Below the pieces are notes generated by a model. That model saw nothing but the letters and a program-made list of their open reading frames with translations. It was not told where the DNA came from and made no database searches. From IMG/VR virus record IMGVR_UViG_3300023443_000190, positions 8,564 through 72,563 of that record: 64,000 nt of DNA; one strand, 5' to 3'. Source of the stretch: a virus. Positions 1-64,000 of the stretch are shown here, piece by piece. Position 1 is the stretch's first letter. Each line of letters opens with the position of its first letter. A program made the position numbers and the translations under genes.

Positions 1-430
1 TTGCAGGTTGATCTTGTCGATTCGCATCAGTCTTTTGTTCTATGACTTTGCTTTGAACCTTTCCATTCTCATCAACCCACCACTTAACCTTGAGGTTGAG
101 GGGTTCGACATTTACTTCAGGGACGGCGACAACTGGTGGTTGATCGATTGGCTTCGGTTGTTCCTTTATTTGATTCCAAATCAACATTCCGGCAACAACA
201 GCAACCGGAAGCCCAGATGCGAGAGCGATGCCCATTGCTGCCTTGCCGCCAATCCCCGACCTGTTAGCATTGATCTGCATGTCGTCCTCTGGGATATCGA
301 GCGATTTGTGTGCGGCCTTTTTGTAGAGTTTGTCTTGCCAGTCAGACCGTTTGCCCCACCGTTTCCAAAATGCGTATGTGCCCGAATTTGGTACAATCTC
401 ATCTGGCAAGTTCGTTTCTGGTTCGCTCAT
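1..430 (-). CDS. Membrane-anchored hypothetical protein, runs off window edge (not in ORF track)
   Basis: Manual translation MSEPETNLPDEIV...GIALASGLPVAVVAGMLIW...; open to position 1; one hydrophobic segment; + ORF 8..454 is its antisense shadow. Confidence 0.7.
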   Translation of the reverse strand, partial: MSEPETNLPDEIVPNSGTYAFWKRWGKRSDWQDKLYKKAAHKSLDIPEDDMQINANRSGIGGKAAMGIALASGLPVAVVAGMLIWNQIKEQPKPIDQPPVVAVPEVNVEPLNLKVKWWVDENGKVQSKVIEQKTDANRQDQPA

Positions 431-575
431 TTTCGTCTGCTTCTCTTTTTATAGTTTCCTTGACGAATGCGTTCCCGATCTCAAGAAATTCGAGAGCTTG
501 GAGCATGGAGATCCTTCCGTAGTTAATAGGCTCCCCACGCTCAATTGTTGCTCTCAATTCTTCCAGATGCGTCAT
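399..575 (-). CDS. Hypothetical protein, 58 aa (not in ORF track)
   Basis: MTHLEELRATIERGEP...RNELAR; TAATG overlap with the upstream stop. Confidence 0.65.
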   Translation of the reverse strand: MTHLEELRATIERGEPINYGRISMLQALEFLEIGNAFVKETIKREADENERTRNELAR

Positions 576-817
576 TATTCGATCTTGCGACGATAGGCCA
601 TTTCATCGAACATTTTATCTCTGCGGTCGGAATTCGATGTGAACGCCTTACCGAGAACATCGACTGTCAACGTCTGTGATCGTGCAACGATTGCGTTGAA
701 ATTTACGTCAGTCGGCGTGTCATTTGAAAAAGACTGTTGTGCTTGTCGCGTTTCATCAGCACTTTCTCTTGCCCCAAATCCTTTAGTTGAATGAGGGGTT
801 TCATCTTGTATTCCCAT
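575..817 (-). CDS. Hypothetical protein, 80 aa
   Basis: AGGAG RBS 6 nt before ATG; operon coupling. Confidence 0.7.
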   Translation of the reverse strand: MGIQDETPHSTKGFGARESADETRQAQQSFSNDTPTDVNFNAIVARSQTLTVDVLGKAFTSNSDRRDKMFDEMAYRRKIE

Positions 818-820
818 GGG

Positions 821-1237
821 TCACTCCTGTTTTCTGATGTTAGCCGGATCGACTCGGATGTTGAGTTCGCCCGACGGCCTGATTTTCCGAAGAGCTTTAC
901 GAATCTCCTCGGACAGTTTTCTTTGAACCAGCAATTCCATACGTTGCTGAAATGCTGTTAAGTCTGGGGTTATTCCGATTGATCCCGGTTTTCCTGGTTC
1001 GCCGCGAAACGACTCATCAGCTTTCATCCGTGCGATAATCATCGTGGCGAGTTTGTCGTAATTGATTTCGAGTGGTGATCTTGAGGTGACTTCTGGCTGC
1101 GGTATCGGTGGACACACTCTGACGACAGGTCGCGGAATCAGTTGGCCGAGATTTTGCGGATACATGAATCGAGCGGGAATCTCATTCCGAATAGATCGGG
1201 GTGTGACATAACTTGCCACGGATCGGGGAATCCCCAT
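821..1237 (-). CDS. Pro-rich protein with short collagen-like motif; in frame with the upstream protease
   Basis: CPPIPQP, INYDKLA, RGEPGKPG; separated from the protease ORF by one TGA plus 2 codons; no clear RBS. Confidence 0.65.
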   Translation of the reverse strand: MGIPRSVASYVTPRSIRNEIPARFMYPQNLGQLIPRPVVRVCPPIPQPEVTSRSPLEINYDKLATMIIARMKADESFRGEPGKPGSIGITPDLTAFQQRMELLVQRKLSEEIRKALRKIRPSGELNIRVDPANIRKQE

Positions 1238-1243
1238 TGGTCG

Positions 1244-1984
1244 TCAACTACTACCCATTGCCTGAAGCGTCTTCGGAATAATCCTGTCTAAGAACGCTCG
1301 AATCTGATCAAGTTTAACGACAGTCGCTCCTCGGTAAATCGGCCAATTTGACGGGCCTCTCGCTTCGATCCCTCTGTCAGTCCCACCCGATTGAATCCCT
1401 ACGATTTTATGCTCGTCATTCAGGATCGGCGCACCACTATCGCCCGATATCACAAATCCTGTGTAGACGTTATAACTTTGATATTTATCGGTTGCCTGCT
1501 CCTTGGTCATATAAAAGTTTCGCATCCCGTTGTGTACTGGCCCGCCAATACTGACCAGTTCTCCCTTGCTTCCAGTGCTTAGTGCGAAATCGCTTAACTC
1601 CAGCGGTGTCAGGGAATCATTCCGGTACTGAATGAAGGCGATGTCATAATCGAACTTGTCCCGCGTCATGGCATTGCATTGATTCGACACGTTGCCAGAC
1701 TGATCGACGATTCGGACAATTTGTCCGCCGTAGGTGAGGATGTGATTGACGGTGAGAACACCCAACTTATCGTTATGTTTGATGTATACGCCGTTGACCG
1801 CGAACCAGTCTTTTTGTAAATGTGTTTTCTTCGCCTGGACAGTGACGATGGAAGCGTGGTGAGGCTGGCCTCTTTTACTCCATTCCCAATACTGAGGGTC
1901 ACTCGAAACCTGACCCAAAGAACACCGCGTCAACATCGCGAATACGACAATCAGCAACGCGGTTTTTCTCAGATAGCGTTTCAT
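1244..1984 (-). CDS. Secreted trypsin-like (S1) serine protease
   Basis: Basic-hydrophobic signal peptide; triad motifs LTVNH, DIA, GDSGAP; IVGIQSGG. Confidence 0.88.
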   Translation of the reverse strand: MKRYLRKTALLIVVFAMLTRCSLGQVSSDPQYWEWSKRGQPHHASIVTVQAKKTHLQKDWFAVNGVYIKHNDKLGVLTVNHILTYGGQIVRIVDQSGNVSNQCNAMTRDKFDYDIAFIQYRNDSLTPLELSDFALSTGSKGELVSIGGPVHNGMRNFYMTKEQATDKYQSYNVYTGFVISGDSGAPILNDEHKIVGIQSGGTDRGIEARGPSNWPIYRGATVVKLDQIRAFLDRIIPKTLQAMGSS

Positions 1985-2018
1985 TATTCCCCCGATTAGC
2001 CAGAGTCAAAGTGCGTAG

Positions 2019-2046
2019 ATTACACGATGGCTGGGATTCTTGTCAA
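2019..2046 (-). promoter_or_regulatory. Sigma70-like promoter for the protease cassette
   Basis: TTGACA (2046-2041), 16 nt, TGTAAT (2024-2019) in the intergenic gap. Confidence 0.6.
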
Positions 2047-2056
2047 TAGATGTCTC

Positions 2057-2320
2057 TTAATGATTGTTGGCCAGCTTATTCAGGACTTTCAATATGGCGG
2101 CCTGATTTTCTGTCGATTTCTTTGAGTTTGCGACTTGACCTTTCGCCAGTTCTTGATAATGAGCCTCGTTCAAAGTGATTCGATGCTCGATTTCTCTCGT
2201 GTAAGCGAAGCCGACCATGACCATTGTGAGGGTCATGGTCGCCAGCCCGCCAAGCAACCACTGAAGACTTCCGCTACTCAATTTCACCTCATTCACTTCA
2301 GGGAATTTTTCCTTTGCCAT
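2057..2320 (-). CDS. Small membrane protein with coiled-coil tail (holin-like candidate)
   Basis: One TM (LQWLLGGLATMTLTMVMVGFAY); start at MAKEKF right after the upstream stop. Confidence 0.6.
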   Translation of the reverse strand: MAKEKFPEVNEVKLSSGSLQWLLGGLATMTLTMVMVGFAYTREIEHRITLNEAHYQELAKGQVANSKKSTENQAAILKVLNKLANNH

Positions 2321-2321
2321 T

Positions 2322-2816
2322 TTATTCTTCCTGTGCATGTCCTGCGAAAGTGAGAAGATAACAGTCGATGTTTGTATTACTTGGAGACTGGTCTTTCATG
2401 TCTGACTCATCGAACCTGACCCAGCCTACTCTCGGGTCGCCTGAAACGTCGTAATCTCTGACGGCGATTGTAACGCGGTTGAACAGTATGTCTAGTTCAG
2501 TCAGGATTTCAAACATACGATAGTTATTTGTACTCCTTTTCACCCAAACCTTTAAGCGAACAATGATGTCCAATTCCCGCTTATTTAGTTTTCTCACAAC
2601 CGCATCGTCAAACGGATCAATATCAATTTGAACGGCTTCCGTGACTGAATCAATATCAAATATCTCGTTGTCATATTCTGTCTTACCAGTCAGACTGAAG
2701 TTATCGTCGAAATAGGTCATCACTGACTCTTGGATAGTCAGCTCATTAAACGATCCTACGGTGACGGCAACGACGCCCAGCTTGTTGTAGAACAGCACGA
2801 TTTGAGGAATAGCCAT
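2322..2816 (-). CDS. Paralog of the tail terminator-like protein at 48477..48923
   Basis: RLKVWVKRSTNNYR...VRDYDVSGDPRVGWVRFDE aligns with RLDLYVKNSTSQYR...IKDFATVGDPETGRLRIYE. Confidence 0.65.
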   Translation of the reverse strand: MAIPQIVLFYNKLGVVAVTVGSFNELTIQESVMTYFDDNFSLTGKTEYDNEIFDIDSVTEAVQIDIDPFDDAVVRKLNKRELDIIVRLKVWVKRSTNNYRMFEILTELDILFNRVTIAVRDYDVSGDPRVGWVRFDESDMKDQSPSNTNIDCYLLTFAGHAQEE

Positions 2817-2818
2817 GA

Positions 2819-3799
2819 CTAAACCTCAACAAATACGAGCCAGCCGTCTATGTCGCCAGTACATTCAAGATTAAGCAACTCGTTATCCGCAGTCTCGAAT
2901 AATCCTACCGGACAAAATCCTGGGGCAAATCCGCTGTTTGCAACCAGTTTCATTATGCCTGTCAGTGCCGTTCCCCCTGCATTGCTTTCAAACCTGCAAT
3001 CTGTTGTGCCGCCAGCAATCAGCACAAGGTTAAGCACCCGTATTTTTACACCAACGCCAGCAGCCGCCACGATTGTATTGTCGCCAGAAGCCGCGTTGAT
3101 GACTGCATATTTGACTTCGCTCGTTGCGTCTGGAAGTTGTGTTGTTTTCAGAGCGCCGAACTTATCGGATCGAAGAGATTGAATGTCGCCATCAGAATCC
3201 GTAATTGCAGTTGATCCCACCTCATCGTCGCGAACCGACATCCCCAGCGAACCAGATGGATCGGCATCCGCAGCCACATCCTCGACCACTATCATGTTGT
3301 CGATCAGTTGCAAGGCCGTCAGTGCATCCCCATCTTCCTGAACGACAAATATACCTGCATTGGTGACGTCATGTTCTCCAACCGTCACCGTCCCATTGAC
3401 GAGAACATGCAAAGCACCATTTGCATCGACGCGAAGAGGAACCGCATCGCCTTCCACTGCCGTTAAAGCAGAAAGAGTATCGTCTCGGATCGCCCCGCCC
3501 ACCATCACAGAAGAAGTTGCCAGCGTGAAAGGTGCGTCATCGACAAATACAGGGTCGTCGATGATCTCAACAGCGGTTTTTATGCTTCCAACGTCTGCAA
3601 CCATTGTATTGGTGACATCGATAACTTCTACCGGCAGAGGCGTTGTGCTATCGACCAGTCCGTCATTCGCACCAGCAAGGCCGAACATGATCTTTGTAAC
3701 GCCGACATCACCGCTCAATGCAGCGATGTTGTCCATGACAAGATCGAATCCTGCATCGGTGGTATCGTCGTTTTTCAAATCTCTGGCATTAAAGCCCAT
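2819..3799 (-). CDS. Virion structural protein (acidic, beta-rich, internal repeat)
   Basis: Ala/Gly/Thr/Asp-rich; repeated RDD...GD..PLR.D..GAL motif; in the fibre module. Confidence 0.6.
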   Translation of the reverse strand: MGFNARDLKNDDTTDAGFDLVMDNIAALSGDVGVTKIMFGLAGANDGLVDSTTPLPVEVIDVTNTMVADVGSIKTAVEIIDDPVFVDDAPFTLATSSVMVGGAIRDDTLSALTAVEGDAVPLRVDANGALHVLVNGTVTVGEHDVTNAGIFVVQEDGDALTALQLIDNMIVVEDVAADADPSGSLGMSVRDDEVGSTAITDSDGDIQSLRSDKFGALKTTQLPDATSEVKYAVINAASGDNTIVAAAGVGVKIRVLNLVLIAGGTTDCRFESNAGGTALTGIMKLVANSGFAPGFCPVGLFETADNELLNLECTGDIDGWLVFVEV

Positions 3800-4167
3800 T
3801 ACTCTCCTTCATTCGGCTTTTCGTTTTTCGCCTCAAGCACAACATCCATAAATGGGATCAATTGTCGGAGTACGCCTTGGTGAATTCCACCGCCTTTGGG
3901 TTCCTGTATCGCAGTCTTGAGCATATTCCAATGCTCTTCTTCGACTTCTACCCACATTTCAGGCGTGGCGGCGTTGAATTGTTTCTCGATGATAGCACAG
4001 GCTTTATACGTCTTGTATCCGGCTGGACCTATCGCCGGATCGGGCAAGACAATGTTCTCTAAATAGCGACCGAATGACCAAGGCGGCATCTCTTTGTCAT
4101 TGGAATCTCTCCAAGCCACACCGTTCAGCATAACCTGAATGTCTTCTGGGACTTGAAGGTATTTCAT
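3799..4167 (-). CDS. Hypothetical protein, 122 aa
   Basis: Overlap-coupled ORF in operon. Confidence 0.7.
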   Translation of the reverse strand: MKYLQVPEDIQVMLNGVAWRDSNDKEMPPWSFGRYLENIVLPDPAIGPAGYKTYKACAIIEKQFNAATPEMWVEVEEEHWNMLKTAIQEPKGGGIHQGVLRQLIPFMDVVLEAKNEKPNEGE

Positions 4168-4179
4168 TGTTCATCGATC

Positions 4180-4485
4180 TTATGGAGGTGGAGGTGGCGG
4201 AGGACTGTGTTGACCTTCACAAGCTGCTAAGGCTACTTGTGTTGCGAGGAGCACCGCCTCTGCTGCCTCAACGTCGGCCTCGGCTATTGCCAATTCGATT
4301 TCTGCGTCTGCTACGGCTCCTTCTTCCGTCGGACAATTACCTACGCCATTGATAACTTCGCAGGCAGTCAAGGCCGCTTGCGTTGCTGTAAGCACAGCTT
4401 GTTTTGCATCACGCTGTGCTTCGTCTACCGCTAACTCCGTCTCTGCATCTGCTACGGCTTCCTCTTCTTCATCGCAATGTGCCAT
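4180..4485 (-). CDS. Acidic helical protein with internal duplication and poly-Pro C-terminus
   Basis: Two copies of C..EE.AVADAE.ELA..EA......AVL.ATQ.AL.ACE; ends SPPPPPPP. Confidence 0.7.
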   Translation of the reverse strand: MAHCDEEEEAVADAETELAVDEAQRDAKQAVLTATQAALTACEVINGVGNCPTEEGAVADAEIELAIAEADVEAAEAVLLATQVALAACEGQHSPPPPPPP

Positions 4486-4889
4486 TATTCAGAACCCTTT
4501 TTTTTCTGTTTTATTAGGATTTTCAGGTAATTGTCTTTAAGAATCCAAGACAACTTTCCTTTTTCATCTTCGTAAGCAACATGATCTTTGCTTGGCCGTT
4601 TTCCAACTTTGTTCAAAGTTATGTAGTATAATGACACCAACTTTTTATGAAGCAAAGTTCTTTGCGGAACATCTTGTTTTTCTTTGATTGTCATTATCTT
4701 TCTTTCTGATTCCAAATTACGAGAAGGTCCGACAATAGCCATCGCTGTTAACATCAACGCCCCGAGTATGCCGACGGCTGGACCGACCTTGCCAAACTTT
4801 ACTCTCTGATTCCTGCCTATCTTATCCAGGAAAACATAAAACATCAGGCACAATAAAGCACCTGAAACAGTGACGATCCACTCAAACAT
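4485..4889 (-). CDS. Membrane protein, 2 N-terminal TM segments
   Basis: Two hydrophobic stretches and a basic C-terminus. Confidence 0.65.
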   Translation of the reverse strand: MFEWIVTVSGALLCLMFYVFLDKIGRNQRVKFGKVGPAVGILGALMLTAMAIVGPSRNLESERKIMTIKEKQDVPQRTLLHKKLVSLYYITLNKVGKRPSKDHVAYEDEKGKLSWILKDNYLKILIKQKKKGSE

Positions 4890-5145
4890 ATCTTTTTATC
4901 ATTTGCAAAACACCCGACAGAATTATAACGATGGCCAGAACCGATCCAAATCCGATGGAAGTAGTCAGGATCAATTTCAGGTTTCGGTCGATCTGTTTGT
5001 CTTTTGTCTTGAGTTCCTCAATCGCAGCGTCGATCTGCTCGACTTTCCAATTCATTCTGATTTCATGGTCTCTGGCCCAAGTCTTAAAGTCATCCATATT
5101 CTGCATGGATTCAGCACTCAGATGTGTAATCTTTTCGTTTTCCAC
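4882..5145 (-). CDS. Coiled-coil plus C-terminal TM protein (holin-like candidate)
   Basis: Heptad region followed by LILTTSIGFGSVLAIVIILSGVL. Confidence 0.6.
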   Translation of the reverse strand: MENEKITHLSAESMQNMDDFKTWARDHEIRMNWKVEQIDAAIEELKTKDKQIDRNLKLILTTSIGFGSVLAIVIILSGVLQMIKRYV

Positions 5146-5177
5146 AACACCAGTTTCCTTATTTTTTTTTTGGTATC

Positions 5178-5843
5178 CTACGCTGCTATAACACTATTCG
5201 GGATCGGTGGTTCTTCGGACTTGGTGGTCCCGTTCACCGTCAGATCGAGCCCACCGATTATGTCTAACTCTGGTGACTGGCCATTGATCGGACCATAAAA
5301 TAGTAGATTGTCATCCTTACGGAGTCTTCGGGGCGAAGTACCATTAGCCAGTGACGCTATTTCACCAGCGGTTAAATCTACATCCCAAAGTGCTGCGTGG
5401 CCAAGGTCTCCGTCGTATGGTTCTTCTATGCTTGCTCCACCCGCCGCACCAATCCTAACGGGCACTGTGTTTGAGGGCATGTTTCCAGTTTTCACTGCCG
5501 AGTTCTCTTGCAGACCATCGACGTAGACTCGGATATTTGACCCGTCATAAGTTCCTGCGATATAATGCCACTCGCCGTCGTCGATATCCGTTGTGCCTTG
5601 GGTGAGTGTGGTGCCACCCGTATTGACGGCGAACAGCACTCGGTTACTCAAACCTTCAATCGACAGGAGATAACTGAACTTCCCACCTGCATCATCCCAC
5701 TTAGCGAATACCTTGTATTCGGTGTTTGGTGTACCTAACTTCACCCACATCGACAGAGTGACTTTGTTCCCTGTGAGATTCAGGGCAGCAACATCCCCGA
5801 CCTCTATGTGGTCATCGCTTGCAGCATCAAAATTCCTGGCCAT
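5178..5843 (-). CDS. LamG/concanavalin A-like lectin domain virion protein
   Basis: VTLSMWVK, DDGEWHYIAGTYDGSNIRVYVDG, GDLGHAALWDVDLTAGEI. Confidence 0.85.
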   Translation of the reverse strand: MARNFDAASDDHIEVGDVAALNLTGNKVTLSMWVKLGTPNTEYKVFAKWDDAGGKFSYLLSIEGLSNRVLFAVNTGGTTLTQGTTDIDDGEWHYIAGTYDGSNIRVYVDGLQENSAVKTGNMPSNTVPVRIGAAGGASIEEPYDGDLGHAALWDVDLTAGEIASLANGTSPRRLRKDDNLLFYGPINGQSPELDIIGGLDLTVNGTTKSEEPPIPNSVIAA

Positions 5844-5844
5844 C

Positions 5845-8412
5845 TTATTGTCTCACAATCACGCTAAGGACTTGAGCATCGCCTATCATGGTGTCTCCAC
5901 CGTCCGCCGTTACTCTTTCCAGTCTCAAGCGATGGCTATCACCAGCCACAATTGCATCAGCCTCAGCTTGCGTCAGCGTAATTGTCGTTCTAGTGACTAC
6001 ACCAGACGTTCCATTTGCAGTACCTGTTGCCGTCTTCTGGGCAGCAAACCCATCAGAGTCGATGTCCTGCCCTCCCGGTATAACTCTTTCAAACTCAACA
6101 CCCCAAGTCACACCTCCCGTTATCGCTGTGGCTGCAATCCAATCAATATCAACTAAGATATTTCCTCCTGAGTAATCCCGAGACATGACATTATGGAAAA
6201 CAACATTCTCTTCCAATATATCATCGAAGGCAAGGATTGGGTGGGCATTTCGAGAGTTAGCTACCGCTGGAGCTGCCGCCGGGAAAGTCGCGTCATTCGC
6301 ATCAAACTCATCAAGATGGCTTGTAGTTTGATCTGTTTGGAATCCAAGATACACGTTGCCAGAACTAACGGTGTTAATGCCTTCGATTGTTTCTTTAACA
6401 GCAATGTTAATCGCTAGTGTTCTCAAACCATTATATAAAACTTCAGGAACAGCAGGATTTTCATTTTGTAATGAAATGGAGCCAAGTAGGTTACTTGCCA
6501 CCAGTCTTAACACCGATCCAATAGGTCTGGGATTACCATCAGGTAAGATAATTGTATAGTCTCTCTTCCCTTCTGGGATATTTATCTGGGCTACATCTCC
6601 TGCCATCGTAGCAGCAGTCAACGTTTTTGTAGCTGCTTCTTCATAGATTGTCACACCGAAGTTATCATGAGATACCACACGATTAGCACCGGAAGTAGAA
6701 CCACTACTAACTTGAACGTTAGTACCCAAGCCGCCACTATTAACAAGAAATGTCGGAACGAAGGTCGTAAGTATTCCGTTAACATAAAGCTCAGCAGCAC
6801 CCAGTCCTGCCGGTATTACACACTCCCACAAAAACCATTCATCGAAAGCGATTAAAGGATTGCCGCTTGTGCCATCCATTGTCACACTATTTCCAGGATT
6901 ATTGTCAGCCTCTATAATTCGAAGGTTGCCCGCATTATTATCGAACAGCACCCCGTAGCGTCGGTTTCCTGTTGCTAATGGGTTTTCCGCTGCGTTAGCT
7001 TGTAAGCCAGAGAAGAACCCATTGCTGCCCTGAGCCGTGTTCAATCGTTCGGCGCCGCCATAAGATGCGCCGAACGCGTTAATGTCTATCCACTTCTGTG
7101 CAGTAAGAGCTATACTCGATGTCGTTGCTCCGTTCGTAACATTATCGCCATGCCTTACAACCTGCTTTACTTCTCCAAAAACAGTTTCAGTGACCAAAAC
7201 AATAATAGCAGAACCTGTAGCTGTATCCGTCCAACCTTGTGCGGCAGGCAATCCCAACTCACCGAAAAACCGAACATTGGTCGAAGCAAAAGTCTCTTGT
7301 ACTAGAACCTGCCCAATGTCTTCAGTTAAGAGAGTCTTAAATACTGCCCCAGTAAAGACTTTCTTTTTATTGATGGTCGTATCATAGCTTTCTAGGCCGA
7401 TTGCAGGAGAGGCAATAGCATCTATCTGAATCGTAGTCATTCGTGGAGGCAAGAATCCTTTAGTGGTACTAAATACATCAAGTTTGGCACTGGCATCAGG
7501 AATTGCTCCAATCCCCACACTATTGCCACCGTCTATTAAAACCACATCTGTACCCAAATCAGTCCATCCAACATCTCCCCAAGTAGCTAATCCGCCTGCA
7601 TCAGATCGGAGATATTTACTATTCCCAGGATTTCCTCCTGTTATCTTTATCTGGCCCGTAATCGTAACATCCTTCGCAAAAGTAGCTAATTCACTTCCTA
7701 TTCCTCCCGACAAAGTTAGATTGGTTGTTTCCTGATCGCTGGTGAGTCTTAAGTTAGCACCTATTTTTGATGATCCTATAGCAAAATCATTAACTGAATC
7801 ACTCCATGCCAGAAACGCTCCAAAAGGGTCTGAAGGTGAGCCAAAAATAATCCTTCCAGAGTTTGTAGCAGGAGTTAGTATCGAAATACCATTGTTTTTC
7901 GAATCCTCTACAACAAGACCGTTTGCCACAGAACTTGCACTTACTGCTCCTGAACTAGCCACATGTATATGGAATTTACCATCTGGAATAGGAGTACCAA
8001 CACCCACACTGTCAGAACCTGTAGCTAACCTAACAACAGTGCCGTCGTCTACCCATCCTCCGCCAACATCAATCGGGGGATCAAATACCCATGAGTCAGA
8101 GCCAAGATCCCATAGAATTGTTTTGTCTGTCGTTCCCTTCAGTCTGATTCCTCCACCATCGGCTAGAGCATCGGTAGGAGAAGGAGTTGCAGCAAGCTCA
8201 ATGTTTTTATCATCTATAGTTAGCGTCGTAGAATTAACTGTCGTAATCGGCCCATCGACCGTCAAGCTACCACCGACATTCAAGTCACCCCCGCAATGTA
8301 TATCTTTCCATTCATTGTTAATTCTACCAATATCAAATGTATTGGGAATTGATGGAATTATATCTCCAGTAATTGCGTCAAGCCTTACTCTACCAGCGGT
8401 TGCAGAAGGCAT
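5845..8412 (-). CDS. Tail fibre / receptor-binding protein, ~855 aa
   Basis: Gly/Thr/Ala-rich; fibre repeats (VGVGTPIPDGKFHI, VGIGAIPDASAKLDVFSTTKGFLPPRMT); start MPSATAG with GGGAG RBS. Confidence 0.8.
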   Translation of the reverse strand: MPSATAGRVRLDAITGDIIPSIPNTFDIGRINNEWKDIHCGGDLNVGGSLTVDGPITTVNSTTLTIDDKNIELAATPSPTDALADGGGIRLKGTTDKTILWDLGSDSWVFDPPIDVGGGWVDDGTVVRLATGSDSVGVGTPIPDGKFHIHVASSGAVSASSVANGLVVEDSKNNGISILTPATNSGRIIFGSPSDPFGAFLAWSDSVNDFAIGSSKIGANLRLTSDQETTNLTLSGGIGSELATFAKDVTITGQIKITGGNPGNSKYLRSDAGGLATWGDVGWTDLGTDVVLIDGGNSVGIGAIPDASAKLDVFSTTKGFLPPRMTTIQIDAIASPAIGLESYDTTINKKKVFTGAVFKTLLTEDIGQVLVQETFASTNVRFFGELGLPAAQGWTDTATGSAIIVLVTETVFGEVKQVVRHGDNVTNGATTSSIALTAQKWIDINAFGASYGGAERLNTAQGSNGFFSGLQANAAENPLATGNRRYGVLFDNNAGNLRIIEADNNPGNSVTMDGTSGNPLIAFDEWFLWECVIPAGLGAAELYVNGILTTFVPTFLVNSGGLGTNVQVSSGSTSGANRVVSHDNFGVTIYEEAATKTLTAATMAGDVAQINIPEGKRDYTIILPDGNPRPIGSVLRLVASNLLGSISLQNENPAVPEVLYNGLRTLAINIAVKETIEGINTVSSGNVYLGFQTDQTTSHLDEFDANDATFPAAAPAVANSRNAHPILAFDDILEENVVFHNVMSRDYSGGNILVDIDWIAATAITGGVTWGVEFERVIPGGQDIDSDGFAAQKTATGTANGTSGVVTRTTITLTQAEADAIVAGDSHRLRLERVTADGGDTMIGDAQVLSVIVRQ

Positions 8413-8413
8413 A

Positions 8414-8719
8414 TCAAACTCCCGTCCAAAAGACTTTTTGACCTGCTTCACTGGCAATTACAAATACATTGCTTGGATCTTGGACTTCAACGACAACGGA
8501 ACCTCCAGCGGCCAATTCAAAACCATCGGTCGCATCCGCCGAGTCAGCAGTAACGCTGGATGATGTTCCAACATAGATTGTACCGGAATTTCCATTAGCA
8601 GCTTTTATCAAGACTCCACGCCTGAAACGGCCGCGTGTTGTTGTAAGCTGAACAGCAGTCGTTCCGATTCCGCTTTTTCGTCCGTGTAAGAATCCACCTT
8701 TTGTCGCGATCCTTGCCAT
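8414..8719 (-). CDS. Small virion structural protein
   Basis: GVLIKAANGNSGTIYVG...GFELAAG motif; GGAG RBS; in the fibre module. Confidence 0.7.
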   Translation of the reverse strand: MARIATKGGFLHGRKSGIGTTAVQLTTTRGRFRRGVLIKAANGNSGTIYVGTSSSVTADSADATDGFELAAGGSVVVEVQDPSNVFVIASEAGQKVFWTGV

Positions 8720-8720
8720 G

Positions 8721-9932
8721 TCATACTCCAACTCCCAAGAGTGCTAACGAGCCTTTCGGCAATGCCGCTGCCACCGCATCAACAGTAAAAGTCGGCGACC
8801 CCACAACATCGACCGCACTTGTTACCAATGCTGCGGCTGGAACCGTCACAGTGATTGTCTCTTGGGCGGTAATATCGTATGTTGCGGCGGCTGTCAATGT
8901 TATTGTCACGACCGTATCGCTGGTGCGTACGACTGCCCCGACAACCTCTTTGTCTCGCACTTCAGCATTCCATCCAGTCCCTTCAGACTGTGCAGAATCT
9001 AATCCGTCGATGATGGCTTGGCGTTGTGCATCAAACGGCGCTCCTGCCGCTACCCAATTGTCACCAGTAAGCGTGATAATTGTAGTTTTACTGCCTGCAA
9101 CCACGTCGGCTTCGTCAATTGTGGCTGTTGCCGTGCCGGTGATTGCCGCTGAGATTTGTGTCGTAACGAACGGTCTACGCCGCCTTAGCGTGAAGATTCC
9201 GCCGCGACCGAGGGTGTGTAACTGTTTGATTTCACTGGAACCCAAAGCACGTTGGTAAACGGTCGTGTTGATAAAATCCACTACCGATTCACCACGCCCA
9301 GCCACTCCTCCAAATCTCCAATCCGAAGCATCAGATGGAAAATATGGCCCAGCAAATGCGGTTGGCCCAACCACTAAAACACCATCATTATATATCCGCA
9401 TGTTTACGTTGTCAGCAGTGAAAACAGTATGGTGTAACGCATTATCAACAACGTTTCCTTCCGCAAGAGCTAAGGTGCCACTGGTGGTGTCTGCACTGTT
9501 CCTAAGAAAAAATTCAAGGTCTCCGCCAGAAAACCTACATAAAAGTTGCAATGTTCCAGACCAACTCCCAAAGAAATCATCACGGGTCAGTCCCGTCGGT
9601 ATGATCCACCAGAACGCTACCGAGAATCCCTTTAGAGCCGAACCGACTATGGGGCGGCTGACGTCGATAACTGTTGACGGTCCGACCGCATCGTCGCTTT
9701 CTCTGGAAGTGCGAACCGCATAACCGATACCCGTCTTCCGCCAGTGTGTGTTCGACCCGAAGGTGCCGTGGTTCTTACTTGCGCCGACATCTCGCATTGT
9801 GGTACCAGTCGGACCTAGTGTTGGACCCCAAGCGCCAACCAACCTCTTCCACAAATACGGATGAGAAGAGTCACTCGCATTTGGGGCGTAGCCGGTCTTC
9901 CAAGTCGGTTTTCGCGTTTGAGCCAAGAGCAT
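8721..9932 (-). CDS. LamG-domain virion protein with Thr/Ala-rich C-terminal domain
   Basis: LHHTVFTADNVNMRIYNDG, YQRALGSSEIKQL; beta-rich C-terminus. Confidence 0.78.
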   Translation of the reverse strand: MLLAQTRKPTWKTGYAPNASDSSHPYLWKRLVGAWGPTLGPTGTTMRDVGASKNHGTFGSNTHWRKTGIGYAVRTSRESDDAVGPSTVIDVSRPIVGSALKGFSVAFWWIIPTGLTRDDFFGSWSGTLQLLCRFSGGDLEFFLRNSADTTSGTLALAEGNVVDNALHHTVFTADNVNMRIYNDGVLVVGPTAFAGPYFPSDASDWRFGGVAGRGESVVDFINTTVYQRALGSSEIKQLHTLGRGGIFTLRRRRPFVTTQISAAITGTATATIDEADVVAGSKTTIITLTGDNWVAAGAPFDAQRQAIIDGLDSAQSEGTGWNAEVRDKEVVGAVVRTSDTVVTITLTAAATYDITAQETITVTVPAAALVTSAVDVVGSPTFTVDAVAAALPKGSLALLGVGV

Positions 9933-9935
9933 TAT

Positions 9936-10394
9936 TTATACTTCCAAGACATCGGATCTCATAACTTCATCGTCCAATCCGTTTGGTTCCCAGGTCAACG
10001 AGCCAACAAAAAACAGTTCGTTAGCTTCAGCACTGGCATATCCACTGGCATCAGTCTGCAACTCTCCGGTCGCATCGCCCTGTGCCAAATAGACATCGAA
10101 CGTACCGTCGGCAAGGGTTCCTTCGTCGTGGGTTACTTCTAATTGCACCAATAATCCCAAAAACAAAGTGCTTGAATTGTCAATCTCATCTGCAAGTTGT
10201 TCCGACCCGTCTGTAAGGGTGTTTGTTGCAACGAAGTTTACGTCGTCGTCGGTTAATTGCGTGTAGGTAATCTTGCCTGTAGTGGTATCTACAATCCACC
10301 CTGTCACCTTCAGGTTTAATCTTCCGTTCGAGTCAAAAGTCAGCGTTTGACCCGAGTTGTTGACTACAATCAATTTGGAGAATTTAGAAAGCAT
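9936..10394 (-). CDS. Virion structural protein, 152 aa
   Basis: Acidic beta-rich ORF in the fibre operon. Confidence 0.65.
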   Translation of the reverse strand: MLSKFSKLIVVNNSGQTLTFDSNGRLNLKVTGWIVDTTTGKITYTQLTDDDVNFVATNTLTDGSEQLADEIDNSSTLFLGLLVQLEVTHDEGTLADGTFDVYLAQGDATGELQTDASGYASAEANELFFVGSLTWEPNGLDDEVMRSDVLEV

Positions 10395-10396
10395 GA

Positions 10397-10795
10397 TTAC
10401 GCCCTTGCCTGTTCGACATAGCCAACTTTAACATTTCCAAGTCCAAGCTCAACACCCCGACTTACGGTCTTTGTTTTGAGAGCAAGAAGATTTGCACGAG
10501 TCGTTGTGCCTCCTACCCATATTTCAGCGATCTGAGCTATGATATTGGCGTTGTTGGGATCAACTGAATCCGACAAAATAGCCAACCACCCTCGTTGTTT
10601 TACAGCAGACAGTACCACAAACTCAGTCCCTACGACTGCGGATTGCATTTCGCCTGGACTAATCGAAGTCCTGTTTAATGCGCGGTCTATTGTGTTGTTG
10701 AGGCTATTGGCAGCAGCCTCATCGCTCATTGAAGCATAGCCACGAACCAAAGGGTCGTCTGTCAGCTCCGTCTTGAGCTTTGCAATATCCATCAT
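10397..10795 (-). CDS. Phage structural-module protein, 132 aa
   Basis: GGAG RBS; first gene after the promoter. Confidence 0.7.
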   Translation of the reverse strand: MMDIAKLKTELTDDPLVRGYASMSDEAAANSLNNTIDRALNRTSISPGEMQSAVVGTEFVVLSAVKQRGWLAILSDSVDPNNANIIAQIAEIWVGGTTTRANLLALKTKTVSRGVELGLGNVKVGYVEQARA

Positions 10796-10819
10796 TTTTC
10801 TCCATGAAACCGCTCAGAT

Positions 10820-10846
10820 AATCTAACATTCAGCCCATGACGTCAA
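10820..10846 (-). promoter_or_regulatory. Sigma70-like promoter for the fibre module
   Basis: TTGACG (10846-10841), 15 nt, TAGATT with an extended TG. Confidence 0.5.
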
Positions 10847-10848
10847 GT

Positions 10849-11157
10849 CTATTTTCCAAACGCGGCGGCGGCTTCGGCTAATGTCTGTTTCGGCTCAGGA
10901 TAAACGCAGGGCGAATCTTTGAGATGGGAATCTGGGCAAAGAATCCTAATGCCCGTGAACGTGAAGCCGCTGTCTTTTTTCACGACCTCATAATCCCATT
11001 CGGGAATCTCCCCGCACTCAGGACACCGCGGCACGACAAACGCTGTCGATTCGATGAAGGACGTGAGCCGGTCGAAGATGTCGTGTTTCTCTGGGATTAC
11101 ATATTCATGCACCTCTAGTTCGCGAATCATCTTGAGTATCTCTTGCAGTTCATCCAT
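10849..11157 (-). CDS. Hypothetical protein with CxxC motif
   Basis: CPECG...CPDSH; 102 aa. Confidence 0.65.
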   Translation of the reverse strand: MDELQEILKMIRELEVHEYVIPEKHDIFDRLTSFIESTAFVVPRCPECGEIPEWDYEVVKKDSGFTFTGIRILCPDSHLKDSPCVYPEPKQTLAEAAAAFGK

Positions 11158-11185
11158 CTGTTTTGCCTTTCTCGTTTGGATTCTG

Positions 11186-11458
11186 TCATATCGATTTCAA
11201 CTCCCTAATTAGAATCGTAAAGTCATCGATTTCCTCGTCCTTGGCTGCTACCACCGATACCCTCAAATTGCCGACAAGGAACTCAACAGCCTCTTCGGTG
11301 TTTACTTTGATGTGTCCAAGTTCCAATTCGTCCGTTGCGGCTGCGATGGATGCTCGTAGTGTCTTGCTCTCTTCATACAGTTCAGCGATTTCCTTTCCGA
11401 TGGACTTGAACCGCTGGACGTTTTGTGCGAGTTCCTCATGTTCCTTTTTTTGTGTCAT
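11186..11458 (-). CDS. Hypothetical coiled-coil protein, 90 aa
   Basis: GAGG RBS; co-oriented ORF. Confidence 0.65.
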   Translation of the reverse strand: MTQKKEHEELAQNVQRFKSIGKEIAELYEESKTLRASIAAATDELELGHIKVNTEEAVEFLVGNLRVSVVAAKDEEIDDFTILIRELKSI

Positions 11459-11493
11459 CTAAACCACCTCAAATCCAAGTGCCTCGAAATCGG

Positions 11494-11754
11494 TTACTCA
11501 TCTTTTTCCATGTAAAATTCCAAAGCAAACCTTTCGGCAACTTCGCGTGTTGACGTTTCACACCATCCCCAGTTATCAGCACCATCGTCATCATCGGGTT
11601 CACGCCAACCTCTTGCTGACCATTGCCACGACGCCGACGACCCGCAGTTTTGTACCACGATGAGTTCAATGTCTGGGCCGTGCCATATCGAGAAGAATTC
11701 TGAACGCACCCATTGTGATTCCGGCATCTTCCAGCCTGGTTTAACTGTCGCCAT
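11494..11754 (-). CDS. Hypothetical Trp-rich protein, 86 aa
   Basis: Overlap-coupled ORF. Confidence 0.6.
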   Translation of the reverse strand: MATVKPGWKMPESQWVRSEFFSIWHGPDIELIVVQNCGSSASWQWSARGWREPDDDDGADNWGWCETSTREVAERFALEFYMEKDE

Positions 11755-12052
11755 CGTCGTTCTCCTGAGTCATTCGCCACAGCGAGATCAACGCATCGCC
11801 CAACGGTGAGAAGTTATCATGCAGATAAACTTCGCACTTCCGTTCAGCGTCATACTGTGTTGGACTGTCATTCGAGAGTATAACTACCCCCGTGTCTTCC
11901 CCTTCCGTGCAAACAATTTGTTTGATTTTACGAGCTATGCTGACTAGCTTAGATTCCATATCCAGTTCCCGTTTCGTTTTTGCGCGGGTGAACTGCGAGA
12001 GTTCCAAGAATAGCCGGTCAATGGTCATGGTTTCGCGTTTTGGTTCATTCAT
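11741..12052 (-). CDS. Hypothetical protein, 103 aa
   Basis: Start MNEPKR with GAGGAG upstream. Confidence 0.65.
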   Translation of the reverse strand: MNEPKRETMTIDRLFLELSQFTRAKTKRELDMESKLVSIARKIKQIVCTEGEDTGVVILSNDSPTQYDAERKCEVYLHDNFSPLGDALISLWRMTQENDDGDS

Positions 12053-12224
12053 CGTCGCTCTCCTCGGCTGGTCGCCATTCTTTAACGTACTCAACGCCCA
12101 TAGATTGCCTTTGAATTGCCGCTAGAACACCGATGCGTGGATTTGAACATTCCCTCAGAAATGCTCTCCACTCCGTGTCATCCGGCAATCGCTCGCTGGT
12201 TTTTATCCATTGGTTTTCTGGCAT
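12045..12224 (-). CDS. DUF551-like phage protein, 59 aa (not in ORF track)
   Basis: MPENQWIKTSERLP motif; GGGAG RBS. Confidence 0.6.
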   Translation of the reverse strand: MPENQWIKTSERLPDDTEWRAFLRECSNPRIGVLAAIQRQSMGVEYVKEWRPAEESDDE

Positions 12225-12275
12225 GATTCAACTCCCTTCGGAAACTGCCTGACGTTCAACTCTATCTTCGAGTTC

Positions 12276-12458
12276 TTACCCATCGTCAGCCTCACTTTCA
12301 ATCCTTTTTCGTTCTTTCCTAACTGCTGCCAAAATGTCATTCCCAAATTCTTCCAGCTCTGTAAGAGTCATGCCGCCTTCTTTTTTGTCATAGCCGTAAA
12401 GCCCCTCACAAATTCGGTAAACGCCAAAAGATTCTGAACTCATAACTAAATAATCCAT
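12276..12458 (-). CDS. Hypothetical protein, 60 aa
   Basis: GAGGTGGAG RBS; TAATG coupling. Confidence 0.6.
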   Translation of the reverse strand: MDYLVMSSESFGVYRICEGLYGYDKKEGGMTLTELEEFGNDILAAVRKERKRIESEADDG

Positions 12459-12886
12459 TACTCCACCTCGCTTTCTGGAACCGGCATCCACCATGAAACA
12501 CATCGAACCATCAACCAACACTTAAGTTCGTTTTCCGGCAAATGAATCGGCGTGTCTTTTGACAAACTAAGGTTCCACGGCACACCATCCTTGTCGCCTT
12601 TCATTAAAATCTCTTTTACGTCAGGCAACCGATCCTTGACCCGAACCCATGGCGACTGCTCTGCCTGTTGTTCTTCGAGCCAGTCGGCGAGTTTGCGAAA
12701 TTGAGTTGCTTCGCGTGAAAAACAACCTCCATCTTCGGGGTCATCCGCTGCAATTTCTCTCAACTCATCCGGCGTCATCGGGCATTTGCTATACATCAAC
12801 TTCAGTTTCTCCTTCCATTTGAGAAGCCTTTTGTTATGTTCTCTCAGTTCGGTCCTGGCTTCTTCGGGGGTCGGGCATTTGCTCAT
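12458..12886 (-). CDS. Phage protein with DUF551-like C-terminus
   Basis: PWVRVKDRLP...WWMPVP. Confidence 0.65.
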   Translation of the reverse strand: MSKCPTPEEARTELREHNKRLLKWKEKLKLMYSKCPMTPDELREIAADDPEDGGCFSREATQFRKLADWLEEQQAEQSPWVRVKDRLPDVKEILMKGDKDGVPWNLSLSKDTPIHLPENELKCWLMVRCVSWWMPVPESEVE

Positions 12887-13455
12887 TTAATCAATCTCCG
12901 TTTTCGTATATGGTACACCCACACCCTCTCAATCCCTGCCCTCTGAGCCGCGATGATACAACGGTAGACAAACCTCATGTCGTCGTCGGATTTGAGCAGT
13001 AAAAGTATCCCAGCTTTTTTGTGCGTGATGGCAGCATAGTAACTCGCTTGCCCAACTGCTTCAGCCCACTTCTTAGACCAGTCCACCTCAATGGCATAAT
13101 CAGCCGTCAGCATGTCAACACGAGTTTTGTCAAACAAGACGTACTCGACTCTCGTGACCGGAACGCCATCGCCAAAATTCGCGAACTGCGGAACCGTTGC
13201 AACGATGTGAGCAGTCCACTGGGCTTCGGTTTGTTGAGTTAACCCAGCCGAAGGACTGGTTCTTGTCTCAATCTCAACTGGCTTGTACAGAAGGCTTAAA
13301 TACTTTTTCTTGTATTCATCGGATTGTTCGATCCAATAAAGTTTTTCTTTCTCAAGTCCTACATAATCTTGGATCGGCCTGCCATCGTGATCTCGTTCGA
13401 TTTTCTCGCCACACCCAACCATCAGAAACAGACTTAGAATTGCCAAGGTTTTCAT
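12883..13455 (-). CDS. Putative lipoprotein with a nuclease-fold-like C-terminal domain
   Basis: MKTLAILSLFLMVGC signal; EYVLFDKTRVDMLT..YAIEVDWSKKWAEAVGQ resembles a PD-(D/E)xK pattern. Confidence 0.55.
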   Translation of the reverse strand: MKTLAILSLFLMVGCGEKIERDHDGRPIQDYVGLEKEKLYWIEQSDEYKKKYLSLLYKPVEIETRTSPSAGLTQQTEAQWTAHIVATVPQFANFGDGVPVTRVEYVLFDKTRVDMLTADYAIEVDWSKKWAEAVGQASYYAAITHKKAGILLLLKSDDDMRFVYRCIIAAQRAGIERVWVYHIRKRRLIK

Positions 13456-13456
13456 T

Positions 13457-13511
13457 TCATCTCGCTCCCCAAGTTATCGTTTCAATTTCAAGGTTCGTGT
13501 TATGGTTAGTT
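13457..13511. repeat. ~55 bp direct repeat, copy 1 (intergenic RBS module)
   Basis: TCATCTCGCTCCCCAAGTTATCGTTTCAA...TGGTTAGTT. Confidence 0.85.
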
Positions 13512-13512
13512 A

Positions 13513-13704
13513 TTAGACTGTCGTTTTTTTCAACATGGGATCGAACAAAAGGTTTTCAAGGGCTTCTACTTTTGTTTCGCCCATCTCATAAAACTCTCCG
13601 CAGACAGCTTCCCAATAGACAAAATCCCCGCTTTTGCTTTGCAGAAACATAATTTCCAATTTCTCTAAACTTTCAATGTCTGATGTTTTTAATCCAGCCA
13701 TCAT
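13513..13704 (-). CDS. Hypothetical protein, 63 aa, flanked by direct repeats
   Basis: GGGGAG RBS within repeat copy 2. Confidence 0.65.
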   Translation of the reverse strand: MMAGLKTSDIESLEKLEIMFLQSKSGDFVYWEAVCGEFYEMGETKVEALENLLFDPMLKKTTV

Positions 13705-13757
13705 CTCGCTCCCCAGGTTATCGTTTCAAAACTTCAAGTTTGTGTGGTTGGTTAGTT
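13701..13757. repeat. ~55 bp direct repeat, copy 2
   Basis: TCATCTCGCTCCCCAGGTTATCGTTTCAA...TGGTTAGTT. Confidence 0.85.
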
Positions 13758-13764
13758 GGCGTTA

Positions 13765-13983
13765 TCACAAGTCTTCTTCACGCCATTTCTTTTCTATCGC
13801 CAGCTTTCTTTTCCTTAGTATTACAGACAATTTCACGTCCTTCTCGCCCGAGCATTCGTGACAGAATCGACTTCGACGATAATTGATGGCATAATTTCCA
13901 CAATTGATGGCATAATTTCCACAACCATGCTCTGCACATGCTTGATCCATGAGTTGTTCTTCAGAACAGTCGTCCCTCAACAT
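13765..13983 (-). CDS. Small Cys/His protein with a 7-aa tandem duplication
   Basis: CAEHGC GNYAINC GNYAINY..CHEC; GGAGG RBS. Confidence 0.65.
   Translation of the reverse strand: MLRDDCSEEQLMDQACAEHGCGNYAINCGNYAINYRRSRFCHECSGEKDVKLSVILRKRKLAIEKKWREEDL
13881..13924. repeat. Perfect 21 bp tandem duplication
   Basis: AATTGATGGCATAATTTCCAC x2. Confidence 0.9.
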
Positions 13984-14017
13984 TATTTTCGTTCCTCCAA
14001 ATAAATAAATGTCCCAG

Positions 14018-14716
14018 TTACTTCAAAACTTCAATCCCCTCCGTGAACACCCATGGGTTCTCCGTCCACTTGAACTCGGGTATTTTGTTGTCGGCATCCC
14101 ATTGTCTTTCCCGTGCGTCTTGAGGTGACATTCGGAAAAACTCAACATCCCATTCCGGTAACCCATATCCCTTATATCCGCCGATTGTTTTTCCTCGCAC
14201 AAATCCCTCAGCCAGAATGCTTTTCTCAGTAATCTCCTGCACCCGCTCAACTCGTTGGCTTGTGACGCGGAACGAGAAGCGGCTGAATTCTCTGGGCATT
14301 TGCGTTGAGGAAATCCATCGCCCGTTGCCAGATTTTTCATAGTATTTCACCCAGTCTGAAATGTTATCAACGTGATCTCTTCCTCCCGCTTTGTATTCAA
14401 GCCGCACTTGTGCGTTGTCTGGGTATACTCCAGTTGCTTTGAACGTCTCCCTCGCCCAGAATTCGGAGCCGACGTTTCCAAATGGTGATTTGAGATTTTG
14501 TTCTACGAATACTCCACCGTATTTGGTTCTATGATCCGCATTCCAGATAATCTCATTGTCATCGCTGTCTTTGAATGGCTTGTGATATTTGTGAATTTCA
14601 ATCACTTCCCCATCAAAACGGAAATTCACAACCCTCCTCAACTTCGTCAACCTCCCCGCAAGCATCGCCCGAACTTCCCAGTCGCGAAGAATAAATGGTT
14701 TTTGTTTTGTTTTCAT
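14018..14716 (-). CDS. Conserved phage protein (ASCH-like family)
   Basis: KPFIL..EVRAMLAGR.TK.RRVV; WARETF; STQMPREFSRF..RVT..RVERVQEITE..ILAEG; W..NPWV. Confidence 0.7.
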   Translation of the reverse strand: MKTKQKPFILRDWEVRAMLAGRLTKLRRVVNFRFDGEVIEIHKYHKPFKDSDDNEIIWNADHRTKYGGVFVEQNLKSPFGNVGSEFWARETFKATGVYPDNAQVRLEYKAGGRDHVDNISDWVKYYEKSGNGRWISSTQMPREFSRFSFRVTSQRVERVQEITEKSILAEGFVRGKTIGGYKGYGLPEWDVEFFRMSPQDARERQWDADNKIPEFKWTENPWVFTEGIEVLK

Positions 14717-15573
14717 TCCGATTTCTCCGTTCTATTCAACCTTTTCAACAGTTTCTTTAGTTCCGGCTCAACTTCGGATACAACAACGCCACTCCCGTCG
14801 ATGACGCTGTTCCCATTGTGGTCATCAATGATTCCGCAAACCTTATAGACGATGTTTTGGTATTTGATGCGGATTTGCTTTTCGCATTGTGCTTCGGTTT
14901 GTTTGACTTCCTGCTCGGCTGTTTCGGCTTTGTATTCGTCAAAGTATTTTTCCAACACGGACAATTGATAGGTGTGTATTCCAATAAATGCGTCACGGCG
15001 ACGCCACCACTTCAAAAATCCCTCCACATCACCCTTCAATCCAAACCGCATCGACACCATTGCTTTTGACTTGATGTGCTGGATATACCATTCTCCCACC
15101 GCTGGACTGAATCCGTAACCTCGCTCCCAGTTCGCACATCTGACAAACTGATACTCGCTCTCCCCCTCGCCAGAATCTTCCGACTGTTGCTCTTGCTTCA
15201 GATGGTCTTCCCTGCGACATCTTTGGCAATAACCAAATTTAATAGATTCTTCGTTGTACAGGGGCGAGTCACAATTTTTGCAGCTTGTATACTCCTCTTC
15301 CGCAGACTTTCGCTGCTTGAGGAATGCGGCAAACAGTTCTTTAATCTGATTGGGCGACGTCCATGTAAGGATAATGCCTTCGTGCTCTCCATCGAGCCAC
15401 TGACAAAACGCCATCCCCATCTCCACCGACTCACATTCTTCTGGAAGCGTCAAGCCGATGGAGATGTTGTTTTCGGTGATGGCGTAGAGCAATTTGGGGT
15501 CGTCGTAACCATCTGTATCGATGTATTCAGCAACGTCGCATTTCATGGTTTGCTCACTTTCATGTCTGGTCAT
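14713..15573 (-). CDS. Hypothetical protein with an internal CxxC-CxxC zinc motif
   Basis: CKNCDSP...CQRC; ATGA coupling. Confidence 0.7.
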   Translation of the reverse strand: MTRHESEQTMKCDVAEYIDTDGYDDPKLLYAITENNISIGLTLPEECESVEMGMAFCQWLDGEHEGIILTWTSPNQIKELFAAFLKQRKSAEEEYTSCKNCDSPLYNEESIKFGYCQRCRREDHLKQEQQSEDSGEGESEYQFVRCANWERGYGFSPAVGEWYIQHIKSKAMVSMRFGLKGDVEGFLKWWRRRDAFIGIHTYQLSVLEKYFDEYKAETAEQEVKQTEAQCEKQIRIKYQNIVYKVCGIIDDHNGNSVIDGSGVVVSEVEPELKKLLKRLNRTEKSE

Positions 15574-15923
15574 TAAAATATCGGCCTTTCCCCACTGGCA
15601 GCAAAATGTAGTAGATTTACCAATGATCTTGCATCCCGTAAATCAACAGTCAGCAACCAAGACTCCCCATCCTTGCGATGAACAACAAATGGAACCTTTC
15701 CTTCCGCTTCCCGTCTAGCTTGTTCGACGACTTTGTGTAGATTCATTGCCTTTCTTCTTTTTACTTCGGGACACAGCTCGGGCCACTGATCGTCAATTAA
15801 GTCGGCTGATTCTTTTGTGCCTTTGAATTGTTGGGATCGCCGGAAGTTTATGCCGAATGTCTCGTTTAACACTTTGCACGCTTCCAGTTCACCTCGTTTT
15901 CCTTTTTGTTTGGAATTAACCAA
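15573..15923 (-). CDS. Holliday junction resolvase-like PD-(D/E)xK nuclease
   Basis: NSKQKGKRGELE, ADL, EVKRRK, PFVVHRKDG..WLLTV. Confidence 0.85.
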   Translation of the reverse strand: MVNSKQKGKRGELEACKVLNETFGINFRRSQQFKGTKESADLIDDQWPELCPEVKRRKAMNLHKVVEQARREAEGKVPFVVHRKDGESWLLTVDLRDARSLVNLLHFAASGERPIF

Positions 15924-16272
15924 TTTGTTCCATCTCCTTGTCGATTTCCTCTTGTGTGACTCGATCAGGCGCTTTTAAGTCTGGATCTCTTAAACGCAAC
16001 CATTCTTCCAAGTCGTAGTGTTCGGGATCATGTTTTTGTTTGTAGGCCAGTTGTTTGGCGTGAGGCATTGTGTCTAGTTTTGTGGCATGGCACTGATCGC
16101 AGGCACAAAAATAATTGCATTTATTATCATGTGTCTTAGGCGCATGAGACCGACGCTCTATGTGGTGAACCTCTACCCGAACAATGCCCCCAACAACAGA
16201 ATTGGTTCCACAAATCCAACAGAAATTATCTGCATGATCTATCAACCACGCTTGAACAATTTTATTTCTCAT
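15916..16272 (-). CDS. HNH-like endonuclease
   Basis: CWICG, EVHHI, NYFCACDQCH. Confidence 0.75.
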   Translation of the reverse strand: MRNKIVQAWLIDHADNFCWICGTNSVVGGIVRVEVHHIERRSHAPKTHDNKCNYFCACDQCHATKLDTMPHAKQLAYKQKHDPEHYDLEEWLRLRDPDLKAPDRVTQEEIDKEMEQIG

Positions 16273-16673
16273 TAGAAAGGCACCTCTTCGTCTGGACTCG
16301 CTGGCGCAGTATTCGGAAGTGATTGTTGAGTTTGTGGGGCTGACTTTCTATCCGAACTGTTAATGAATCCAAAGTCTGTCACCTTCAATTCGTTTTTGTA
16401 TCGCTTCTCTCCAGTCGATGCAGAATCCCAGCTTTGTGTGCTAAGTTCACCAGCGACGTGGATGTAGTCGCCCTTTTTGACATACTCAATCAGAGTTTGA
16501 CACTTCCTGCCGAACATTGTGCAATCAAGCCACAACGACCGTTCGTATTTTCCTTTGCCAGATTTCTCGGCTAGAGAAAACTTTACCATCTCCGTTCCGC
16601 TTTGTAGCGTCGTCAACTGAGGATCGTTTGTCAGTTTCATTACGGAATTAAAGTTAATCATTGGTTTCTCCAA
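16272..16673 (-). CDS. ssb: Single-stranded DNA-binding protein
   Basis: OB-fold motifs (LTNDPQL, YVKKGD.IHVAGEL.T.SW) and acidic DEEVPF tail. Confidence 0.93.
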   Translation of the reverse strand: MEKPMINFNSVMKLTNDPQLTTLQSGTEMVKFSLAEKSGKGKYERSLWLDCTMFGRKCQTLIEYVKKGDYIHVAGELSTQSWDSASTGEKRYKNELKVTDFGFINSSDRKSAPQTQQSLPNTAPASPDEEVPF

Positions 16674-16860
16674 ACAACGCAGTCACCGATCTGTGGTCAA
16701 TGCAATACTCATCGTGGATACCTGCAATCTCATCCTCACCGTATGCAAGTGCATAACCTTGGTTTTCGCGTTCACGGTTGGCCGCCTTTGCGGATTCGAG
16801 GTGAATCAGCGCGTCAACTGCTTGTGAAAAAACGTATGCGGCCTTTTGTTCTGGTGTCAT
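16654..16860 (-). CDS. Hypothetical protein, 68 aa
   Basis: ATGA-coupled ORF. Confidence 0.65.
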   Translation of the reverse strand: MTPEQKAAYVFSQAVDALIHLESAKAANRERENQGYALAYGEDEIAGIHDEYCIDHRSVTALFGETND

Positions 16861-17261
16861 ACTTTTGACTCCTCGTTTGGTTCGATTCCCAATTTCTTCA
16901 ACACTTCATTAGACAGCATTGGCTTGATCTTGTCAATAGTAGTTTGATCGGTGAAGTTAAATTTCAGGCCGAAATCTTTCTGCAACAGTTCCCGAAGTTT
17001 TTTCGTCGCAAGCCTCATCTTCATGGTTTTCTCGATTGCCTCGACCGGTGTTTGGACAGGCTTGTCACCTAGCGGTTTATTTGTGTCCCATATTACACCG
17101 AGTCCTTCCAGAAATGATTGCAGTCGCAAGGTGTTTTTTTCGTCCATTGCAGCCCGAACTGCATTTTTTACATCGCCGTCGCCCAATTCCTCCCAGTCGA
17201 ACTTTTCTTTCTTTGCCAGATAAATTCCAAGTCTAATGAGATCGATTCCAGCCTCAGTCAT
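16857..17261 (-). CDS. Hypothetical protein, 134 aa
   Basis: Start MTEAGID overlaps the helicase stop (ATGA). Confidence 0.65.
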   Translation of the reverse strand: MTEAGIDLIRLGIYLAKKEKFDWEELGDGDVKNAVRAAMDEKNTLRLQSFLEGLGVIWDTNKPLGDKPVQTPVEAIEKTMKMRLATKKLRELLQKDFGLKFNFTDQTTIDKIKPMLSNEVLKKLGIEPNEESKV

Positions 17262-18832
17262 AACAAATCCTTTCTCGGTACAGAGGTAACGTAGCTTTTC
17301 CAATCGTCTGAATTCTTTGGCATTAACGGCAAGTCTCTAGGCGGCTTGTAGTGATAGGTGTATTGAAATAGACCGTATGCTTGGCTGAATGTTTTTAGTT
17401 TTCCCTTCTTGGAAGCGTTTAACATTCGATAATAAATGCTTTGCCATTGTTTTTCTGTTTCGGTTTTTTTCACCACTTCCTGCTTTTTATTGGCCTTGCC
17501 TGTCACTTCTTTCAACGTCCCGTTCAATTGCACAATTCGACGGCTGGATTGTTCGTGCTTGAATCCACATTCCCTACAAGCTGCACCAGATATCCGCAAG
17601 GCAAAACATTTCGGGCAACAGATCGGTTCCGGTTCCTTATTGTCGGCGTATTTCTCTTGCAGTTCTTTAGAGACTTTGTATTCGTCGGCATCGAATAGTT
17701 CATGCCAGTCGTGATCCGCGTTAGGGCTGAGATGTCTCCACCAATTGCCTGCGTGATCTGTTATCAAGACATGGTCGTAGCCAGGATAATTCCTCAGCAC
17801 TCGTCCAGCCGCCTGAATGTACGACTTAAAACTCGCCACAGGCGTTGCAAAGATCGCCTGATAGAAGATTGGAAGATCGATCCCTTCTCGCAATACAAAT
17901 CGATTACTGACAAATTCAATCTTACCCCGCTCGATCATATCGACGAGCATGAGCCAATTATCTTTATTGGAAGGTATCTCCTTTCCTTGAATCCAGATAT
18001 TCTTAGCGTCTACATGAGCTGAAATTACACCTTGTTCGTGAAATTCTTTTGCCAACCCCAAGCTGTCTTGAACGGATGGTGCAAACCCAATTGTCGGTAG
18101 ACGATCTTTATTCATCCTCTTCCAGTGTTCGACGATCTTACCAATAACGCGCTGAAGCCATATTTTTCTATATCTCCCATTGATAAGAAATTCTTGGTTG
18201 CTTGATCTTTTTACAAACCTTGCATCCAATTCATCAGGTGCAAAGTATTTTGCTCGCAGCAAAGCGCCACATTCTCGTAATTCAGAATTTTTACCAGCCA
18301 CTATTAAGTGCGAATTTTCTCGTTTCATCCCAACTGGCGTTGCAGTCACCAAGATAACAGTTGTTCCAAGTTCTATGTGTTCATCGATAATTCCAAGCAT
18401 TGTTGGACTTCTCATCATGTGAGCCTCATCGACGAACACAACATCGGCTTTCACTAACGGGAATGTTCGTTTTGCATATTCTCCACCAACTGTATGTTTG
18501 AGCCGCCTTTTGATGACTCTGAGCCGTTCTGTCTGAAAACTACAAATCTGAACGTCGGCATTATCATCTTTCTGATTAGCAAATCCAGAAGCCCTGACTC
18601 CAACAGTTAACCCAGCATTCACAAAACGCGGCAAAGCCTGTTGAGTGAGTTTGATCCGATGCGTATACAAAGCAACTTTTTTACCTTGCGACGAGAATAC
18701 TTTCGACATCTCAACCATCATTAAGGTTTTGCCTGCGCCTGTTGGTGAGGTTAGGACGATCTCTTTATGACCGGATTCAATGGCGGCAAATACGTCGGCA
18801 ATTCCTTTTGTCTGGTGAGGCCAGAGTTGCAT
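17258..18832 (-). CDS. Superfamily 2 (DEAH-like) helicase with C-terminal zinc finger
   Basis: SPTGAGKT, VDEAH, TAT, EGID, YIQAAGRVLR, CPKC..CREC. Confidence 0.92.
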   Translation of the reverse strand: MQLWPHQTKGIADVFAAIESGHKEIVLTSPTGAGKTLMMVEMSKVFSSQGKKVALYTHRIKLTQQALPRFVNAGLTVGVRASGFANQKDDNADVQICSFQTERLRVIKRRLKHTVGGEYAKRTFPLVKADVVFVDEAHMMRSPTMLGIIDEHIELGTTVILVTATPVGMKRENSHLIVAGKNSELRECGALLRAKYFAPDELDARFVKRSSNQEFLINGRYRKIWLQRVIGKIVEHWKRMNKDRLPTIGFAPSVQDSLGLAKEFHEQGVISAHVDAKNIWIQGKEIPSNKDNWLMLVDMIERGKIEFVSNRFVLREGIDLPIFYQAIFATPVASFKSYIQAAGRVLRNYPGYDHVLITDHAGNWWRHLSPNADHDWHELFDADEYKVSKELQEKYADNKEPEPICCPKCFALRISGAACRECGFKHEQSSRRIVQLNGTLKEVTGKANKKQEVVKKTETEKQWQSIYYRMLNASKKGKLKTFSQAYGLFQYTYHYKPPRDLPLMPKNSDDWKSYVTSVPRKDLL

Positions 18833-18842
18833 CCATTCCCCC

Positions 18843-19172
18843 TCATTTAACTTCTCTCAGAATCGCAAACCCTCTTTTCCAAGGGCCGGTTGCCATTATG
18901 TCGGAACCCTTCAGCGAAGGATCTAGGAGCCTTTTGTACGCGCGGGCACCGGTTATCGTGGACGCAAAGCGATATATTTTTTCTCCAATTCTGTATCTCT
19001 TCGGTCTCCTGCTTTCGACCGATACTGCCGGCAAGGTTTCTTCGGCATAATCACCCTTGTCTTCGTCTGTGATCCATGGGAACAATTTGCCATGGCCATC
19101 GGGACAACCAGAGTAACTTTGTAAGTTCTCAAAATGCTTTCCGCATTCGCCGCACTTAAACTTTCGATCCAT
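18843..19172 (-). CDS. Zinc-finger hypothetical protein
   Basis: CGECG...CPDGH. Confidence 0.65.
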   Translation of the reverse strand: MDRKFKCGECGKHFENLQSYSGCPDGHGKLFPWITDEDKGDYAEETLPAVSVESRRPKRYRIGEKIYRFASTITGARAYKRLLDPSLKGSDIMATGPWKRGFAILREVK

Positions 19173-19205
19173 CGTTTTCCCCTTTGTGATAAAGATCCAT
19201 TTCCC

Positions 19206-19376
19206 CTACTTATCAAGCCACCAAGCCTCGTCCTCGTCTCGTTCTAATTCTTCGTCTGCACAACGGCAGGGATCGAAGCCGCAATAGTCGCAAAGCTCGC
19301 ATTGGCAAGAAAAGTAGACCTCGAAACCACATTCTGGACAGATATTTGTACCCGATAATGGTTCGTCTTTTTCCAT
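19206..19376 (-). CDS. Cys-rich acidic 56-aa protein (not in ORF track)
   Basis: MEKDEPLSGTNICPECGFEVYFSCQCELCDYCGFDPCRCADEELERDEDEAWWLDK; GGAGG upstream. Confidence 0.65.
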   Translation of the reverse strand: MEKDEPLSGTNICPECGFEVYFSCQCELCDYCGFDPCRCADEELERDEDEAWWLDK

Positions 19377-19397
19377 TGGATTCCTTTCCTCCAGTCT

Positions 19398-19643
19398 TTA
19401 GCTGTCGGCTGGGTTATTTGAATCGGTTTCGGCGATAATTTCTGATTTGATCCCCCTGATTTGATTAGCAATAACTTCTTTGTAAGTTGCAGACAACTCA
19501 AACGCCTTTGTCAATTGAAACCTACTCCCCATAATCTCTTCCAAACCCTTCGATGCTTTTCTATCGCTTTCTGCCTGTTGATCCAGCCAGTCGGCGAATC
19601 TTTCTCTCTCGGCTTGGGTTAATTCAATCTTTTCGTCTGGCAT
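19398..19643 (-). CDS. Hypothetical protein, 81 aa
   Basis: GGAG RBS; co-oriented. Confidence 0.65.
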   Translation of the reverse strand: MPDEKIELTQAERERFADWLDQQAESDRKASKGLEEIMGSRFQLTKAFELSATYKEVIANQIRGIKSEIIAETDSNNPADS

Positions 19644-19890
19644 TTATTTCTTTCTCCACACATTCAGGACAAATAACAATCAAGTCGTTAATGTCAGTGC
19701 ACCAATTCTCGTCCTCGAACACTCTCCTCTAGCATTGTTCACAATGACCTTGGATTTCTCGCCCTGCTATCGAAGAGACAACAGCTTCGTCACCGTGCAG
19801 AGCTTTGAAACTCTTAATGCTACTTTCCACGTCATCCGTGTTGAACTCCTCAGACAGAAGTTTCTCAGGGATGTATCCTTCAATCAACAT
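19624..19890 (-). pseudogene. Zinc-finger gene interrupted by an in-frame TAG (nonsense allele or readthrough)
   Basis: ...GHCEQC*RRVFEDENWCTDINDLIVICPECVEKE...; TAG at 19729-19731 lies between two CxxC motifs. Confidence 0.6.
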
Positions 19891-20298
19891 AGGAAGCCTT
19901 TCTAAGAGAGTTGGTAGAGAGTACGACAATCCAATATGTCGGAGCGCAACGACCCCGAAAAATCGGGGCCAAATACGACAATCCAATAGAGGTCATCGCT
20001 TAAACGCCTTCCATTGACTTTGATTACGGAGCTAGGAAGGTTCCACCCTCGCTCCGCTCCAAGACCTGAACTGTTCGTCGGCACCTTGAACAAGCCGCCG
20101 AAACAATGAATGCGAGGCTGGAGAATAAATGTGAACCCATAAGCGAAGAGGTGTATCACGATAACTTCGATATGGAGACGCCAGCCCAGCATCCATGATT
20201 CCGACTGGAGAAATAACGCTGAGGCTATCGGATCAGCGTCCGGCACTTGTGTCTCAAGCCTGAGGCAGGACGAATGGCCAAGTGCAGCCAATAGACGT

Positions 20299-20362
20299 AA
20301 AAAAACCCCAAGACCGAGTACAAGAGCTTTCGCTCAAGGTCATGCAATACTCGGTCTTAGAG
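20299..20362 (-). terminator. Intrinsic terminator with a long stem and internal GAAA tetraloop hairpin
   Basis: CTCTAAGACCGAGTA / TACTCGGTCTTGGGG 15-bp stem (with G-U), GAGC-GAAA-GCTC inside, T7 tract. Confidence 0.65.
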
Positions 20363-20417
20363 TTTCTTGTATGTGCTTTTCGGAGCATGACTTCCGACGT
20401 CGTGGTGTCTGATGAAT

Positions 20418-20693
20418 TTAATATATCAGGCTGGAGACTGGATTGCAAGAGACACTTTCCAGAATCATGTCAAGAATGACTTTTATCTGTCTTATCAACT
20501 CTGCCACGTCCTTTACGAGACTGGTGATGTTGTTGGTATTTATTCCTGTAATTTCGGCGTTTACAGTGGCAATCTTTTCGAGTTGCTTCACCATGTTTTG
20601 AAGTTGCTCGATCTTTCGATAATTGGATGTTTTGGGTAGATTTTCACCACATCCGACGATCAGGATTATTGAGATTAAGGCTATCATTTTCAT
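20418..20693 (-). CDS. Putative lipoprotein with coiled coil
   Basis: MKMIALISIILIVGC lipobox. Confidence 0.65.
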   Translation of the reverse strand: MKMIALISIILIVGCGENLPKTSNYRKIEQLQNMVKQLEKIATVNAEITGINTNNITSLVKDVAELIRQIKVILDMILESVSCNPVSSLIY

Positions 20694-20923
20694 TTTTCAC
20701 CAGTGATTGCAAGAGGTCGTGTTGATTCTTTCGACAAGAAATCAATACAGCCGCAACAAATTCTCATGTATCGGCTTGGGCTTGATTCAGGTTCGAGTCT
20801 TTCATGTTCGGCATTTTTTGGATAAAACAATTCAATCGATGGAGCTGCTCTTTCGCCGCAGATATGACACCAGTCAACTCTGTTAAGCAGACAATATAGA
20901 GAATTTCCGACGCGGCTAAACAT
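20690..20923 (-). CDS. Small zinc-finger protein
   Basis: CHICG...CCGC. Confidence 0.6.
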   Translation of the reverse strand: MFSRVGNSLYCLLNRVDWCHICGERAAPSIELFYPKNAEHERLEPESSPSRYMRICCGCIDFLSKESTRPLAITGEK

Positions 20924-21269
20924 TATTTTCCCCTTTTATTTTTTCCCAGAATTCCACCTCAACGTAAGAATAATTCTCAGGGATCAAAGATTTTTGGTGC
21001 ATAGAAACAGTTTTAACAGTAAATCCAGACAAGCCTTTTTCCAGAAGAAAGGCACAAAGTTCTTTCCGTGTTGTGTCCAAATCACTTTGATTTTCTATCT
21101 GGATGGTTGGCAGATTGAAGCAATGGCCTTCACCTCCTTCGCATGATCCCATTGTACGAAAGCCGTCATCCATTATTAAGCGGACTAAATCTCTAATGCC
21201 TTCGTCAATATCACTCCAAAAATCTTCTTCGCTTACTTCAACTTGGTTCATTTTAGCGTATTTTATCAT
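20916..21269 (-). CDS. Hypothetical protein with a TYW3-like N-terminal motif
   Basis: DIDEGIRDLVRL..DDGFRTMGSCEG. Confidence 0.55.
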   Translation of the reverse strand: MIKYAKMNQVEVSEEDFWSDIDEGIRDLVRLIMDDGFRTMGSCEGGEGHCFNLPTIQIENQSDLDTTRKELCAFLLEKGLSGFTVKTVSMHQKSLIPENYSYVEVEFWEKIKGENNV

Positions 21270-21586
21270 TTTCCCCTCTTCCGAAACTTAATCCCGTTAA
21301 ACGCAGCGTCTTTTGCGACTGCCCCGACTCTTTCTCGATGTACGCCAATCTTCTCGCTGATTCCGACATGCGACAATCTGGTGTTCTGAAGCAAGGCGAT
21401 GATTCGATAGGCGTTTTGACCCAGCCCTTTGAATTGCGATCTGCTCACACCATTTCTTCGCAGAACAGTATAAATACGCTGCTTGGTAACCTTAAGAGTA
21501 GTTGCACAGGTAGCGACAGACAGGTGTTGATGTGACTTCATGTATTCAACAATGTTTTTTTCTTCTGCGGGCTTGCTAATCTGCAT
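21266..21586 (-). CDS. Tandem HTH DNA-binding protein
   Basis: LSVATCATTLKVTKQRIYTVL and LSHVGISEKIGVHRERVGAVA. Confidence 0.65.
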   Translation of the reverse strand: MQISKPAEEKNIVEYMKSHQHLSVATCATTLKVTKQRIYTVLRRNGVSRSQFKGLGQNAYRIIALLQNTRLSHVGISEKIGVHRERVGAVAKDAAFNGIKFRKRGK

Positions 21587-22079
21587 CGTTTTCCTCTGGC
21601 TTGTAACTTATCATTCCCTCGCGAATCATTGTACCCAAATTCTGACAACACCACACACGACAACCCATTTTTGCAAAGAATGGAACAATGGAATCATAAT
21701 GTCGCTCTGGAACACTAACGCGGATATTTCTATATCTGCCCGGATTAGCCTCAATTCTTTCACGCACAGCACAAAACAACGCCGACCCGACTCCTTTCCC
21801 CCTCCAGTCGGGATCGACGCATAGACGCAAAATATGAAGCTCTGAGTCAATTCGTCTGGTAAGACAAACTCCAACGCATTGACCGCGGTTGTGCAGAGTT
21901 GTGACGGATCGATCGCGTACAACGATTCCAGTCGTTTCCATCCCGCCCGCATTACACATTAAAGTTTCGTAAGTGGCTGGATACCAAGGGGTAAGGCTCG
22001 ACAATTTCTCGATAGCGAGAATATTGGGAAAGTCCTGTCGGACGAGTGGGGTGGTTTTCCAGACTTTGGTTTTATTCAC
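21576..22079 (-). CDS. GNAT (RimI-like) acetyltransferase
   Basis: SELHILRLCVDPDWRGKGVGSALF acetyl-CoA motif; GTG start with AGGGGG RBS. Confidence 0.8.
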   Translation of the reverse strand: MNKTKVWKTTPLVRQDFPNILAIEKLSSLTPWYPATYETLMCNAGGMETTGIVVRDRSVTTLHNRGQCVGVCLTRRIDSELHILRLCVDPDWRGKGVGSALFCAVRERIEANPGRYRNIRVSVPERHYDSIVPFFAKMGCRVWCCQNLGTMIREGMISYKPEENDAD

Positions 22080-23007
22080 GTTTCCCCCTAATGTAAGCAT
22101 TCCAATGATTGATCGCCCTGTGCAAGAAAGTCTGAGTATCCATGTTTTGAGCAACACGGCCAACTCGCTGATCGAGCTGCAATAAGTAGCCCTTGGCCTG
22201 CTCCATGTGTTTCAACGCCAGCCTTTCAAGGTCGGCAACGGAATGTCTTTCTTTTTTCTTCCGCTCTTTTCCAGCCTTAAACTCTTCAATCGCTACTTCT
22301 ATGTCAGCAGATTCTGCAATTTTAGTCAACTCCTCTTTTGAGGCAATGGGCTTATTTTTGAGTTGGGTGGCGAATTCCGAGTCTGTTTCGGCTATTTTGT
22401 CGATTTGGCGGGTGCTTCGGGCATCCCGCTTGACCTTTGAAGGACTCACATTTTCGGATTTACCAATCTTTGTTGCAGTCTCGTTTTCGACCAAAGTGTC
22501 ATTTTGACCTGTTGCTATAGGTTGTATGGGTTGACTAGGCGGACGATTGCCGCCGTGAGTCTTTTTTTGCATTTCATATCGTTTACCACGCAGATAGCTC
22601 CGCTGGGATGAATTCAGATTTCTACGTCCAAGTTGGTTCTCGATAATCCACAATTTCACAGCGTCTCGATCCCGCAAGCCGCGAACCATTTCCACTTCGG
22701 GAACCATTTTCTTTTTCAGGCCACGAACTCCAACGTCTTCACCGATCTTATGCCAAATCGCCATTCGGGTGTAACCGTCGATAATGTAGATGTGGTCGGG
22801 ATCGTCGGGGTCTTGCCAGCATTTGATCGAGTCGAGGAATCCGTGCTTCTCAATGTTGGACTTGAGATCAGACTTGGACTTTCTGGCATCGATCTCGTAG
22901 TCGTCGGGGCAGGTTGCCTTCTCGTCGATGCAATGGAGAAGCAGATCGCGGAATTCATCCAGTCCTTGAATGTCATTGATTGTTATTGTCACTTTAGAAT
23001 TCCCCAC
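22072..23007 (-). CDS. ParB/Srx-like N-terminal domain protein
   Basis: NIEKHGFLDSI..W, IIDGYTR, NQLGRRNL..SQRSYLRGKRY. Confidence 0.82.
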   Translation of the reverse strand: MGNSKVTITINDIQGLDEFRDLLLHCIDEKATCPDDYEIDARKSKSDLKSNIEKHGFLDSIKCWQDPDDPDHIYIIDGYTRMAIWHKIGEDVGVRGLKKKMVPEVEMVRGLRDRDAVKLWIIENQLGRRNLNSSQRSYLRGKRYEMQKKTHGGNRPPSQPIQPIATGQNDTLVENETATKIGKSENVSPSKVKRDARSTRQIDKIAETDSEFATQLKNKPIASKEELTKIAESADIEVAIEEFKAGKERKKKERHSVADLERLALKHMEQAKGYLLQLDQRVGRVAQNMDTQTFLHRAINHWNAYIRGKRE

Positions 23008-23219
23008 AGATCAAGGATTTCTTTTGCCCTGTCAGCCTCATGTCCCACAAGGCTTACCAGGTTTATACAGCCACTCTTTTTTTCCATGAATCGAATATCG
23101 ATCGCCGGTTGAGTTTCCCCTAAATAGATGGCCTCCGTGACGCAAGAAACATTCAGATATTTTGTCCCTTTTTCACAGACGTTGTAACTTATGAATATGG
23201 GTTGTTCTGATTTTGTCAT
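22989..23219 (-). CDS. Hypothetical protein, 76 aa
   Basis: ATGA-coupled ORF. Confidence 0.6.
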   Translation of the reverse strand: MTKSEQPIFISYNVCEKGTKYLNVSCVTEAIYLGETQPAIDIRFMEKKSGCINLVSLVGHEADRAKEILDLWGILK

Positions 23220-23929
23220 TTCTTCCTGCTTTTTGAAGACTGTCGGTCAACCTCGGCCCTGTTTCCAATGCCATCAGGAATCAGTTTCTTCCTCGTATCC
23301 GCCACACTCCCGACAAGAGTCTCGTAAGGTTGGCGAGTCAGTATTCCGCTATCAAAGTATTGCTGAAGCCGATTGGAAATCTTGTCCAAAGTAGTCGAAT
23401 CCTTTGCGCCTTGAATGCTTTGACGAACAGATTCGATAATTTCTTGAGGCGAACGGTCATCGGTAATACCGCTATCGAACCGGCCTTGAAATACCGTATG
23501 AGACATGCCGAGAAGAGAAAACGCTTTTGTCATGGCGTCGGTCATAGCAATCTTAAAGGCGTGGGTTTCGACCTTTCCACCAGCCCTGACTAATTGTGCC
23601 GTTGCTCGGACTGGGCCAACGTAGTAAGGCTCTTTCTGACTGGAAGTGATTTTGTATCTGATCCCGAGAGTACAAATAGCAATCGTCACATCTTGGACGG
23701 TCAAAGTTTCATAGTGGGTGTCGATTGACCAGTCGATGCCGATCGGGCCAAACATGGCTGTCATTTCCTGTAGTTGCCAGTTCGGATCGATTGACGTGAA
23801 TTTGAATCCGAAGTCAACCTCTTTGGTCATGTCTTTTGGAGTGGTCGAAAACCCGTGCCAAAGCCTTGTGTTGTGATTTTCATTCTGTCCGTTCTCGCGG
23901 ACACGATCATCAGTCGCCGTATCTGTCAT
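23216..23929 (-). CDS. Rad52/Sak-like single-strand annealing protein
   Basis: FTSIDPNWQLQEMTAMFGPIGIDW; AFKIAMTDAMTKAFSLLG; next to the exonuclease. Confidence 0.7.
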   Translation of the reverse strand: MTDTATDDRVRENGQNENHNTRLWHGFSTTPKDMTKEVDFGFKFTSIDPNWQLQEMTAMFGPIGIDWSIDTHYETLTVQDVTIAICTLGIRYKITSSQKEPYYVGPVRATAQLVRAGGKVETHAFKIAMTDAMTKAFSLLGMSHTVFQGRFDSGITDDRSPQEIIESVRQSIQGAKDSTTLDKISNRLQQYFDSGILTRQPYETLVGSVADTRKKLIPDGIGNRAEVDRQSSKSRKK

Positions 23930-24767
23930 TATCGCTCCAGTATGTTTCAAGGTTTTTCCAAGTCGGCTCCCACGCATCGGCTGGGTTTTCTCTCGTCTTT
24001 TGCCATTCCTTACATTGCAACAACTTCTCCATTGTCGCCTGATTATTCTTCGCATACTCGCCAAGAATTTCAGGCTTCACAAACTTGATAAACGCTTTCG
24101 GTGGATCGGTCTTTGTAACCGGAACCACGACATATCGATCAGCACCAGTAATCATCAGATACCACGCGGCTTGATGGAGATAGCCCAGATTTTGGCCAGC
24201 CCGACAAAACGCTATCGGCTCTTTTTCCTTAGTCGTCTTGAAGTCCATGACCGTAGAACCGAGCGGGCAGTCTGGATAATAGCGGTCAATCATGCACTTA
24301 GCTTTTTCGCCATTCGGCAAAGTCGCAATAAAGACTACTTCACTTTCGTATTCCCACAGGTTGTAATCGCGTTCTTCCAGACATTCGTCAATCGCTTCGC
24401 CCCATGATTCGATCTCGTCAATATCATCGTCGTACAAAACTTCTTGATGGGCTTCGGACGCGACCTGTAAAATCTCGGCTTCCTGCTCTCGGTGTGAAGG
24501 CTTTCGACGGTTAAGCGGTTCGCCGAGAATGGTCTGGGGGAATCGAAAGACTTCGTTCAGCCATTCCTGACCATGTTGCATTCGCGTATGAAAAATACGC
24601 CCCTTGCGATAGTCGTCACCCTTCTTTTCTTCGGCTGATCGAGCAACATATTTGCGGTAGTAAATCTCAGGCCCGTCAAGCTCGAAACATCTCAGCCCAG
24701 ACGCATTCAGCGCATCAATCTGAGTGTAGTCGTAAAAGCTCATTCCAACATGCTTTTCGACTTCCAT
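23910..24767 (-). CDS. RecE/DUF3799-like PD-(D/E)xK exonuclease
   Basis: ALNASGL, GRIFH, KCMIDRY, VMDFKTT, YLHQAAWY. Confidence 0.85.
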   Translation of the reverse strand: MEVEKHVGMSFYDYTQIDALNASGLRCFELDGPEIYYRKYVARSAEEKKGDDYRKGRIFHTRMQHGQEWLNEVFRFPQTILGEPLNRRKPSHREQEAEILQVASEAHQEVLYDDDIDEIESWGEAIDECLEERDYNLWEYESEVVFIATLPNGEKAKCMIDRYYPDCPLGSTVMDFKTTKEKEPIAFCRAGQNLGYLHQAAWYLMITGADRYVVVPVTKTDPPKAFIKFVKPEILGEYAKNNQATMEKLLQCKEWQKTRENPADAWEPTWKNLETYWSDNDRYGD

Positions 24768-24887
24768 GCGTTCCCCCCAAAAGTTCCCGACGAATAACGG
24801 CATCCGGTGCTGTCTCGTCGGGCGGGCTGCCATCCATGTAAAAATCTGCTTATCACACAAACAGAATAACACAAAGAAATCAGTCCG

Positions 24888-25307
24888 TCAACAGAACTTA
24901 GTAAGCAATACATTCAAATCTTCCAATTCTTCGGGACTGGCCATATAGCCTTCCTTCAGGCGGATAATATCGTCACGAAGACATTCCGATCCAATTCTTG
25001 GATAATAAACCTCGTACATGGTGCCATCACACAATGCCGAAAACCGATGTACAACGCGGGTGGGAACAACGAACCTTTCTCCGGCATGGACAACCTTCTG
25101 CTGTCCTAAATTTAATTCCCATGTTTCAACCAAGACTTTTCCTCTTGTGACATAAAACACATTTTCTCTCTGTTTGTGATAGTGAATGGAACATCTTCCG
25201 CCAGCCAATAATTTCAAGTGGTGGATCGAAATTTCTTTGTTGTGAATGATCTCGGCAGTCTTTCCCCAGACTTTGTCTTCATAATCTACTAATTCTATTT
25301 CGAGCAT
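24888..25307 (-). CDS. Cupin (sugar isomerase-like)
   Basis: KVWG, CSIHYHKQRENVFYVTRG, VVHRF. Confidence 0.8.
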   Translation of the reverse strand: MLEIELVDYEDKVWGKTAEIIHNKEISIHHLKLLAGGRCSIHYHKQRENVFYVTRGKVLVETWELNLGQQKVVHAGERFVVPTRVVHRFSALCDGTMYEVYYPRIGSECLRDDIIRLKEGYMASPEELEDLNVLLTKFC

Positions 25308-25486
25308 CCAAACAACTCCTTCTCTAAAAGGTCAAAGAGCTTACATACTGATTTGCTCGGGGCAAAAACGCCGCCTTCGTATTGGCTGATTGTTTGCTGA
25401 TTGACGCCTGCTTTCTCACCCAATTCAGTTTGGGTAATTTCCAGCCGTTCCCTCAATCTGATAATATCTTCCGCTTCCCAAACCAC
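25295..25486 (-). CDS. Cro/XRE-family HTH regulator
   Basis: LRERLEITQTELGEKAGVNQQTISQYEGG; AGGAGG RBS. Confidence 0.88.
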   Translation of the reverse strand: MVWEAEDIIRLRERLEITQTELGEKAGVNQQTISQYEGGVFAPSKSVCKLFDLLEKELFGCSK

Positions 25487-26488
25487 TTATGCCTCCTGCC
25501 GTAGAGACTGGGCGGCTTCTAGCCAGTTGAAAAACTTATTCCGCCAGACCTGTAGGCCACCGCGTTCTTTACCGCTTTTTATGGCCTTCTCCCTAAGAAA
25601 GTCCAGTCGAAGCGGATCTTTGAGGAACTTAATCCCGTCTGAAAAGTCGGAGTATTCTCGACACAAATACCCGTCAGCCCCGTGATTGATTTGTTCGATC
25701 TGGCCGCCCTTCATATCGACAATAGGAATACACCCAGCCGCCTGGGCCTCACATACCGTTCTACCATAAGACTCGGTTAGTTTGGAGGACGAGTGCAAGT
25801 GAGCAGTCCAGCGATGAAACAAGTTTCGATTCTTCCACGCCGGTTCGTAAAACTTGGCATTTTCCCCGACCGCTTGACTTAATGGTTCGACGCGATGGTC
25901 TGGGCAGCCGACAAACTCCCATTGAACGTCGGGATGATTCTTGTGTAGGTAAGCGTAGAAATCGTAGAGATCATCAAGGCTCCATTTCTCGCGACCCATG
26001 TGACCGGACGTGCAAAGCTTACCGATCACAATCCCTTCGGCGCGTGGAATCGGCTCTGTCTGGGCGCAAGGTTGATAAAAGACATTCTCGGTATTTTGAT
26101 CGGTTAGGACGGCTAAGTGCATTGAGACCGACCATTCGATTGTGCATTTCTTCCTGGCGGATCGGTGTGTCTTTAATGCCGAATGTTCGTAGAAGATCGA
26201 GATAAAATCCCTCGACAGAAAGTTCGGCATCGTAGACGCGCCAGTGTTGTGAAAGATTACAACGTCTAGTGCGACAGATTCCAGATAGGCAGGCGTGATC
26301 TTACTCACCCGAGATATCTGACAACCGTAATGAGCCTTTTCTTCGTCCGAACATTCTCCGTCGCCAGCATTGACGAAAAGGATTTCGTGGTCCCAGTCTG
26401 GCAAGGCGCGTTTAATCGAATAGACGCAAGCCCCAGTTCCGCCGCAGATGTTTGGGATGTTAGCTATTTGGAGTAGCTTCATGGTCAT
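25487..26488 (-). CDS. GT-B glycosyltransferase (GT4-like)
   Basis: ESYGRTVCEAQAAGCIPIV..KGGQIEQINHGADGYL. Confidence 0.85.
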   Translation of the reverse strand: MTMKLLQIANIPNICGGTGACVYSIKRALPDWDHEILFVNAGDGECSDEEKAHYGCQISRVSKITPAYLESVALDVVIFHNTGASTMPNFLSRDFISIFYEHSALKTHRSARKKCTIEWSVSMHLAVLTDQNTENVFYQPCAQTEPIPRAEGIVIGKLCTSGHMGREKWSLDDLYDFYAYLHKNHPDVQWEFVGCPDHRVEPLSQAVGENAKFYEPAWKNRNLFHRWTAHLHSSSKLTESYGRTVCEAQAAGCIPIVDMKGGQIEQINHGADGYLCREYSDFSDGIKFLKDPLRLDFLREKAIKSGKERGGLQVWRNKFFNWLEAAQSLRQEA

Positions 26489-26939
26489 GGTATTTACTAT
26501 TCACTAGATCAAGGGCTACGATACAACCAAATTCAAAATCCCCTAACGGAGAATCGCCATTGGGTGCGTTGCAAAGCTGGGGTTGCATTCTTTTACTGTA
26601 TTCTTCCCACAAGCCCATATCTTCCAATTTTATTTGAACCGGAAAAAATGACCCATAGTATTTACTAAAACGAGGAACTTCTGCTGGGCCACAGCTTGAG
26701 CAATATGGGTATGACAACGGTTCGTCCCCATCGGATTTTCGGGCTTGATTTTTCTCAAAATGTAATATCCAATCCTCGTTTTCCAAACTTTCTGGCGGAA
26801 AGAACTGTCTAACCATGCACTTCTTTGGGTAGTTTTTTGTGCCTTTTATGGGGATTCCCCAAAACGCCACCCATTTCCAACCAAAGAATTCCTGTGCAAT
26901 GGCCCGATCTAAATCTGTTGTGTTCGGAACAATCATCAT
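26460..26939 (-). CDS. Phage ABA-sandwich-like protein
   Basis: DLDRAIAQEFFGWKW N-terminus. Confidence 0.55.
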   Translation of the reverse strand: MMIVPNTTDLDRAIAQEFFGWKWVAFWGIPIKGTKNYPKKCMVRQFFPPESLENEDWILHFEKNQARKSDGDEPLSYPYCSSCGPAEVPRFSKYYGSFFPVQIKLEDMGLWEEYSKRMQPQLCNAPNGDSPLGDFEFGCIVALDLVNSKYHDHEATPNS

Positions 26940-27463
26940 ATTCTCTTAATCTCCCCCCCAGCAGTTAAAACCCTGATTTCTATAAGTTGCCAGTTTTCTT
27001 TGAAGTGACGTTTGGGTTTGGCGGTTTGTTGTCCGCCTTTGAACTTTTTATGATAGCCGCCTTTGGGGTCGATCCCAACAGTCTCAAACTTTCGATAACC
27101 GTCCCGTAATAGCCAGCAAACAGCCGTCTCTCCAACCGACATGATTCTACCGAAGTATGGTAGAGATCGTTCTGGAGCGGTGTGTAGACAGTAAGTTCTG
27201 ACTTTATCCCTTGGAGCTGGGCTGGCTTCATGCGGAACTTTCTTTTTCCCCCTAACGTCGCAATGCAACCAAGTCGGCAACACAATCGTACCGACACCAT
27301 CCATTGTATCAATTTCTCCAAATGCTGACATATCATTAACGAACAACCAGTCGGCGTTTGGATAATAATTCACAGCCCCGTTCAGACAGGCTACCTTGCC
27401 ATCGAATTCAATCTGTCGAAAGGACGGGCCTTTTCCGACGATCAGGACTTTTTCACGATCCAT
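26936..27463 (-). CDS. Maf/DUF115 (CstII-fold-like) protein 3
   Basis: VLIVGKGPS, VACLNGA, AVCWLLRDGYRKFETVGID. Confidence 0.65.
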   Translation of the reverse strand: MDREKVLIVGKGPSFRQIEFDGKVACLNGAVNYYPNADWLFVNDMSAFGEIDTMDGVGTIVLPTWLHCDVRGKKKVPHEASPAPRDKVRTYCLHTAPERSLPYFGRIMSVGETAVCWLLRDGYRKFETVGIDPKGGYHKKFKGGQQTAKPKRHFKENWQLIEIRVLTAGGEIKRI

Positions 27464-27483
27464 CGAGAACTCCATTTCTGTGT

Positions 27484-28362
27484 TTACGCGAGTTCCAGTA
27501 GAGGTTTGATTGATTTCCACCACTGGGAGTCACGGATGTAATCGTGCCATATTTCTTGTGCCAGCTTACCCATCTGTATGGCCTTAGACACCGTGCATCC
27601 ATCGATAATGTCTAGTGCTGCGACTGTGGATTTGACATGAAAAGAAAATAATCTCCAATCGACAGTATGTGAAAAAGGCTTAATAAATCCCGGCGACACG
27701 ATAACCGGAACCCGACCTGCCGCCATAGCCTCGAAGATTCTACGGGTCGATGGGCCTGCTCCCCTTGGACACAAAGCGAAGTGAGAGTTAAGAAGATTGT
27801 CGCAAAATTCCAAGCCATATCGAGTTTTCTTTTTTTGATTTAGCCCTCTGCATGACGACCCTTTTCTCGGTATTGTGTTTGCATGATCGCCAAATCTTTT
27901 TATTACTTGTCCAATCATTTTTTTACGTTTCCATACCGACGTGTCTCCGCAAAACGACACAAGGTGTTGTGGTTTAACCGTTTCTGCCGAAAATAAATTG
28001 TAGCTCGGCGATCTTTGCGGAAACGGAACTGAATATGTATTGATTTCGTTATTTTGCTTTATAACCGATGGACGAAACATTACGCAATCAGCATAAAACC
28101 TTTCAGTTGAATCGGTGATTTCGAAGATTATATGCTTTTTTTCGTTGCCGTGCCAATAAGCCAGTTTCCTACACCCCTTCTTAATTCTCGATGGAACTTT
28201 AGCCACAGGAAAATATGTATTGCGCAGCCATCTCGGATAGAAATACCAATCACAATCTTCTGGGCCGAATTGTTGAAATATCTCTGCTTTTAGAGCTAGG
28301 ACAGGTTTTCTAAAATCTAGCCCACGAAATTTGGCCTCGTAAAAATAACACTTCATTGACAC
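27484..28362 (-). CDS. Exostosin-like (GT47) glycosyltransferase
   Basis: LVSFCG, SHFALCPRGAGPSTRRIFEAMAAGRVPVIVS. Confidence 0.85.
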   Translation of the reverse strand: MSMKCYFYEAKFRGLDFRKPVLALKAEIFQQFGPEDCDWYFYPRWLRNTYFPVAKVPSRIKKGCRKLAYWHGNEKKHIIFEITDSTERFYADCVMFRPSVIKQNNEINTYSVPFPQRSPSYNLFSAETVKPQHLVSFCGDTSVWKRKKMIGQVIKRFGDHANTIPRKGSSCRGLNQKKKTRYGLEFCDNLLNSHFALCPRGAGPSTRRIFEAMAAGRVPVIVSPGFIKPFSHTVDWRLFSFHVKSTVAALDIIDGCTVSKAIQMGKLAQEIWHDYIRDSQWWKSIKPLLELA

Positions 28363-28468
28363 TTACTTTCATTATGAATGACAGGACTCACACCACACAC
28401 CAGTCCAATTTCTTCCACTAAACATATGGCATGGAAGAATCTCGCCACTATGGTCTATGACCAGCGCC

Positions 28469-28903
28469 TCATTGCCAATTGTTGTCATTACAGATGTTCT
28501 TTAGTCGGTGTCTTCTCATGGCATACCAAACGTAATGTCCCCGATTCTCCAATGATTTTGAAATCATGTCCTGAATGTTTTTGTGCAGGTAGCCGTCAAT
28601 TACGTTAATTGTTCCTCTTGGGTGAAATCCCATCTCATGTTCCAGAAATTGCTTTGCGTACAACTTTCCATAACCCGCCTTATGCAAGTAATCGACGACA
28701 TTCCGTCGTTTTCTCATTCCGAATTCTTGGCAAGTTTTTAATATCTCTTTGTCTGGAAACCACAAATCCATTCTAATGTTGAATGAATCAATCTTGAAGA
28801 ACGGGATATTGCTGTTTAACAAAAGTTGTCTGCGCAAAGTCGTCTTACCATCATTTCCGCCCCCGCTAATCCAAAGTATTATTGTTTTCACGCAACACAC
28901 CAA
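28469..28903 (-). CDS. P-loop protein (kinase/sulfotransferase-like)
   Basis: WISGGGNDGKTT Walker-A-like motif. Confidence 0.55.
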   Translation of the reverse strand: MVCCVKTIILWISGGGNDGKTTLRRQLLLNSNIPFFKIDSFNIRMDLWFPDKEILKTCQEFGMRKRRNVVDYLHKAGYGKLYAKQFLEHEMGFHPRGTINVIDGYLHKNIQDMISKSLENRGHYVWYAMRRHRLKNICNDNNWQ

Positions 28904-29673
28904 TCTAAAGCGTGTTTCCAGTATTCATGCAAGCCGCCGTGAACCCGCCAGTCGTTCGATCCTTTTCGGCCAAGTTCCAAACCATGCTCAAGGTGTTCTT
29001 TGCAAACAGCCCCAGCCTCGCAAGCCGACTTCAATTCGTTCTCCCACAAGTAGGAAAGATGATGGTGAGGGTTGTACCAAGGCTGGTCGGTCTCAAAAGT
29101 GTAATGAAGCAGTTTAGTATCCGATTGCCAGTGATTAAAATCGTTCCAGCGTTTCGTCATGTGTTTGACTGGAAACCAATAACCGTGCATGATCCATTGA
29201 TATGCAAAGACTACTTTTTTGCCGGAATGCGGCACCCCTTTCGACTGAATGTGTTCCGATATCCATTCCTTGTTCCAAAGGGTTCTGTCGGCATCACCAC
29301 AATTTATGACCATAACCGATGTTTGTGGAACCTCTTCTCCTATAGATTCTGCCGTCTTGTCGTTGTGAAAAGCCAAACATGCAGCCTGATACATCCCTTT
29401 CCCAAAGTCCCACAATTCCTGAATGTCTCCCAAGACGAGTTGATCGGCATCCATGTAAATCGCCCTGCCTTCAAAGTTGCAGTATTGCGGAATCAAGAAT
29501 CGGCGTAGAGAAAACCCAGTCGCCTGATGCACATACTTTGAAATCAACCAAGGCTCATAATCTCCCATCGGAATGAATTCGACTTCCGCCTGGGTTCTCT
29601 TGCGTATGGAATGTTCGAGGACAAGTTCGGCGACTTTTGTTTTGGTTTCCGTCCCGCAAAAGATTCGGATCAT
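28888..29673 (-). CDS. GT8-like glycosyltransferase
   Basis: TGFSLRRFLIP, RAIYMDADQLV.GDIQELW, TSVMVINC, KLLHYT. Confidence 0.85.
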   Translation of the reverse strand: MIRIFCGTETKTKVAELVLEHSIRKRTQAEVEFIPMGDYEPWLISKYVHQATGFSLRRFLIPQYCNFEGRAIYMDADQLVLGDIQELWDFGKGMYQAACLAFHNDKTAESIGEEVPQTSVMVINCGDADRTLWNKEWISEHIQSKGVPHSGKKVVFAYQWIMHGYWFPVKHMTKRWNDFNHWQSDTKLLHYTFETDQPWYNPHHHLSYLWENELKSACEAGAVCKEHLEHGLELGRKGSNDWRVHGGLHEYWKHALDWCVA

Positions 29674-30326
29674 CTCTTTCTCCTGATAACAATCTTTGTT
29701 TGTTTGCCCTTATTGGCTTCGGTGATCGCTACAATGTCAAAGCCATCCGAAAGTATTGTCTCGATTTCCAGTCTGTTATGAATTGTGTAGGCCATGTCTG
29801 CTGAAGTTTTTTCTCCAAAATACCAAGTTGTCCATGCAAGCCCGTCGTCGTTTAGAATGCGCCATATTTCTCTAAGGTAATGTCGTGCATATTTCAATAG
29901 TCCAGTGTGAGTAAAAAAAGAGCTGCATATTACAAAATCGATGGAATTGTTAGAGACCGGAATCTTGTAGCTTAGAGTTTTTGTTTTTCCTGACGGGTTG
30001 TATCTTCTGTTGCTTATGTTTGAGTGTTCAAAATTAAATCGATCGTCGCCTCCGTGTTGCTTTCGATTGAATCCGATACAATACTTCTTCGCGTCTATTC
30101 CCAGATAGTTCCCATTCCATTCAGACCATTGTTCCAATCCAATCGCGTCTGCACCGATGCCACAACCTAAGTCGATAATCTTTGATTCATTTTTTATGTA
30201 GCCCCTTTCAATGTATTTATTGATTCTGGTAACTCCACGATCGTAAATTGATTTGTAACCGGCAACAGGCAGGGAGAGTGCAGGAGCTTTTGCCAGACGC
30301 TCTTTCCATTCTTTCTTAGTTCGCAT
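29670..30326 (-). CDS. Class I SAM-dependent methyltransferase (paralog A)
   Basis: IIDLGCGIG, YLGID, DFVICSSFFTH. Confidence 0.87.
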   Translation of the reverse strand: MRTKKEWKERLAKAPALSLPVAGYKSIYDRGVTRINKYIERGYIKNESKIIDLGCGIGADAIGLEQWSEWNGNYLGIDAKKYCIGFNRKQHGGDDRFNFEHSNISNRRYNPSGKTKTLSYKIPVSNNSIDFVICSSFFTHTGLLKYARHYLREIWRILNDDGLAWTTWYFGEKTSADMAYTIHNRLEIETILSDGFDIVAITEANKGKQTKIVIRRKR

Positions 30327-30999
30327 CTTCGGGCTTTCTCAATATGAGTTTCCATTGGCCTTTCATCATCTCTTTCTTTTCGGTACAACCACCCAAATCT
30401 TCAACCTCAAAATACCTGAGAAAGCTGAGAATGTCTCTTTCTCTCATCACAGTTCGTTTGTGCGAGTATTGAATCTGGTAAGGCGGGGATCGATACCATG
30501 TCGTGTAGGCGTATGCACCAGGTTTCATTACGCGCCACATCTCATCCAGATATTGTCGAGTTTCGGCAGGCGTACCAATGTGAGTAAAAAGCGAGTTGCA
30601 AGTCACCAAGTTAAAACGATTCTTCCCAAACGGAAACTTGTACTTCGACGCACTTAATTCTCCTTTCGGCCAGTAACGATCGCTTTTCACATCGGCGTGG
30701 ATGAATTGGAATCGCTCATCTTTTCCAAAGCAGGCTTGCCCCCAGTCAATGCTGCATCTTTGAACGTCAATCCCGACATACTTTTTGAACTTTCCGTCCT
30801 GCTCCAGTCCAATAGCCGTAGGGGCAGCACCGCATCCGATGTCGAGAACATTGTCCTTGTCACCGAGAATGCCATAACTTCGATATCGAACGATTCTCTC
30901 GATGCCGCGCTTGTATATTTCGTGGGAATCCCTTGTGCGAGGCATTAGAACTCGCGGAAGTTTATCAAGCCGTGAAAGCCATTCCCCTTTTTGTCTCAT
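30316..30999 (-). CDS. Class I SAM-dependent methyltransferase (paralog B)
   Basis: VLDIGCGAA, YVGIDV, NLVTCNSLFTH. Confidence 0.87.
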   Translation of the reverse strand: MRQKGEWLSRLDKLPRVLMPRTRDSHEIYKRGIERIVRYRSYGILGDKDNVLDIGCGAAPTAIGLEQDGKFKKYVGIDVQRCSIDWGQACFGKDERFQFIHADVKSDRYWPKGELSASKYKFPFGKNRFNLVTCNSLFTHIGTPAETRQYLDEMWRVMKPGAYAYTTWYRSPPYQIQYSHKRTVMRERDILSFLRYFEVEDLGGCTEKKEMMKGQWKLILRKPEDAN

Positions 31000-31022
31000 A
31001 GCCGTCTTGCTATATTAGAGTA

Positions 31023-31865
31023 ATGAAAATTGCTTTTACTGGAAGAACAAGCCTCGGAGGGGTAAGGATGCGAGGAGTTGCGTTGGCTCAATACATGGGT
31101 TATGACTTCATCGATTTGAGAGACTGGAAACACACCAATAAGATTTATGACGCGATTATTTTAATCAAATTCTCCCAAAACTTCAACAGTGATCTGATTG
31201 GCAAAAGCAAGGTTCTGATCTGGGATGCACTCGATTGTTTTGCAAAACACAAAAGAAACTACAAGCCTCATGCTTATTGGAGAAAGAGGTGCCATTCGAT
31301 TAAATGCAATGCCATAATTTCTACATCGCCTGCATGTCACAAATACATGAAAGAAACACTGAAAAGATCGGGCGTTCGAGTATTCCAGATTCCCCATCAT
31401 GCAGACCCTTCAATCGACTTTTCTTGGGGCAATCCCAATGGTCCTGTCGTCTATGTTGGTAATCCAGCCTATGTGAGTAAAAAAACCTTTGGTGTCGTTA
31501 AAAATGTGTGCAAGAAACTTGGGATCAAAGTCATATTCGACCATAGTTTCTTTTCCCAAAGGACGCTGAAGGGTGCCAGTCTAATGCTTCACCCAAGGCC
31601 ACACAAAGTTAATCATACCTTGAACATTCACTGTAAACCCCAGGTCAAAATTGCCAATGCTGCTGCTGCCAATTTGCCGGTCATAGGAACTCGCGATCCC
31701 TGTGTGACAAGTTTGTATGATGGCGTTGTAGGATGGAATGAGTATGACTCGTGGGAAACTCGTATTACGAACGCGTTAAACAGGCCGACTCTCAACAATC
31801 CCGAAACCTTGGAGTCATCGGCAGCTAAAATGTCATCAATGTTAGAAACTCTTCTTGGATCGTAA
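31023..31865 (+). CDS. GT-B-like glycosyltransferase (inverted block)
   Basis: GGVRMRG, KPQVKIANAAAANLPVI. Confidence 0.62.
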   Translation: MKIAFTGRTSLGGVRMRGVALAQYMGYDFIDLRDWKHTNKIYDAIILIKFSQNFNSDLIGKSKVLIWDALDCFAKHKRNYKPHAYWRKRCHSIKCNAIISTSPACHKYMKETLKRSGVRVFQIPHHADPSIDFSWGNPNGPVVYVGNPAYVSKKTFGVVKNVCKKLGIKVIFDHSFFSQRTLKGASLMLHPRPHKVNHTLNIHCKPQVKIANAAAANLPVIGTRDPCVTSLYDGVVGWNEYDSWETRITNALNRPTLNNPETLESSAAKMSSMLETLLGS

Positions 31866-31866
31866 T

Positions 31867-32418
31867 ATGTCTCACAAAGAACAGTTGGAATTCTGTGACC
31901 GAGTCAAGTCCACGTTTCCAGATTATTTCAACAAGTCTCGCGTTTTGGAGATAGGATCGAGAAATCTAAACGGTTCGATAAGAGGGCTGTTTACAGAATG
32001 TGACTATGTCGGCATCGATTGCATGAAAGGCAAAGACGTCGATGTTGTTTGCCTGGCTCATAAATATGAGGATGACCAAGAATCATTCGATGTTGTCTGT
32101 TGTGCCGAATCGCTGGAACACGATCCTTATGCTCCACAAACAATTCTCTCCATGCTGTCATTTCTCAAGTCAGGAGGGTTGTTCTTCTGTACTTGCGCTT
32201 CGACTGGGCGAAAGGAACATGGAACTGTCAGACAAAAAAAGTCGTGGAAACTTTGCGGGCCAGACCACAAGTATTACAAGAATGTCAAGCTAAGCACTTT
32301 GGTTCAATGGATGCTTTACTGCGGGTTTGATTTCGATTCGTTGCATTACGAATACAACGAATCATCAAGCGATCTTTATTGCTATGCAATCAAAGCGATA
32401 TCACCACATTCCTTTTGA
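31867..32418 (+). CDS. Class I SAM-dependent methyltransferase (inverted block)
   Basis: VLEIGSRNLNGS, YVGID..GKDVD, FDVVCCAESLEHDP, LKSGGL. Confidence 0.87.
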   Translation: MSHKEQLEFCDRVKSTFPDYFNKSRVLEIGSRNLNGSIRGLFTECDYVGIDCMKGKDVDVVCLAHKYEDDQESFDVVCCAESLEHDPYAPQTILSMLSFLKSGGLFFCTCASTGRKEHGTVRQKKSWKLCGPDHKYYKNVKLSTLVQWMLYCGFDFDSLHYEYNESSSDLYCYAIKAISPHSF

Positions 32419-33055
32419 AGAGACCGACTAAATCGCCACCGATCTCCTGTAGGATTCGACCAGTCGTTTTGAATGCTCTTGTCGTTGAACCTACGCTGTG
32501 TTCTTCTAATATGATGACTGGTCGGTGTTTACGCAGGACTTCCATCGCTCCGTCAACTACTTCCCATTCCATACCTTGGACATCAATCTTTATGAGAGAC
32601 AGTCCAGATTTATCGAAAAAATCCTCAATGCTATCGAGCGAGATCATGTCTGCCGTTATCGCCGTCTTTTCAAAGTCCATTAAATGCCGACGATGACCGC
32701 TACTCTTTTGGCCATTCGGATCGCACATGTGAAGCTGCCCTTCATGATCGCCCACAGCTTTTTGTGTTGCATTGACCTCAAAAGGTGTGTTAGCCATTAA
32801 GCATTCATAGGTATCGTAAAATGGCTCAAAAGCCAACACCTTCGGAAAATACTGAGCAATCCGACGCGAGAACAAGCCAATGTTTGCACCAACATCGATA
32901 GCACAACCGGAACTTGTTCCAGTCGTCCGATTCGAGATCGCATTCATCGCACATTGGATTTCCAGTTCCATGTAACACTTGTGTCTTCCAGCCTTAATCA
33001 ACGGAGTCCATTCCGTGTCTTCGTCTGGAACGTATAATTTGCCTACTTTTCTCAT
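32390..33055 (-). CDS. FkbM-family methyltransferase
   Basis: AIDVGANIG, VLAFEP, LIKIDVQGMEWEVVDGA, RPVIILE. Confidence 0.9.
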   Translation of the reverse strand: MRKVGKLYVPDEDTEWTPLIKAGRHKCYMELEIQCAMNAISNRTTGTSSGCAIDVGANIGLFSRRIAQYFPKVLAFEPFYDTYECLMANTPFEVNATQKAVGDHEGQLHMCDPNGQKSSGHRRHLMDFEKTAITADMISLDSIEDFFDKSGLSLIKIDVQGMEWEVVDGAMEVLRKHRPVIILEEHSVGSTTRAFKTTGRILQEIGGDLVGLFKRNVVISL

Positions 33056-33798
33056 GTCTTGAATAAAGGCTTTCTTTGTTCGGCGACGACATTGATGTAA
33101 CGTCTGGGATATTCGCTTTTACCGCGAACAGAAACACCGTGAATCGAATGCTTTGAATTCATAAATCCCACCAATACGTTCTGTTTGTATTTCACAGTCT
33201 TAACCAATTCCACGTCATCTTCTCTGATCTGGTTTTGTGGACTGTGTTTGAACTTTCCGCCCTTGTGTTGGTACAAACCGAAGTCGCCGCCAGTGCTATT
33301 GTCGGCTGGGTCTCTGAAATACCAGCACAAGGCATAAAGTTTTCTCACGCTATCGAAGTGAGGGCCTCGAACAGTAGTTCCGCCGCTAGTCGGAGTGTTG
33401 ATTACAAACTGACAATCTGTCGTTAATTCCTGATCGATAGATTTGTCACGAATTGCAGGGTACGAATCAATTCTGCGAGCATATTCATTCGAGCCGTGAC
33501 ATTCTGCAAAAGGCTTAGCAAATATCTGGAGCATTGCATGGAAAAACAGTCCAGTTGATATTTCCATAAACAGACTTTTCCAGACAGCATTCACAGATTT
33601 CGATTCTAAGGCATCCAGGCACGACAATCTCACCGCAATGTTTTCCCCAGCCTCGCTCGAATTTATGTGTGGAAATCTTGAAAACAGGTATTGGTAGAGA
33701 TCAAAGTCATTCAATGGGTCTTCAATCACAAAATGAGGATTCTCCCCGTCGATGTATTCCACTTTTGGGGTTTTCTGTAGCAAGTTGTAATTAAGCAT
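33052..33798 (-). CDS. 2OG-Fe(II) oxygenase
   Basis: GPHFD (HxD), SIHGV, RRYINV. Confidence 0.82.
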   Translation of the reverse strand: MLNYNLLQKTPKVEYIDGENPHFVIEDPLNDFDLYQYLFSRFPHINSSEAGENIAVRLSCLDALESKSVNAVWKSLFMEISTGLFFHAMLQIFAKPFAECHGSNEYARRIDSYPAIRDKSIDQELTTDCQFVINTPTSGGTTVRGPHFDSVRKLYALCWYFRDPADNSTGGDFGLYQHKGGKFKHSPQNQIREDDVELVKTVKYKQNVLVGFMNSKHSIHGVSVRGKSEYPRRYINVVAEQRKPLFKT

Positions 33799-34546
33799 GA
33801 TCGACCTTCAGCAACTTCTCGGATACGTCTTTGAGGTATTTACCCTGAGTCGGTTGGATGAATTTTGAATCTTGTTTTTTCTTCATGGCGCAGACAATTA
33901 TTACATTGGGATACTTCGCACCAGTCCTGCGAGTCTCATCCATCGAGACAGATTGAATGGCTTCCGTAATTTCATTTGACTTTGTTTTTGGAATTATCTC
34001 TTTCATATTATTTGGTGGTACTGACAAGATTGACCTTTCAAATCCCCAGCGGTTTGCCAGAGAAAACATTACTATCTCGTAATTATTTGCACGGGCAAGA
34101 TCAACAAACAATATGGGGTGAAAGCTGTAGAAAGAATGGTTGATCCAATTGATGAACGGCAGGATGTGAAGCATGATTCCGCCGACTTTGCAATATCCAT
34201 GGGCATTATAAAATATCGCGTCTTGGTTAAAACAATGCTCGCCAGTTCCATTATTTGTTACCAAGTCATGTTGTGAGATCATCATCGCCCTTTGATTCAA
34301 ATCACTTAATTCAGCGCCGTGTTTTCCATTCACATCAAGACATTTATAGTCGGAATATCCCATCCCATCGTAAAATACTTTCGACGACTGACCGTTGATT
34401 TTTGACGGCTTTGCAATCCCGACGGGAACCCTGAAATCATCAGGCAAATTGATTGTCTGGTTGCCGAATTCCAAAACGGACGGACTCCCCTGAAAACTCG
34501 GTGTCAAAGCAGCAACAGTTCTCGCCATAATCGGATTAAAAGTCAT
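33791..34546 (-). CDS. SAM-methyltransferase-fold protein
   Basis: VLEFGNQ, YKCLDVNG, DLVTNNGTGEHCFNQ, CKVGGIMLHILP. Confidence 0.75.
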   Translation of the reverse strand: MTFNPIMARTVAALTPSFQGSPSVLEFGNQTINLPDDFRVPVGIAKPSKINGQSSKVFYDGMGYSDYKCLDVNGKHGAELSDLNQRAMMISQHDLVTNNGTGEHCFNQDAIFYNAHGYCKVGGIMLHILPFINWINHSFYSFHPILFVDLARANNYEIVMFSLANRWGFERSILSVPPNNMKEIIPKTKSNEITEAIQSVSMDETRRTGAKYPNVIIVCAMKKKQDSKFIQPTQGKYLKDVSEKLLKVDHA

Positions 34547-35160
34547 CGAGTATTCCGTTCGTAAATTGTGGAATGATACTCACTGAAACCAGGTGGCTTC
34601 TCTTTTGTGTAATAGTAAGCGGCAATGCTTTTTCGATCTTTCTTGACTGGTTCGGGCACGCCATGCCAAGCATTTTCATTGTAAGGAAAAGCGACCAGTC
34701 GGTTAAATAAAGGTGCGATAGATGCCGTGTGTGGTTTTCGCCCAAGTATCAATTCGCCTTTATCATCCTCTTTCCATTTATCATTGAGAAAGAGAAGTGC
34801 ATTCACGCGACGATAAAGACCTTCCTTATTTTGATTGAAATCGACGTGCATATCTAGTTTTGTGCCAACAGGCATCCAATGAAGGCCACCGTCAAAGTTG
34901 GTTTCGTCGCAAACTAAACCAAGAATCCCAAACTCTCTCTCCAGAGTTTCAATCATGGCTTTTGATTTCAGAATCTCCGCTATCCTGATGGTGCTATCAG
35001 GGAACCCACTGCACATAGAAAGTTTTCCACAAGAACTTGCATACCACAAAGAATCGTCTTTATCAGGCCATTCAGAAACAACGTTGTGGAGTCTCGACAC
35101 TGTTAAACGATCATCCCAGACCGTATGGCGAAATGGCCAGCTAGAAGGAAAGTGGATCAA
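34543..35160 (-). CDS. 2OG-Fe(II) oxygenase (prolyl-hydroxylase-like)
   Basis: GGLH..PVGTKLDMHVDFN, RRVNALLFLN, WHG, RKSIAAYYY. Confidence 0.88.
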   Translation of the reverse strand: MIHFPSSWPFRHTVWDDRLTVSRLHNVVSEWPDKDDSLWYASSCGKLSMCSGFPDSTIRIAEILKSKAMIETLEREFGILGLVCDETNFDGGLHWMPVGTKLDMHVDFNQNKEGLYRRVNALLFLNDKWKEDDKGELILGRKPHTASIAPLFNRLVAFPYNENAWHGVPEPVKKDRKSIAAYYYTKEKPPGFSEYHSTIYERNTR

Positions 35161-35942
35161 TTAAACATCTCCCTGACTCTTCCGTGTTCGCCTTTGTTAT
35201 GCGTAATGTAATGTTTGAGAAGCGAATACTGGACAACATGCCCGTCGTTCTTTGATACTCGACCAACGATGTCTCGACAGTCAAATGTACGGGTCGCTTG
35301 ATAATAGACAAAAGAATCATCCCATCGATTCCAAGCTTTGAATTGACCGGAATCATAATATCCTCTCATCTTTTCAAAGACCCGCTTGCCTTTTCGCTGC
35401 ATGTTGTATCCAACAATCCCACATTCAGGAACTAAACGCGGCCCCTTGAGGAAGAAGCCGTCATGTCGTTCATACAAAGACCGAATGTTTTTTGTCTCAA
35501 CCTGACCCTTGAATATACAGTCGCAATCGATCCAGATCATGTCTTTTGACTTTGGGAATTGGACAATCGCGGCATTCAGCGTCACAACCTTACGGAACCA
35601 ACGGCAACAGTTGCGATTGAACCAACTCCAATGGCAGCCTTTGACGTGATTGTTGCTCGGAGGTCTTCCTGCGTCTTTGCAATCGCAAGGCTTGGTTTCT
35701 CCACCCCATTCTTCTGGAATCACATCTTTGTTGGATTGAAGCCAGTCGTGCAAATAAAGGTCTTCATCCAAGTCGTAGAGGAAGATATTGTCGTTTCGCG
35801 GCAAGAGTACAATATCAGAACCCTTGAATCCTTCATGCCCGACAAACATGATTCCATCGGTATTAGTCCTGACGAACGACTCAAGCAATTTCTCGCCTGA
35901 GACTTCGTAGAGTTCTTTGGTGAATGACGTTACCCAGATCAT
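35157..35942 (-). CDS. GT-A-like glycosyltransferase (DxD)
   Basis: VTSF, WFRKV, MIWIDCDCIF, ECGIVGYN, WDDSFV. Confidence 0.7.
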   Translation of the reverse strand: MIWVTSFTKELYEVSGEKLLESFVRTNTDGIMFVGHEGFKGSDIVLLPRNDNIFLYDLDEDLYLHDWLQSNKDVIPEEWGGETKPCDCKDAGRPPSNNHVKGCHWSWFNRNCCRWFRKVVTLNAAIVQFPKSKDMIWIDCDCIFKGQVETKNIRSLYERHDGFFLKGPRLVPECGIVGYNMQRKGKRVFEKMRGYYDSGQFKAWNRWDDSFVYYQATRTFDCRDIVGRVSKNDGHVVQYSLLKHYITHNKGEHGRVREMFN

Positions 35943-36208
35943 TGTTCATACATCTTTCTTGTGACTTCTATCGCCCATTCTTGTGATTCTTTTATGTCAA
36001 CCAGTTCGTCAAGAAGAATGGAAATCCCTTTGGCAATGGCGATGGACAAATTGAGTGTAGTATCATCTTTTCTATCTTCCCAATGACTCCCATCGACGTT
36101 TCCACACTTTAATTCACCTGAGAGCTTTCTTATGTCGGACACGCTATTCACTGTAATCCCTTTCTCGAACATATCCCGAAGTGTCTTCCGGCTCAGGAAA
36201 TCCATCAA
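35939..36208 (-). CDS. Hypothetical protein
   Basis: ATGA coupling at its 3' end; start uncertain. Confidence 0.5.
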   Translation of the reverse strand: MMDFLSRKTLRDMFEKGITVNSVSDIRKLSGELKCGNVDGSHWEDRKDDTTLNLSIAIAKGISILLDELVDIKESQEWAIEVTRKMYEQ

Positions 36209-36851
36209 GATTGTGGAACTTCTTCAGCCGTTCGTAATCTTCAGTCTCCCGACCCAGACCTAAGAACGGAGACAAAGTATAAAACCTGATCCCGTAATGA
36301 TCAGTCAACTTATCTCTCACAATAGAAGAACATTCGTAGTATTCGTCGTAGATGTCCTGTGGTGAGAGACCGTGTCGCCTGACATGCTGCTCGTGGGCGT
36401 GATGATCTCCTCCAAACGAGTTCATGTCACATCCGACGAGAATGGCCGTCTTACAGCCCATTTTGGCAGCCAGGCACATTGCTGTCGCCTGAATGCCACG
36501 ACCGCAGTAAAGGCGGTTATCTTCTGAGGTGAGCGGGGAATAGTCGTGAAGGTCTTTGTTGCTTGTGAAGATACAGACATCGGGATCGTTTTCCTTGAGT
36601 CGCCTGCTCCATGAGTCGGGCGGGCCTTTTGCTTTGGTAATCCATGAGTCGGATTTTATGCTTCCTTCTGGTATTATTTCAGGGTGAATTGTCAGATGAA
36701 ACTTAGTCTTAAAATGGCGGTAAGACTGATTCAATCCAATCGACCTTCTGTTACGAAAAAAGTGAGGATCAAATACGCGAAGGGACGGCCCTGTACCGAT
36801 TATGTAGCAGGTTTGACCCTCCCATCCACCATGCAATGAAGTCACTTTCAT
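36144..36851 (-). CDS. Maf/DUF115 (CstII-fold-like) protein 2
   Basis: CYIIGTGPSL, SIGLNQS, AMCLAAKMGCKTAILVGCDM. Confidence 0.75.
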   Translation of the reverse strand: MKVTSLHGGWEGQTCYIIGTGPSLRVFDPHFFRNRRSIGLNQSYRHFKTKFHLTIHPEIIPEGSIKSDSWITKAKGPPDSWSRRLKENDPDVCIFTSNKDLHDYSPLTSEDNRLYCGRGIQATAMCLAAKMGCKTAILVGCDMNSFGGDHHAHEQHVRRHGLSPQDIYDEYYECSSIVRDKLTDHYGIRFYTLSPFLGLGRETEDYERLKKFHNLDGFPEPEDTSGYVRERDYSE

Positions 36852-37456
36852 AATCCATACTTCTCCTTAAACGCAGCCTTATCAGCCGCAATCAACTCCC
36901 CTCGATTTGGACACAGCTTCTTATTGTGGGCAGTCTTATGACCGAGATGTTTGAGAGGTAAATCGACTTGACATAATGAACCGCCTTCTTTCAAGGCTCT
37001 GATCTGAAAGTCGGTGTCTTGGAAGTAGAGTTTGAACCGTTCGTCGAATCCGCCGAGTTTTGTCCAAAGCGATTTGCTGAAGCAAAGGAACCAGCCTTGA
37101 AGCAGTTTGCGACCCTCATAAAGAGGTTCACGCCTTTTCTTCGCCCCGACGATTTCGTTTTCAGATTTTGGATTGCATAGATCAATGAATTTTCCTTTGC
37201 AGATTATGTCGTTATTCATAAGGATTATGTTTTTGCGATTAGACAGCCTTATTCCAAGGTTCCAAGCAGCAGTCAGTCCTCGCTTGTCGTTTTTGATAGC
37301 AAACACATTCTTTGCGATCACCTTAGAGTAATAATCTTGGCTTGGCCCATCATCTATTATAAAAATATCAACATCACGTTCGTGTTTTCTGATTCCTTCA
37401 ATCAGACTTATTGTTAAATCATCGTTTCCTCGCTGTGGTATCACAATCGTCGTCAT
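36848..37456 (-). CDS. GT2-family glycosyltransferase
   Basis: IVIP, IIDDG, GLTAAWNLG, ILMNNDI, GGFDERFKLYFQDTDF. Confidence 0.9.
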   Translation of the reverse strand: MTTIVIPQRGNDDLTISLIEGIRKHERDVDIFIIDDGPSQDYYSKVIAKNVFAIKNDKRGLTAAWNLGIRLSNRKNIILMNNDIICKGKFIDLCNPKSENEIVGAKKRREPLYEGRKLLQGWFLCFSKSLWTKLGGFDERFKLYFQDTDFQIRALKEGGSLCQVDLPLKHLGHKTAHNKKLCPNRGELIAADKAAFKEKYGL

Positions 37457-38604
37457 CCTATTTCATCCACCTTCATTTCGCGGTTCAGTTCGAGAGCCTT
37501 TTGAGCAATCGGATCAGGCTTTTTCTCCGGTTCTTCTTTCCCACCTTTATCAAGCACACCCCTACCGTAGATGTCCATGTCTTTGTGAAATGGAAGTCCT
37601 TCGTCCGGCTTTGGCTCGACTGTTAATCGTCCCGACGTATACTCTTCTAACACATTCCCTACCTGTTTGTCAATAGCATTTGCAGCTTCCACTTCGGTCA
37701 TGTAAGGGAAGAACGCATTCAGTCTGGAATTTGGCGTACAGGAAACAATCTTCACGCCGTTTAACGAATGGTTTCTTCGCGACAATCTGAGGTATTGGAT
37801 TCGATCCCAATAATGAACGTCGGTTGTAACAGCCGAACTGAACCGCTTAACTTCTTCGCAGCCATACTGGGCTTCGCGTTCGACGGCTTCCATTGCTGCG
37901 GCGACTTCTTCGTTGTCTTTTCCAATACCTTTCGCCTTACACATATCCCTGAAATCGATCAGGCGATCAGACCAGTAGCATTCAGGTTGCTTTTCGCCAG
38001 TCTGTTTCTCAAACTTGACTTGTCCATTCTCATACTCCACGCCTTTTTTGCGAGCCAAATCTATTTGTGCCTGACTTGGTCTCACAATCATATCCACACC
38101 GACGCAGTAGAAAGTACGAAACCCCAACTGAAAACAGATATCAATGGCTTGGATAAAGCTATCCAGAACATTCAGAATGGATTTGGCTTTGATGTCAAAG
38201 AAGTGTTCGTAATAACGGTGTTCCACATCGACAAAGAACGTATTCGGGCAATCGCACATTTTGTACGAGGTACCAGGAACCAAGTCTAAATGCTTTCCGC
38301 CTTTGAGAAACTTGGTAATCGAACTGTCCTTGAACATCGTCCCGAACCAACGAGGGGTCGGATCATAGCTTGTCCAGAAAGTTGGCTTGATTAAATAACC
38401 TTCACCGTCACGTCCTCTGCCTGCGTAGTTCATTGCCATTTTGCAGGCTGGTGATCTTTGGACGATCTCCGTATCAATTGATCGGATGCCTGGCCCAGCA
38501 CCTACGATCCAGACGGATGAGGCTTCAGTTCCGGCATATTGATTTTTGAATTGTTCCGAGCAGTCGTATTTACGTTTATCCGTAGTGCATCTGTAAAAGA
38601 GCAT
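37453..38604 (-). CDS. Maf/DUF115 (CstII-fold-like) protein 1, 383 aa
   Basis: VWIVGAGPG, KMAMN, DSFIQAIDICFQLGFRTFYCVGVDM; start MLFYRC just after the Ser-rich gene. Confidence 0.72.
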   Translation of the reverse strand: MLFYRCTTDKRKYDCSEQFKNQYAGTEASSVWIVGAGPGIRSIDTEIVQRSPACKMAMNYAGRGRDGEGYLIKPTFWTSYDPTPRWFGTMFKDSSITKFLKGGKHLDLVPGTSYKMCDCPNTFFVDVEHRYYEHFFDIKAKSILNVLDSFIQAIDICFQLGFRTFYCVGVDMIVRPSQAQIDLARKKGVEYENGQVKFEKQTGEKQPECYWSDRLIDFRDMCKAKGIGKDNEEVAAAMEAVEREAQYGCEEVKRFSSAVTTDVHYWDRIQYLRLSRRNHSLNGVKIVSCTPNSRLNAFFPYMTEVEAANAIDKQVGNVLEEYTSGRLTVEPKPDEGLPFHKDMDIYGRGVLDKGGKEEPEKKPDPIAQKALELNREMKVDEIG

Positions 38605-38623
38605 CCATTCCCCCGAATTGATC

Positions 38624-40417
38624 TTATGGTGGTTCTGTGGCTTCTTTATCGCTACTGGCCGCCGACGAACTTGCGGCTGAAGAACTTGCGGCTGAAGATG
38701 GTGCAGCCGAACTCGCCCGTGACGATTCCAGACGACTTTGGGAAGCCGCCGAAGACGCCGCCGACTTGTCAGCCGAAGAATCTGCCGATGATTGTATGCG
38801 ATCTGAGCTGTCGCCACTAGATTGAACCAGATCGGAGCTATCGCCACTGGATTTTTTAGCTGAACTATCTGCCGATGATTGAATCTGATCCGAACTTAAT
38901 CCCGAAGATGCAACCAGATCAGAACTTGCTGCCGATGATGCCTGATCCGAACTCAACGCAGATGATACTGCGCCAGAACTTGCCGCCGACGACGCTCGAT
39001 CCGAACTTAATGCCGACGACGCAAGTGCGTCCGAACTTAATGCCGAACTGCGAGCCGAACTGGCTGCGGAAGAGGCAAGTGCGTCCGAACTTCTCGCTGA
39101 AGAATCCGCAGATGATTTATCGGAACTGGCACCAGATGCACTCAATGCACTCGACACGGCGCCCGAACTTCTTATAGAGGATTCGTCTATTGTAGAATGC
39201 TGAGAATCCCGAGACTCGCTAGGAGGATCTTCGCCGTCGCCCAAATCGTCTGGATCGGGTATCTCCCATCTCTGGTTTTCGGGAGCATTGGGAAACTGCA
39301 AGTCTTCCGGTCCAATCGTAATGTCGAAGATTGGCTTATGATCGAATTGAACTCTGATTCTGTCGAATTGACCGTTCGCAATCAGATTAGCGTTTCTGTC
39401 AAGCAAACGAATCCAGCCCAAATGCGGAAGCGGAAATATCCCATCGTATTCCACGCGAAACGTATATCGGACTGTGGCTTGTGCAAACTGAGAAAAGAAG
39501 AAACTCTGGAAGTTTACTGCATCGTGATTCCGCCTGATTTCTGGAGCGAATATCTCGATTACCCTTTCACCGTGCAACGCAATAGAAGGAATATGCTTGA
39601 AATTCCATCGTGACCTGTAAGGGTTGACTGCTCCACCGTAAATATATCCCCCAGTCAACAACATCCGGTTGAAAAGAAGGCTTCGATCTTGCTGTTGGGT
39701 AAGATTTCTGGCGTTCACCCCTTCCTGATACGAAGCAATTGTCGAGAATCTTCTGTTGATGAAATAGAGCTGGCCGAATTCATTGACGCCAACACTCATC
39801 ATACGGGCAATAGAAGAAAGCCTTCTGTAAAGTTCGGCAACCGACTCTTCGCCTCTGACCACCATTGACTGAAAACCGGACAAAATAGGCGGTGATTCAA
39901 TCGATCCAATCACAACATGCGTTTGGGCAGCGACATATCGATCGAACAACAATTTTACGACAGATTCCGGTTGGCCGACTGTATCGACGGTCTGAAAGGT
40001 ATGGTCGGGATCGTTCGGAAAATAATCTGAGTTCGCAAATCTATGCGGTTTCCCGCTGCCAGCATTTGCAAATGCGCCTGGAAACACTTCACCCAATTCC
40101 GCCCACATACCCTGTAAGCTGATCTGGGCACCTTTCGGCGAGGAATGGTCAACGTTTTCGACTCGACCGAAATACCATCTCGTTCCCGCCGTAAACTCGA
40201 AAGCGATCCAGTCGCCAATCTGAACGTCATTTCGATCTGCAAAGCTGTCTCTTAGCGTAATACTTCCAGCCCCGTCGCCTCCCATCCTTAGCTTTTCAAA
40301 CCAAGCATCCGTAACCCGACTGTTACCACCCTTTTCGCTTAGGACTTGCTTGAGCGTAACGGTATCGTTGAAGAAGTGCAGGATTCTGCGTTGATATAAA
40401 CTTGAGTCCCAAGGCAT
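38624..40417 (-). CDS. Tail hub/tip protein with a Ser-rich C-terminal extension
   Basis: Position after TMP and Dit-like genes; ~400-aa globular N-terminus then low-complexity tail. Confidence 0.75.
   Translation of the reverse strand: MPWDSSLYQRRILHFFNDTVTLKQVLSEKGGNSRVTDAWFEKLRMGGDGAGSITLRDSFADRNDVQIGDWIAFEFTAGTRWYFGRVENVDHSSPKGAQISLQGMWAELGEVFPGAFANAGSGKPHRFANSDYFPNDPDHTFQTVDTVGQPESVVKLLFDRYVAAQTHVVIGSIESPPILSGFQSMVVRGEESVAELYRRLSSIARMMSVGVNEFGQLYFINRRFSTIASYQEGVNARNLTQQQDRSLLFNRMLLTGGYIYGGAVNPYRSRWNFKHIPSIALHGERVIEIFAPEIRRNHDAVNFQSFFFSQFAQATVRYTFRVEYDGIFPLPHLGWIRLLDRNANLIANGQFDRIRVQFDHKPIFDITIGPEDLQFPNAPENQRWEIPDPDDLGDGEDPPSESRDSQHSTIDESSIRSSGAVSSALSASGASSDKSSADSSARSSDALASSAASSARSSALSSDALASSALSSDRASSAASSGAVSSALSSDQASSAASSDLVASSGLSSDQIQSSADSSAKKSSGDSSDLVQSSGDSSDRIQSSADSSADKSAASSAASQSRLESSRASSAAPSSAASSSAASSSAASSDKEATEPP
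38651..39220 (-). repeat. Ser-rich coding repeat (SS dipeptide every 4-6 aa)
   Basis: About 83 Ser in 190 aa by manual count; units such as SSAASS, SSADSS, SSGDSS; synonymous codons diverged. Confidence 0.92.
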
Positions 40418-40879
40418 TTAGTCTCCTGGCGCCGTCGAGAACATATTGGGATTTTCTGCCACTATGTCACAGGAATAAGTTGGTTCGGCTCGATCATTGT
40501 CTCCGTAACCGAAAACCAGATTCTCTGCATAGCAAGACTTGAAACTTCGGAAGGTTTCCGAAGGTGCGTCATTGAGAATAAAAGTCTGGTACTTATCGGA
40601 ATCCGTATCCACATTTAACAACACCTTCAGATTCTCAAATGCCGTCACGATATCGACATCCTCGAATATCTTTGTCTTTGCCGCATTCTTAACTAAAGCA
40701 CCTGCTATCGAAAACCGCATCGCATTCAGGCTGTGTCCTGTTGTTAAAATGCCGTCTGCCAAAGGGGTTTTTGACTTATGAACATCCCAGTCTATTGCAA
40801 GATTCAAAACCTTGGCAGGTGTGGGAAGTGCGGAGAACACACCATTCTTGAATATGCCTGGATTCCATGTGACAGCCAT
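40418..40879 (-). CDS. Distal tail (Dit-like) protein
   Basis: 153 aa directly after the TMP; synteny. Confidence 0.6.
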   Translation of the reverse strand: MAVTWNPGIFKNGVFSALPTPAKVLNLAIDWDVHKSKTPLADGILTTGHSLNAMRFSIAGALVKNAAKTKIFEDVDIVTAFENLKVLLNVDTDSDKYQTFILNDAPSETFRSFKSCYAENLVFGYGDNDRAEPTYSCDIVAENPNMFSTAPGD

Positions 40880-43800
40880 TAGCTTACAGTTCCCCTCTTG
40901 CCAGCCCGACCTCTTCTCATTCGACTTGCACTTACCTCGCGCGTCACTAAGCTGGCGATTTCCTGTGGGTTTACTTCCCCGTTGAAGTTCTGGATGATGT
41001 TTCCGATCTGACTGGAGTTGTCGGTGTTATCGATGTTTGTAGCACGGATATTTCCACCTTGCTGGCGCGACTGGCCTACTGGGCCGAACAGGAAGTTTGC
41101 ACCATTCTGTTTGAAGTTATCCCAGAACTGTCGTCTGCGTTCGATGTCCTGAAGACGTCTTTGTTTTCTTTGTTCCCCAGTTCCGAATTGCAGTTTTCGC
41201 TGTTGGATGTTCTGAAGGCGTCCTTTGCGTTCTTTATCTGCAAAGTCGAAGTCGATTCGGTTCCTGTGAGCATCGATTACACCCTGCCTTTGGACTGCTC
41301 GGTCGGCACGAATCTTTTGTCTTTCCTCATCTGTAATGGGAGGCCTTCTTATTCGTGGTCTTTTTGCAACGACCGGGCCTCCAGCCACTCCTCCGACTCC
41401 AGCAATCGCAGCCGCCCCAAATGCACCGCCGGCGCCACCGCCGACTGCCGCTAATTGCATTTTAGCAGCTTGTAATTGAATCTGTGCCGCAGACATTTGA
41501 ATCTGACCTGCACCCCGACGTGTAAAGATACGTTCGATCTCTTCCTGTGTCCTTTGGGCTGCCTGAAGGAATTTGAATGCAGAGTTCAGGTTTTGATTGG
41601 CAGCACTACGCTGGAATTCTAATTGCTGCCTTTGTTTCAATGCGGCGACTTGTTGTTCGGGTTTTCCAGCCGCACCAGCCGCTCTTGCTTCGCCCGTCAA
41701 TTGTAATAATCTTCCACGAACGATGCCCCGTTCTCGTGACTTGCCAATTCTACCAAAGAATCTTTCTATGTTTTTGTCCTGTCCTCCACCAAGCCCACGA
41801 AATCTCGCAAATTGTTTCGCGCGGCCTTGCTGTTGTTCCGTCACTTTTGCTGCGAATCCCAACCTTGCCCCGAATATGCTGGCAGCAAAACCAGACTTGC
41901 TGGCTGCAAGTTGTCGATCGAGTCTTTCGGCATCTCTCGCCGCATCTCGTGTTGCTTTCTTTGTATCTTGTGCCGCTTTATTTTGCGTCTTTAACTGCTT
42001 TTTTAGGCTTTCTTCGGTCCTGAGGATTACACGAAGTTTATTTTCAAGTGCGACCGACTCATCCTCAAATTGTTTTTTTATTAGAACGCCAATCTGAAAT
42101 TTTCTTTCTAAAGCACGCTTTTCTTCCGCCAAAGCCCTTTTCTTTTCTTGTTCTTCGAACTGAAGCAGTTGAATCTTTCCAGCCGACTTAGCCTCAAACC
42201 TAGCCTCTATTTTTGATAAACCGACTCGCTCACGAATGAATTTACCGCGACGTTCTTCCTCTTTCTCAATAGCGCGTTTCTCAGCCCTCAATTTTTTGAA
42301 TGCCCTAAATAATGGAGCTACATTCTCCTGAAATTTCTCCTTCGCAATGTTTTGTAGATCAATGTCTCCCGCAGCAACAGCTATTCGCTGTTCTAAGAGA
42401 GATCGTTGTTCCCCAATTCGGCCTTTTACTCCAGTCAGTCTCTTTCGTACATCAAACTTCTTTCCGGCAAACCCCTTCAGTCCTGCGCGGGCTTCTCCTG
42501 TAAATAATCTCTCTATGCGCCTTGCCGATCCTTCTATTAGTCGAAAACCCCTCATTTCTCTGCTAAGGTTTTTGAATACATTCTGTACATTGCCAAGAGC
42601 TAATTCCAGTTTTGCCATCTCTTCTGATTCTGCCTCTGTGTCTACGCTAAGTTTTTTGAGTTCCTTTTGCAGATCTTTGATATTCTGAATTGCAGGTGCA
42701 AAGTTTTTATCTAATTTTTTTGGGTCGCCAAGCAAGTTTCCAAAGAATCCACGCTCGACGTCAACAAATTCCCCTTGACGACCGGCTTCAATAATGGCTT
42801 TATTACGCGCCTCTATCGCTTGTTTTAGCTGTGCCACATCTCTTTTTAGACCTGGCGTCACGGGCTTGAATTTTTCCCTTGCCCTTCTAGTTTCAACTTT
42901 AGTGCGAGCAGCTTCTAGCGTCGCCTCCTTATCGAATAACGATTCCAGTGCTGCCTGTCGAGATGATGCAGAGCCGCGACGAAACAACTGGGTTTTACGA
43001 ATTTTTATCTCTCTCTGAATAGTTGTAATTTTTCCTCTGGCAGTCTCGATGTCTTCCCTTTTAAGAAATATCTTTGTGGCGCCTTCTCGTTCAGAAGCTT
43101 CGCGAATCTTTCTGAGTCTTGACAATCGCTCATTCACTAATTTTATGCTGTTCGCAGTTTCTTTAGCTGTCTTCGATGCCTTCGACATACTAAATGCCAT
43201 AGTTCCAAAAGAGGCGGCGGCTAATCCAACCAATGCTATAATTCCACCTTTCCCTCCGAACTGTGCTGCCAGAAAAGCGATATTGTTTGATGCCCCTCGA
43301 AATCCTGCAAAGGAAAAGTCCTCAATAGCTTGCTGAACCTGAAATATGCTTTGTGTTGCCTTGCTGCTACGCTTGGACAATATATTCTGTTCTCTTTGTC
43401 TTTCTGCTCGCTGTGCAGGAGTTAAGCCAGTGCCACCAACGCCGCCAACGCCAACACCGCCTCCCCCAGCACCTCTTCTAGTACCAAGAGCAGACGCTAG
43501 ATGAGCGCGAGCCGCAGATTTTCTTCTCGCTTCGACAATTTGTATCTGTTTTATTTCAGCTCGCCTGCGCTTATTTAAGGAGGTCTTCTCAAGACGTTCA
43601 ATCTCATTGAACATCGACCGTGACGAAGCAATGCGATTGCCTCTCAATTTTTGATTCGCTCTGTTTTCCTCGGAAACCCTCTTTTCAAGTGCCTTTTTTT
43701 CGAGCTGGCGTATTTTATTGATCGTACTTTTTGCGGCTGTAAATCGCTTTTTGACACTACTGATTAAGTTTCTGTCAGCTTTAGCCGCGTCCCGCTTATC

Positions 43801-43983
43801 CTGACCAAAGATCGTGACGCCCTTGGATATTTCCTTTAATCGTTTCAGTGCCTTTTCGCTGATTTCGATGCGAGTTTTAAGTGGCTTTTGGACTATTTTC
43901 TCAACATCTTTACGGAACTTCTCCGCCTGCTTTTTGGCCTCAGCAGTAGAGATGGTCAGTTTGGCCTTGAGTTCGCCCATCAC
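40879..43983 (-). CDS. Tail tape measure protein, 1034 aa
   Basis: Long helical Ala/Gln/Lys/Arg-rich ORF; IFQVQQAIEDF..AGFRGASNNIAFLA TMP-like motif. Confidence 0.88.
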   Translation of the reverse strand: MMGELKAKLTISTAEAKKQAEKFRKDVEKIVQKPLKTRIEISEKALKRLKEISKGVTIFGQDKRDAAKADRNLISSVKKRFTAAKSTINKIRQLEKKALEKRVSEENRANQKLRGNRIASSRSMFNEIERLEKTSLNKRRRAEIKQIQIVEARRKSAARAHLASALGTRRGAGGGGVGVGGVGGTGLTPAQRAERQREQNILSKRSSKATQSIFQVQQAIEDFSFAGFRGASNNIAFLAAQFGGKGGIIALVGLAAASFGTMAFSMSKASKTAKETANSIKLVNERLSRLRKIREASEREGATKIFLKREDIETARGKITTIQREIKIRKTQLFRRGSASSRQAALESLFDKEATLEAARTKVETRRAREKFKPVTPGLKRDVAQLKQAIEARNKAIIEAGRQGEFVDVERGFFGNLLGDPKKLDKNFAPAIQNIKDLQKELKKLSVDTEAESEEMAKLELALGNVQNVFKNLSREMRGFRLIEGSARRIERLFTGEARAGLKGFAGKKFDVRKRLTGVKGRIGEQRSLLEQRIAVAAGDIDLQNIAKEKFQENVAPLFRAFKKLRAEKRAIEKEEERRGKFIRERVGLSKIEARFEAKSAGKIQLLQFEEQEKKRALAEEKRALERKFQIGVLIKKQFEDESVALENKLRVILRTEESLKKQLKTQNKAAQDTKKATRDAARDAERLDRQLAASKSGFAASIFGARLGFAAKVTEQQQGRAKQFARFRGLGGGQDKNIERFFGRIGKSRERGIVRGRLLQLTGEARAAGAAGKPEQQVAALKQRQQLEFQRSAANQNLNSAFKFLQAAQRTQEEIERIFTRRGAGQIQMSAAQIQLQAAKMQLAAVGGGAGGAFGAAAIAGVGGVAGGPVVAKRPRIRRPPITDEERQKIRADRAVQRQGVIDAHRNRIDFDFADKERKGRLQNIQQRKLQFGTGEQRKQRRLQDIERRRQFWDNFKQNGANFLFGPVGQSRQQGGNIRATNIDNTDNSSQIGNIIQNFNGEVNPQEIASLVTREVSASRMRRGRAGKRGTVS

Positions 43984-44020
43984 ATATTCTCATAAAAATT
44001 GGTTTGTGTCTCACTTGCTG

Positions 44021-44049
44021 TTGACAAATTGTTTTGAACCTGTTATGAT
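44021..44049 (+). promoter_or_regulatory. Near-consensus sigma70 promoter pointing into the IS element
   Basis: TTGACA-17-TATGAT. Confidence 0.7.
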
Positions 44050-44406
44050 AGACTTTACTTACCCAATCTTTGGTAGTGATGTCATTTCAGGCCGCCCAAA
44101 AAATAAAATAAATAAAGATTTCTTGGGTGTCGATTGTAGCGTCTGTGTAATTGCTGCCAAGGTCAAATTTGATAGCACCCCCCATGAATATATTTTCGCT
44201 TTTTGCGGTGATTTCGTCTGGCCAACGACGGTATCGAGTGTCAGTCTCCAAATTCGGATCGATAAAGCGACCGCGCGCATCCGAAATCCCCGATCACTCC
44301 GCTGGCTTGCGAGAATGGGCCAGTACAACTGGTACGCGGTCAATCGGGCGGGAACCCTTCCACGGTCACTGCCGAGCCTTCACGCCACAAATATGGGGCG
44401 TTTTTG

Positions 44407-44526
44407 GACACCGGCCACCATTCCCGCTATCTATGATTCCGCTGACTTCCGGTTCTCGAACTTTAGTCAAAACCGGCGTTTGCCAAATTTTTCGCCAGTT
44501 AGGAAATCATAGATAGCGTTTTTTAT
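44407..44526 (+). ncRNA. Structured element E1 (candidate ncRNA or attenuator)
   Basis: 27-nt leader shared with E2; perfect 14-bp stem 44425-44438/44505-44518; T6 tract. Confidence 0.5.
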
Positions 44527-44569
44527 CGTTCCAAGTGGAAATTTTGCCATTTTTAAGGCTCCGTAAAAA

Positions 44570-44842
44570 GTGAAAACAATGGCCGAGTATGGTCTATTAA
44601 AATCATTTGATATCGATAGTGGTGAACTGAATGGGGCATCTCCGCAGCAGTGTTTTGTCTTGGGATATGAACTTTGTCAGATTGATCATATTTTGAGGTG
44701 TGATCTGCCAATTAGTCAACCAGTTCATGCAGAAAATCGAACAAGAATTATCCAAAGTTGCGAGGATTCAGGACGATACTATCGATTGACATGGATGACA
44801 GGAGATTTGTCAGAATCGTGGTTACTTTTAGAATGCGATTAA
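44570..44842 (+). CDS. Hypothetical passenger protein, ~90 aa
   Basis: Clean ORF between E1 and E2. Confidence 0.7.
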   Translation: MKTMAEYGLLKSFDIDSGELNGASPQQCFVLGYELCQIDHILRCDLPISQPVHAENRTRIIQSCEDSGRYYRLTWMTGDLSESWLLLECD

Positions 44843-44874
44843 ACTTTCACTCCACCCAATCAAGGATGGTTTCG

Positions 44875-45047
44875 GATACCGGCCACCATACCCGCTACCT
44901 ACACAGCACTGTTGACTTGCGGAGCGTTTGTCGCTGATTACAGCCAGCCTAGCGGTTCTGTTCAACCGCTGCTCCGTCGTGTACCAAAAAACCGAACAGA
45001 CACACTGTTCGGTTGCGCCAACGGGATACGTAGGTAGCGTTTTTTAT
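44875..45047 (+). ncRNA. Structured element E2 (paralog of E1)
   Basis: Shared leader; 10-bp closing stem 44893-44902/45030-45039; internal 7- and 10-bp hairpins; T6 tract. Confidence 0.5.
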
Positions 45048-45343
45048 TTCGTTAAGAACATCATAACAAAATTCAACAGTTCTAACTTGCTGAGTCTTTC
45101 AGGGAATAGCTGGAGTGCATCACCAAATAAACTTATACCATTGAAATGGGCCGGTCGATTGCAATAATATGAGATTGGCCGCCCGATTGCCAAAGTGCGA
45201 AGAAAGTAGGTTTTACGACCAACTTTCGATAGAAGCCATTGGGGGCGGCCTTCTTGTCTAAATGACGGCAAATTTTTACATTTGCTGTTTGAATTATATC
45301 GTAGGATCAATATAATTGCTGTTGACATTTTTGGTATGTTCAT
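45044..45343 (-). CDS. Possible hypothetical protein, 99 aa
   Basis: ORF fills the gap between E2 and E3; no motif, weak RBS. Confidence 0.3.
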   Translation of the reverse strand: MNIPKMSTAIILILRYNSNSKCKNLPSFRQEGRPQWLLSKVGRKTYFLRTLAIGRPISYYCNRPAHFNGISLFGDALQLFPERLSKLELLNFVMMFLTK

Positions 45344-45347
45344 CGCC

Positions 45348-45496
45348 CAATTGCAGAAGTGCGAAGGCTGAGACTATCCTGGCCAATTGGTTTAGTCATT
45401 GATGGCGGAAAGATGCCAGCTCCCTTGCCTATTTAGGGAGCATCGTTGGCATGTTTCTTTGCGCTCAATGACGGGCTTTCGCACGCCTTGCAATTG
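45348..45496. other. Long imperfect rod-like hairpin E3
   Basis: Nested helices CAATTGCA, GTGCGAAGGC, GTCATTGA, ATGCCA, GCTCCCT with their complements. Confidence 0.6.
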
Positions 45497-45549
45497 CGTA
45501 GAGCAGTTTGCGGCGGTGCTCCCGTTTTTATTGCGCAAGGAGAATATCG

Positions 45550-46176
45550 ATGGCTGTGCAAACGATGAAAAGAGAAAACTATCGATTTGAAGCAAGGGAC
45601 TTGGCCGGAAAACTGCGGCAGGGCAATATCGAAGCCTCATCGAGAGAGAAAGCTATCGAAAAACTTAATAAAGCCAACCTTTCGTACGTCGAGCTTACCT
45701 TTTTGCCCTATGGTGTAGCAGGAGAAGATGAAATCGAGAAAGCAAGCGATCCGGTCAAAATTAAGCCGTATGCCAAGATTAGACTCCTGTCGGAAACTTT
45801 GAAAGAATATCAATCGCCCTATTATTATTTGGCCTATATCCATAACATCTGTCTGGTATTTGCATGGTTTTTGATTGTTGTTTCGGTAATTTTTGTGTTG
45901 ATTGGGATTGGTGTCGCCATTACACATACAGAATCGAGTCAATATGCTTCTGGGCTAGTGCATGACGAGCCAAAATCCTCAAATGCCGTGCTCTATTTTG
46001 CTATTGCTGCTGGTCTTCTTCTCTGGAGCTTCCTGCTTCATGTTGTCACAGCTTTTTTCAGAGGATTTGCAAGCCTCTGCGCCTCAACCAACCTTTCGGC
46101 TGATTTATTGATCGCAGCGATTCATCGGCTTGACGATATCGAGGGCAGGATTTTGGAATTCGACGATAGGAGGTAA
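45550..46176 (+). CDS. Membrane protein with a PilC/GspF-like N-terminal segment
   Basis: YRFEARDLAGKLRQGNIEASSREKAIEKL; two TM regions; AAGGAG RBS. Confidence 0.7.
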   Translation: MAVQTMKRENYRFEARDLAGKLRQGNIEASSREKAIEKLNKANLSYVELTFLPYGVAGEDEIEKASDPVKIKPYAKIRLLSETLKEYQSPYYYLAYIHNICLVFAWFLIVVSVIFVLIGIGVAITHTESSQYASGLVHDEPKSSNAVLYFAIAAGLLLWSFLLHVVTAFFRGFASLCASTNLSADLLIAAIHRLDDIEGRILEFDDRR

Positions 46177-46231
46177 GTCCGCTGCGGCTAAGGCGATTAA
46201 GGCTGGGAAGTAGGCATTCAGGTTTTGATGA

Positions 46232-46486
46232 TTACTGATAATCGATCACAAAGCTGATTTGAGCAATCTTGGATGATTTTGCCGCCTCGTTAATTGCTTT
46301 TTCCAGGCATCGAAACGGATTCTCGTGACTATCGTAAAAGATCGCACCACACTTGAGACATTTGCCGTCAGTGAATTGCAGCCCCAACTTTGAAGTGTTC
46401 ACCTCGACTATCGTGTCACATTTCAGGCAACGAACTCTGGCTGTATGCAAGTCCGACAAATTGATTTCTAGCTTGTTGTGAACCAT
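46232..46486 (-). CDS. Zinc-ribbon protein, 84 aa (paralog 1)
   Basis: RCLKC...KCLKCG. Confidence 0.7.
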   Translation of the reverse strand: MVHNKLEINLSDLHTARVRCLKCDTIVEVNTSKLGLQFTDGKCLKCGAIFYDSHENPFRCLEKAINEAAKSSKIAQISFVIDYQ

Positions 46487-46520
46487 GATAATTTCTCGAC
46501 TGGTATCCTACCCGCTCCGA

Positions 46521-46775
46521 CTACGGTGCTGGCAAAATGAACTCGATTTGACCATCGCGGGAAGGCTTGCGAAGAATTTTGAACAAGTCGGAGAACTTGG
46601 AAAACAACTCCTCATCCCCTTCGAGATTTGCCCCGCACGAAGGGCACTTGCATCCAGCTAAGACATCGCCCAATTCCGCTGTTTGTGTTTCGAGAGCTAC
46701 CTTTTTGCAGCTAGTGCAGAAAATTCTAATGTGATCTAGCTCATTTATTTTTATAACTTGTATGTGTTGAACCAT
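46521..46775 (-). CDS. Zinc-ribbon protein, 84 aa (paralog 2)
   Basis: FCTSC...KCPSCG; start MVQHIQ. Confidence 0.7.
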   Translation of the reverse strand: MVQHIQVIKINELDHIRIFCTSCKKVALETQTAELGDVLAGCKCPSCGANLEGDEELFSKFSDLFKILRKPSRDGQIEFILPAP

Positions 46776-47005
46776 TATTCCATTCCAACTTTTCTGCAAA
46801 GTTTCGACCATTTCCGTGATCCATCCTGCCAAAGTTCCGATACATGCTGTGTGGTTATTTCCAACCATCTAGGATCGAATGCGATTTCTAGTAAAGTCCC
46901 GTCATGGCTGGAACCACGACGGGAGACTAACACCTGGCAGGATACGCCAGATGGAGCCTTGAAATTCATTCTAGCGTGTTTTGCCTCAATAGTTAAGGGC
47001 AAATC

Positions 47006-47857
47006 ATGTCAAATCACATTAGCGAAGAAAGACGCCATCAGATCGTCAGCCTCCTGGTCGAAGGAAATTCCTGTCGCAGCATTCAGCGTCTCACAGGTTC
47101 GCAACTGCGGACAATCCTCAGACAACTGGTAATTGTCGGGAATGGATGTCAGCGATTGCTCCACCAGAAAATGAGAAACCTCAAGCTGCGTCACGTTCAA
47201 GCCGACGAGATTTGGACGTTCTGCAAAAAGAAGCAAGGGAAACTGACACCAGCCGAAAGGAAGATTTCGATAATCGGCGATCAGTATCTATTCGTCGCTT
47301 TTGATACGGACACGAAATTGGTCATTGCCTATGCTCTGGGAAAGCGAACAAAAGAAACAACGGATAAGTTTCTGACCGATCTTCACCGACGAATGATCCG
47401 GCCTCCACTCGGATTTCTCGGCGACAAACCGCAACTCTCGACCGATGCGTTTCATGCCTATGAGGATTCTGTCGATACAATTTTTGCGGACACTGTGAAC
47501 TATGGCCAAATCGTCAAAATTTATGCACATTCACAATGGGGGCGATATGCCCCTCCTGGCATTTCGGAGACCAATCGAAAAAATGTACAAGGCATTGAAG
47601 ACTTAGAGTCGATATGCACGAGCCATGTCGAGCGAAACAACTTAACAATCCGCACATTCATCAGGCGGTTCACACGACTCTCTCTCGGCTTCTCCAAGAA
47701 GATCGACAACCTTTGGGCATCGATCAGCCTGCATTTCGCTCACTACAATTTCTGCCGCATTCACAGCACGCTGAAGACGACACCAGCGGTCGCATCTGGA
47801 GTGACAGAAAAGCCGTGGACTCTGGAAGAATTGCTCGATACGATTCAAAAACAATAG
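47006..47857 (+). CDS. IS1-family DDE transposase (single ORF)
   Basis: N-terminal HTH; QADEIWTF, STDAFHAY, TSHVERNNLTIR..IRRFTR.S.GFSKK, HYNFCRIH. Confidence 0.92.
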   Translation: MSNHISEERRHQIVSLLVEGNSCRSIQRLTGSQLRTILRQLVIVGNGCQRLLHQKMRNLKLRHVQADEIWTFCKKKQGKLTPAERKISIIGDQYLFVAFDTDTKLVIAYALGKRTKETTDKFLTDLHRRMIRPPLGFLGDKPQLSTDAFHAYEDSVDTIFADTVNYGQIVKIYAHSQWGRYAPPGISETNRKNVQGIEDLESICTSHVERNNLTIRTFIRRFTRLSLGFSKKIDNLWASISLHFAHYNFCRIHSTLKTTPAVASGVTEKPWTLEELLDTIQKQ

Positions 47858-47914
47858 CAACAATCATGCCAATTCAAAAAGCGATTCCAAAAGACATCAC
47901 TATCTAAACTAGGT

Positions 47915-47954
47915 AAAGAGACCCACCCCCATAAAGCATAAAAGAGGGCGGGTC
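47915..47954 (-). terminator. Intrinsic terminator after the major tail gene
   Basis: GACCCGCCCTC / GGGGGTGGGTC stem with G-U pairs on the - strand, then TCTTT. Confidence 0.55.
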
Positions 47955-47963
47955 GGGGGAAAA

Positions 47964-48467
47964 TCATATCTGAAGAATCTTAGGTTTAGTCTCGAAGTTG
48001 ACTCCGTCGAAACTGATCGTATTGGCATCGTCGCCTTCTGCCACAGAACAATTGGTCTTGTAGACTTTGCCGAACGTGATCTGTTCGTCGGTCGAAACAC
48101 CGGCAGCCGGATCGGATACAACAAAGGCGTGTTGCAGAGTGAATTTTTCGCCAGTTCCGCTCGTCGATGTGTAAAACGATTCGTTGTTGTTGATAATTTC
48201 GTAGAGTGCGGTTGGGTCTGACGAACCGGTCACGGATTCACCGATAAGGAACGTCCATTTAGCCGAATAGCTCAACGAACCGGCCAATTGGTCTCCAGGT
48301 CTGAGATGATCGAGAATTCCACGATCCTTAATTTCAATCGTGTCCTCTTCGGGAACCTCCCAGCTCAAGTCCCCGTTATCGAGGGTCAGGATTAAGGTCT
48401 TGCCAGCTCCGTCGCCAATACTGATTTGGCCGTCACGAAGGTTACGGGTTAATGTTCCAACAGCCAT
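47964..48467 (-). CDS. Major tail (tube) protein
   Basis: 167 aa beta-rich, after the neck genes; AGGAG RBS. Confidence 0.75.
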   Translation of the reverse strand: MAVGTLTRNLRDGQISIGDGAGKTLILTLDNGDLSWEVPEEDTIEIKDRGILDHLRPGDQLAGSLSYSAKWTFLIGESVTGSSDPTALYEIINNNESFYTSTSGTGEKFTLQHAFVVSDPAAGVSTDEQITFGKVYKTNCSVAEGDDANTISFDGVNFETKPKILQI

Positions 48468-48476
48468 GGTTTTCTC

Positions 48477-48923
48477 CTAAATAGATTGTGCGTAGGCTGG
48501 AATGTTCCAACGTAAAACGCGGATGTTAGTTCGCAAAGATTCATTCATATCACGGGTGCCGTTGATTCGTTTTGGTTCGTAGATGCGAAGTCGCCCAGTC
48601 TCAGGATCGCCAACTGTTGCAAAGTCTTTAATCGATAATTCCTTGTGTCTGAATTGAAGGGATAAGTCTTTGCTCAATGACAAGTATCTGTATTGGCTGG
48701 TTGAGTTTTTCACATACAAGTCCAGTCGGATCATCAAGTTCCACTGATCCACCTGTCCAATTCTGTTGACCTTACGTTTGAAGCTGGATACATCGATCTC
48801 AGCCCATTCAGACAAGGCGTCTGTATCCAAGTCTTCGCCTGGGAAAATTGTAGTTAGGCTTGGAAACTCATCGGCCATGTGAGTTGCGATTGTTCCGATC
48901 ATCTGTTTAAGAGTGATAGCCAT
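48477..48923 (-). CDS. Tail terminator-like protein
   Basis: Synteny directly before the major tail gene. Confidence 0.65.
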   Translation of the reverse strand: MAITLKQMIGTIATHMADEFPSLTTIFPGEDLDTDALSEWAEIDVSSFKRKVNRIGQVDQWNLMIRLDLYVKNSTSQYRYLSLSKDLSLQFRHKELSIKDFATVGDPETGRLRIYEPKRINGTRDMNESLRTNIRVLRWNIPAYAQSI

Positions 48924-49516
48924 TATGAAAAACTCAACCCCAGTCGTTTTTTGTTTCGTTTGACGGCAGCAAATCCCTTTTCTATCGAATTAGTGCCAGG
49001 TAATTGTCTGCTCAATGCCATTCTTTCCACGCCCGAGGAATCGACCCAACGCAACATTCCAGTTCCGCTACTGCCACGTTCCGACAACAACGCGCCTGGA
49101 AATACTCTTTGCCGTTTTCTTCCACCCGGCGCGATCGGAGTTAATGTCCCGCCAAACTCCATCTCATCCGCAAAAGGCAAAGCGTTCTGAAATGTAACCG
49201 TACTCGATGTCAAGGTTCCCGTAATATCGCTTTCCCCAAAGAAGTCCGCATCCCATGCCCCGTCATCGCGCGGTGCGGCATTCGACAGATTGGATGCACC
49301 TACAAAATCGAGCGACCTCGCATTGATACCGTTGATGTCAAATAACTCGACAACCTTTTCGATTCCCCCAATCCAAGTCGCCTGCATTCGACCAGGCACT
49401 TCTTTCGGAGTCGAGTCCAAAATTTCATCCATCATAATTGCCGACGCGCGTGCGAGTGCCACAAGCCTTTCTTCGGCCAACCATTGATCGACAGATTTCT
49501 GGAACGATTCGGCCAT
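48923..49516 (-). CDS. Neck/tail completion protein (HK97 gp10-like)
   Basis: ILDSTP...GRMQATW, NALPFADEMEFG; synteny. Confidence 0.6.
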   Translation of the reverse strand: MAESFQKSVDQWLAEERLVALARASAIMMDEILDSTPKEVPGRMQATWIGGIEKVVELFDINGINARSLDFVGASNLSNAAPRDDGAWDADFFGESDITGTLTSSTVTFQNALPFADEMEFGGTLTPIAPGGRKRQRVFPGALLSERGSSGTGMLRWVDSSGVERMALSRQLPGTNSIEKGFAAVKRNKKRLGLSFS

Positions 49517-49906
49517 CTAAACTTTCCTTCCGACCATGATGTAGACGTTATTATCGGACGAGACCATGAATGACATAAGGTCGTATGTATTACTCCCGCT
49601 AATAACTTTTGAAGTAAGAGTTGGCGGAACTTCGGGCAAATCCGATGTCCTAATTCGTATGACAATGTCGTCTGGAAGTATTGCACCGCCAGACTTGTTA
49701 ATCATGCTTTCGGTTACAGGGCCAATCAATACCCCAGGATCGTCGTCGGAATCGGCTCCTATCGTCGTATCCGTATTTGTAGGCGTATCGACTCCAGTAC
49801 CTCGATCTGTCGAATGCGACACTTCCCGATACGTTACAGATTCACCAAAGAATCGAAACGCAGGGTCTCGCATTAACTTTCTTGAGGCTTGGGTTAATTG
49901 CGCCAT
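49517..49906 (-). CDS. Head-tail joining (closure-like) protein
   Basis: FFGESVTY, small beta protein; synteny. Confidence 0.6.
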   Translation of the reverse strand: MAQLTQASRKLMRDPAFRFFGESVTYREVSHSTDRGTGVDTPTNTDTTIGADSDDDPGVLIGPVTESMINKSGGAILPDDIVIRIRTSDLPEVPPTLTSKVISGSNTYDLMSFMVSSDNNVYIMVGRKV

Positions 49907-49908
49907 TA

Positions 49909-49974
49909 TTATTTCTTCTTCTTACGCTTTTTCTTTTTACGTTTTGGTTTAATCAATCCGCCATGTTTAGCCAT
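49909..49974 (-). CDS. 21-aa polybasic micropeptide (not in ORF track)
   Basis: MAKHGGLIKPKRKKKKRKKKK; AGGAG RBS 6 nt upstream; stop abuts the next ATG. Confidence 0.6.
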   Translation of the reverse strand: MAKHGGLIKPKRKKKKRKKKK

Positions 49975-49982
49975 GTCAACTC

Positions 49983-50258
49983 CTATAAATCAGGGTCATC
50001 GTACAATGAAGTACCTTCAAAGGGTAAATCCCTCAACGCATCCTCGTATGTTTTCTTCGCACTTAACAAAGCCGCCAGAAGCGGTGCCGTATCTTTTTTA
50101 TGACCGCCCGCACCGAATTCTGCAAAATGGACTGACTCGAAGCGATTTGCGGCGATATTGTAGATTGCCAGATTGATCTTTTCGATAATCGCATTCAGTT
50201 GAACTTCCGTAAGTTCGTCTGCGCTAATTCCTGCGAAACTCGTAATGTCTGCCATCAA
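49983..50258 (-). CDS. Head-tail connector-like protein
   Basis: 91 aa; GAGGT RBS; synteny. Confidence 0.55.
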   Translation of the reverse strand: MMADITSFAGISADELTEVQLNAIIEKINLAIYNIAANRFESVHFAEFGAGGHKKDTAPLLAALLSAKKTYEDALRDLPFEGTSLYDDPDL

Positions 50259-50491
50259 ATACCTCCAAACCCGATCTCATATTCCTCTGCCATTCTTATC
50301 TGACTGTAGGTCATCAGTCTGACTTTTTTTTCGTCGTCCAAATCCCAGAACTTATCTTCGTCTTCAAAGGAAAGGCCAAACCTTTCTAGGATTCTGTAAC
50401 AGTGGTAGACTTCGGTGTGAACTCTTCGTTGTCCGATGCTGTTTTCGAGAATGCTTCCCCCGCCCTTTCCTGATGAGAAGGGGTCTGACAA
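50255..50491 (-). CDS. Tail assembly chaperone -1 frame extension (gpT-like)
   Basis: Overlaps the upstream ORF in the -1 frame; no own RBS; YRILERFG..FWDLD...LMTYSQIR.AEE. Confidence 0.65.
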   Translation of the reverse strand: MSDPFSSGKGGGSILENSIGQRRVHTEVYHCYRILERFGLSFEDEDKFWDLDDEKKVRLMTYSQIRMAEEYEIGFGGI

Positions 50492-51033
50492 AAAACCGCT
50501 GCCAGATCGTCGGAATCGACAATCAATGTCAACTCTTCAGAACGATTCAGAATGTGGGCAACTTCCTCTTCGGTGAATTCAAAGGCTTCGATTTCTTTCA
50601 GCAGACCTGAAGCGATCTCGTCATTTTCTTCTTTAGTCTTTTTCGAGACTGGACGATTCTCATCAAACTCTACATTCACGTCGTTGCGAAGTGCATCCCT
50701 CACCCGTAAGGCGTCTATCCTTCTGTTGTATTTTATGGCCGCCTTCCTGTAGTCGGCATCGTCTTCGTCATCGACGATCTTTGGTTCCCTTGTCAGAGGA
50801 TCGACGACAATCTTTCCGCCAGCATCTTTCAGAGGAATCTTTGGGATTACAGGTCTGTCGAAGCAACTGTCGATGGTGTGATAGAAGCCAATTCTTAGCG
50901 GCGAGACGACCAGTTCCAACTTTTGATATGTCGTCAATTCATTGGACTCACTGTCTACATTGTTTGAGTCAGCCCGATAAATCGTAATCAGCGACTTACT
51001 GACCGTCAGCTTTTCTGTACCGTTGACTTTCAT
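50386..51033 (-). CDS. Tail assembly chaperone (gpG-like)
   Basis: Acidic 215 aa; slippery T6 at 50490-50495 and G GGG GAA at 50455-50461. Confidence 0.65.
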   Translation of the reverse strand: MKVNGTEKLTVSKSLITIYRADSNNVDSESNELTTYQKLELVVSPLRIGFYHTIDSCFDRPVIPKIPLKDAGGKIVVDPLTREPKIVDDEDDADYRKAAIKYNRRIDALRVRDALRNDVNVEFDENRPVSKKTKEENDEIASGLLKEIEAFEFTEEEVAHILNRSEELTLIVDSDDLAAVFCQTPSHQERAGEAFSKTASDNEEFTPKSTTVTES

Positions 51034-51047
51034 GTTTCCCCCATGTT

Positions 51048-51081
51048 AAGAAAAAACGCCCCAGCCGAAATGACTGAGGCG
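51048..51081 (-). terminator. Intrinsic terminator after the major capsid gene
   Basis: CGCCTCAGTC-ATTTC-GGCTGGGGCG then TTTTTTCTT. Confidence 0.8.
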
Positions 51082-51112
51082 GGCTGGTTAAGTATGAGTA
51101 GTGTACAATATA

Positions 51113-52402
51113 TCAATTCCCATCGATTTTCGTAAACCAAATACTGTCGGTGGCACTGATGCCGCCGTAGTATCGAACCTTGACCCTGAAGACTGTATCC
51201 CGCTCGAATGCCGATTCGCTGTCCGCATTTTGAACGAAGGTCTGAACCGGCAAAATCTCAGTCCAGATGAATTGTCGATTCGGTTGACCGTAGTACCAGT
51301 CGTTGACGTTCTCACCGCCTTCAGCATCAATAAAGGGTGAACTTAAAACGGCATTGATCAAATCAGGAGTTGGGAACATCGACCTGTTGGTTCCGGCATT
51401 GGCCTGATTATCGACGACCTGGGAAGTCGTGCTGCGTTGGACGTTGTTGCCTGTTGCTCTCAAGGCTTCAGGGACCAAAAGAAGGTTATTGCCATTCAGG
51501 CCGGCAATAGGTAATTGTGTCCCGTCAATCCTATCGTCTTTTGGAGCGACGGCTCGATATTCTCTTGCCGTATCGACATCCGTGAAATCGACCAAGGGCA
51601 CAGCCGCATTGAAAGTGGCATCAGTCGTGTTGCCGACTCCGATGAAGTTTTTGTTCGTGCCAACGGTATCGTAAAGAACTTCTCCCGTTCCAGACGGCCT
51701 GAAGACGGGATCGGTAGCCGAATCCGCATCGATCACACCGCGAACGATCACTCTCTCCCGTTCCTGACGAGTCCAGAAACCAAGAGTTCTCGCCCGACGT
51801 GCCACTTCACCCGTCTGATCAAAGATAAACAATTCTTCGTTCAGCGAAAGAATACGACCCTTTTTTGTCTCTTTCGTGGTGACGAATTTCTCTTCAAATC
51901 CGCTTTCTTCGTAAGGGAAGCCTTCCTGAACTTCGGTCGGCCCAGCCAGGCTGGTAGTTCCGGTAATCTTCTGATTTCTTAGGGTTTGACCCGGAAGAAG
52001 CTCGACCAGAAAATCGCCGATGTATCCTTCCTCTTTGTCATAACCTTCGATCACGGAACTATGAATCAGATCGCTCGTCATTTTTTTGAAGAGCGTTGTA
52101 TTCACGCCTGGATTTGCTTCAGAGAACAAAGACTCGGACATCACATGACCGGAAATCCCGTCAGCTTCCAATCCCATACTTCTTCGGAAAGACCCAGACC
52201 TATCTCTGGAATCCATCACACCCAATTCGAGTGCAAGATTGTGGAGTGAAAAGTTCTCCAAGTGGAGGCCTTCACCGCCCTCGTCTTTTGGCGTGATGAG
52301 ATGATCGATATACCCGATCACTTTTCTGGCACCTTCGCCCTTATTTTTCGACTCCCGAAACAGGTTGCCAACCACTTCGGAATTAACTGTTCGATGACGC
52401 AT
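51113..52402 (-). CDS. Major capsid protein (HK97 fold, Mu gpT-like)
   Basis: 429 aa; PTEVQEGFPYEE, KKGRILSLNEE; AAGGAG RBS; followed by a terminator. Confidence 0.85.
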   Translation of the reverse strand: MRHRTVNSEVVGNLFRESKNKGEGARKVIGYIDHLITPKDEGGEGLHLENFSLHNLALELGVMDSRDRSGSFRRSMGLEADGISGHVMSESLFSEANPGVNTTLFKKMTSDLIHSSVIEGYDKEEGYIGDFLVELLPGQTLRNQKITGTTSLAGPTEVQEGFPYEESGFEEKFVTTKETKKGRILSLNEELFIFDQTGEVARRARTLGFWTRQERERVIVRGVIDADSATDPVFRPSGTGEVLYDTVGTNKNFIGVGNTTDATFNAAVPLVDFTDVDTAREYRAVAPKDDRIDGTQLPIAGLNGNNLLLVPEALRATGNNVQRSTTSQVVDNQANAGTNRSMFPTPDLINAVLSSPFIDAEGGENVNDWYYGQPNRQFIWTEILPVQTFVQNADSESAFERDTVFRVKVRYYGGISATDSIWFTKIDGN

Positions 52403-52414
52403 ATTAGCTCCTTA

Positions 52415-52909
52415 TTAACCGACTTGGTTGTTGGCGTTGTTGTTCGCAAGGGCGAGTGCCGATGCAAATTGCATTCTGAGTTTTGTAACAGCCGCCGCAG
52501 CAAATTCTGTGCAACGAGCGATTGACGATGTTGCAATAGCCGATTCCAACACCTGATTTAACAGCGTGTCGTCTGGATCGGTACCTTCGTCTGGGCCGAA
52601 CGGGTCGCCGACTTGAGGCGTGACCGATGCCACGGTGAATTCATAAATCGAGACCCCAGACACGTCGATTGTGATATCGTCGTCGTCTGTGATGGAAGAT
52701 GCCTCGTAAGCGATTCCAGCAAACACTGCCGCAAATAAACCTTGCGTTGTTGCCAGATCGGTATCGTGATCGAACGTGTTGGCGGGACGGACGCGATTGT
52801 TCGTATTGTCGAACCACATCATGTCGCCTGTTTCGATCAGATCGGTCGAAAGGACGTCGAATTTCCGAAGATCCATCTGACCGGAACGGAAGTTTTGGGC
52901 GTTCGCCAT
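52415..52909 (-). CDS. Capsid decoration/cement-like protein
   Basis: 164 aa between scaffold and capsid; IETGDMMW, FAGIA. Confidence 0.65.
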   Translation of the reverse strand: MANAQNFRSGQMDLRKFDVLSTDLIETGDMMWFDNTNNRVRPANTFDHDTDLATTQGLFAAVFAGIAYEASSITDDDDITIDVSGVSIYEFTVASVTPQVGDPFGPDEGTDPDDTLLNQVLESAIATSSIARCTEFAAAAVTKLRMQFASALALANNNANNQVG

Positions 52910-52918
52910 ATCTTCTCC

Positions 52919-53887
52919 TTAAACGTAAATGTTGTTGTTTTTTGCGAATTCTTTGGGATCGAACGCCTTGGATGTCGATTGCCGTTCGGTGATAAACGGC
53001 CCAGAAGAAACCTTTTCCATAATCGCCTTGCGGTCTTCGATCAACAAAGCTCGTTCTTCGGGAGTCTCTTTTTCCTGAAGCTGCTTCATAAATGTTTCTG
53101 TCAGGAGGGTTTCGTCTGTCAGTTCCGCCTTTTCCAGTTCTTCCTGAATGGTTTTCGCGCGTTCGGACAGGGTTGCCTGTACCTCGAATTCGTCGAGTTT
53201 GACCTGAGTTTCTTTGAGCGTCTCTTCCAGTTTGGTATGAGACTCTTTCAAAGTGTCAAACTCTTCCGACTTATCGTTGAGTTTGACGGCCATCTCTTTG
53301 ATTTCGTTTTGATGAGATTGGCTTGCCGTTTCGATTTTGGTTTGCAGGTCTTTGTTCTGTTCCTGAAGAACTTCGACTGCTTTGTCGGACATATCGGACA
53401 TATCAGTTTCCTGTTCTGAAAAGTTCGTTGTGGTTGCCCCGCCGGTGACGACGTCAACCGACAATACTTCCTGAATGGATTCGACGATGGTTCTGCTTCT
53501 GTTTCGTTTCCCCGAGATCACCTGAGACATACAGACGTTGGGAGGATGGACTCTGGCAAGCTCCATGAAGAATCGTCCAGAATCCGTATCCAGAACCGAA
53601 ATATCTCCCATCATTCTTTTGTTAATGTTGTTCCATCGTGGATTTTGGACATGACCGACCAGATCGCGAACACTTCTTTCTCTTAGCTTGCTCATCTGGT
53701 GATCGATGAAGACAGATGCACCCTCGTAAAGATTGATGGCGTTTTCGTAAGCCTTCTCCGCATATTCGTAGCCGTTCTTAGACTTGATTCCAGAAAGAGC
53801 GACATTACGAACAAACTTTGGCTTATCTTCTTCAGATTCGACAACTGCCTCAGACAGAATATCGGTGACCGTGTCCTCTAATCTCAT
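52919..53887 (-). CDS. Prohead protease/scaffold protein
   Basis: SKNGYEY, GASVFIDH, RSVRDLVG, SVDVVTGGAT protease region plus acidic coiled-coil C-terminus. Confidence 0.8.
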   Translation of the reverse strand: MRLEDTVTDILSEAVVESEEDKPKFVRNVALSGIKSKNGYEYAEKAYENAINLYEGASVFIDHQMSKLRERSVRDLVGHVQNPRWNNINKRMMGDISVLDTDSGRFFMELARVHPPNVCMSQVISGKRNRSRTIVESIQEVLSVDVVTGGATTTNFSEQETDMSDMSDKAVEVLQEQNKDLQTKIETASQSHQNEIKEMAVKLNDKSEEFDTLKESHTKLEETLKETQVKLDEFEVQATLSERAKTIQEELEKAELTDETLLTETFMKQLQEKETPEERALLIEDRKAIMEKVSSGPFITERQSTSKAFDPKEFAKNNNIYV

Positions 53888-53894
53888 AAGCGAG

Positions 53895-53922
53895 AGATTA
53901 CATACAGCAATCAGAGCGTCAA
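53895..53922 (-). promoter_or_regulatory. Sigma70-like promoter, probably giving a leaderless mRNA
   Basis: TTGACG-16-TAATCT, 7 nt from the ATG; no SD. Confidence 0.5.
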
Positions 53923-53955
53923 TCCTGATGATTTACGAATACCAGTGACTTGTAT

Positions 53956-54399
53956 TTAGAGTGTGACTGTTTCGGGGCTATCTGTAGCACTTATCACACC
54001 AACATCTTCCCCTGCCACAAACCGAACCAGCTTTCTAACAACGTCATCGACAGCGTTTTGATCTCTCAGGCACAGAGTATAAAATAGGAATGTTCCTACC
54101 TTTTCAGGTATAGGTCGGATCTCTTTGTAAATCCCAGTTGGCGTCTTTACATTTAGGTTGATGGCCTGATTCATCCGATCCATATGATTCGGATACTTTT
54201 GGACTAGATGATCGAGGCATTTCCCTAATCCTTGAGCCAGTTCAAATCTTTTCTGAATCGGCTGCTCCAACACGGCAATGGAAGTGATGGCTTGCTCGAT
54301 GTCCAAACACAACATAGCCCATTTTTTGACTCGCTTTGCCTCTCTGATGGATCGTGCGGGATCGATGATGTGGTATTTGACAATTGCGATTTCAGACAA
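53956..54399 (-). CDS. Hypothetical protein, 147 aa
   Basis: Coupled to the MuF-like stop. Confidence 0.6.
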   Translation of the reverse strand: MSEIAIVKYHIIDPARSIREAKRVKKWAMLCLDIEQAITSIAVLEQPIQKRFELAQGLGKCLDHLVQKYPNHMDRMNQAINLNVKTPTGIYKEIRPIPEKVGTFLFYTLCLRDQNAVDDVVRKLVRFVAGEDVGVISATDSPETVTL

Positions 54400-55477
54400 G
54401 ATTCTCGTTCCTTTTAATGCTGACCGGAATGCGATTGCGAACTGTGACGAAATTCCCTAGCTTAAATTTACCAGATCGCCACAACTTAGCTTTTTGATCG
54501 CCTAATACCCTGTCTTGAACCGAAACCGATTGGCCTTTCAGCCAAGACGGGAATGTTTGAATCTGAGCGCGTCCGCCTAACAGTTTCGATCCTACCCTGA
54601 CTGGAATCGCCGTGCAACGACAATCCAAATGTAAAGGTATTGGAGGAATGGTCGATTCCCCGTTTTTCAGGCGGAAGATTTTTCCGTCAAGTCCGGCACA
54701 TCGAATACACGTTCTGGCGTCGAGGATCGCCGACCACATTTCTGCCGCAAAGAACTGCGAATTCTTTTCAACCGTCTTTGTGATAATGGAATTCTTAATC
54801 CGGTTGAGTTGAGTCCTGGCAAGCCTCTTTGTCGTGTCCACCGATGCCCTGATTTGCCTTGATACCAATGTGCTTCTGATTTCCTGACTGGCTGCTCTGC
54901 GAATCTTTGTGTCAGTATCCTCAAAAACATCTGGGTCTCCCGATAAGGTTAGTGCGATGGCCTGATTAAGCCTTTGTGCCAGAAAGAACCTTTGTCTGAG
55001 TTCATAAGTCGCCCATTGTTCCTGCATCGTCTGGTTGCCTATCAGTAATATCGAGAGAATAAAGATCGTCTCTCTGTCTGTTAAACCGACAACCTCTTCG
55101 TCCTCGACTTCAACGTCTTCGTCTGGAAACAGGAAATCGAACAGTCCTTCAAATTGTTCCAGCAAAGGCTTTTGGTTGATTAGATCGGTGTAGTTGTTTT
55201 TGGCATCGATCGACAGCGGCCTGTAGGATTCCAGAATGTCGTTTCCAAGCACATTCAATTCTCTGGCGTAAGCATTGGCCAGACTGTTCACATACGCGCG
55301 CGTGCTGACGGAGATTGCATCGTTGGCCAGTCCAACCAAGTCATTCGTAATGCGACGAAAAGCAATGTCGATATCTCTTTCATACAACTCTTCGGCTTCG
55401 GCAAACTCGATAGCGAACATTGTTGTGGCGTCGAACAGCTTTTTATCTCGTTCGTCCGGTTCGATCAGCTTTGCCAC
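54392..55477 (-). CDS. Minor head protein (Mu gpF / SPP1 gp7-like)
   Basis: WSAILDARTCIRCAGLDGKIF, PPIPLHLDCRC. Confidence 0.88.
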   Translation of the reverse strand: MAKLIEPDERDKKLFDATTMFAIEFAEAEELYERDIDIAFRRITNDLVGLANDAISVSTRAYVNSLANAYARELNVLGNDILESYRPLSIDAKNNYTDLINQKPLLEQFEGLFDFLFPDEDVEVEDEEVVGLTDRETIFILSILLIGNQTMQEQWATYELRQRFFLAQRLNQAIALTLSGDPDVFEDTDTKIRRAASQEIRSTLVSRQIRASVDTTKRLARTQLNRIKNSIITKTVEKNSQFFAAEMWSAILDARTCIRCAGLDGKIFRLKNGESTIPPIPLHLDCRCTAIPVRVGSKLLGGRAQIQTFPSWLKGQSVSVQDRVLGDQKAKLWRSGKFKLGNFVTVRNRIPVSIKRNENLV

Positions 55478-55478
55478 A

Positions 55479-57002
55479 CTATCCCCCTCGTCTGGCTATC
55501 ATCGTCGTGTCGTCGCCATCTGTCTGAGTGCCATCCTCGTCCTGATTCGTTCCCGTGTTATTGTCAGGCGACGTTGTTCCAGGCGTATTTGCAAATGACA
55601 TTCCTATTCCTTCCGCCTGGGAATCCTGTATCTCTTCCCGCATCTTTTCGGGATCGAGTCCCTGTTGTCTGGAACCCTCCTGCGGACTCATTGTGTTATT
55701 CATCGTCGCCAGATTGATTCTCTGTCCTTCTTTCAGCATGTCTTTGGAGATAAGAGTCGGGAACCGGAAAGTCAGTTCGTATTTGTTAAAGAATTCCTCG
55801 ATCGAATTTTGTCCTTCGATCTGATCCGTCTCAATCGCCACTCCAATTACCCATTCAAATACCGGAGTCAGGTTGGCTCGCTGATCGTCCTGTTCGCATT
55901 CCACCATGACATTGACTGGTGACTCTTGAACAAGACTGGCTGCAAAGTTTGCGTCTGACGTATCGACCGAAAGCATTGTTGCAGGCCAGCCAGTGGCCGC
56001 ACCGACTTCCTGTGTCAACAATCCAAACAACGGAGAAGCATCGGAAAAGTTTGACTGAGGGTGCTGGAATGTGATATCGGTTCCTTCGTTGACGGTCAGG
56101 ATTGTACCAGGCCGATACTTTTCTCGATTCCTCGTTCCTTCAGGAAACTTTGTTGTACTCGTTCGCGCATTGTCCATCTGTGCCTGAGCCTTGGACGGAC
56201 TTCCCTTAACTTTTCTCACCAATACCAAAGATGCCTGTAACTTTCTGTGTTTGACTTCACTCCTAAGAAGCCCCTTACGTTCTCTGATATCCTCAATCAC
56301 CGAAAAGAATCTGGTAGTACCTCTTCGTGTTGTGGAGTCGGCATTATCCTTAAAATAGAACATATCCTCGGCTGGAATCACGTCGATTGTTTTTCCATCT
56401 CTTGGATCAACCCTCCTATAAGAAATGATTTCCGTAATATCGTTCGGCTCGGTAATAATTCCTTGATCTTCGTCTTTGCCTTGTTCGTCTTCGATGTCTT
56501 CTGGATCGACAAACCCAATTTCTGGAGGCCACATAACCTCTTCAGGATTCTTCTTTTTCAGGTTGAAGACTTCGGCGTCTCTATAGTATCTGTCGGACAC
56601 TTCTCCCAAAGTCCATCTTTTTCTGTTGGCTCTGAGAAAGTCACGGCTGGCAAACTCGACCGATCTCTTCGCCTTCAAATAATCGTCACTTGTCGCATCT
56701 TCAGGATCTCTCGGTTCAATACTGACGGTGAATTCTCTGCCGAAAATGTAGCACCTGTAAAGTTTAAGGGCACGCCTCACCATGCTTGCCCTCATAGCCA
56801 GATCCCTGATTTGACCCAACGCTTCCAAGCGGTCTGTTTTATCGACAACATCTTCGTCAAGCGTGGCTGGGTTCCAGTCCCTCTGGTCGGCATCTTCCAC
56901 AACTGGAATGTTCAATGCTTCAATAATAACTTCGGAGTCCAACTTGTCGAACTCCTCTCGGGTCATTACGACCGTTTCAGTCTCTAATTCTTCGTGCATC
57001 AA
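55479..57002 (-). CDS. Portal protein
   Basis: 507 aa after terL; RRGTTRF, ATGWPATML..D.SDANFAAS. Confidence 0.8.
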   Translation of the reverse strand: MMHEELETETVVMTREEFDKLDSEVIIEALNIPVVEDADQRDWNPATLDEDVVDKTDRLEALGQIRDLAMRASMVRRALKLYRCYIFGREFTVSIEPRDPEDATSDDYLKAKRSVEFASRDFLRANRKRWTLGEVSDRYYRDAEVFNLKKKNPEEVMWPPEIGFVDPEDIEDEQGKDEDQGIITEPNDITEIISYRRVDPRDGKTIDVIPAEDMFYFKDNADSTTRRGTTRFFSVIEDIRERKGLLRSEVKHRKLQASLVLVRKVKGSPSKAQAQMDNARTSTTKFPEGTRNREKYRPGTILTVNEGTDITFQHPQSNFSDASPLFGLLTQEVGAATGWPATMLSVDTSDANFAASLVQESPVNVMVECEQDDQRANLTPVFEWVIGVAIETDQIEGQNSIEEFFNKYELTFRFPTLISKDMLKEGQRINLATMNNTMSPQEGSRQQGLDPEKMREEIQDSQAEGIGMSFANTPGTTSPDNNTGTNQDEDGTQTDGDDTTMIARRGG

Positions 57003-57814
57003 TTGGCCTCATGGAACGTGGCCGGTATCGATTCGGGGGCTGGCTTCAACGCAGCCTTTTCCTGCTTGAACAAAGTATAAGAGAATATCTCGGCTCGCTT
57101 GATTTTGTCCAGATCGAATTTCTTCCACATCCTTGTCCAAAGCTCTTTCGGCATGTCGGGCAGAGAATCTATCAAAATCCCTGTGATTGTTACCGCACGA
57201 ATGAATTTGGATTGCCTTTCCGTCCATTCTTGAATGAACTTGCGGCAAATCCTTTCCGCCATGGAGTCTTTGCCGATATTTTTGATCGACATACCACGCC
57301 AACTGTTGGGAACGATCTTAAAGTGTTGCTTCCAGTCGTAATCGTGATCGATCTTGTTTCTTTGTTTTTCCGCTTCCCTTTCGGACTTGCGATGTGACTT
57401 TTCCTGATCCGTCAGCCTCACACTGGGAAATGCTTGAGAGAAATCTTTCTTGAACCGCTCAATGTCGAAAGAACAATACTTGTCCCTGATTCCTGACATC
57501 AAGTCTATGTAAAACGCTTTTCCGTACTCTTTGCCGTAGCTTTTCTGCTTAAACTTCAGATTGCGTAATGCTTCGACTGTTTCTCTCAATGCGGTTATGT
57601 CATCCGACTCGACTTGTTTTTTCTCAAGTATCTCGTCTTCGATAGATTGCCTGAGATCCTTGTTATCTAGGAATCTATTTCTTGTGTTTGTCGCGTTGTC
57701 TTCATGCGTCTTTAACATCCTTTCGGATTCGATGCGATCCCACATCGCCTCTGGGCCGGATAAGTCTGGCTTGAGACAATTGTATTCGTCTTTGGAAAAC
57801 GGTGCGCTAATCAT
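56999..57814 (-). CDS. Hypothetical protein, 271 aa, between terL and portal
   Basis: GGGGG RBS; ATGA coupling to portal. Confidence 0.7.
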   Translation of the reverse strand: MISAPFSKDEYNCLKPDLSGPEAMWDRIESERMLKTHEDNATNTRNRFLDNKDLRQSIEDEILEKKQVESDDITALRETVEALRNLKFKQKSYGKEYGKAFYIDLMSGIRDKYCSFDIERFKKDFSQAFPSVRLTDQEKSHRKSEREAEKQRNKIDHDYDWKQHFKIVPNSWRGMSIKNIGKDSMAERICRKFIQEWTERQSKFIRAVTITGILIDSLPDMPKELWTRMWKKFDLDKIKRAEIFSYTLFKQEKAALKPAPESIPATFHEAN

Positions 57815-57822
57815 TATTTCCC

Positions 57823-59346
57823 CTAGTATCTGAAATTCCCTGATTCGTCTGGCGGCGTGACTCCCCATTCATCCAAGCCGCCATAGCTATCGACCAGCCA
57901 ATACAATCCAGCACCCAACGAGTAGCATCTGTCGTCGTGGTGGTAGTTGTCCTGAATGTGGTCGAATCGCCATCTTTTGCCATTAGAATAGTTTACAACG
58001 ACAAGGCTTGCAAGTTCGTTCTCCAGATCGTCCTTAACCGGCCCGTCGTCGATAATGTTTCCTTCTCGATCTCTGAGGACTCCGCAGTCTGGATACCACT
58101 TCACTTTTTGCTCGATGATAAAGTGCCTCAACACAATCGCCATCTTCCAATTGCCCACACCAGACGCAAATTCAAACGTCTCAACCCACAAGCCTTCATC
58201 TTCCAATTGCTGCATGGTTCCGAGTAATTGATATTGATCGAACACGAAGACGACTTGGCCATAATCCCCACCAAATTCTCTTTCCACGTTCATACACCAG
58301 TCTCTAACCCACTCGATTCGGGTTGTCACGCCTGTGACTTTTGGACATATCACATCCATTTTATCGACAATGACCGTTTCCCCTATCTGGTGCATAACGG
58401 TTCCAACAGTTCTGTCATGCTTGGGCGCGTAGTCGAGACTGGCGATATATTTCCATCCGTCTTGTTCACATTTTATTCTCGGTTTCAGCTTGTCGTCGCA
58501 ACAAGCCTGCGTTTCGGCAAGTGTGACGTAGGTTCCGCCTGTTTCCTGCCATTCGTTTTCCCAAAGCCTGGCGTATTCGCCTCTCGGTAGCAAAGCCTTT
58601 TGTTCGTCCAGCATACTTTGCGACATCCACGAAGCAATCGTTCCTTTCGGTGACGAGTGGTACCAAAGTGGAGACGAAATGGCGAATTGTTTGGCTTGCC
58701 ACTTCCAGTCGTAGCCGAATCCCGCATTGCAGCCGACAATGATCATTCCACGCTTTTCTCTCTTGGCAAACGAGGAAATAATCGAATGCCAGAACTCGTC
58801 TTTCTCCCAATGCGTCAGTTCGTCTGCAAATACGAAGTCTGGAGTAATCCCCCACGAACTCGCTACGTCCGAACTGATAATCGTTAGTTTGGCACCAGTG
58901 TTTTTGTTGATGACGGTATTTCTTTGGTAGTCCAGAATCTGGAACAGCCATTGGTTGGTTCGGGCTATCTTTTCCATTTGCTCTCTGACGAGTTTAGCCT
59001 GATCCCTGTCGCCTGAAGCCGAAATGCCGTCGAGCGGTCGATTTGTTGTGAGAAGCAGCCATGTCAGATCGATTGCACAATCTGTCGTCTTGGAATGGCC
59101 TCTTGCCCTTTGTCTCCAGAATCTCTGATATGGGGGTGGTTTGTTTGTGTGACCAGCCACATATTTCAGACACGGATCGATGGCGTCGAAATCTTTCTTC
59201 TGCCAATCGTCCATGTGGTCGCCGAGAAGCAATGGGTTAATGCCATCCGTATCGATCACAAGGTTATTGCGGAAGAATGACGGTTCTGAGACGGTCTTTT
59301 CCCAGAACTCGCTTTCAGTCAGTTTTGGTAACGAGGTTTGCGGCAT
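57823..59346 (-). CDS. terL: Terminase large subunit
   Basis: RARGHSKT Walker A, VFADE Walker B, GCNAG, SLDYAPKHD, FDQYQ, HDDRCYS. Confidence 0.9.
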   Translation of the reverse strand: MPQTSLPKLTESEFWEKTVSEPSFFRNNLVIDTDGINPLLLGDHMDDWQKKDFDAIDPCLKYVAGHTNKPPPYQRFWRQRARGHSKTTDCAIDLTWLLLTTNRPLDGISASGDRDQAKLVREQMEKIARTNQWLFQILDYQRNTVINKNTGAKLTIISSDVASSWGITPDFVFADELTHWEKDEFWHSIISSFAKREKRGMIIVGCNAGFGYDWKWQAKQFAISSPLWYHSSPKGTIASWMSQSMLDEQKALLPRGEYARLWENEWQETGGTYVTLAETQACCDDKLKPRIKCEQDGWKYIASLDYAPKHDRTVGTVMHQIGETVIVDKMDVICPKVTGVTTRIEWVRDWCMNVEREFGGDYGQVVFVFDQYQLLGTMQQLEDEGLWVETFEFASGVGNWKMAIVLRHFIIEQKVKWYPDCGVLRDREGNIIDDGPVKDDLENELASLVVVNYSNGKRWRFDHIQDNYHHDDRCYSLGAGLYWLVDSYGGLDEWGVTPPDESGNFRY

Positions 59347-59812
59347 CTTGCGACACTTCAATGACCGTTTCTTGTGGGTGGTTCTTCTCTTCAATCCGAG
59401 CCAATGCGTTTGTTACGGCAACTCGGGCTGGCTGGGATTCTGGAGGAGGATTATTTTGGATATTCAGAATGATCCTTTCCTTGACGTGATGATTGGCACC
59501 GATCAGATTACCCAAATCCCGAAGAATCGACAATTGCATGTTCATTTTCTGGGTCGGGCTTTCGATCTCGTCAGCCGTCTTGAGCATTTCGTGATATCTT
59601 TGCTCGATGAAGCCGATCTTGCTATCGACTTCGTTGAATTTCTCACCCTTCTCGCCAAGTTTATCCAGTGCTTTTGAGAACGTGTTTCGAGCGCATGTCT
59701 CCGAACAATCAAACTCTTTTATGATCTGCTTCTGAATGTGCAGTCTGGGCAAACCGTCGCAAATCCGTTCGACGGCGTATTCAATCTGTTCGTCTTTGTC
59801 GTCTCTAGTCAT
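59315..59812 (-). CDS. Putative terminase small subunit
   Basis: Helical HTH-like N-terminus; immediately upstream of terL. Confidence 0.6.
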   Translation of the reverse strand: MTRDDKDEQIEYAVERICDGLPRLHIQKQIIKEFDCSETCARNTFSKALDKLGEKGEKFNEVDSKIGFIEQRYHEMLKTADEIESPTQKMNMQLSILRDLGNLIGANHHVKERIILNIQNNPPPESQPARVAVTNALARIEEKNHPQETVIEVSQDAANLVTKTD

Positions 59813-59910
59813 AAGTATTTCTAAAATAATAGCCAACTGGGAGAACGAAGCCCAGTCGGCTTTTCACAAATGGCACCAGCGATAGTGCCATGATAAACGG
59901 TGACAGGATT

Positions 59911-59939
59911 ATTTTAGCGTAAGATCGATTTCAGGTCAA
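59911..59939 (-). promoter_or_regulatory. Sigma70-like promoter for the packaging genes
   Basis: TTGACC-17-TAAAAT. Confidence 0.7.
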
Positions 59940-60039
59940 TACCAGCCACAGGCTTCACCTACCTGTTATGAGGGGCTAATCTGCATTACCAAACAGTTAC
60001 GTCCAGAAGCCCCAAGTTCTGCCCATTCGATGGCAGACA

Positions 60040-60291
60040 CTAAGGCTGGTTGGATTCTTCGTATTCTCTGGTTGCACTGATTAACTTTGAACACAAGCCT
60101 TTAGCGGTAGCCTTCGTCATTGTTGTTGCTAATTCATGCAATTTAACTTCGTAGGGATCGCTCGGGTTTGGTTTTGGTGCACAAGCCACAAAGCCCTCAA
60201 CAGTCGTCTTGATGAATTGAAGCACGTCATCGATATTTACATATGTCTCACATTCGATTGTTGTGACTCGTATTGTTGGTCTTTCTGTCAT
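60040..60291 (-). CDS. Hypothetical protein, 83 aa
   Basis: Co-oriented ORF. Confidence 0.6.
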   Translation of the reverse strand: MTERPTIRVTTIECETYVNIDDVLQFIKTTVEGFVACAPKPNPSDPYEVKLHELATTMTKATAKGLCSKLISATREYEESNQP

Positions 60292-60325
60292 TTAGGCTTG
60301 ACCCCTTTGTTTAATTTCTTTTGAT

Positions 60326-60664
60326 CTACAGTCCCTCGGATTCATATAGCCTCGCCATTTCGGATATCTTCTTGCTTAACAGTAATTTTTGTTTTTCTGC
60401 CTCATCTTTATTTTCGGGCTTCCAGATTTCTGCATTTTCTTCAATAAGCGGTTCAAACAATTGTTCCATTTCTTCTGTTAGCACTTTCATTTTGTCATTA
60501 AATTCAGCCATCCCGCTCTCTATGCTTTCAGATTGATTCCAATCTCTATCCTTACTTCTGATGTACCGAATGAATTTTTCCCCAGCCCACATCAACACGC
60601 CAAGCCCCGCAAGAGGAATCGACCATTTGATAATAAAATCTCCAATTACATCTGCCAATATCAT
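60326..60664 (-). CDS. Membrane-anchored acidic protein, 112 aa
   Basis: N-terminal TM; AGGAAG upstream. Confidence 0.65.
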   Translation of the reverse strand: MILADVIGDFIIKWSIPLAGLGVLMWAGEKFIRYIRSKDRDWNQSESIESGMAEFNDKMKVLTEEMEQLFEPLIEENAEIWKPENKDEAEKQKLLLSKKISEMARLYESEGL

Positions 60665-60681
60665 TTCTCTCTTCCTTTCCA

Positions 60682-60758
60682 GACTTAAAAGACCCCCTTG
60701 CGACTGGGCAAAATGTCGCGGGAACAGGTTGATTCCGATCCCTTACCGATTTTAAGTC
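60682..60758 (-). promoter_or_regulatory. Three-way-junction leader structure
   Basis: GACTTAAAA/TTTTAAGTC 9-bp stem enclosing two hairpins, just 5' of the RBS. Confidence 0.4.
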
Positions 60759-60805
60759 AGTACCCTCACGGGCTAGCAATGTTAATTCACCGCCGCGACA
60801 ATTCA

Positions 60806-60834
60806 ATCTTAACAAATCACCCAGCCCTCGTCAA
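60806..60834 (-). promoter_or_regulatory. Leftward sigma70-like promoter
   Basis: TTGACG-17-TAAGAT. Confidence 0.65.
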
Positions 60835-60840
60835 CAGCAC

Positions 60841-60869
60841 TTGTATTCTTTCGTCTGGATTGTTACAAT
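60841..60869 (+). promoter_or_regulatory. Rightward sigma70-like promoter
   Basis: TTGTAT-17-TACAAT. Confidence 0.65.
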
Positions 60870-60907
60870 GTTTCCCGACGACAACTTTTTGGGAAAGGAT
60901 GCCAGTA

Positions 60908-61075
60908 ATGAAAGAAAAGGTGATTCTCAAACAAATCAACTTTCAAGTTTCGATTGACGACTGGAAGTTGATCCGAAATGAAGCGGCCAGACGGAAGATT
61001 CCTGTCACAAACTTATGTCGGGAATTGATCGAGCCTCTTCTCGATAAGCTCAAGAAACAGCAAGCCGACCGATGA
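60908..61075 (+). CDS. Ribbon-helix-helix DNA-binding protein
   Basis: QINFQVSIDDWKLIRNEAARRKIPVTNLCRELI. Confidence 0.75.
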   Translation: MKEKVILKQINFQVSIDDWKLIRNEAARRKIPVTNLCRELIEPLLDKLKKQQADR

Positions 61076-61161
61076 AACTCAAACCCCGTCATAAAATTTT
61101 TATCGCTACTGCCGTCTGGGCATTATCGATGATCGTTGTTCAATGGATGTTTGGTAATTAG
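61072..61161 (+). CDS. 29-aa single-TM peptide (not in ORF track)
   Basis: MKLKPRHKIFIATAVWALSMIVVQWMFGN; ATGA coupling. Confidence 0.55.
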   Translation: MKLKPRHKIFIATAVWALSMIVVQWMFGN

Positions 61162-61170
61162 GAGAGATTG

Positions 61171-61449
61171 ATGACCGACAAGAAGTTGATTTTTGTAGAA
61201 TGGCATGACGCTTTCGGTGTTAGTTCAGACTGGCAAGAAATCACCGATGTCGTGAAAGAAACCAAACCTCTTTTGGTCAGGTCAGTCGGCTGGGAGATTC
61301 ACCGAGATGATTCGTGTCTTGTGATTGTTCCGCATCTATCGGATGTCGGCCATGATCGCACTAATCAGCAGGGATGTGGCGACATGACAATTCCGGTCGC
61401 GTGTATCGTTCGCGAACAAGAAATTAAACTCAAAAAGGCCAGCCAATGA
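61171..61449 (+). CDS. Conserved phage protein
   Basis: LIFVEWHDA...SVGW...GDMTIPVACI; AGGAG RBS. Confidence 0.75.
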   Translation: MTDKKLIFVEWHDAFGVSSDWQEITDVVKETKPLLVRSVGWEIHRDDSCLVIVPHLSDVGHDRTNQQGCGDMTIPVACIVREQEIKLKKASQ

Positions 61450-61634
61450 CCATTGAACCGACAAAAGGTTATTTCACAATAGAGTCTTGGCATTTCCACT
61501 GGAAGTTCTGGATGCGGAAAGAATGTAATGGCGGGCCTGTCTATTTCGGCTGGTGGGCTGAAATCAGCGATGACTCTGGTGCGATGTCGCCAGATCAAGT
61601 CGCAGTCAAACAATCTATGGGAATTATTAGATAG
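61446..61634 (+). CDS. Hypothetical protein, 62 aa
   Basis: ATGA coupling. Confidence 0.6.
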   Translation: MTIEPTKGYFTIESWHFHWKFWMRKECNGGPVYFGWWAEISDDSGAMSPDQVAVKQSMGIIR

Positions 61635-61644
61635 GAGTTATCCA

Positions 61645-61821
61645 ATGACACGAGATCACACAGCACCACAGATGCTTCACGGCCAAGGCAGGGTTCATTG
61701 CACTTGCGGCTGGTTTCATCTTTGCGGAACCGTTGAAATCGGAGAAAAACTCTGGAAACTACACACGTCCGATAATCCGCCTCCTGATATTGGACGTTGC
61801 ACGAAAAGGAAGAAATTATGA
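61645..61821 (+). CDS. Small Cys/His protein, 58 aa
   Basis: AGGAG RBS; HCTCGW. Confidence 0.65.
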   Translation: MTRDHTAPQMLHGQGRVHCTCGWFHLCGTVEIGEKLWKLHTSDNPPPDIGRCTKRKKL

Positions 61822-62162
61822 CACAACAACACTCACCTGAACCGTGGAGCGACCATTACGACCTCGGTGATATTATTGATTCTGGTGGTCATTACATAAA
61901 CAAAGCCTGCAAAGACCCTTTAGACACTCAACGCATCATCGCCTGCATCAACGCCTGCCAAGGTATCTCTAATGAGGAGTTGGAGGCTGGGGTGATTGCC
62001 AATAAATCGATCGATTGGAGTAAAATGCCCCCGCCGGAATGCCTAAGAAACATTGCCGGCTTTCTTGACCGAGTTGATGAATTCATTATGAAAGACGACG
62101 ACGAAGTACAAAGGGATTTACGGCAGTGGGCAGATTATCTTGAAGAGTTGGCGCCATTCTAG
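61818..62162 (+). CDS. Phage protein, 114 aa
   Basis: HSPEPW...RIIACINACQGI motif. Confidence 0.7.
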   Translation: MTQQHSPEPWSDHYDLGDIIDSGGHYINKACKDPLDTQRIIACINACQGISNEELEAGVIANKSIDWSKMPPPECLRNIAGFLDRVDEFIMKDDDEVQRDLRQWADYLEELAPF

Positions 62163-62178
62163 CCTCAAGGGGGATAAC

Positions 62179-62529
62179 ATGAACCAGACAGAAATGCTGA
62201 AGAGACTGGAATGGTCGGGAATACTTCAGGAGGCTTTCATTCATAGCGCAACACCATGTTGTCCTGAATGTCGCCGCATTCCAGATCAAGGCCACACCGA
62301 GACTTGCGAATTGAACCGTTTAATCAACCAGCCTCAGGTAGATTGCCCGATAGTTGCTGGCGTTTCATTTCAACACGAAGGGCCGAAGGAAACTTATATT
62401 CTCGGCAGCTTCTACGACAACGAAGGGAACTCTCTCATTTTTAGTGACGTTGGAGACTGGGAAGATCGAGGAGACGGCAATTTGTTCTTCAGATTCAACC
62501 CTTCTGTTTTCACGAAGGAAAAGCCATGA
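62179..62529 (+). CDS. Hypothetical protein, 116 aa
   Basis: AGGGGG RBS; CCPEC..GH...C. Confidence 0.65.
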   Translation: MNQTEMLKRLEWSGILQEAFIHSATPCCPECRRIPDQGHTETCELNRLINQPQVDCPIVAGVSFQHEGPKETYILGSFYDNEGNSLIFSDVGDWEDRGDGNLFFRFNPSVFTKEKP

Positions 62530-63044
62530 ACGAAATCCAGTTAGGCCAAATTATCGAAGACGAACAAACCCGCGATGCCATTCATATCGCCATTGCTCCT
62601 GTTATGGCAATCGCAAAACTTTACCCCGGACAGGACGTTGGGTTCATTAAAGGAAGACCCTACACTGTTGGTATTTCTGAGAACCCAATTGGAATTGTCG
62701 ATCCATTTCTCAAAGGCCCAGTTTTTGAGGATCAGTCGTTCTGGATGTTTCTCTATCCGAATACGATTGCGGACATGAGATACCATTGGTCGCATCCGGC
62801 ATTTAGCGAAGCTGAACCTAAGCCGTCGAAAGAATCGGCTGAAGAATGGCTAAAACAATTTGCCAGCAAAACCGGCCTTTCTTATAGTCGCATGATGCAA
62901 ATTGTGAAGGAATTCGTTGATTCCGGTGAAGTGTGGACAGAACAAGGAACCGAGAGAGCGCGTGATGCTTGGTACGCCCTAAAAGACAATAATATCTTCT
63001 GGCAGAACTTTGAGGCTGTCACATTAGGCACGAGAGTTGAATAA
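62526..63044 (+). CDS. Conserved phage protein, 172 aa
   Basis: RDAIHIAIAPV, GIVDPFL, FWMFLYPNT..MRYHWSHPAF. Confidence 0.75.
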   Translation: MNEIQLGQIIEDEQTRDAIHIAIAPVMAIAKLYPGQDVGFIKGRPYTVGISENPIGIVDPFLKGPVFEDQSFWMFLYPNTIADMRYHWSHPAFSEAEPKPSKESAEEWLKQFASKTGLSYSRMMQIVKEFVDSGEVWTEQGTERARDAWYALKDNNIFWQNFEAVTLGTRVE

Positions 63045-63157
63045 GGCAAAAGACGGCTTTCCGAACCGTATCAAGTAGTCACCTTGCAACCATCCCGTCA
63101 AACACCTAAACTCCATGAAACCGCCTTGGTTTTTATGCTCGTAAAATTGGGCGGTTT

Positions 63158-63202
63158 AGCCACTCCAGGCTTTTGTCAACGCAAAAACGGGGTGGCTTTT
63201 TT
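63158..63202 (+). terminator. Terminator between convergent operons
   Basis: AGCCACTCC/GGGGTGGCT stem then a T run. Confidence 0.55.
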
Positions 63203-63524
63203 ATTCACCCTTCTTTTTCAGAATCTCCAGCAATCTGTCCGTCGAGATATTCACAAGCGGCACTTTCTGGGCATCGAGCATGTCACCAAACTTGGGAAAA
63301 GCGAGCGATAATCGCACCATCCGATCCAGGCTGAATGGAGTCGTGTCGGCTGAGACATCTCCAGTCGTATACCCGAAAGGACTCCCCGTCAGATCGACCG
63401 AGAAAGGTAGATACAATCCCGACGTGGAATCTTTCACATAATCGTGCACAGGCTTAAGGGTAGAATCCATCACCGTTTCCCATAATGGATTCTCGATCCC
63501 GCCGACTGATAGCGTTTTACTCAT
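63201..63524 (-). CDS. Hypothetical protein, 107 aa
   Basis: GAGG RBS; coupled to the upstream small ORF. Confidence 0.6.
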   Translation of the reverse strand: MSKTLSVGGIENPLWETVMDSTLKPVHDYVKDSTSGLYLPFSVDLTGSPFGYTTGDVSADTTPFSLDRMVRLSLAFPKFGDMLDAQKVPLVNISTDRLLEILKKKGE

Positions 63525-63661
63525 TTCGTCCTCAACTTTCTATACGCCTCTCCAAACGCAATAAAAGCCAGCCTTGCTCGACGGCACGCAGCGGCGAACT
63601 TCTCGTTGCTCGCTTTTATGTTGATTCCCGAAATAGCGGGGTTTCGTAGTTTGTGTTTCAT
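63521..63661 (-). CDS. Basic 46-aa protein (not in ORF track)
   Basis: MKHKLRNPAISG...YRKLRTK; ATGA overlaps at both ends. Confidence 0.6.
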   Translation of the reverse strand: MKHKLRNPAISGINIKASNEKFAAACRRARLAFIAFGEAYRKLRTK

Positions 63662-63882
63662 TTCCAGTCCTCAAGTGTGACAAATTCGTGGAAGCTACAG
63701 TCGTCGTTTGGGCAGTCAAGGCTTGGCGAAACATCTCCACTGCTTTCGTCGATTGCATGGCTCTCCGGACTGCCAGTGGTATCGATGAACGAGCTTTTCT
63801 TACAACCTGGGCAAGTGATGAAAACACCGCTGCCACTTGGGTCTTTCTGGTAGTTGTCCTTGGGTAATAAATACCGGCTCAT
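63658..63882 (-). CDS. Small zinc-ribbon protein
   Basis: TCPGC...DCPNDDC.FH; GAGGAGG RBS. Confidence 0.7.
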   Translation of the reverse strand: MSRYLLPKDNYQKDPSGSGVFITCPGCKKSSFIDTTGSPESHAIDESSGDVSPSLDCPNDDCSFHEFVTLEDWK

Positions 63883-64000
63883 TTTTATTCCTCCTCGGAC
63901 TCTCACCCTGCCTCAATCCACATAACGGACACTTCTTCTCACAAGCAACAACAGATCGGTCGCAGCCGCACCAAGACTCCCATCGCTTCGGTGATCGCTT

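Follow-up and report, generated by a model that had tools for sequence, protein, structure and literature searches.

A serine-rich tail hub beside a Maf-like glycosyltransferase gene cluster suggests a glycosylated tail tip in a phage of Planctomycetaceae

What is the substrate of a large set of glycosyltransferase (GT) and tailoring genes that directly follows a phage tail hub gene with a Ser-rich end? The locus lies in a 64-kb stretch of DNA, here called the window, which is part of a virus record of 73,678 bp with direct terminal repeats. The record is that of a 74-kb free phage of Planctomycetaceae bacteria. Upstream of the hub module is a 1034-aa protein that is probably the tape measure protein, judged by its position and size. 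It has no match in Pfam and PHROG searches and contains the sole strongly hydrophobic segment of the region. Its counterparts in the relatives L003 and L009 are 980 and 963 aa long and are located at the same position. A second structural module is found at 5178-8457 of the window. The features are listed in Table 1.

Table 1. Features of the hub module and the enzyme cluster in the window, with the matches on which each assignment is based
Position	Strand	Length (aa)	Assignment	Basis and remarks
24888..25307	-	139	Cupin, last cluster gene	PF07883 3.7e-8; weak mannose-6-phosphate-isomerase-type matches; L009 homologue at same position
25487..26488	-	333	GT1-group (GT4-like, GT-B) glycosyltransferase	PF00534 1.5e-10; conserved end of core module
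26460..26939	-	159	ORF	No family match
26936..27523	-	195	ORF	No Pfam, PHROG or NCBIfam match; homologue in L009
27484..28362	-	292	GT47 (exostosin-like) glycosyltransferase	PF03016 1.5e-17; PDB Exostosin-1 6.8e-5
28469..28903	-	144	ORF	No family match; not found in L003
28888..29673	-	261	GT8-like protein	PF01501 24.0 bits, cut-off 24.3; 93% identity in L003
29670..30326	-	218	SAM methyltransferase, paralog of 30316..30999	PF08241 5.8e-9; paralogs about 33-35% identical (cross-matches in L003)
30316..30999	-	227	SAM methyltransferase	PF13649 and PF08241, 1e-11 to 1e-12
31023..31865	+	280	GT-B (GT4-like) protein	Atlas TM 0.72-0.79 to GT4 / Glycos_transf_1 clusters, structure only; not found in L003
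31855..32418	+	187	SAM methyltransferase	PF13489 2.5e-10; not found in L003
32390..33055	-	221	FkbM-family methyltransferase	PF05050 6.2e-18; homologues in L003 and L009
33052..33798	-	248	Possible second 2OG oxygenase (weak)	PF13640 18.6 bits, cut-off 27
33791..34546	-	251	Class I SAM methyltransferase-like protein	Atlas feature and structure matches (TM 0.85 to Methyltransf_11/23 clusters); no Pfam match
34543..35160	-	205	2OG-Fe(II) oxygenase, prolyl-hydroxylase-like family	PF13640 8.2e-16; no homologue in L003
35157..35942	-	261	GT-A-like (nucleotide-diphospho-sugar transferase-like) protein	Atlas structure matches only; identity 93% in L003, 35% in L009
35939..36208	-	89	ORF	No family match; weak homologue in L003
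36144..36851	-	235	Second MptE-like / sialyltransferase-like protein	PF01973 30 bits, cut-off 34.6; homologue in L009
36848..37456	-	202	GT2-family glycosyltransferase	PF00535 28.1 bits, above cut-off
37453..38604	-	383	Maf-like (MptE-like / GT42-like fold) glycosyltransferase, proposed priming enzyme	Fold
38624..40417	-	597	Hub protein	Hub domain and Ser-rich tail
38624..39217	-		Hub residues 401-597 plus stop	Acidic Ser-rich low-complexity tail, proposed O-glycan acceptor
39218..40417	-		Hub residues 1-400	Baseplate hub domain, gp27 / Mu gp44 / Tal N-terminal type
40418..40879	-	153	Conserved partner	Directly upstream of hub; distal-tail-like position
40879..43983	-	1034	Probable tape measure protein	Upstream of hub module, context only; position and size

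The preliminary description, made from the sequence alone, had called the 597-aa protein a tail hub, and structural comparison agrees. The AlphaFold model (pLDDT 79.6) matches the diffocin, eCIS, Mu gp44, T4 gp27 and Tal hubs in the PDB with Foldseek E values of 1e-15 to 1e-12, and its predicted fold identifies it as a tail hub. Eleven sequence homologues and 66 genome loci of the hub were found. Ser accounts for 42% of residues 401-597, compared with 7% of residues 1-400. This tail contains 82 Ser in 197 residues and has a net charge of -10. Its last 190 residues contain 80 Ser, slightly fewer than the 83 or so first reported, together with 42 Ala and 17 Asp. The regular spacing described for the Ser doublets holds: 34 of the 44 Ser runs are exact Ser-Ser doublets, and 37 of the 43 run-to-run spacings measure 4-6 residues. 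No other real ORF in the window has a comparable Ser-rich tract. Between the window and the close relative L003, Ser positions in the tail are changed at 1 of 76, other positions at 31 of 102 (p 6e-8), and a third of the conserved Ser residues have a different codon. This comparison of sequences indicates that the tail Ser residues are under purifying selection. The equivalent tails in relatives are 120-380 aa long, 20-45% Ser and always acidic; their composition is kept, whereas their sequence is not conserved. In some hub homologues Ser-rich segments act as plain linkers, such as the stretch between the hub and the Big_12 and further domains in P0010.

The hub is immediately followed by the gene for a Maf-like protein. 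Its ATG, at 38604, is located 19 nt after the hub stop codon (20 bp in the preliminary description) and is preceded by a GGGGGA motif. A longer GTG ORF, 37453-38847, was rejected as an out-of-frame artefact over low-complexity DNA. The assignment as Maf-like is based on the predicted fold. The model (pLDDT 89) has Maf as its best PDB match (5mu5_A, Z 15.0, rmsd 4.1, 210 residues aligned), followed by MptE HPPK (Z 10.3) and sialyltransferases (Z 8-10), and Foldseek found CstII and Maf at E 1e-3. The alignment is confined to Maf residues 255-517; canonical Maf has N- and C-terminal domains that the phage enzyme lacks. The window protein is below every Pfam threshold; PF01973 is matched by 15 of the 32 members of its family. 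Across the family, a set of polar residues is invariant and the Rossmann-like core has a G-x-GPS-type motif at its start; fusions to GT2, FkbM and GT9 domains occur among distant relatives. In siphophages the gene after the hub usually encodes a baseplate or receptor-binding protein. This precedent, the sub-threshold Pfam scores and the missing flanking domains would suit an inactive protein that retains a glycosyltransferase-like fold and serves as a structural tail-tip or receptor-binding part, with a purely physical role for the Ser-rich tail. We consider this very unlikely, since the family keeps the invariant residues and the motif, genuine GT and methyltransferase domains are the fusion partners of its distant relatives, and GT2 and GT1 genes regularly come next.

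The pairing of the Ser-rich hub with the Maf-like gene is widely conserved. Of 49 long Planctomycetaceae loci, 48 have the order 153-aa protein, Ser-rich hub and Maf-like gene, often with GT2 and GT1 next; identity is 33-42%, and hub and Maf-like gene are adjacent in the same proportion. Homologues of the 153-aa protein, identified with tblastn, are located directly upstream of the hub in 65 loci; the family has a median length of 148 aa and is present in 48 of the 49 long loci. GT2 homologues follow the Maf-like gene in 30 of the 49, and GT1 homologues are placed directly after GT2 in 33 of the 49 long chromosomal loci. Minimal chromosomal versions keep nothing but the hub and the Maf-like gene side by side. 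A genome search for co-occurrence of Ser-rich tails and GT clusters had been proposed, and it found both hub and Maf-like genes in 72 of 201 sampled Planctomycetaceae genomes. Three genomes have only the hub, two of which are cut by contig ends. In the third (G056, locus L073) no Maf-like gene was found anywhere in the genome, and its hub, which ends in a structured repeat, is the sole intact hub without a low-complexity tail. Because the adjacency is inherited with the whole element, these many loci are not independent tests. The pairing in many related genomes makes a sugar-coated tail tip likely, yet unproven.

A related phage that keeps the cluster without the Ser-rich tract had been named as evidence that would speak against glycosylation of the tail, and L009 goes part of the way. 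Its 1004-aa hub is mostly globular and has two S/T-rich linkers, about 55 and 25 aa long; the most S/T-rich segment in L009 lies in this hub. The large cluster is collinear (Maf, GT2, MptE-like 2, GT-A, FkbM, GT8-like, 195-aa, GT1, cupin), with the GT1 homologue at the far end of the expanded region and an integrase just beyond. Its retention beside such a hub could mean that the enzymes glycosylate other virion proteins (capsid, tail tube, fibres), instead of or besides the hub, and that the Ser-rich tail is a flexible spacer or entropic bristle. The P0010 stretch merely joins domains, the second structural module offers further possible targets, and the known mycobacteriophage acceptors, as given in PMC12619734 (citing Freeman 2023), are the C-termini of capsid and tail-tube proteins. 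This alternative is unlikely in our view. No real ORF of the window has a Ser/Thr-rich tract apart from the hub tail, and in L009, too, the richest segment belongs to the hub. In addition, the minimal chromosomal versions retain just the hub and the Maf-like gene, and the constraint on Ser goes far beyond the needs of a spacer.

The enzyme cluster contains 20 genes, the Maf-like gene and 19 more, and is mostly co-oriented as described, with 18 genes on the minus and 2 on the plus strand. It ends at 24888, beyond which the next gene encodes a PDDEXK/DUF3799 protein. The preliminary counts of six GT-like, five methyltransferase and one cupin genes were reproduced. GT2, GT8-like, GT47 and GT1 were assigned by Pfam, the GT8-like protein just below the cut-off, and the GT-A-like and GT-B-like proteins by Atlas structure only; four methyltransferases were assigned by Pfam and the fifth, 33791..34546, by Atlas. 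Viral clusters with GT8, Nucleotid_trans or Gly_transf_sug domains match the GT-A-like protein with TM 0.7-0.83 and are often fused to MptE-like and Methyltransf_24 domains. GT47 has just 36% identity in L003, a relative otherwise close. The other two counts fared less well. One of the two reported 2OG-Fe(II) oxygenases is solid (34543..35160), with additional weak PDB sequence matches to prolyl 4-hydroxylases (E 0.01-0.04), while the match of 33052..33798 is weak and below the cut-off. Two of three reported Maf/DUF115-like proteins stood, the hub neighbor by fold and the 235-aa protein by its sub-cut-off PF01973 match and PHROG 4603 ‘alpha-2,3-sialyltransferase’ (7.6e-10); hhalign against the Maf-like profile gives the latter a probability of 90% over 22 columns. 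The third, 26936..27523, was rejected (hhalign probability 5%). The cluster is also not the complete enzyme set that had been claimed, because no nucleotide-sugar synthesis genes are found within it.

DNA can be a substrate of phage GTs, 2OG oxygenases and methyltransferases, as stated in PMC12619734 (citing Pyle 2024), and the cluster might hypermodify phage DNA with glycosylated, methylated or hydroxylated bases as a protection against restriction. The families present make this extremely improbable. The matches of the oxygenase are to PF13640 and prolyl hydroxylases rather than to TET/JBP, and the methyltransferases belong to FkbM and general class I families and to none of the DNA methyltransferase families. 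On chromosomes, the conserved core lies in clusters of tail genes, and replication genes are absent from its neighborhood.

In temperate phages, cargo and conversion genes are often placed after the tail genes. The enzymes could be such cargo and act, while the phage infects or persists as a lysogen, on an envelope glycoconjugate or a surface protein of the host, leading to superinfection exclusion or serotype conversion. The Maf-GT2-GT1 trio that forms the last part of the L002 element, with host genes next, and the integrase beyond the L009 cluster are consistent with this possibility, which we nevertheless regard as quite unlikely. All cluster proteins are predicted to be soluble and none has a membrane segment. 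Pfam and membrane-segment checks identified no flippase, polymerase, priming transferase, GtrA/GtrB-like, Wzx or Wzy gene in the cluster. Soluble enzymes and the absence of lipid-carrier export machinery fit cytoplasmic protein glycosylation. The genes follow one another closely in the orientation of the late structural operon, and there is no terminator signal above chance between the hub and the Maf-like gene. Action on a host molecule would also leave the strict pairing with the Ser-rich hub unexplained.

The Ser-rich hub tail beside an enzyme cluster is thus confirmed as observed, and the earlier glycosylation reading is partly supported. O-glycosylation of the hub tail by the Maf-like/GT cluster is the best explanation of the locus, and we judge its chances to be about even. 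We infer the following substrate, donor, steps and role. The acidic, disordered Ser-rich C-terminal tail, with three copies per virion as expected from the trimeric hub fold, would receive O-glycans in the cytoplasm of the host, either while the tail assembles or earlier. The Maf-like enzyme may prime the tail Ser residues. The Ser/Thr residues that Maf enzymes glycosylate have apolar neighbors, and these enzymes accept CMP-Kdo (PMC11339370; bioRxiv 10.1101/2020.06.03.131540). Of 5 complete carrier genomes, only 1 has a strong NeuB, so that most carriers lack the classical donor of Maf. A CMP-activated ulosonic acid such as Kdo, or some other sugar provided by the host, is the probable donor. 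Extension of the glycan would fall to the conserved GT2 and GT1, and the approximately 11 kb of extra genes between them may lengthen and decorate the glycan, by means of GT-A, GT-B, GT8-like, GT47, second MptE-like, five methyltransferase, two putative oxygenase and cupin proteins. In Aeromonas, additional GTs lengthen the glycans on flagellin, which is methylated as well (PMC7874193, PMC9290775). The phage would thereby gain a mucin-like brush of glycans on its tail tip, which may function in adsorption or tip protection; the preliminary description had suggested a shield, mimicry of the host surface or adhesion as possible roles.

The proposed system resembles the Maf (motility-associated factor) flagellin O-glycosyltransferases (Magnetospirillum Maf, PDB 5MU5; Clostridium botulinum CbMaf) in the fold of the catalytic domain (Z 15.0) and in the MptE-like signature of 15 of the 32 phage family members. 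The proposed phage substrate, like that of Maf, would be Ser at an exposed site of an extracellular protein that self-assembles into a filament and is modified in the cytoplasm. Ser residues in the hub tail are flanked by apolar residues, like the sites reported for Aeromonas Maf (PMC11339370). Unlike these enzymes, the 383-aa phage protein lacks the N- and C-terminal Maf domains, and its gene is located beside a tail hub rather than flagellin, with no nonulosonate synthesis genes nearby. The flagellin acceptor is a folded domain, whereas the proposed phage acceptor is a disordered low-complexity tail.

In mycobacteriophages, as described in PMC12619734 (citing Freeman 2023), phage GTs are similarly located beside structural genes, and virion-protein C-terminal extensions carry glycans. 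Glycosylation has been demonstrated there, whereas we infer it here. The acceptors in that account are capsid and tail-tube subunits, present in hundreds of copies per virion; the hub would be present in few copies at the tail tip. The enzyme families also differ, and the window has a conserved Maf-like partner and a far larger tailoring set.

Serine-rich repeat adhesins of Gram-positive bacteria (Fap1, GspB; GtfA/GtfB, accessory Sec) likewise combine long short-period Ser repeats with several adjacent cytoplasmic glycosyltransferases (PMC2952246). The adhesins have a dipeptide repeat, while the phage tail has a Ser-Ser doublet followed by 2-4 spacer residues. The carrier here is a phage tail protein, and the window phage has no GtfB-like partner, SecA2/SecY2, signal peptide or LPXTG anchor.

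In chloroviruses and giant viruses, capsids are glycosylated by virus-encoded, cytoplasmic, host-independent GTs and sugar methyltransferases. The combination of GTs with methyltransferases is shared with the window phage. However, these are viruses of eukaryotes, and their atypical glycans are N-linked to the major capsid protein.

The closest counterparts are the phage-derived chromosomal clusters of Planctomycetaceae, which have the same hub family, Maf-like family and gene order (hub, Maf-like, GT2, GT1). Compared to these clusters, to which it is 33-42% identical, the window belongs to a free phage with terminal repeats and carries, between GT2 and GT1, further GT, methyltransferase and oxygenase genes that together span about 11 kb.

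Structural modeling revealed a baseplate hub fold in the 597-aa tail-tip protein. The model of residues 1-400 (pLDDT 79.6) contains the four domains of this fold and matches Mu gp44, the MuSo2 43-kDa tail protein, T4 gp27, diffocin and eCIS hubs with Foldseek E values of 1e-15 to 1e-12. TM-scores by target are 0.55-0.71 to known baseplate hubs, and siphophage Tal is also among the matches. The name 'tail hub' used in the preliminary description is borne out by these matches; PHROG, Pfam and NCBIfam contain no family matching the protein. Its Ser-rich end, described there as Ser doublets at 4-6 residue spacing, is confirmed. Ser makes up 42% of residues 401-597, compared to 7% of residues 1-400. 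The last 190 residues contain 80 Ser, exact doublets account for 34 of the 44 Ser runs in the tail, and the run-to-run spacing is 4-6 residues in 37 of 43 cases. The tail has a net charge of -10, and no second such tract is found in the other real ORFs of the window. The next gene does follow closely: its ATG is located at 38604, 19 nt past the hub stop codon, and is preceded by a purine-rich motif. A 464-aa GTG-initiated ORF, an out-of-frame upstream extension over the Ser-rich DNA, was rejected as a low-complexity artefact; the conserved start is the ATG.

Coordinates of the features discussed (window positions unless a contig is named) and gene-family counts in the 49 loci longer than 12 kb
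Feature	Position	Strand	Loci with the family
Second structural block (870-aa and 221-aa proteins)	5178-8457	-	
Glycan cluster (20 genes)	24888-38604		
GT1	25487-26488		33/49
Rejected third Maf-like gene	26936-27523		
GT47	27484-28362		
GT-B-like and methyltransferase genes	31023-32418	+	
Second MptE-like gene	36144-36851	-	
GT2	36848-37456		30/49
Maf-like gene	37453-38604	-	48/49
Rejected 464-aa ORF	37453-38847	-	
Hub	38624-40417	-	49/49
148-aa upstream gene			48/49
Large terminase	57823-59394	-	
GT47 in close relative L003	L003:13882-14757		
Hub in phage contig L009	L009:6940-9954		
CTP_transf_3 gene in L009	L009:18305-19051		
Hub P0010	L011:1455-3677		
Hub of genome G056	L073:10001-11908		
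Hub P0005	L010:2017-3945		
SH527 chromosomal element	L041:4744-12961 (with L081)		

The hub belongs to a minus-strand structural module, in which the large terminase is followed by portal and head-morphogenesis genes and then by the genes for the 1034-aa, 153-aa and 597-aa proteins. The 1034-aa and 153-aa proteins have no family match. The module is found in a complete free phage genome; the virus record is 73,678 bp with direct terminal repeats, and the window covers positions 8564-72563. A second structural block is located ~30 kb from the hub, past the glycan cluster and replication/recombination genes, and the tail genes are therefore split. Its two proteins match PHROG 'virion structural protein' families. 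Promoter and terminator scans gave signals at chance level. Searches of 50,697 GenBank phage records with the region (megablast) and with the hub and Maf-like proteins (tblastn) gave no match, and the phage lineage is therefore uncharacterised.

The 383-aa protein encoded directly after the hub was modeled at pLDDT 89, with residues 320-383 being of low confidence and containing two short helices. Among 48,161 representative PDB chains, its best structural match is the flagellin glycosyltransferase Maf (5mu5_A, Z 15.0, rmsd 4.1 Å over 210 residues); lower scores were obtained for an MptE kinase (Z 10.3) and for sialyltransferases of the GT29/GT42 families (Z 8-10). Weak agreement came from Foldseek, in which CstII and Maf are matched at E ~1e-3. 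The aligned part of 5mu5_A is the central Maf domain, residues 255-517, indicating that the Rossmann-like MptE-like catalytic domain is present. The protein also contains G-x-GPS and G-x-D motifs, which may correspond to motifs of CstII. The N- and C-terminal helical domains of Maf, a protein of ~600-700 aa, are not found in the 383 residues; the catalytic core is present and the flanking domains are missing, so we class the protein as Maf-like, not Maf. No link to flagellin or nonulosonic acid synthesis genes is found, its neighbors being the phage hub and GT genes. Its predicted activity would be the transfer of a CMP-activated ulosonic acid to Ser/Thr. A non-enzymatic, structural role of the protein is improbable. 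Prediction of a complex between the full-length hub and its Maf-like neighbor gave a score of 0.00, which was counted neither for nor against an interaction.

At the sequence level, the window Maf-like protein alone has no match in Pfam, PHROG or NCBIfam. PF01973 is matched by 15 of 32 aligned homologues (best 6.8e-6), and no other family recurs. PDB sequence searches with the profile or a fragment returned only a marginal match to 5mu5 (E 0.25) and an irrelevant nanobody. An exhaustive profile search found 81 cluster representatives at E <= 1e-30 and 754 at <= 1e-10. Several of ten distant relatives scanned have weak MptE-like matches, and three are fused to GT2, FkbM or GT9-type domains. These multidomain proteins (P0164, P0169 and P0201) are 830-1100 aa long, with fusions to GT2, to an FkbM methyltransferase, or to Gly_transf_sug and GT9. 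Viral clusters in the Atlas fuse MptE-like, Methyltransf_24 and GT-A domains.

The pairing of the hub and Maf-like genes is conserved. Hub-domain homologues all come from Planctomycetaceae or uncultured contigs. In most of them the C-terminal tail is rich in Ser or Ser/Thr, and these tails share no sequence similarity with one another. A locus scan using one genome per species returned 66 hub loci. In uncut loci, the extension past the hub domain is 120-380 aa long, 20-45% Ser and always acidic (median net charge -27), and a Maf-like homologue begins 50-400 bp downstream. Enrichment of Ser-Ser doublets is not general among the relatives (median z 0.3); only Ser content and acidity are conserved. 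Gene families were clustered for the larger loci (Table), and past GT1 no gene is conserved across them.

In a sample of 201 Planctomycetaceae genomes, the hub profile matches 75, strong Maf-like matches are found in 75, and both occur in 72. The two genes are adjacent in all genomes with coordinates compared. Two of the three hub-only genomes are interrupted by contig ends. The third, G056, has no Maf-like gene genome-wide, and its hub, which ends in a structured repeat of the S-G-x-F-S/T-S-T-I-K type, is the sole intact one in the sample without a low-complexity tail. Likewise, a hub with a globular C-terminus on the short contig L010 has no Maf-like gene within the following 834 bp. The preliminary description had associated Ser-rich hub tails with glycosyltransferase genes, and in Planctomycetaceae this co-occurrence holds. 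The negatives are few and the positives share common ancestry; the census is therefore evidence of tight linkage, not of independent co-evolution. Weak Maf-like matches (E ~1e-17, proteins of 370-690 aa) in four hub-less genomes, G037, G049, G055 and G074, probably represent MptE-like proteins of the host or canonical Maf-type proteins.

The hub C-termini are modular. Two repeated ~180-aa domains and a terminal domain are found in L009, a Ser-rich linker, Big_12 and a further domain in P0010, five ~40-aa repeats in G056, and a Cys-containing globular domain in P0005. L009 is the main counter-evidence to a glycosylated hub tail. This relative keeps a large cluster with a mostly globular hub, in which only two S/T-rich linkers are present. 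The acceptors could instead be other virion proteins, which we consider unlikely.

To analyze the tail site by site, we compared the window to the close relative L003, whose hub domain is 98% identical. Only 1 of 76 Ser sites has changed, compared to 31 of 102 other sites (Fisher p 6e-8). The spacers have changed at 30% of sites, ~12 times the rate in the hub domain (10/415). A different codon is used at 25 of the 75 conserved Ser, so their conservation is not due to a lack of divergence. The constrained element of the tail is the Ser residues themselves. The constraint fits modification sites; a purely physical need for Ser is a possible alternative.

Of the 20 genes following the hub, 18 are on the minus strand. 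Pfam identified GT2, a GT8-like protein just below the cut-off, GT47, GT1, a cupin, two 2OG-Fe(II) oxygenases, of which one is solid and the other weak, four SAM methyltransferases, including an FkbM member, and an MptE-like protein below the cut-off. Atlas structure matches supplied one GT-A-like and one GT-B-like protein and a fifth methyltransferase. The gene counts in the preliminary description hold for all classes except Maf-like, in which a third paralog was rejected for lack of support in a comparison with the Maf-like profile. The small unknown ORFs have no family match in PHROG, Pfam or NCBIfam. GT47 matches Exostosin-1 in the PDB (E 6.8e-5). The oxygenase belongs to PF13640 and weakly resembles protein prolyl hydroxylases in the PDB, not TET/JBP, and the methyltransferases fall into the FkbM and general class I types, not DNA methyltransferase families. 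Since neither is of a DNA type, modification of DNA by the cluster is very improbable.

In all 20 cluster proteins, the maximum 19-residue hydropathy is below 1.6, indicating no membrane segment, and no flippase, polymerase, priming transferase or GT-C is found among the Pfam results for the cluster. This argues for a cytoplasmic acceptor over a lipid-linked surface polysaccharide. A host molecule is accordingly a quite unlikely target, the cluster having no membrane component for such a polysaccharide.

The conserved core of the cluster consists of the Maf-like, GT2 and GT1 genes, which are contiguous in chromosomal loci. In the window, GT1 is 11 kb away from GT2, with 16 genes between them. 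The same arrangement is seen in L009, another large phage contig (74.6 kb), in which a collinear backbone of Maf-like, GT2, second MptE-like, GT-A, FkbM, GT8-like, 195-aa, GT1 and cupin genes is 27-48% identical. L009 also has extra genes of its own, including a CTP_transf_3 cytidylyltransferase. This CMP-sugar synthetase-type gene is located inside the expanded cluster, which is followed by an integrase. The window and L003 clusters form a mosaic, with gene identities from 94% down to 36% (GT47); one oxygenase, a 144-aa ORF and two plus-strand genes have no L003 homologue. The mosaic thus marks the region between GT2 and GT1 as a variable cassette. The genes flanking GT47 are ~93% identical, and from these sequences its divergence looks like an allele swap within the cassette. 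The plus-strand GT-B-like and methyltransferase pair, inside the minus-strand cluster, is absent from L003 and so looks like a recent insertion.

In the mechanism we favor, priming would take place in the cytoplasm, with the Maf-like enzyme acting on Ser residues of the hub tail. GT2 and GT1 would lengthen the glycan, and the cassette enzymes would elongate it further and introduce methyl and hydroxyl groups. The tail tip would then bear three acidic glycan brushes, displayed by the trimeric hub. The donors used by classical Maf enzymes are CMP-nonulosonic acids. No NeuB-type nonulosonate synthesis gene is found in the cluster or window, and nonulosonate as a general donor was rejected, since a strong NeuB match is present in just one of five complete carrier genomes. 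CMP-Kdo is made by LPS-producing bacteria. It is also accepted by Maf enzymes (PMC11339370; bioRxiv 10.1101/2020.06.03.131540). On these two grounds, Kdo would be the preferred donor sugar, and the L009 cytidylyltransferase hints at a CMP-activated donor.

Whether the hub tail is glycosylated by the cluster enzymes in this way is, in our judgment, about evenly balanced. The interpretation in the preliminary description, that the adjoining gene cluster O-glycosylates the Ser-rich hub, is supported in part. The hub fold, the Maf-like next gene and their conserved pairing are in its favor; the third Maf-like gene and the L009 hub are against it.

Chromosomal versions of the module are carried by cultured Planctomycetaceae, namely four Planctomicrobium strains, Maioricimonas sp. 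JC845, Thalassoglobus neptunius KOR42 and strain SH248. The hub is single-copy in the 75 carrier genomes of the sample. On the Planctomicrobium sp. SH527 chromosome, tail genes, hub and Maf-like gene occupy ~8 kb amid core host genes: WD40, DUF1501/PSCyt2 and plsX-fabD-fabF precede them, and ribF follows immediately. Head genes are absent within 8 kb of this element, and a capsid-like family is present in just 29 of the 49 larger loci. SH527, L002 and L032 may represent domesticated, gene-transfer-agent-like or tailocin-like elements.

A further idea, to which we assign little probability, treats the tail tip as a programmable glycan lure, in which the fast-changing GT2-GT1 cassette would set the structure of a hub-tail polysaccharide. 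Planctomycetaceae import extracellular polysaccharides into the periplasm (PMC5394234), and a glycan-coated tip could gain access to the cell surface or periplasm by exploiting this import. In that case, the single-copy versions on chromosomes would represent domesticated, gene-transfer-agent-like or tailocin-like particles using the same trick between kin.

If hub-tail glycosylation is correct, the conserved association between a Maf-like enzyme and a Ser-rich tail tip would widen the range of both virion glycosylation and Maf-type enzymes. These enzymes would gain a second natural substrate class, and the virion would bear a mucin-like glycan where it makes first contact with the host. With a simple Ser-Ser acceptor as their target, the soluble glycosyltransferases and the tailoring enzymes would form a natural cassette of possible use in glycoengineering. 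The finding is of high interest as an unusual one that can be tested directly: four small soluble genes cover the acceptor and the core enzymes, and carriers exist in culture.

A full-text literature search found no published description of a Maf-like enzyme or Ser-rich tail in a phage. To our knowledge, the only bacteriophage virion proteins demonstrated to be glycosylated are the capsid and tail-tube proteins of mycobacteriophages, and the only known role of Maf-type enzymes is the glycosylation of flagellin. Unlike phage DNA hypermodification systems, the cluster contains no TET/JBP-type oxygenase, base-hydroxymethylating enzyme or DNA methyltransferase. The integral membrane components of Gtr-type or Wzx/Wzy-dependent O-antigen conversion are likewise not found in it. 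The phage hub shares a Ser-rich repeat region (42% Ser over 197 aa) with SRRP systems (GtfA/GtfB, aSec), whereas Pfam scans and the lack of hydrophobic segments reveal no accessory Sec export genes, signal peptide or cell-wall anchor in the cluster. As in mycobacteriophage-type virion glycosylation, phage GT genes are located beside structural genes. Maf enzymes are known transferases for pseudaminic acid-like sugars, and the closest worked parallel to the proposed mechanism is Aeromonas flagellin. There, the glycan begins with a pseudaminic acid-like sugar, to which additional glycosyltransferases can add, and the flagellin is methylated too (PMC7874193, PMC9290775).

What the first reader, a model, noticed from the sequence alone, without database searches (positions are those of the whole stretch)
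26936..38604. Three divergent Maf/DUF115 (CstII-fold) paralogs but no nonulosonate synthesis genes
Seen: three ORFs (37453-38604, 36144-36851, 26936-27463) share I(V/I)G.GP, a following N motif and a G....VG.D motif. The largest abuts the Ser-rich gene. No neuB/pseI or CMP-transferase-like gene is seen. Known: this fold covers Maf flagellin glycosyltransferases, GT42 sialyltransferases and MptE. Inference: the phage diverts host CMP-activated pseudaminic, legionaminic or sialic acids onto its own proteins.
Basis: partly seen in the sequence, partly recalled or inferred. Interest (0 to 1): 0.7.

Follow-up and report, generated by a model that had tools for sequence, protein, structure and literature searches.

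The report
Three Maf-like enzymes beside serine-rich phage tail

Summary
Three minus-strand ORFs share the GxGP(S/G), N and GxD motifs: P1 (37453-38604), P2 (36144-36851) and P3 (26936-27463). Profile comparisons link them transitively (P2-P1 E 1.9e-11; P3-P2 E 4.5e-9). Predicted folds match Maf, CstII/Cst-I, GT29, MptE and DUF115 proteins. The whole DTR-bounded genome has no NeuB, CMP-sugar synthetase or any other nucleotide-sugar synthesis gene.

- **Acceptor.** The order small tail protein, Tal-like hub with Ser-rich C-tail, P1, GT2 recurs. The hub lies upstream of the P1 homologue in 78 of 84 loci, mostly Planctomycetaceae chromosomes. This points to the Ser-rich tail as P1's acceptor.
- **Donor.** Pse/Leg/Neu is unlikely. 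Only 4 of 49 Planctomycetaceae genomes with a P1 orthologue have NeuB, against 26 of 72 without one. KdsB-like genes are near-universal. CMP-Kdo from the host is my leading candidate, by inference only.

Nothing here is biochemically shown. This scan has already noted Maf-like genes beside Ser-rich phage proteins, and the same chromosomal Planctomycetaceae cluster, on other DNA. I found no published description.

The parts
37453..38604 (-). P1, 383 aa: Maf-like DUF115-fold enzyme. Catalytic core is about residues 1-175 plus 285-317, with an extra inserted and C-terminal region. Motifs: GAGPG 35-39, N59, D81, G169-V-D171.
   Evidence: AF2 model pLDDT 90.6. Best solved match is the Maf 5mu5 central domain: Z 14.8, 197 aa, rmsd 3.4. 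Next come Cst-I 11.3, MptE 10.9, CstII 10.6 and GT29 about 10; the next unrelated chain scores 4.4. AFDB hits are mostly 'DUF115 domain-containing protein'. 51 homologues were found, named ones from Planctomycetaceae.
36144..36851 (-). P2, 235 aa: minimal DUF115/MptE-like domain. Motifs: GTGPS 19-23, N41, H56, G140-C-D142, H150-H151.
   Evidence: Pfam MptE-like scores 30.0 bits, below the 34.6 cut-off. PHROG 4603 'alpha-2,3-sialyltransferase' E 7.6e-10. 12 of 14 family members carry precomputed PF01973. The family profile weakly hits CstII, Cst-I and Maf in the PDB, E 0.03-0.18. Atlas structural neighbours are DUF115 proteins, some with PF27901 WaaZ_KDO_III.
26936..27463 (-). P3, 175 aa: smallest DUF115-like domain. 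Motifs: GKGPS 10-14, N28, N43-D44, S109, G130-I-D132, Y137.
   Evidence: No Pfam, PHROG or NCBIfam hit. hhalign of its family (A4) against the P2 family gives 96%, E 4.5e-9. AF2 model pLDDT 71.6. CstII Z 9.8 over 162 of 175 aa; thiamin pyrophosphokinase N-domain Z 10.5 over 114 aa. AFDB hits are mainly DUF115 proteins. 169 cluster representatives at E <= 1e-3.
38624..40417 (-). Tal-like tail-tip/hub protein, 597 aa. N-domain is about residues 1-395. The C-terminal 202 aa (encoded at about 38627-39232) are 41% Ser and 75% S/G/T/A/D. This is the proposed acceptor.
   Evidence: Atlas neighbours carry Sipho_Gp37, Prophage_tail or baseplate gp16. The gene follows the tape-measure gene and a 153-aa gene. 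The N-domain is 38% identical to chromosomal Planctomycetaceae proteins that also end in Ser-rich tails.
36848..37456 (-). GT2-family glycosyltransferase, 202 aa, directly downstream of P1. It is part of the conserved four-gene module.
   Evidence: Pfam Glycos_transf_2 at 28.1 bits, above the cut-off. A homologue lies just downstream of the P1 homologue in 52 of 84 loci.
40418..40879 (-). 153-aa tail protein between the tape measure and the Tal-like gene, in the position of a distal tail protein. It is the first gene of the conserved module.
   Evidence: A homologue lies upstream of the Tal-like gene in 67 of 84 loci. The Dit assignment rests on position only (inference).
24888..36143 (.). Rest of the soluble glycan-building and tailoring island in which P2 and P3 sit. 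It holds a cupin, GT4, GT47, a P-loop protein, GT8, several SAM and FkbM methyltransferases, two 2OG-Fe(II) oxygenases and unassigned ORFs.
   Evidence: Pfam hits. None of the 23 island proteins has a TM-like hydrophobic stretch. The same layout occurs in a related 19.9-kb contig.

Best explanation
P1, P2 and P3 are three soluble, very divergent members of the DUF115 / MptE-like fold superfamily. This superfamily also holds Maf flagellin glycosyltransferases and resembles the GT42 and GT29 sialyltransferases.

P1 is the Maf-like, protein-directed member. It most likely O-glycosylates serines in the 202-residue Ser-rich C-terminal extension of the Tal-like tail-tip protein encoded 19 nt upstream. 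This would happen in the cytoplasm before or during tail assembly. The adjacent GT2 works on the same acceptor.

P2 and P3 are minimal catalytic domains. They most likely add further residues to the growing glycan. The other soluble GTs (GT4, GT8, GT47) and the methyltransferases of the island extend and tailor it. The product would be a mucin-like, glycosylated tail-tip appendage.

The phage encodes no sugar-activating enzyme, so every donor comes from the host. By analogy with all characterised glycosyltransferases of this fold, the donor for the DUF115 enzymes should be a CMP-activated ulosonic acid. Most Planctomycetaceae that carry the P1 module lack NeuB but have KdsB. The most likely donor is therefore CMP-Kdo rather than CMP-Pse, CMP-Leg or CMP-Neu5Ac.

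Shown here: fold, motifs, homology, conserved synteny, absence of donor-synthesis genes, and the NeuB anti-correlation. Inferred: enzymatic activity, acceptor, donor, and the division of labour among the three paralogs.
For: Fold:
- P1 model against Maf 5mu5: Z 14.8, with a clear gap to unrelated chains at 4.4.
- P3 model against CstII: Z 9.8 over 162 of 175 aa.
- P2: Pfam MptE-like and PHROG sialyltransferase hits, plus DUF115 structural neighbours.
- AFDB hits for P1 and P3 are dominated by DUF115 proteins, with single hits named KDO transferase and Maf family (P1) and putative sialyltransferase (P3).

Homology: hhalign E 1.9e-11 and 4.5e-9.

Catalytic residue: the Asp of the GxD motif aligns with M. 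magneticum Maf D415 (alignment). That residue is reported as critical for activity (bioRxiv 10.1101/2020.06.03.131540). It is D171 in P1, D142 in P2 (invariant) and D132 in P3. P1 D81 is invariant in 36 sequences and lies at the spacing expected for Maf E324.

Acceptor link:
- The order g153, Tal-like, P1, GT2 sits on one strand. The Tal-like gene is upstream of P1 in 78 of 84 loci, and GT2 is downstream in 52 of 84.
- The Tal-like proteins carry C-terminal extensions of median 215 aa with median 33% Ser.

Soluble machinery: no TM-like segment in 23 island proteins.

Donor:
- The phage has no NeuB, CTP_transf_3, DegT, Epimerase_2, Polysacc_synt_2 or NTP_transferase.
- NeuB occurs in 4 of 49 P1-positive genomes against 26 of 72 P1-negative ones.
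- A strong KdsB-like CTP_transf_3 occurs in 113 of 121 genomes and 44 of 49 P1-positive ones.
- C. botulinum and G. kaustophilus Maf transfer Kdo to Ser/Thr in E. coli (bioRxiv 10.1101/2020.06.03.131540; abstract of PMC11339370).
- A related phage with P2- and P1-like genes encodes its own CTP_transf_3 cytidylyltransferase.
Against: - No biochemical or proteomic data exist for any member of these three families.
- P1 and P3 have no Pfam hit, and P2 is below the Pfam cut-off.
- The same fold includes ATP-dependent pyrophosphokinases. MptE gives Z 10.9 for P1, and thiamin pyrophosphokinase gives Z 10.5 for P3.
- The CstII phosphate-binding tyrosines and catalytic His188 are not evidently conserved. 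In the weak alignment, Y156 aligns with N144 and Y162 with H150 of P2.
- The NeuB profile concerns chromosomal orthologues 32-40% identical to P1, not the phage's unknown host, and says nothing about P2 or P3.
- E. coli WaaZ did not match the three profiles significantly.
- A distant phage (24% identical P1-like gene) has a Tal without a Ser-rich tail.
- Synteny shows a functional link, not that the Ser-rich tail is the acceptor.
Confidence: 0.5

Rival explanations
1. The three enzymes take host CMP-pseudaminic, CMP-legionaminic or CMP-sialic acid and put it on phage proteins.
For: - Characterised Maf enzymes natively use nonulosonic acids, and P1's best solved match is Maf.
- P2 hits a PHROG annotated as sialyltransferase.
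- 30 of 121 sampled Planctomycetaceae-family genomes do have a strong NeuB, so some possible hosts could supply such donors.
- One complete genome with the module has NeuB next to a second cytidylyltransferase.
Against: - Only 4 of 49 genomes with a P1 orthologue have NeuB, a significant depletion.
- Four of five complete genomes with the module lack NeuB.
- The phage carries no part of a nonulosonate pathway.
- The three contigs inspected around P2 homologues show no NeuB within 10 kb.
Confidence: 0.15
2. One or more of the three proteins are ATP-dependent pyrophosphokinases or kinases of the MptE / thiamin pyrophosphokinase type. They would act on a small-molecule alcohol, a sugar or Ser hydroxyls, and would not be glycosyltransferases.
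For: - MptE HPPK (8sd5) matches P1 at Z 10.9.
- Thiamin pyrophosphokinase catalytic domains give the top Z for P3: 10.5, rmsd 2.5, 114 aa.
- The only Pfam name obtained is MptE-like.
- The conserved acidic residues would also suit Mg-ATP chemistry (inference).
Against: - For P1, Maf clearly leads (Z 14.8 against 10.9).
- For P3, CstII covers 162 of 175 residues against 114 for the kinase.
- The context is glycosyltransferases and methyltransferases with no pterin, folate or thiamin genes.
- Relatives of P3 are fused to GT8 and rhamnosyltransferase domains.
- The AFDB neighbours with an informative name are mostly DUF115 proteins.
Confidence: 0.08
3. The island, including P2 and P3 and possibly P1, remodels host envelope glycans during infection or lysogeny, for example by adding Kdo or other sugars to LPS or capsule. 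The purpose would be superinfection exclusion or receptor masking, not virion decoration.
For: - Phage-encoded glycosyltransferases that alter host serotype are well known (summarised in PMC12619734).
- The P2 and P3 families have no demonstrated link to a virion protein.
- Atlas neighbours of P2 include clusters with the WaaZ Kdo-transferase family.
Against: - No flippase, polymerase, ligase or any membrane protein is present among 23 island proteins.
- P1 and GT2 are syntenic with the tail-tip gene in 78 and 52 of 84 loci.
- In other phages the MptE-like genes again follow the tail genes.
Confidence: 0.1

Closest known systems
Maf (motility accessory factor) flagellin O-glycosyltransferases, e.g. 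Magnetospirillum magneticum Maf (PDB 5mu5) and Clostridium botulinum CbMaf
   Same: - The central DUF115 domain fold matches: P1 Z 14.8, 197 aa.
- The GxGPS loop and the critical Asp of GxD (Maf D415) are shared.
- Both are soluble cytoplasmic enzymes encoded beside a Ser/Thr-bearing structural protein that later assembles into an extracellular filament or appendage.
- CbMaf and GkMaf can use CMP-Kdo.
   Different: - P1 is 383 aa and aligns only to Maf residues 255-517. The Maf N- and C-terminal domains are missing.
- The neighbour is a phage tail-tip protein, not flagellin.
- No nonulosonate pathway travels with it, and NeuB is depleted in genomes carrying the orthologue.
- Identity over the structurally aligned residues is about 17%.
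GT42 sialyltransferases CstII / Cst-I of Campylobacter jejuni (PDB 1ro7, 2p2v)
   Same: - Same modified GT-A fold: P1 Z 10.6-11.3; P3 Z 9.8 over 162 of 175 aa.
- The N-terminal GNGPS loop, Asn31 and the G-I-D154 segment align with the three shared motifs.
- P2 and P3 are of similar minimal size.
   Different: - No match to the GT42 Pfam family.
- Profile E-values are only 0.03-0.07.
- CstII Tyr156, Tyr162 and His188 are not evidently conserved.
- CstII acts on lipooligosaccharide glycans, and the donor here is unlikely to be sialic acid.
Mycobacteriophage virion glycosylation (Freeman et al. 2023, Cell Host Microbe; cited in PMC12619734)
   Same: Phage-encoded soluble glycosyltransferases decorate the phage's own structural proteins at C-terminal regions.
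   Different: - There the targets are capsid and tail-tube subunits. I recall, and did not check, that the enzymes are ordinary GT-A/GT-B transferases.
- Here the proposed target is a Ser-rich extension of the tail-tip protein.
- The enzymes here include three DUF115/Maf-like proteins plus a 14-kb tailoring island.
- Nothing here is experimentally shown.
MptE, archaeal 6-hydroxymethyl-7,8-dihydropterin pyrophosphokinase (PDB 8sd5), and thiamin pyrophosphokinase catalytic domains
   Same: They share the Rossmann-like core: P1 Z 10.9 and P3 Z 10.5. The Pfam family that P2 touches is named after MptE.
   Different: These are ATP-dependent kinases of small-molecule alcohols in cofactor pathways. 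The genes here sit in a glycosyltransferase and methyltransferase island behind phage tail genes, with no cofactor-pathway genes.

Membership tests
DUF115 / MptE-like fold superfamily (Pfam PF01973 and remote relatives) | Score at or above the Pfam PF01973 gathering cut-off (34.6 bits) | tested here: not met
   P2 scores 30.0 bits. P1 and P3 give no hit at E <= 0.1. However, 12 of 14 P2-family proteins and 2 of 51 P1-family proteins carry precomputed PF01973 hits. The three are therefore filed as remote superfamily relatives, not as Pfam family members in the strict sense.
DUF115 / MptE-like fold superfamily (Pfam PF01973 and remote relatives) | Modified GT-A/Rossmann fold shared by Maf, CstII and MptE | tested here: met
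   P1: Maf Z 14.8, Cst-I 11.3, MptE 10.9, next unrelated chain 4.4. P3: CstII Z 9.8, TPK 10.5. P2: Atlas model TM 0.71-0.74 to DUF115 clusters. AFDB hits are mostly DUF115.
DUF115 / MptE-like fold superfamily (Pfam PF01973 and remote relatives) | N-terminal GxGPS loop, downstream Asn, and GxD/E after the long helix | tested here: met
   All are present in the three proteins and conserved in their families. They align with each other in hhalign and with CstII and Maf.
Maf flagellin nonulosonic-acid glycosyltransferases | Catalytically critical acidic residues (M. magneticum Maf E324 and D415) | tested here: inconclusive
   D415 aligns with the GxD/E acid of the P1 family. That acid is D171 in P1, D142 in P2 and D132 in P3. 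The E324 equivalent (P1 D81, invariant) is assigned from spacing only, not from a superposition.
Maf flagellin nonulosonic-acid glycosyltransferases | Three-domain architecture of about 600-700 aa with N- and C-terminal domains flanking DUF115 | tested here: not met
   P1 is 383 aa and aligns to 5mu5 residues 255-517 only. P2 is 235 aa and P3 is 175 aa.
Maf flagellin nonulosonic-acid glycosyltransferases | Genomic association with flagellin and a Pse/Leg/Neu biosynthesis locus | tested here: not met
   The neighbours are phage tail genes. The phage has no NeuB or CMP-synthetase. NeuB is present in only 4 of 49 genomes with a P1 orthologue.
Maf flagellin nonulosonic-acid glycosyltransferases | Transfer of a CMP-activated ulosonic acid to Ser/Thr of a protein | not testable with these tools
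   This needs co-expression with mass spectrometry, or in vitro assays.
GT42 sialyltransferases (CstII/Cst-I) | CMP-phosphate-binding Tyr156/Tyr162/Arg129 and general base His188 | tested here: inconclusive
   In the weak profile alignment (E 0.03), Y156 aligns with N144 and Y162 with H150 of P2. His188 is not aligned to a conserved His. The P3 family has a nearly invariant Tyr137 in this segment. The alignments are too weak to decide.
GT42 sialyltransferases (CstII/Cst-I) | Significant sequence match to the family | tested here: not met
   No GT42 Pfam family hit at E <= 0.1. PDB profile E-values are 0.03-0.18.
MptE-type pterin pyrophosphokinase | ATP- and pterin-binding residues, and a folate or methanopterin pathway context | tested here: inconclusive
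   The fold is shared at lower Z than Maf for P1. The residue-level comparison could not be made because no coordinates or reference alignment were available. No cofactor-pathway genes are in the context.
WaaZ-type Kdo transferases (Pfam PF27901) | Profile-level similarity to WaaZ | tested here: inconclusive
   PF27901 is not in the local Pfam copy. hhalign of E. coli K-12 WaaZ against the three family profiles gives 4-12% probability, although the same motifs are paired. 26-43% of the members of two Atlas clusters near P2 carry PF27901.

The most novel reading that the evidence does not exclude
The phage uses the host's essential CMP-Kdo pool to build Ser-O-linked Kdo, possibly oligo-Kdo or Kdo-capped methylated glycans, on a mucin-like extension of its tail tip. 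One protein-directed Maf-like enzyme (P1) and two minimal DUF115 enzymes (P2, P3) would act in sequence. This would be the first natural protein O-Kdo glycosylation, seen so far only as a promiscuous activity of Maf in E. coli. The same P1, GT2 and Ser-rich hub module has been kept by about 40% of sampled Planctomycetaceae inside a chromosomal phage-tail-like gene cluster.
Probability: 0.2. Interest if true: 0.8.

Novelty: new variant of a known kind. Interest (0 to 1): 0.6.

Why it matters
Virion glycosylation has been shown experimentally only for mycobacteriophages. Maf-type enzymes are known only as flagellin modifiers. Two things would follow if a phage tail tip carries a serine-rich, sugar-acid-decorated appendage made by Maf-like enzymes from host donors.

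First, it would extend flagellin-type O-glycosylation to viruses. It would give a new model for how phages tune adsorption, stickiness or evasion of host surface defences.

Second, it would supply small soluble Ser-directed glycosyltransferases for glyco-engineering.

The NeuB anti-correlation also turns the donor question into a simple test. Co-expression in ordinary E. coli, which supplies CMP-Kdo, should suffice if the Kdo reading is right.

Tried and rejected
- **Complex prediction.** Complex prediction of the full Tal-like protein (alignment A5) with P1 (A2) gave score 0.00 and no verdict. This is neither for nor against binding.
- **Megablast.** A search of the island against 50,697 phage records found no match.
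- **Single-sequence PDB searches.** The three proteins gave nothing useful.
- **Direct P1-P3 comparison.** The family profiles are not significantly similar. Their relation rests on P2 and on the fold.
- **WaaZ.** E. coli WaaZ against the three profiles was not significant, and PF27901 is absent from the local Pfam copy. A WaaZ-type Kdo-transferase assignment therefore remains a lead only.
- **Weak NeuB hits.** Hits of 35-39 bits in four complete Planctomycetaceae genomes looked like NeuB above the cut-off. The one I scanned in Pfam is a DAHP synthase I family protein. I therefore used E <= 1e-30 for the profile.
- **Literature.** Searches for MptE structure papers and for planctomycete phage or GTA descriptions returned nothing directly relevant. 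The A. baumannii KdoT paper concerns a GT-B enzyme and is not related.
- **DNA hypermodification.** I considered this as the island's role and set it aside for P1-P3, because of the tail-gene synteny and the protein-directed Maf similarity. It was not tested directly.

Full report
**What is there**

The window is bases 8564-72563 of a 73,678-bp IMG/VR virus record. Its ends repeat 144 bp, so the phage genome is complete and terminally redundant.

Almost all genes run on the minus strand. After a 1034-aa tape-measure gene (40879-43983) come a 153-aa gene (40418-40879) and a 597-aa gene (38624-40417). A roughly 14-kb block of soluble sugar-handling genes follows:
- P1 (37453-38604, 383 aa)
- GT2 (36848-37456)
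- P2 (36144-36851, 235 aa)
- two 2OG-Fe(II) oxygenases
- an FkbM-type and several SAM methyltransferases
- GT8
- a P-loop protein
- GT47 (27484-28362)
- P3 (26936-27463, 175 aa)
- GT4 (25487-26488)
- a cupin

None of the 23 island proteins has a TM-like hydrophobic stretch.

**Checking the observation**

The three ORFs and the three motifs are as described.
- P1: GAGPG 35-39, N59, G169-V-D171.
- P2: GTGPS 19-23, N41, G140-C-D142.
- P3: GKGPS 10-14, N28, G130-I-D132.

Pairwise BLASTP is marginal, so I built family alignments:
- A1: P2 family, 14 sequences.
- A2: P1 family, 36 of 51 hits.
- A3 and A4: P3 family. The word-indexed search gave 5 sequences. The exhaustive HMM search gave 169 representatives at E <= 1e-3, of which 60 were aligned.

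hhalign gives A1-A2 at 97.3%, E 1.9e-11, and A4-A1 at 96%, E 4.5e-9. Both alignments pair all three motifs. A2-A3/A4 is not significant. The three are therefore related transitively and are very divergent.

**Fold**

- **P1.** The AF2 model has pLDDT 90.6. Its best solved match is the central domain of M. magneticum Maf (5mu5): Z 14.8, rmsd 3.4, 197 aa. Then come Cst-I 11.3, MptE HPPK 10.9, CstII 10.6 and GT29 sialyltransferases about 10. The next unrelated chain scores 4.4.
- **P3.** The model has pLDDT 71.6. It matches CstII at Z 9.8 over 162 of 175 aa, and thiamin pyrophosphokinase catalytic domains at Z 10.5 over 114 aa.
- **AFDB.** Among cluster representatives, both models hit mainly proteins named 'DUF115 domain-containing protein'.
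- **P2.** It touches Pfam MptE-like at 30.0 bits, below the 34.6 cut-off, and PHROG 4603 'alpha-2,3-sialyltransferase' at 7.6e-10. Its profile weakly finds CstII, Cst-I, a P. multocida sialyltransferase and Maf in the PDB. Its Atlas model has DUF115 proteins as structural neighbours, and 26-43% of the members of two such clusters carry PF27901 WaaZ_KDO_III.

**Motifs mapped to function**

The first motif aligns with the CstII G-N-G-P-S loop and the second with CstII Asn31. The third aligns with CstII G152-I-D154 and with Maf G413-V-D415. Maf D415 and E324 are reported as critical for activity (bioRxiv 10.1101/2020.06.03.131540). P1 D81, invariant in its family, sits at the spacing expected for E324. 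That assignment is an inference, not a superposition.

**No donor synthesis in the phage**

Six-frame HMM searches of the whole genome found no NeuB, CTP_transf_3, DegT, Epimerase_2, Polysacc_synt_2 or NTP_transferase at E <= 1. All the control genomes behaved as expected.

**The strongest new evidence: a conserved module**

The N-terminal ~395 residues of the 597-aa protein resemble siphovirus tail-tip/hub (Tal) proteins such as Sipho_Gp37, Prophage_tail and baseplate gp16 (Atlas). Its last 202 residues are 41% Ser.

P1 homologues are common in Planctomycetaceae genomes. I fetched 80 loci from one-genome-per-species contigs plus 4 viral contigs. A tblastn survey gave these results:
- A homologue of the Tal-like N-domain lies upstream of the P1 homologue in 78 of 84 loci, on the same strand wherever the strand was checked.
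- A homologue of the 153-aa protein precedes it in 67 loci.
- A homologue of the GT2 follows in 52 loci.
- In 76 of the 78 loci the gap between the Tal-like stop and the P1 match is under 1 kb.
- The Tal-like proteins carry C-terminal extensions of median 215 aa with median Ser content 0.33. Searches give two examples.

A close relative of the phage has the same island layout, including all three paralogs. Its P1 is 94% identical, P3 91% and P2 75%. Other phages with P2 homologues again place a 315-387-aa MptE-like gene after the tail genes. GT2 and methyltransferase genes follow in at least one of them, and a second, P2-like MptE-like gene lies a few kb further on. One of these phages encodes its own CTP_transf_3 cytidylyltransferase.

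This pattern argues that P1, with GT2, works on the Ser-rich tail-tip protein, as Maf works on flagellin.

**The donor**

This is established pathway knowledge: NeuB, PseI and LegI all fall in PF03102.

In 121 sampled genomes of the family:
- 49 have a strong single-copy P1 orthologue.
- 30 have a strong NeuB.
- Only 4 have both (odds ratio 0.16, p 4.8e-4).

Of five complete genomes carrying the module, only one has NeuB, with a second cytidylyltransferase beside it. The weak 'NeuB' hit I scanned from another of these genomes is a DAHP synthase. A strong KdsB-like CTP_transf_3 is present in 113 of 121 genomes and in 44 of the 49.

All glycosyltransferases of this fold whose donor is known, to my knowledge, use CMP-activated ulosonic acids. 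C. botulinum and G. kaustophilus Maf transfer Kdo to Ser/Thr when CMP-Kdo is what the cell offers (abstract of PMC11339370). CMP-Kdo is therefore the most economical donor.

This is an inference with three caveats. The profile concerns chromosomal orthologues only 32-40% identical to P1. The phage's host is unknown. P2 and P3 may use other donors.

**Rivals**

- **Kinase or pyrophosphokinase.** This reading cannot be excluded from the fold alone, since MptE and TPK are within the hit lists. P1 is clearly nearer to Maf, however, and the context is purely glycan-related.
- **Host envelope remodelling.** This is disfavoured by the absence of any membrane component and by the tail-gene synteny.
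- **Complex prediction.** The prediction for P1 with the Tal-like protein gave no verdict and is not used as evidence.

**Comparison with what is known, and novelty**

Published phage virion glycosylation concerns mycobacteriophage capsid and tail-tube subunits (Freeman et al. 2023, as cited in PMC12619734). Maf enzymes are described only for flagellins. I found no paper on phage Maf-like enzymes or on this planctomycete module.

This scan's own earlier notes had already flagged Maf-like genes next to Ser-rich phage proteins, and the same chromosomal cluster in at least 78 Planctomycetaceae species. My survey reached the same picture independently.

This window adds three things:
- a complete free phage carrying the module;
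- the expansion to three DUF115 paralogs inside a 14-kb tailoring island;
- the NeuB anti-correlation, which redirects the donor hypothesis.

I rate it a new variant of a known kind, namely Maf-type protein O-glycosylation. Interest is moderate to high, with all function still inferred.

Noticed in passing
L087:2993-11059 and L089:4300-11095 (Planctomycetaceae chromosomes); 49 of 121 sampled family genomes: The P1 orthologue ends a compact, single-copy phage-tail-like cluster. Small genes include a Neck1/tail-completion homologue. They are followed by a 275-aa protein with weak tape-measure hits, a 147-aa protein, the Tal-like hub with a Ser-rich tail, P1, and often GT2. Unrelated housekeeping genes flank the cluster. 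In one genome a Phage_portal_2 gene sits 2 kb away across a UvrD gene. The cluster looks like a domesticated tail-like or GTA-like element rather than an ordinary prophage.
   Followed up: partly
contig of P0005, L095:3523-10202, L096:5418-10714: Other uncultured phages repeat the pattern of tape measure, tail genes and an MptE-like gene of 315-387 aa, then an NAD-dependent epimerase/dehydratase and further on a second, P2-like MptE-like gene. A GT2 and a methyltransferase follow the first MptE-like gene in one contig. One phage also encodes a CTP_transf_3 cytidylyltransferase. In L095 a 213-aa protein with 36% Ser in its first 80 residues lies directly upstream of the MptE-like gene.
   Followed up: partly
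window 26936-27463 and its family (P0066-P0220): The P3 family has 169 cluster representatives at E <= 1e-3 and no Pfam, PHROG or NCBIfam model. Most members are stand-alone proteins of 180-220 aa. A few are fused to GT8 or a putative rhamnosyltransferase domain. Structural neighbours of the P3 model include larger proteins named for sulfotransferase or SAM-methyltransferase domains. It looks like an uncurated mini-DUF115 family.
   Followed up: partly
L091:1477-2571 and similar places in G001-G003: The Pfam NeuB model scores DAHP synthase I family proteins at 35-39 bits, above its 22.1-bit gathering cut-off. The one checked has a 270-bit DAHP_synth_1 hit. Naive NeuB presence/absence calls in these genomes would be wrong.
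   Followed up: yes
L086:5415-11020 (IMG/VR contig, 71.6 kb): A distant phage has a 24%-identical P1-like gene. Its Tal-like protein ends in a Cys-rich rather than a Ser-rich region. Two further genes (412 aa, Cys-rich; 403 aa) lie between it and the P1-like gene. The P1 family is therefore not always paired with a Ser-rich tail.
   Followed up: no
window 27484-28362 and 28469-28903: There is an exostosin-type GT47 glycosyltransferase (64 bits). A 144-aa P-loop protein with no family match lies next to it. The related 19.9-kb contig keeps the GT47 but lacks the P-loop gene and the two plus-strand genes at 31023-32418.
   Followed up: no
L003:6335-7369 (9.4-kb contig binned in a Planctomycetaceae MAG): This is the closest named-genome P1 homologue (45% identity), yet it has no Tal-like or 153-aa homologue in the 6.3 kb upstream. 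It is probably a phage contig with a different layout binned into the MAG.
   Followed up: no
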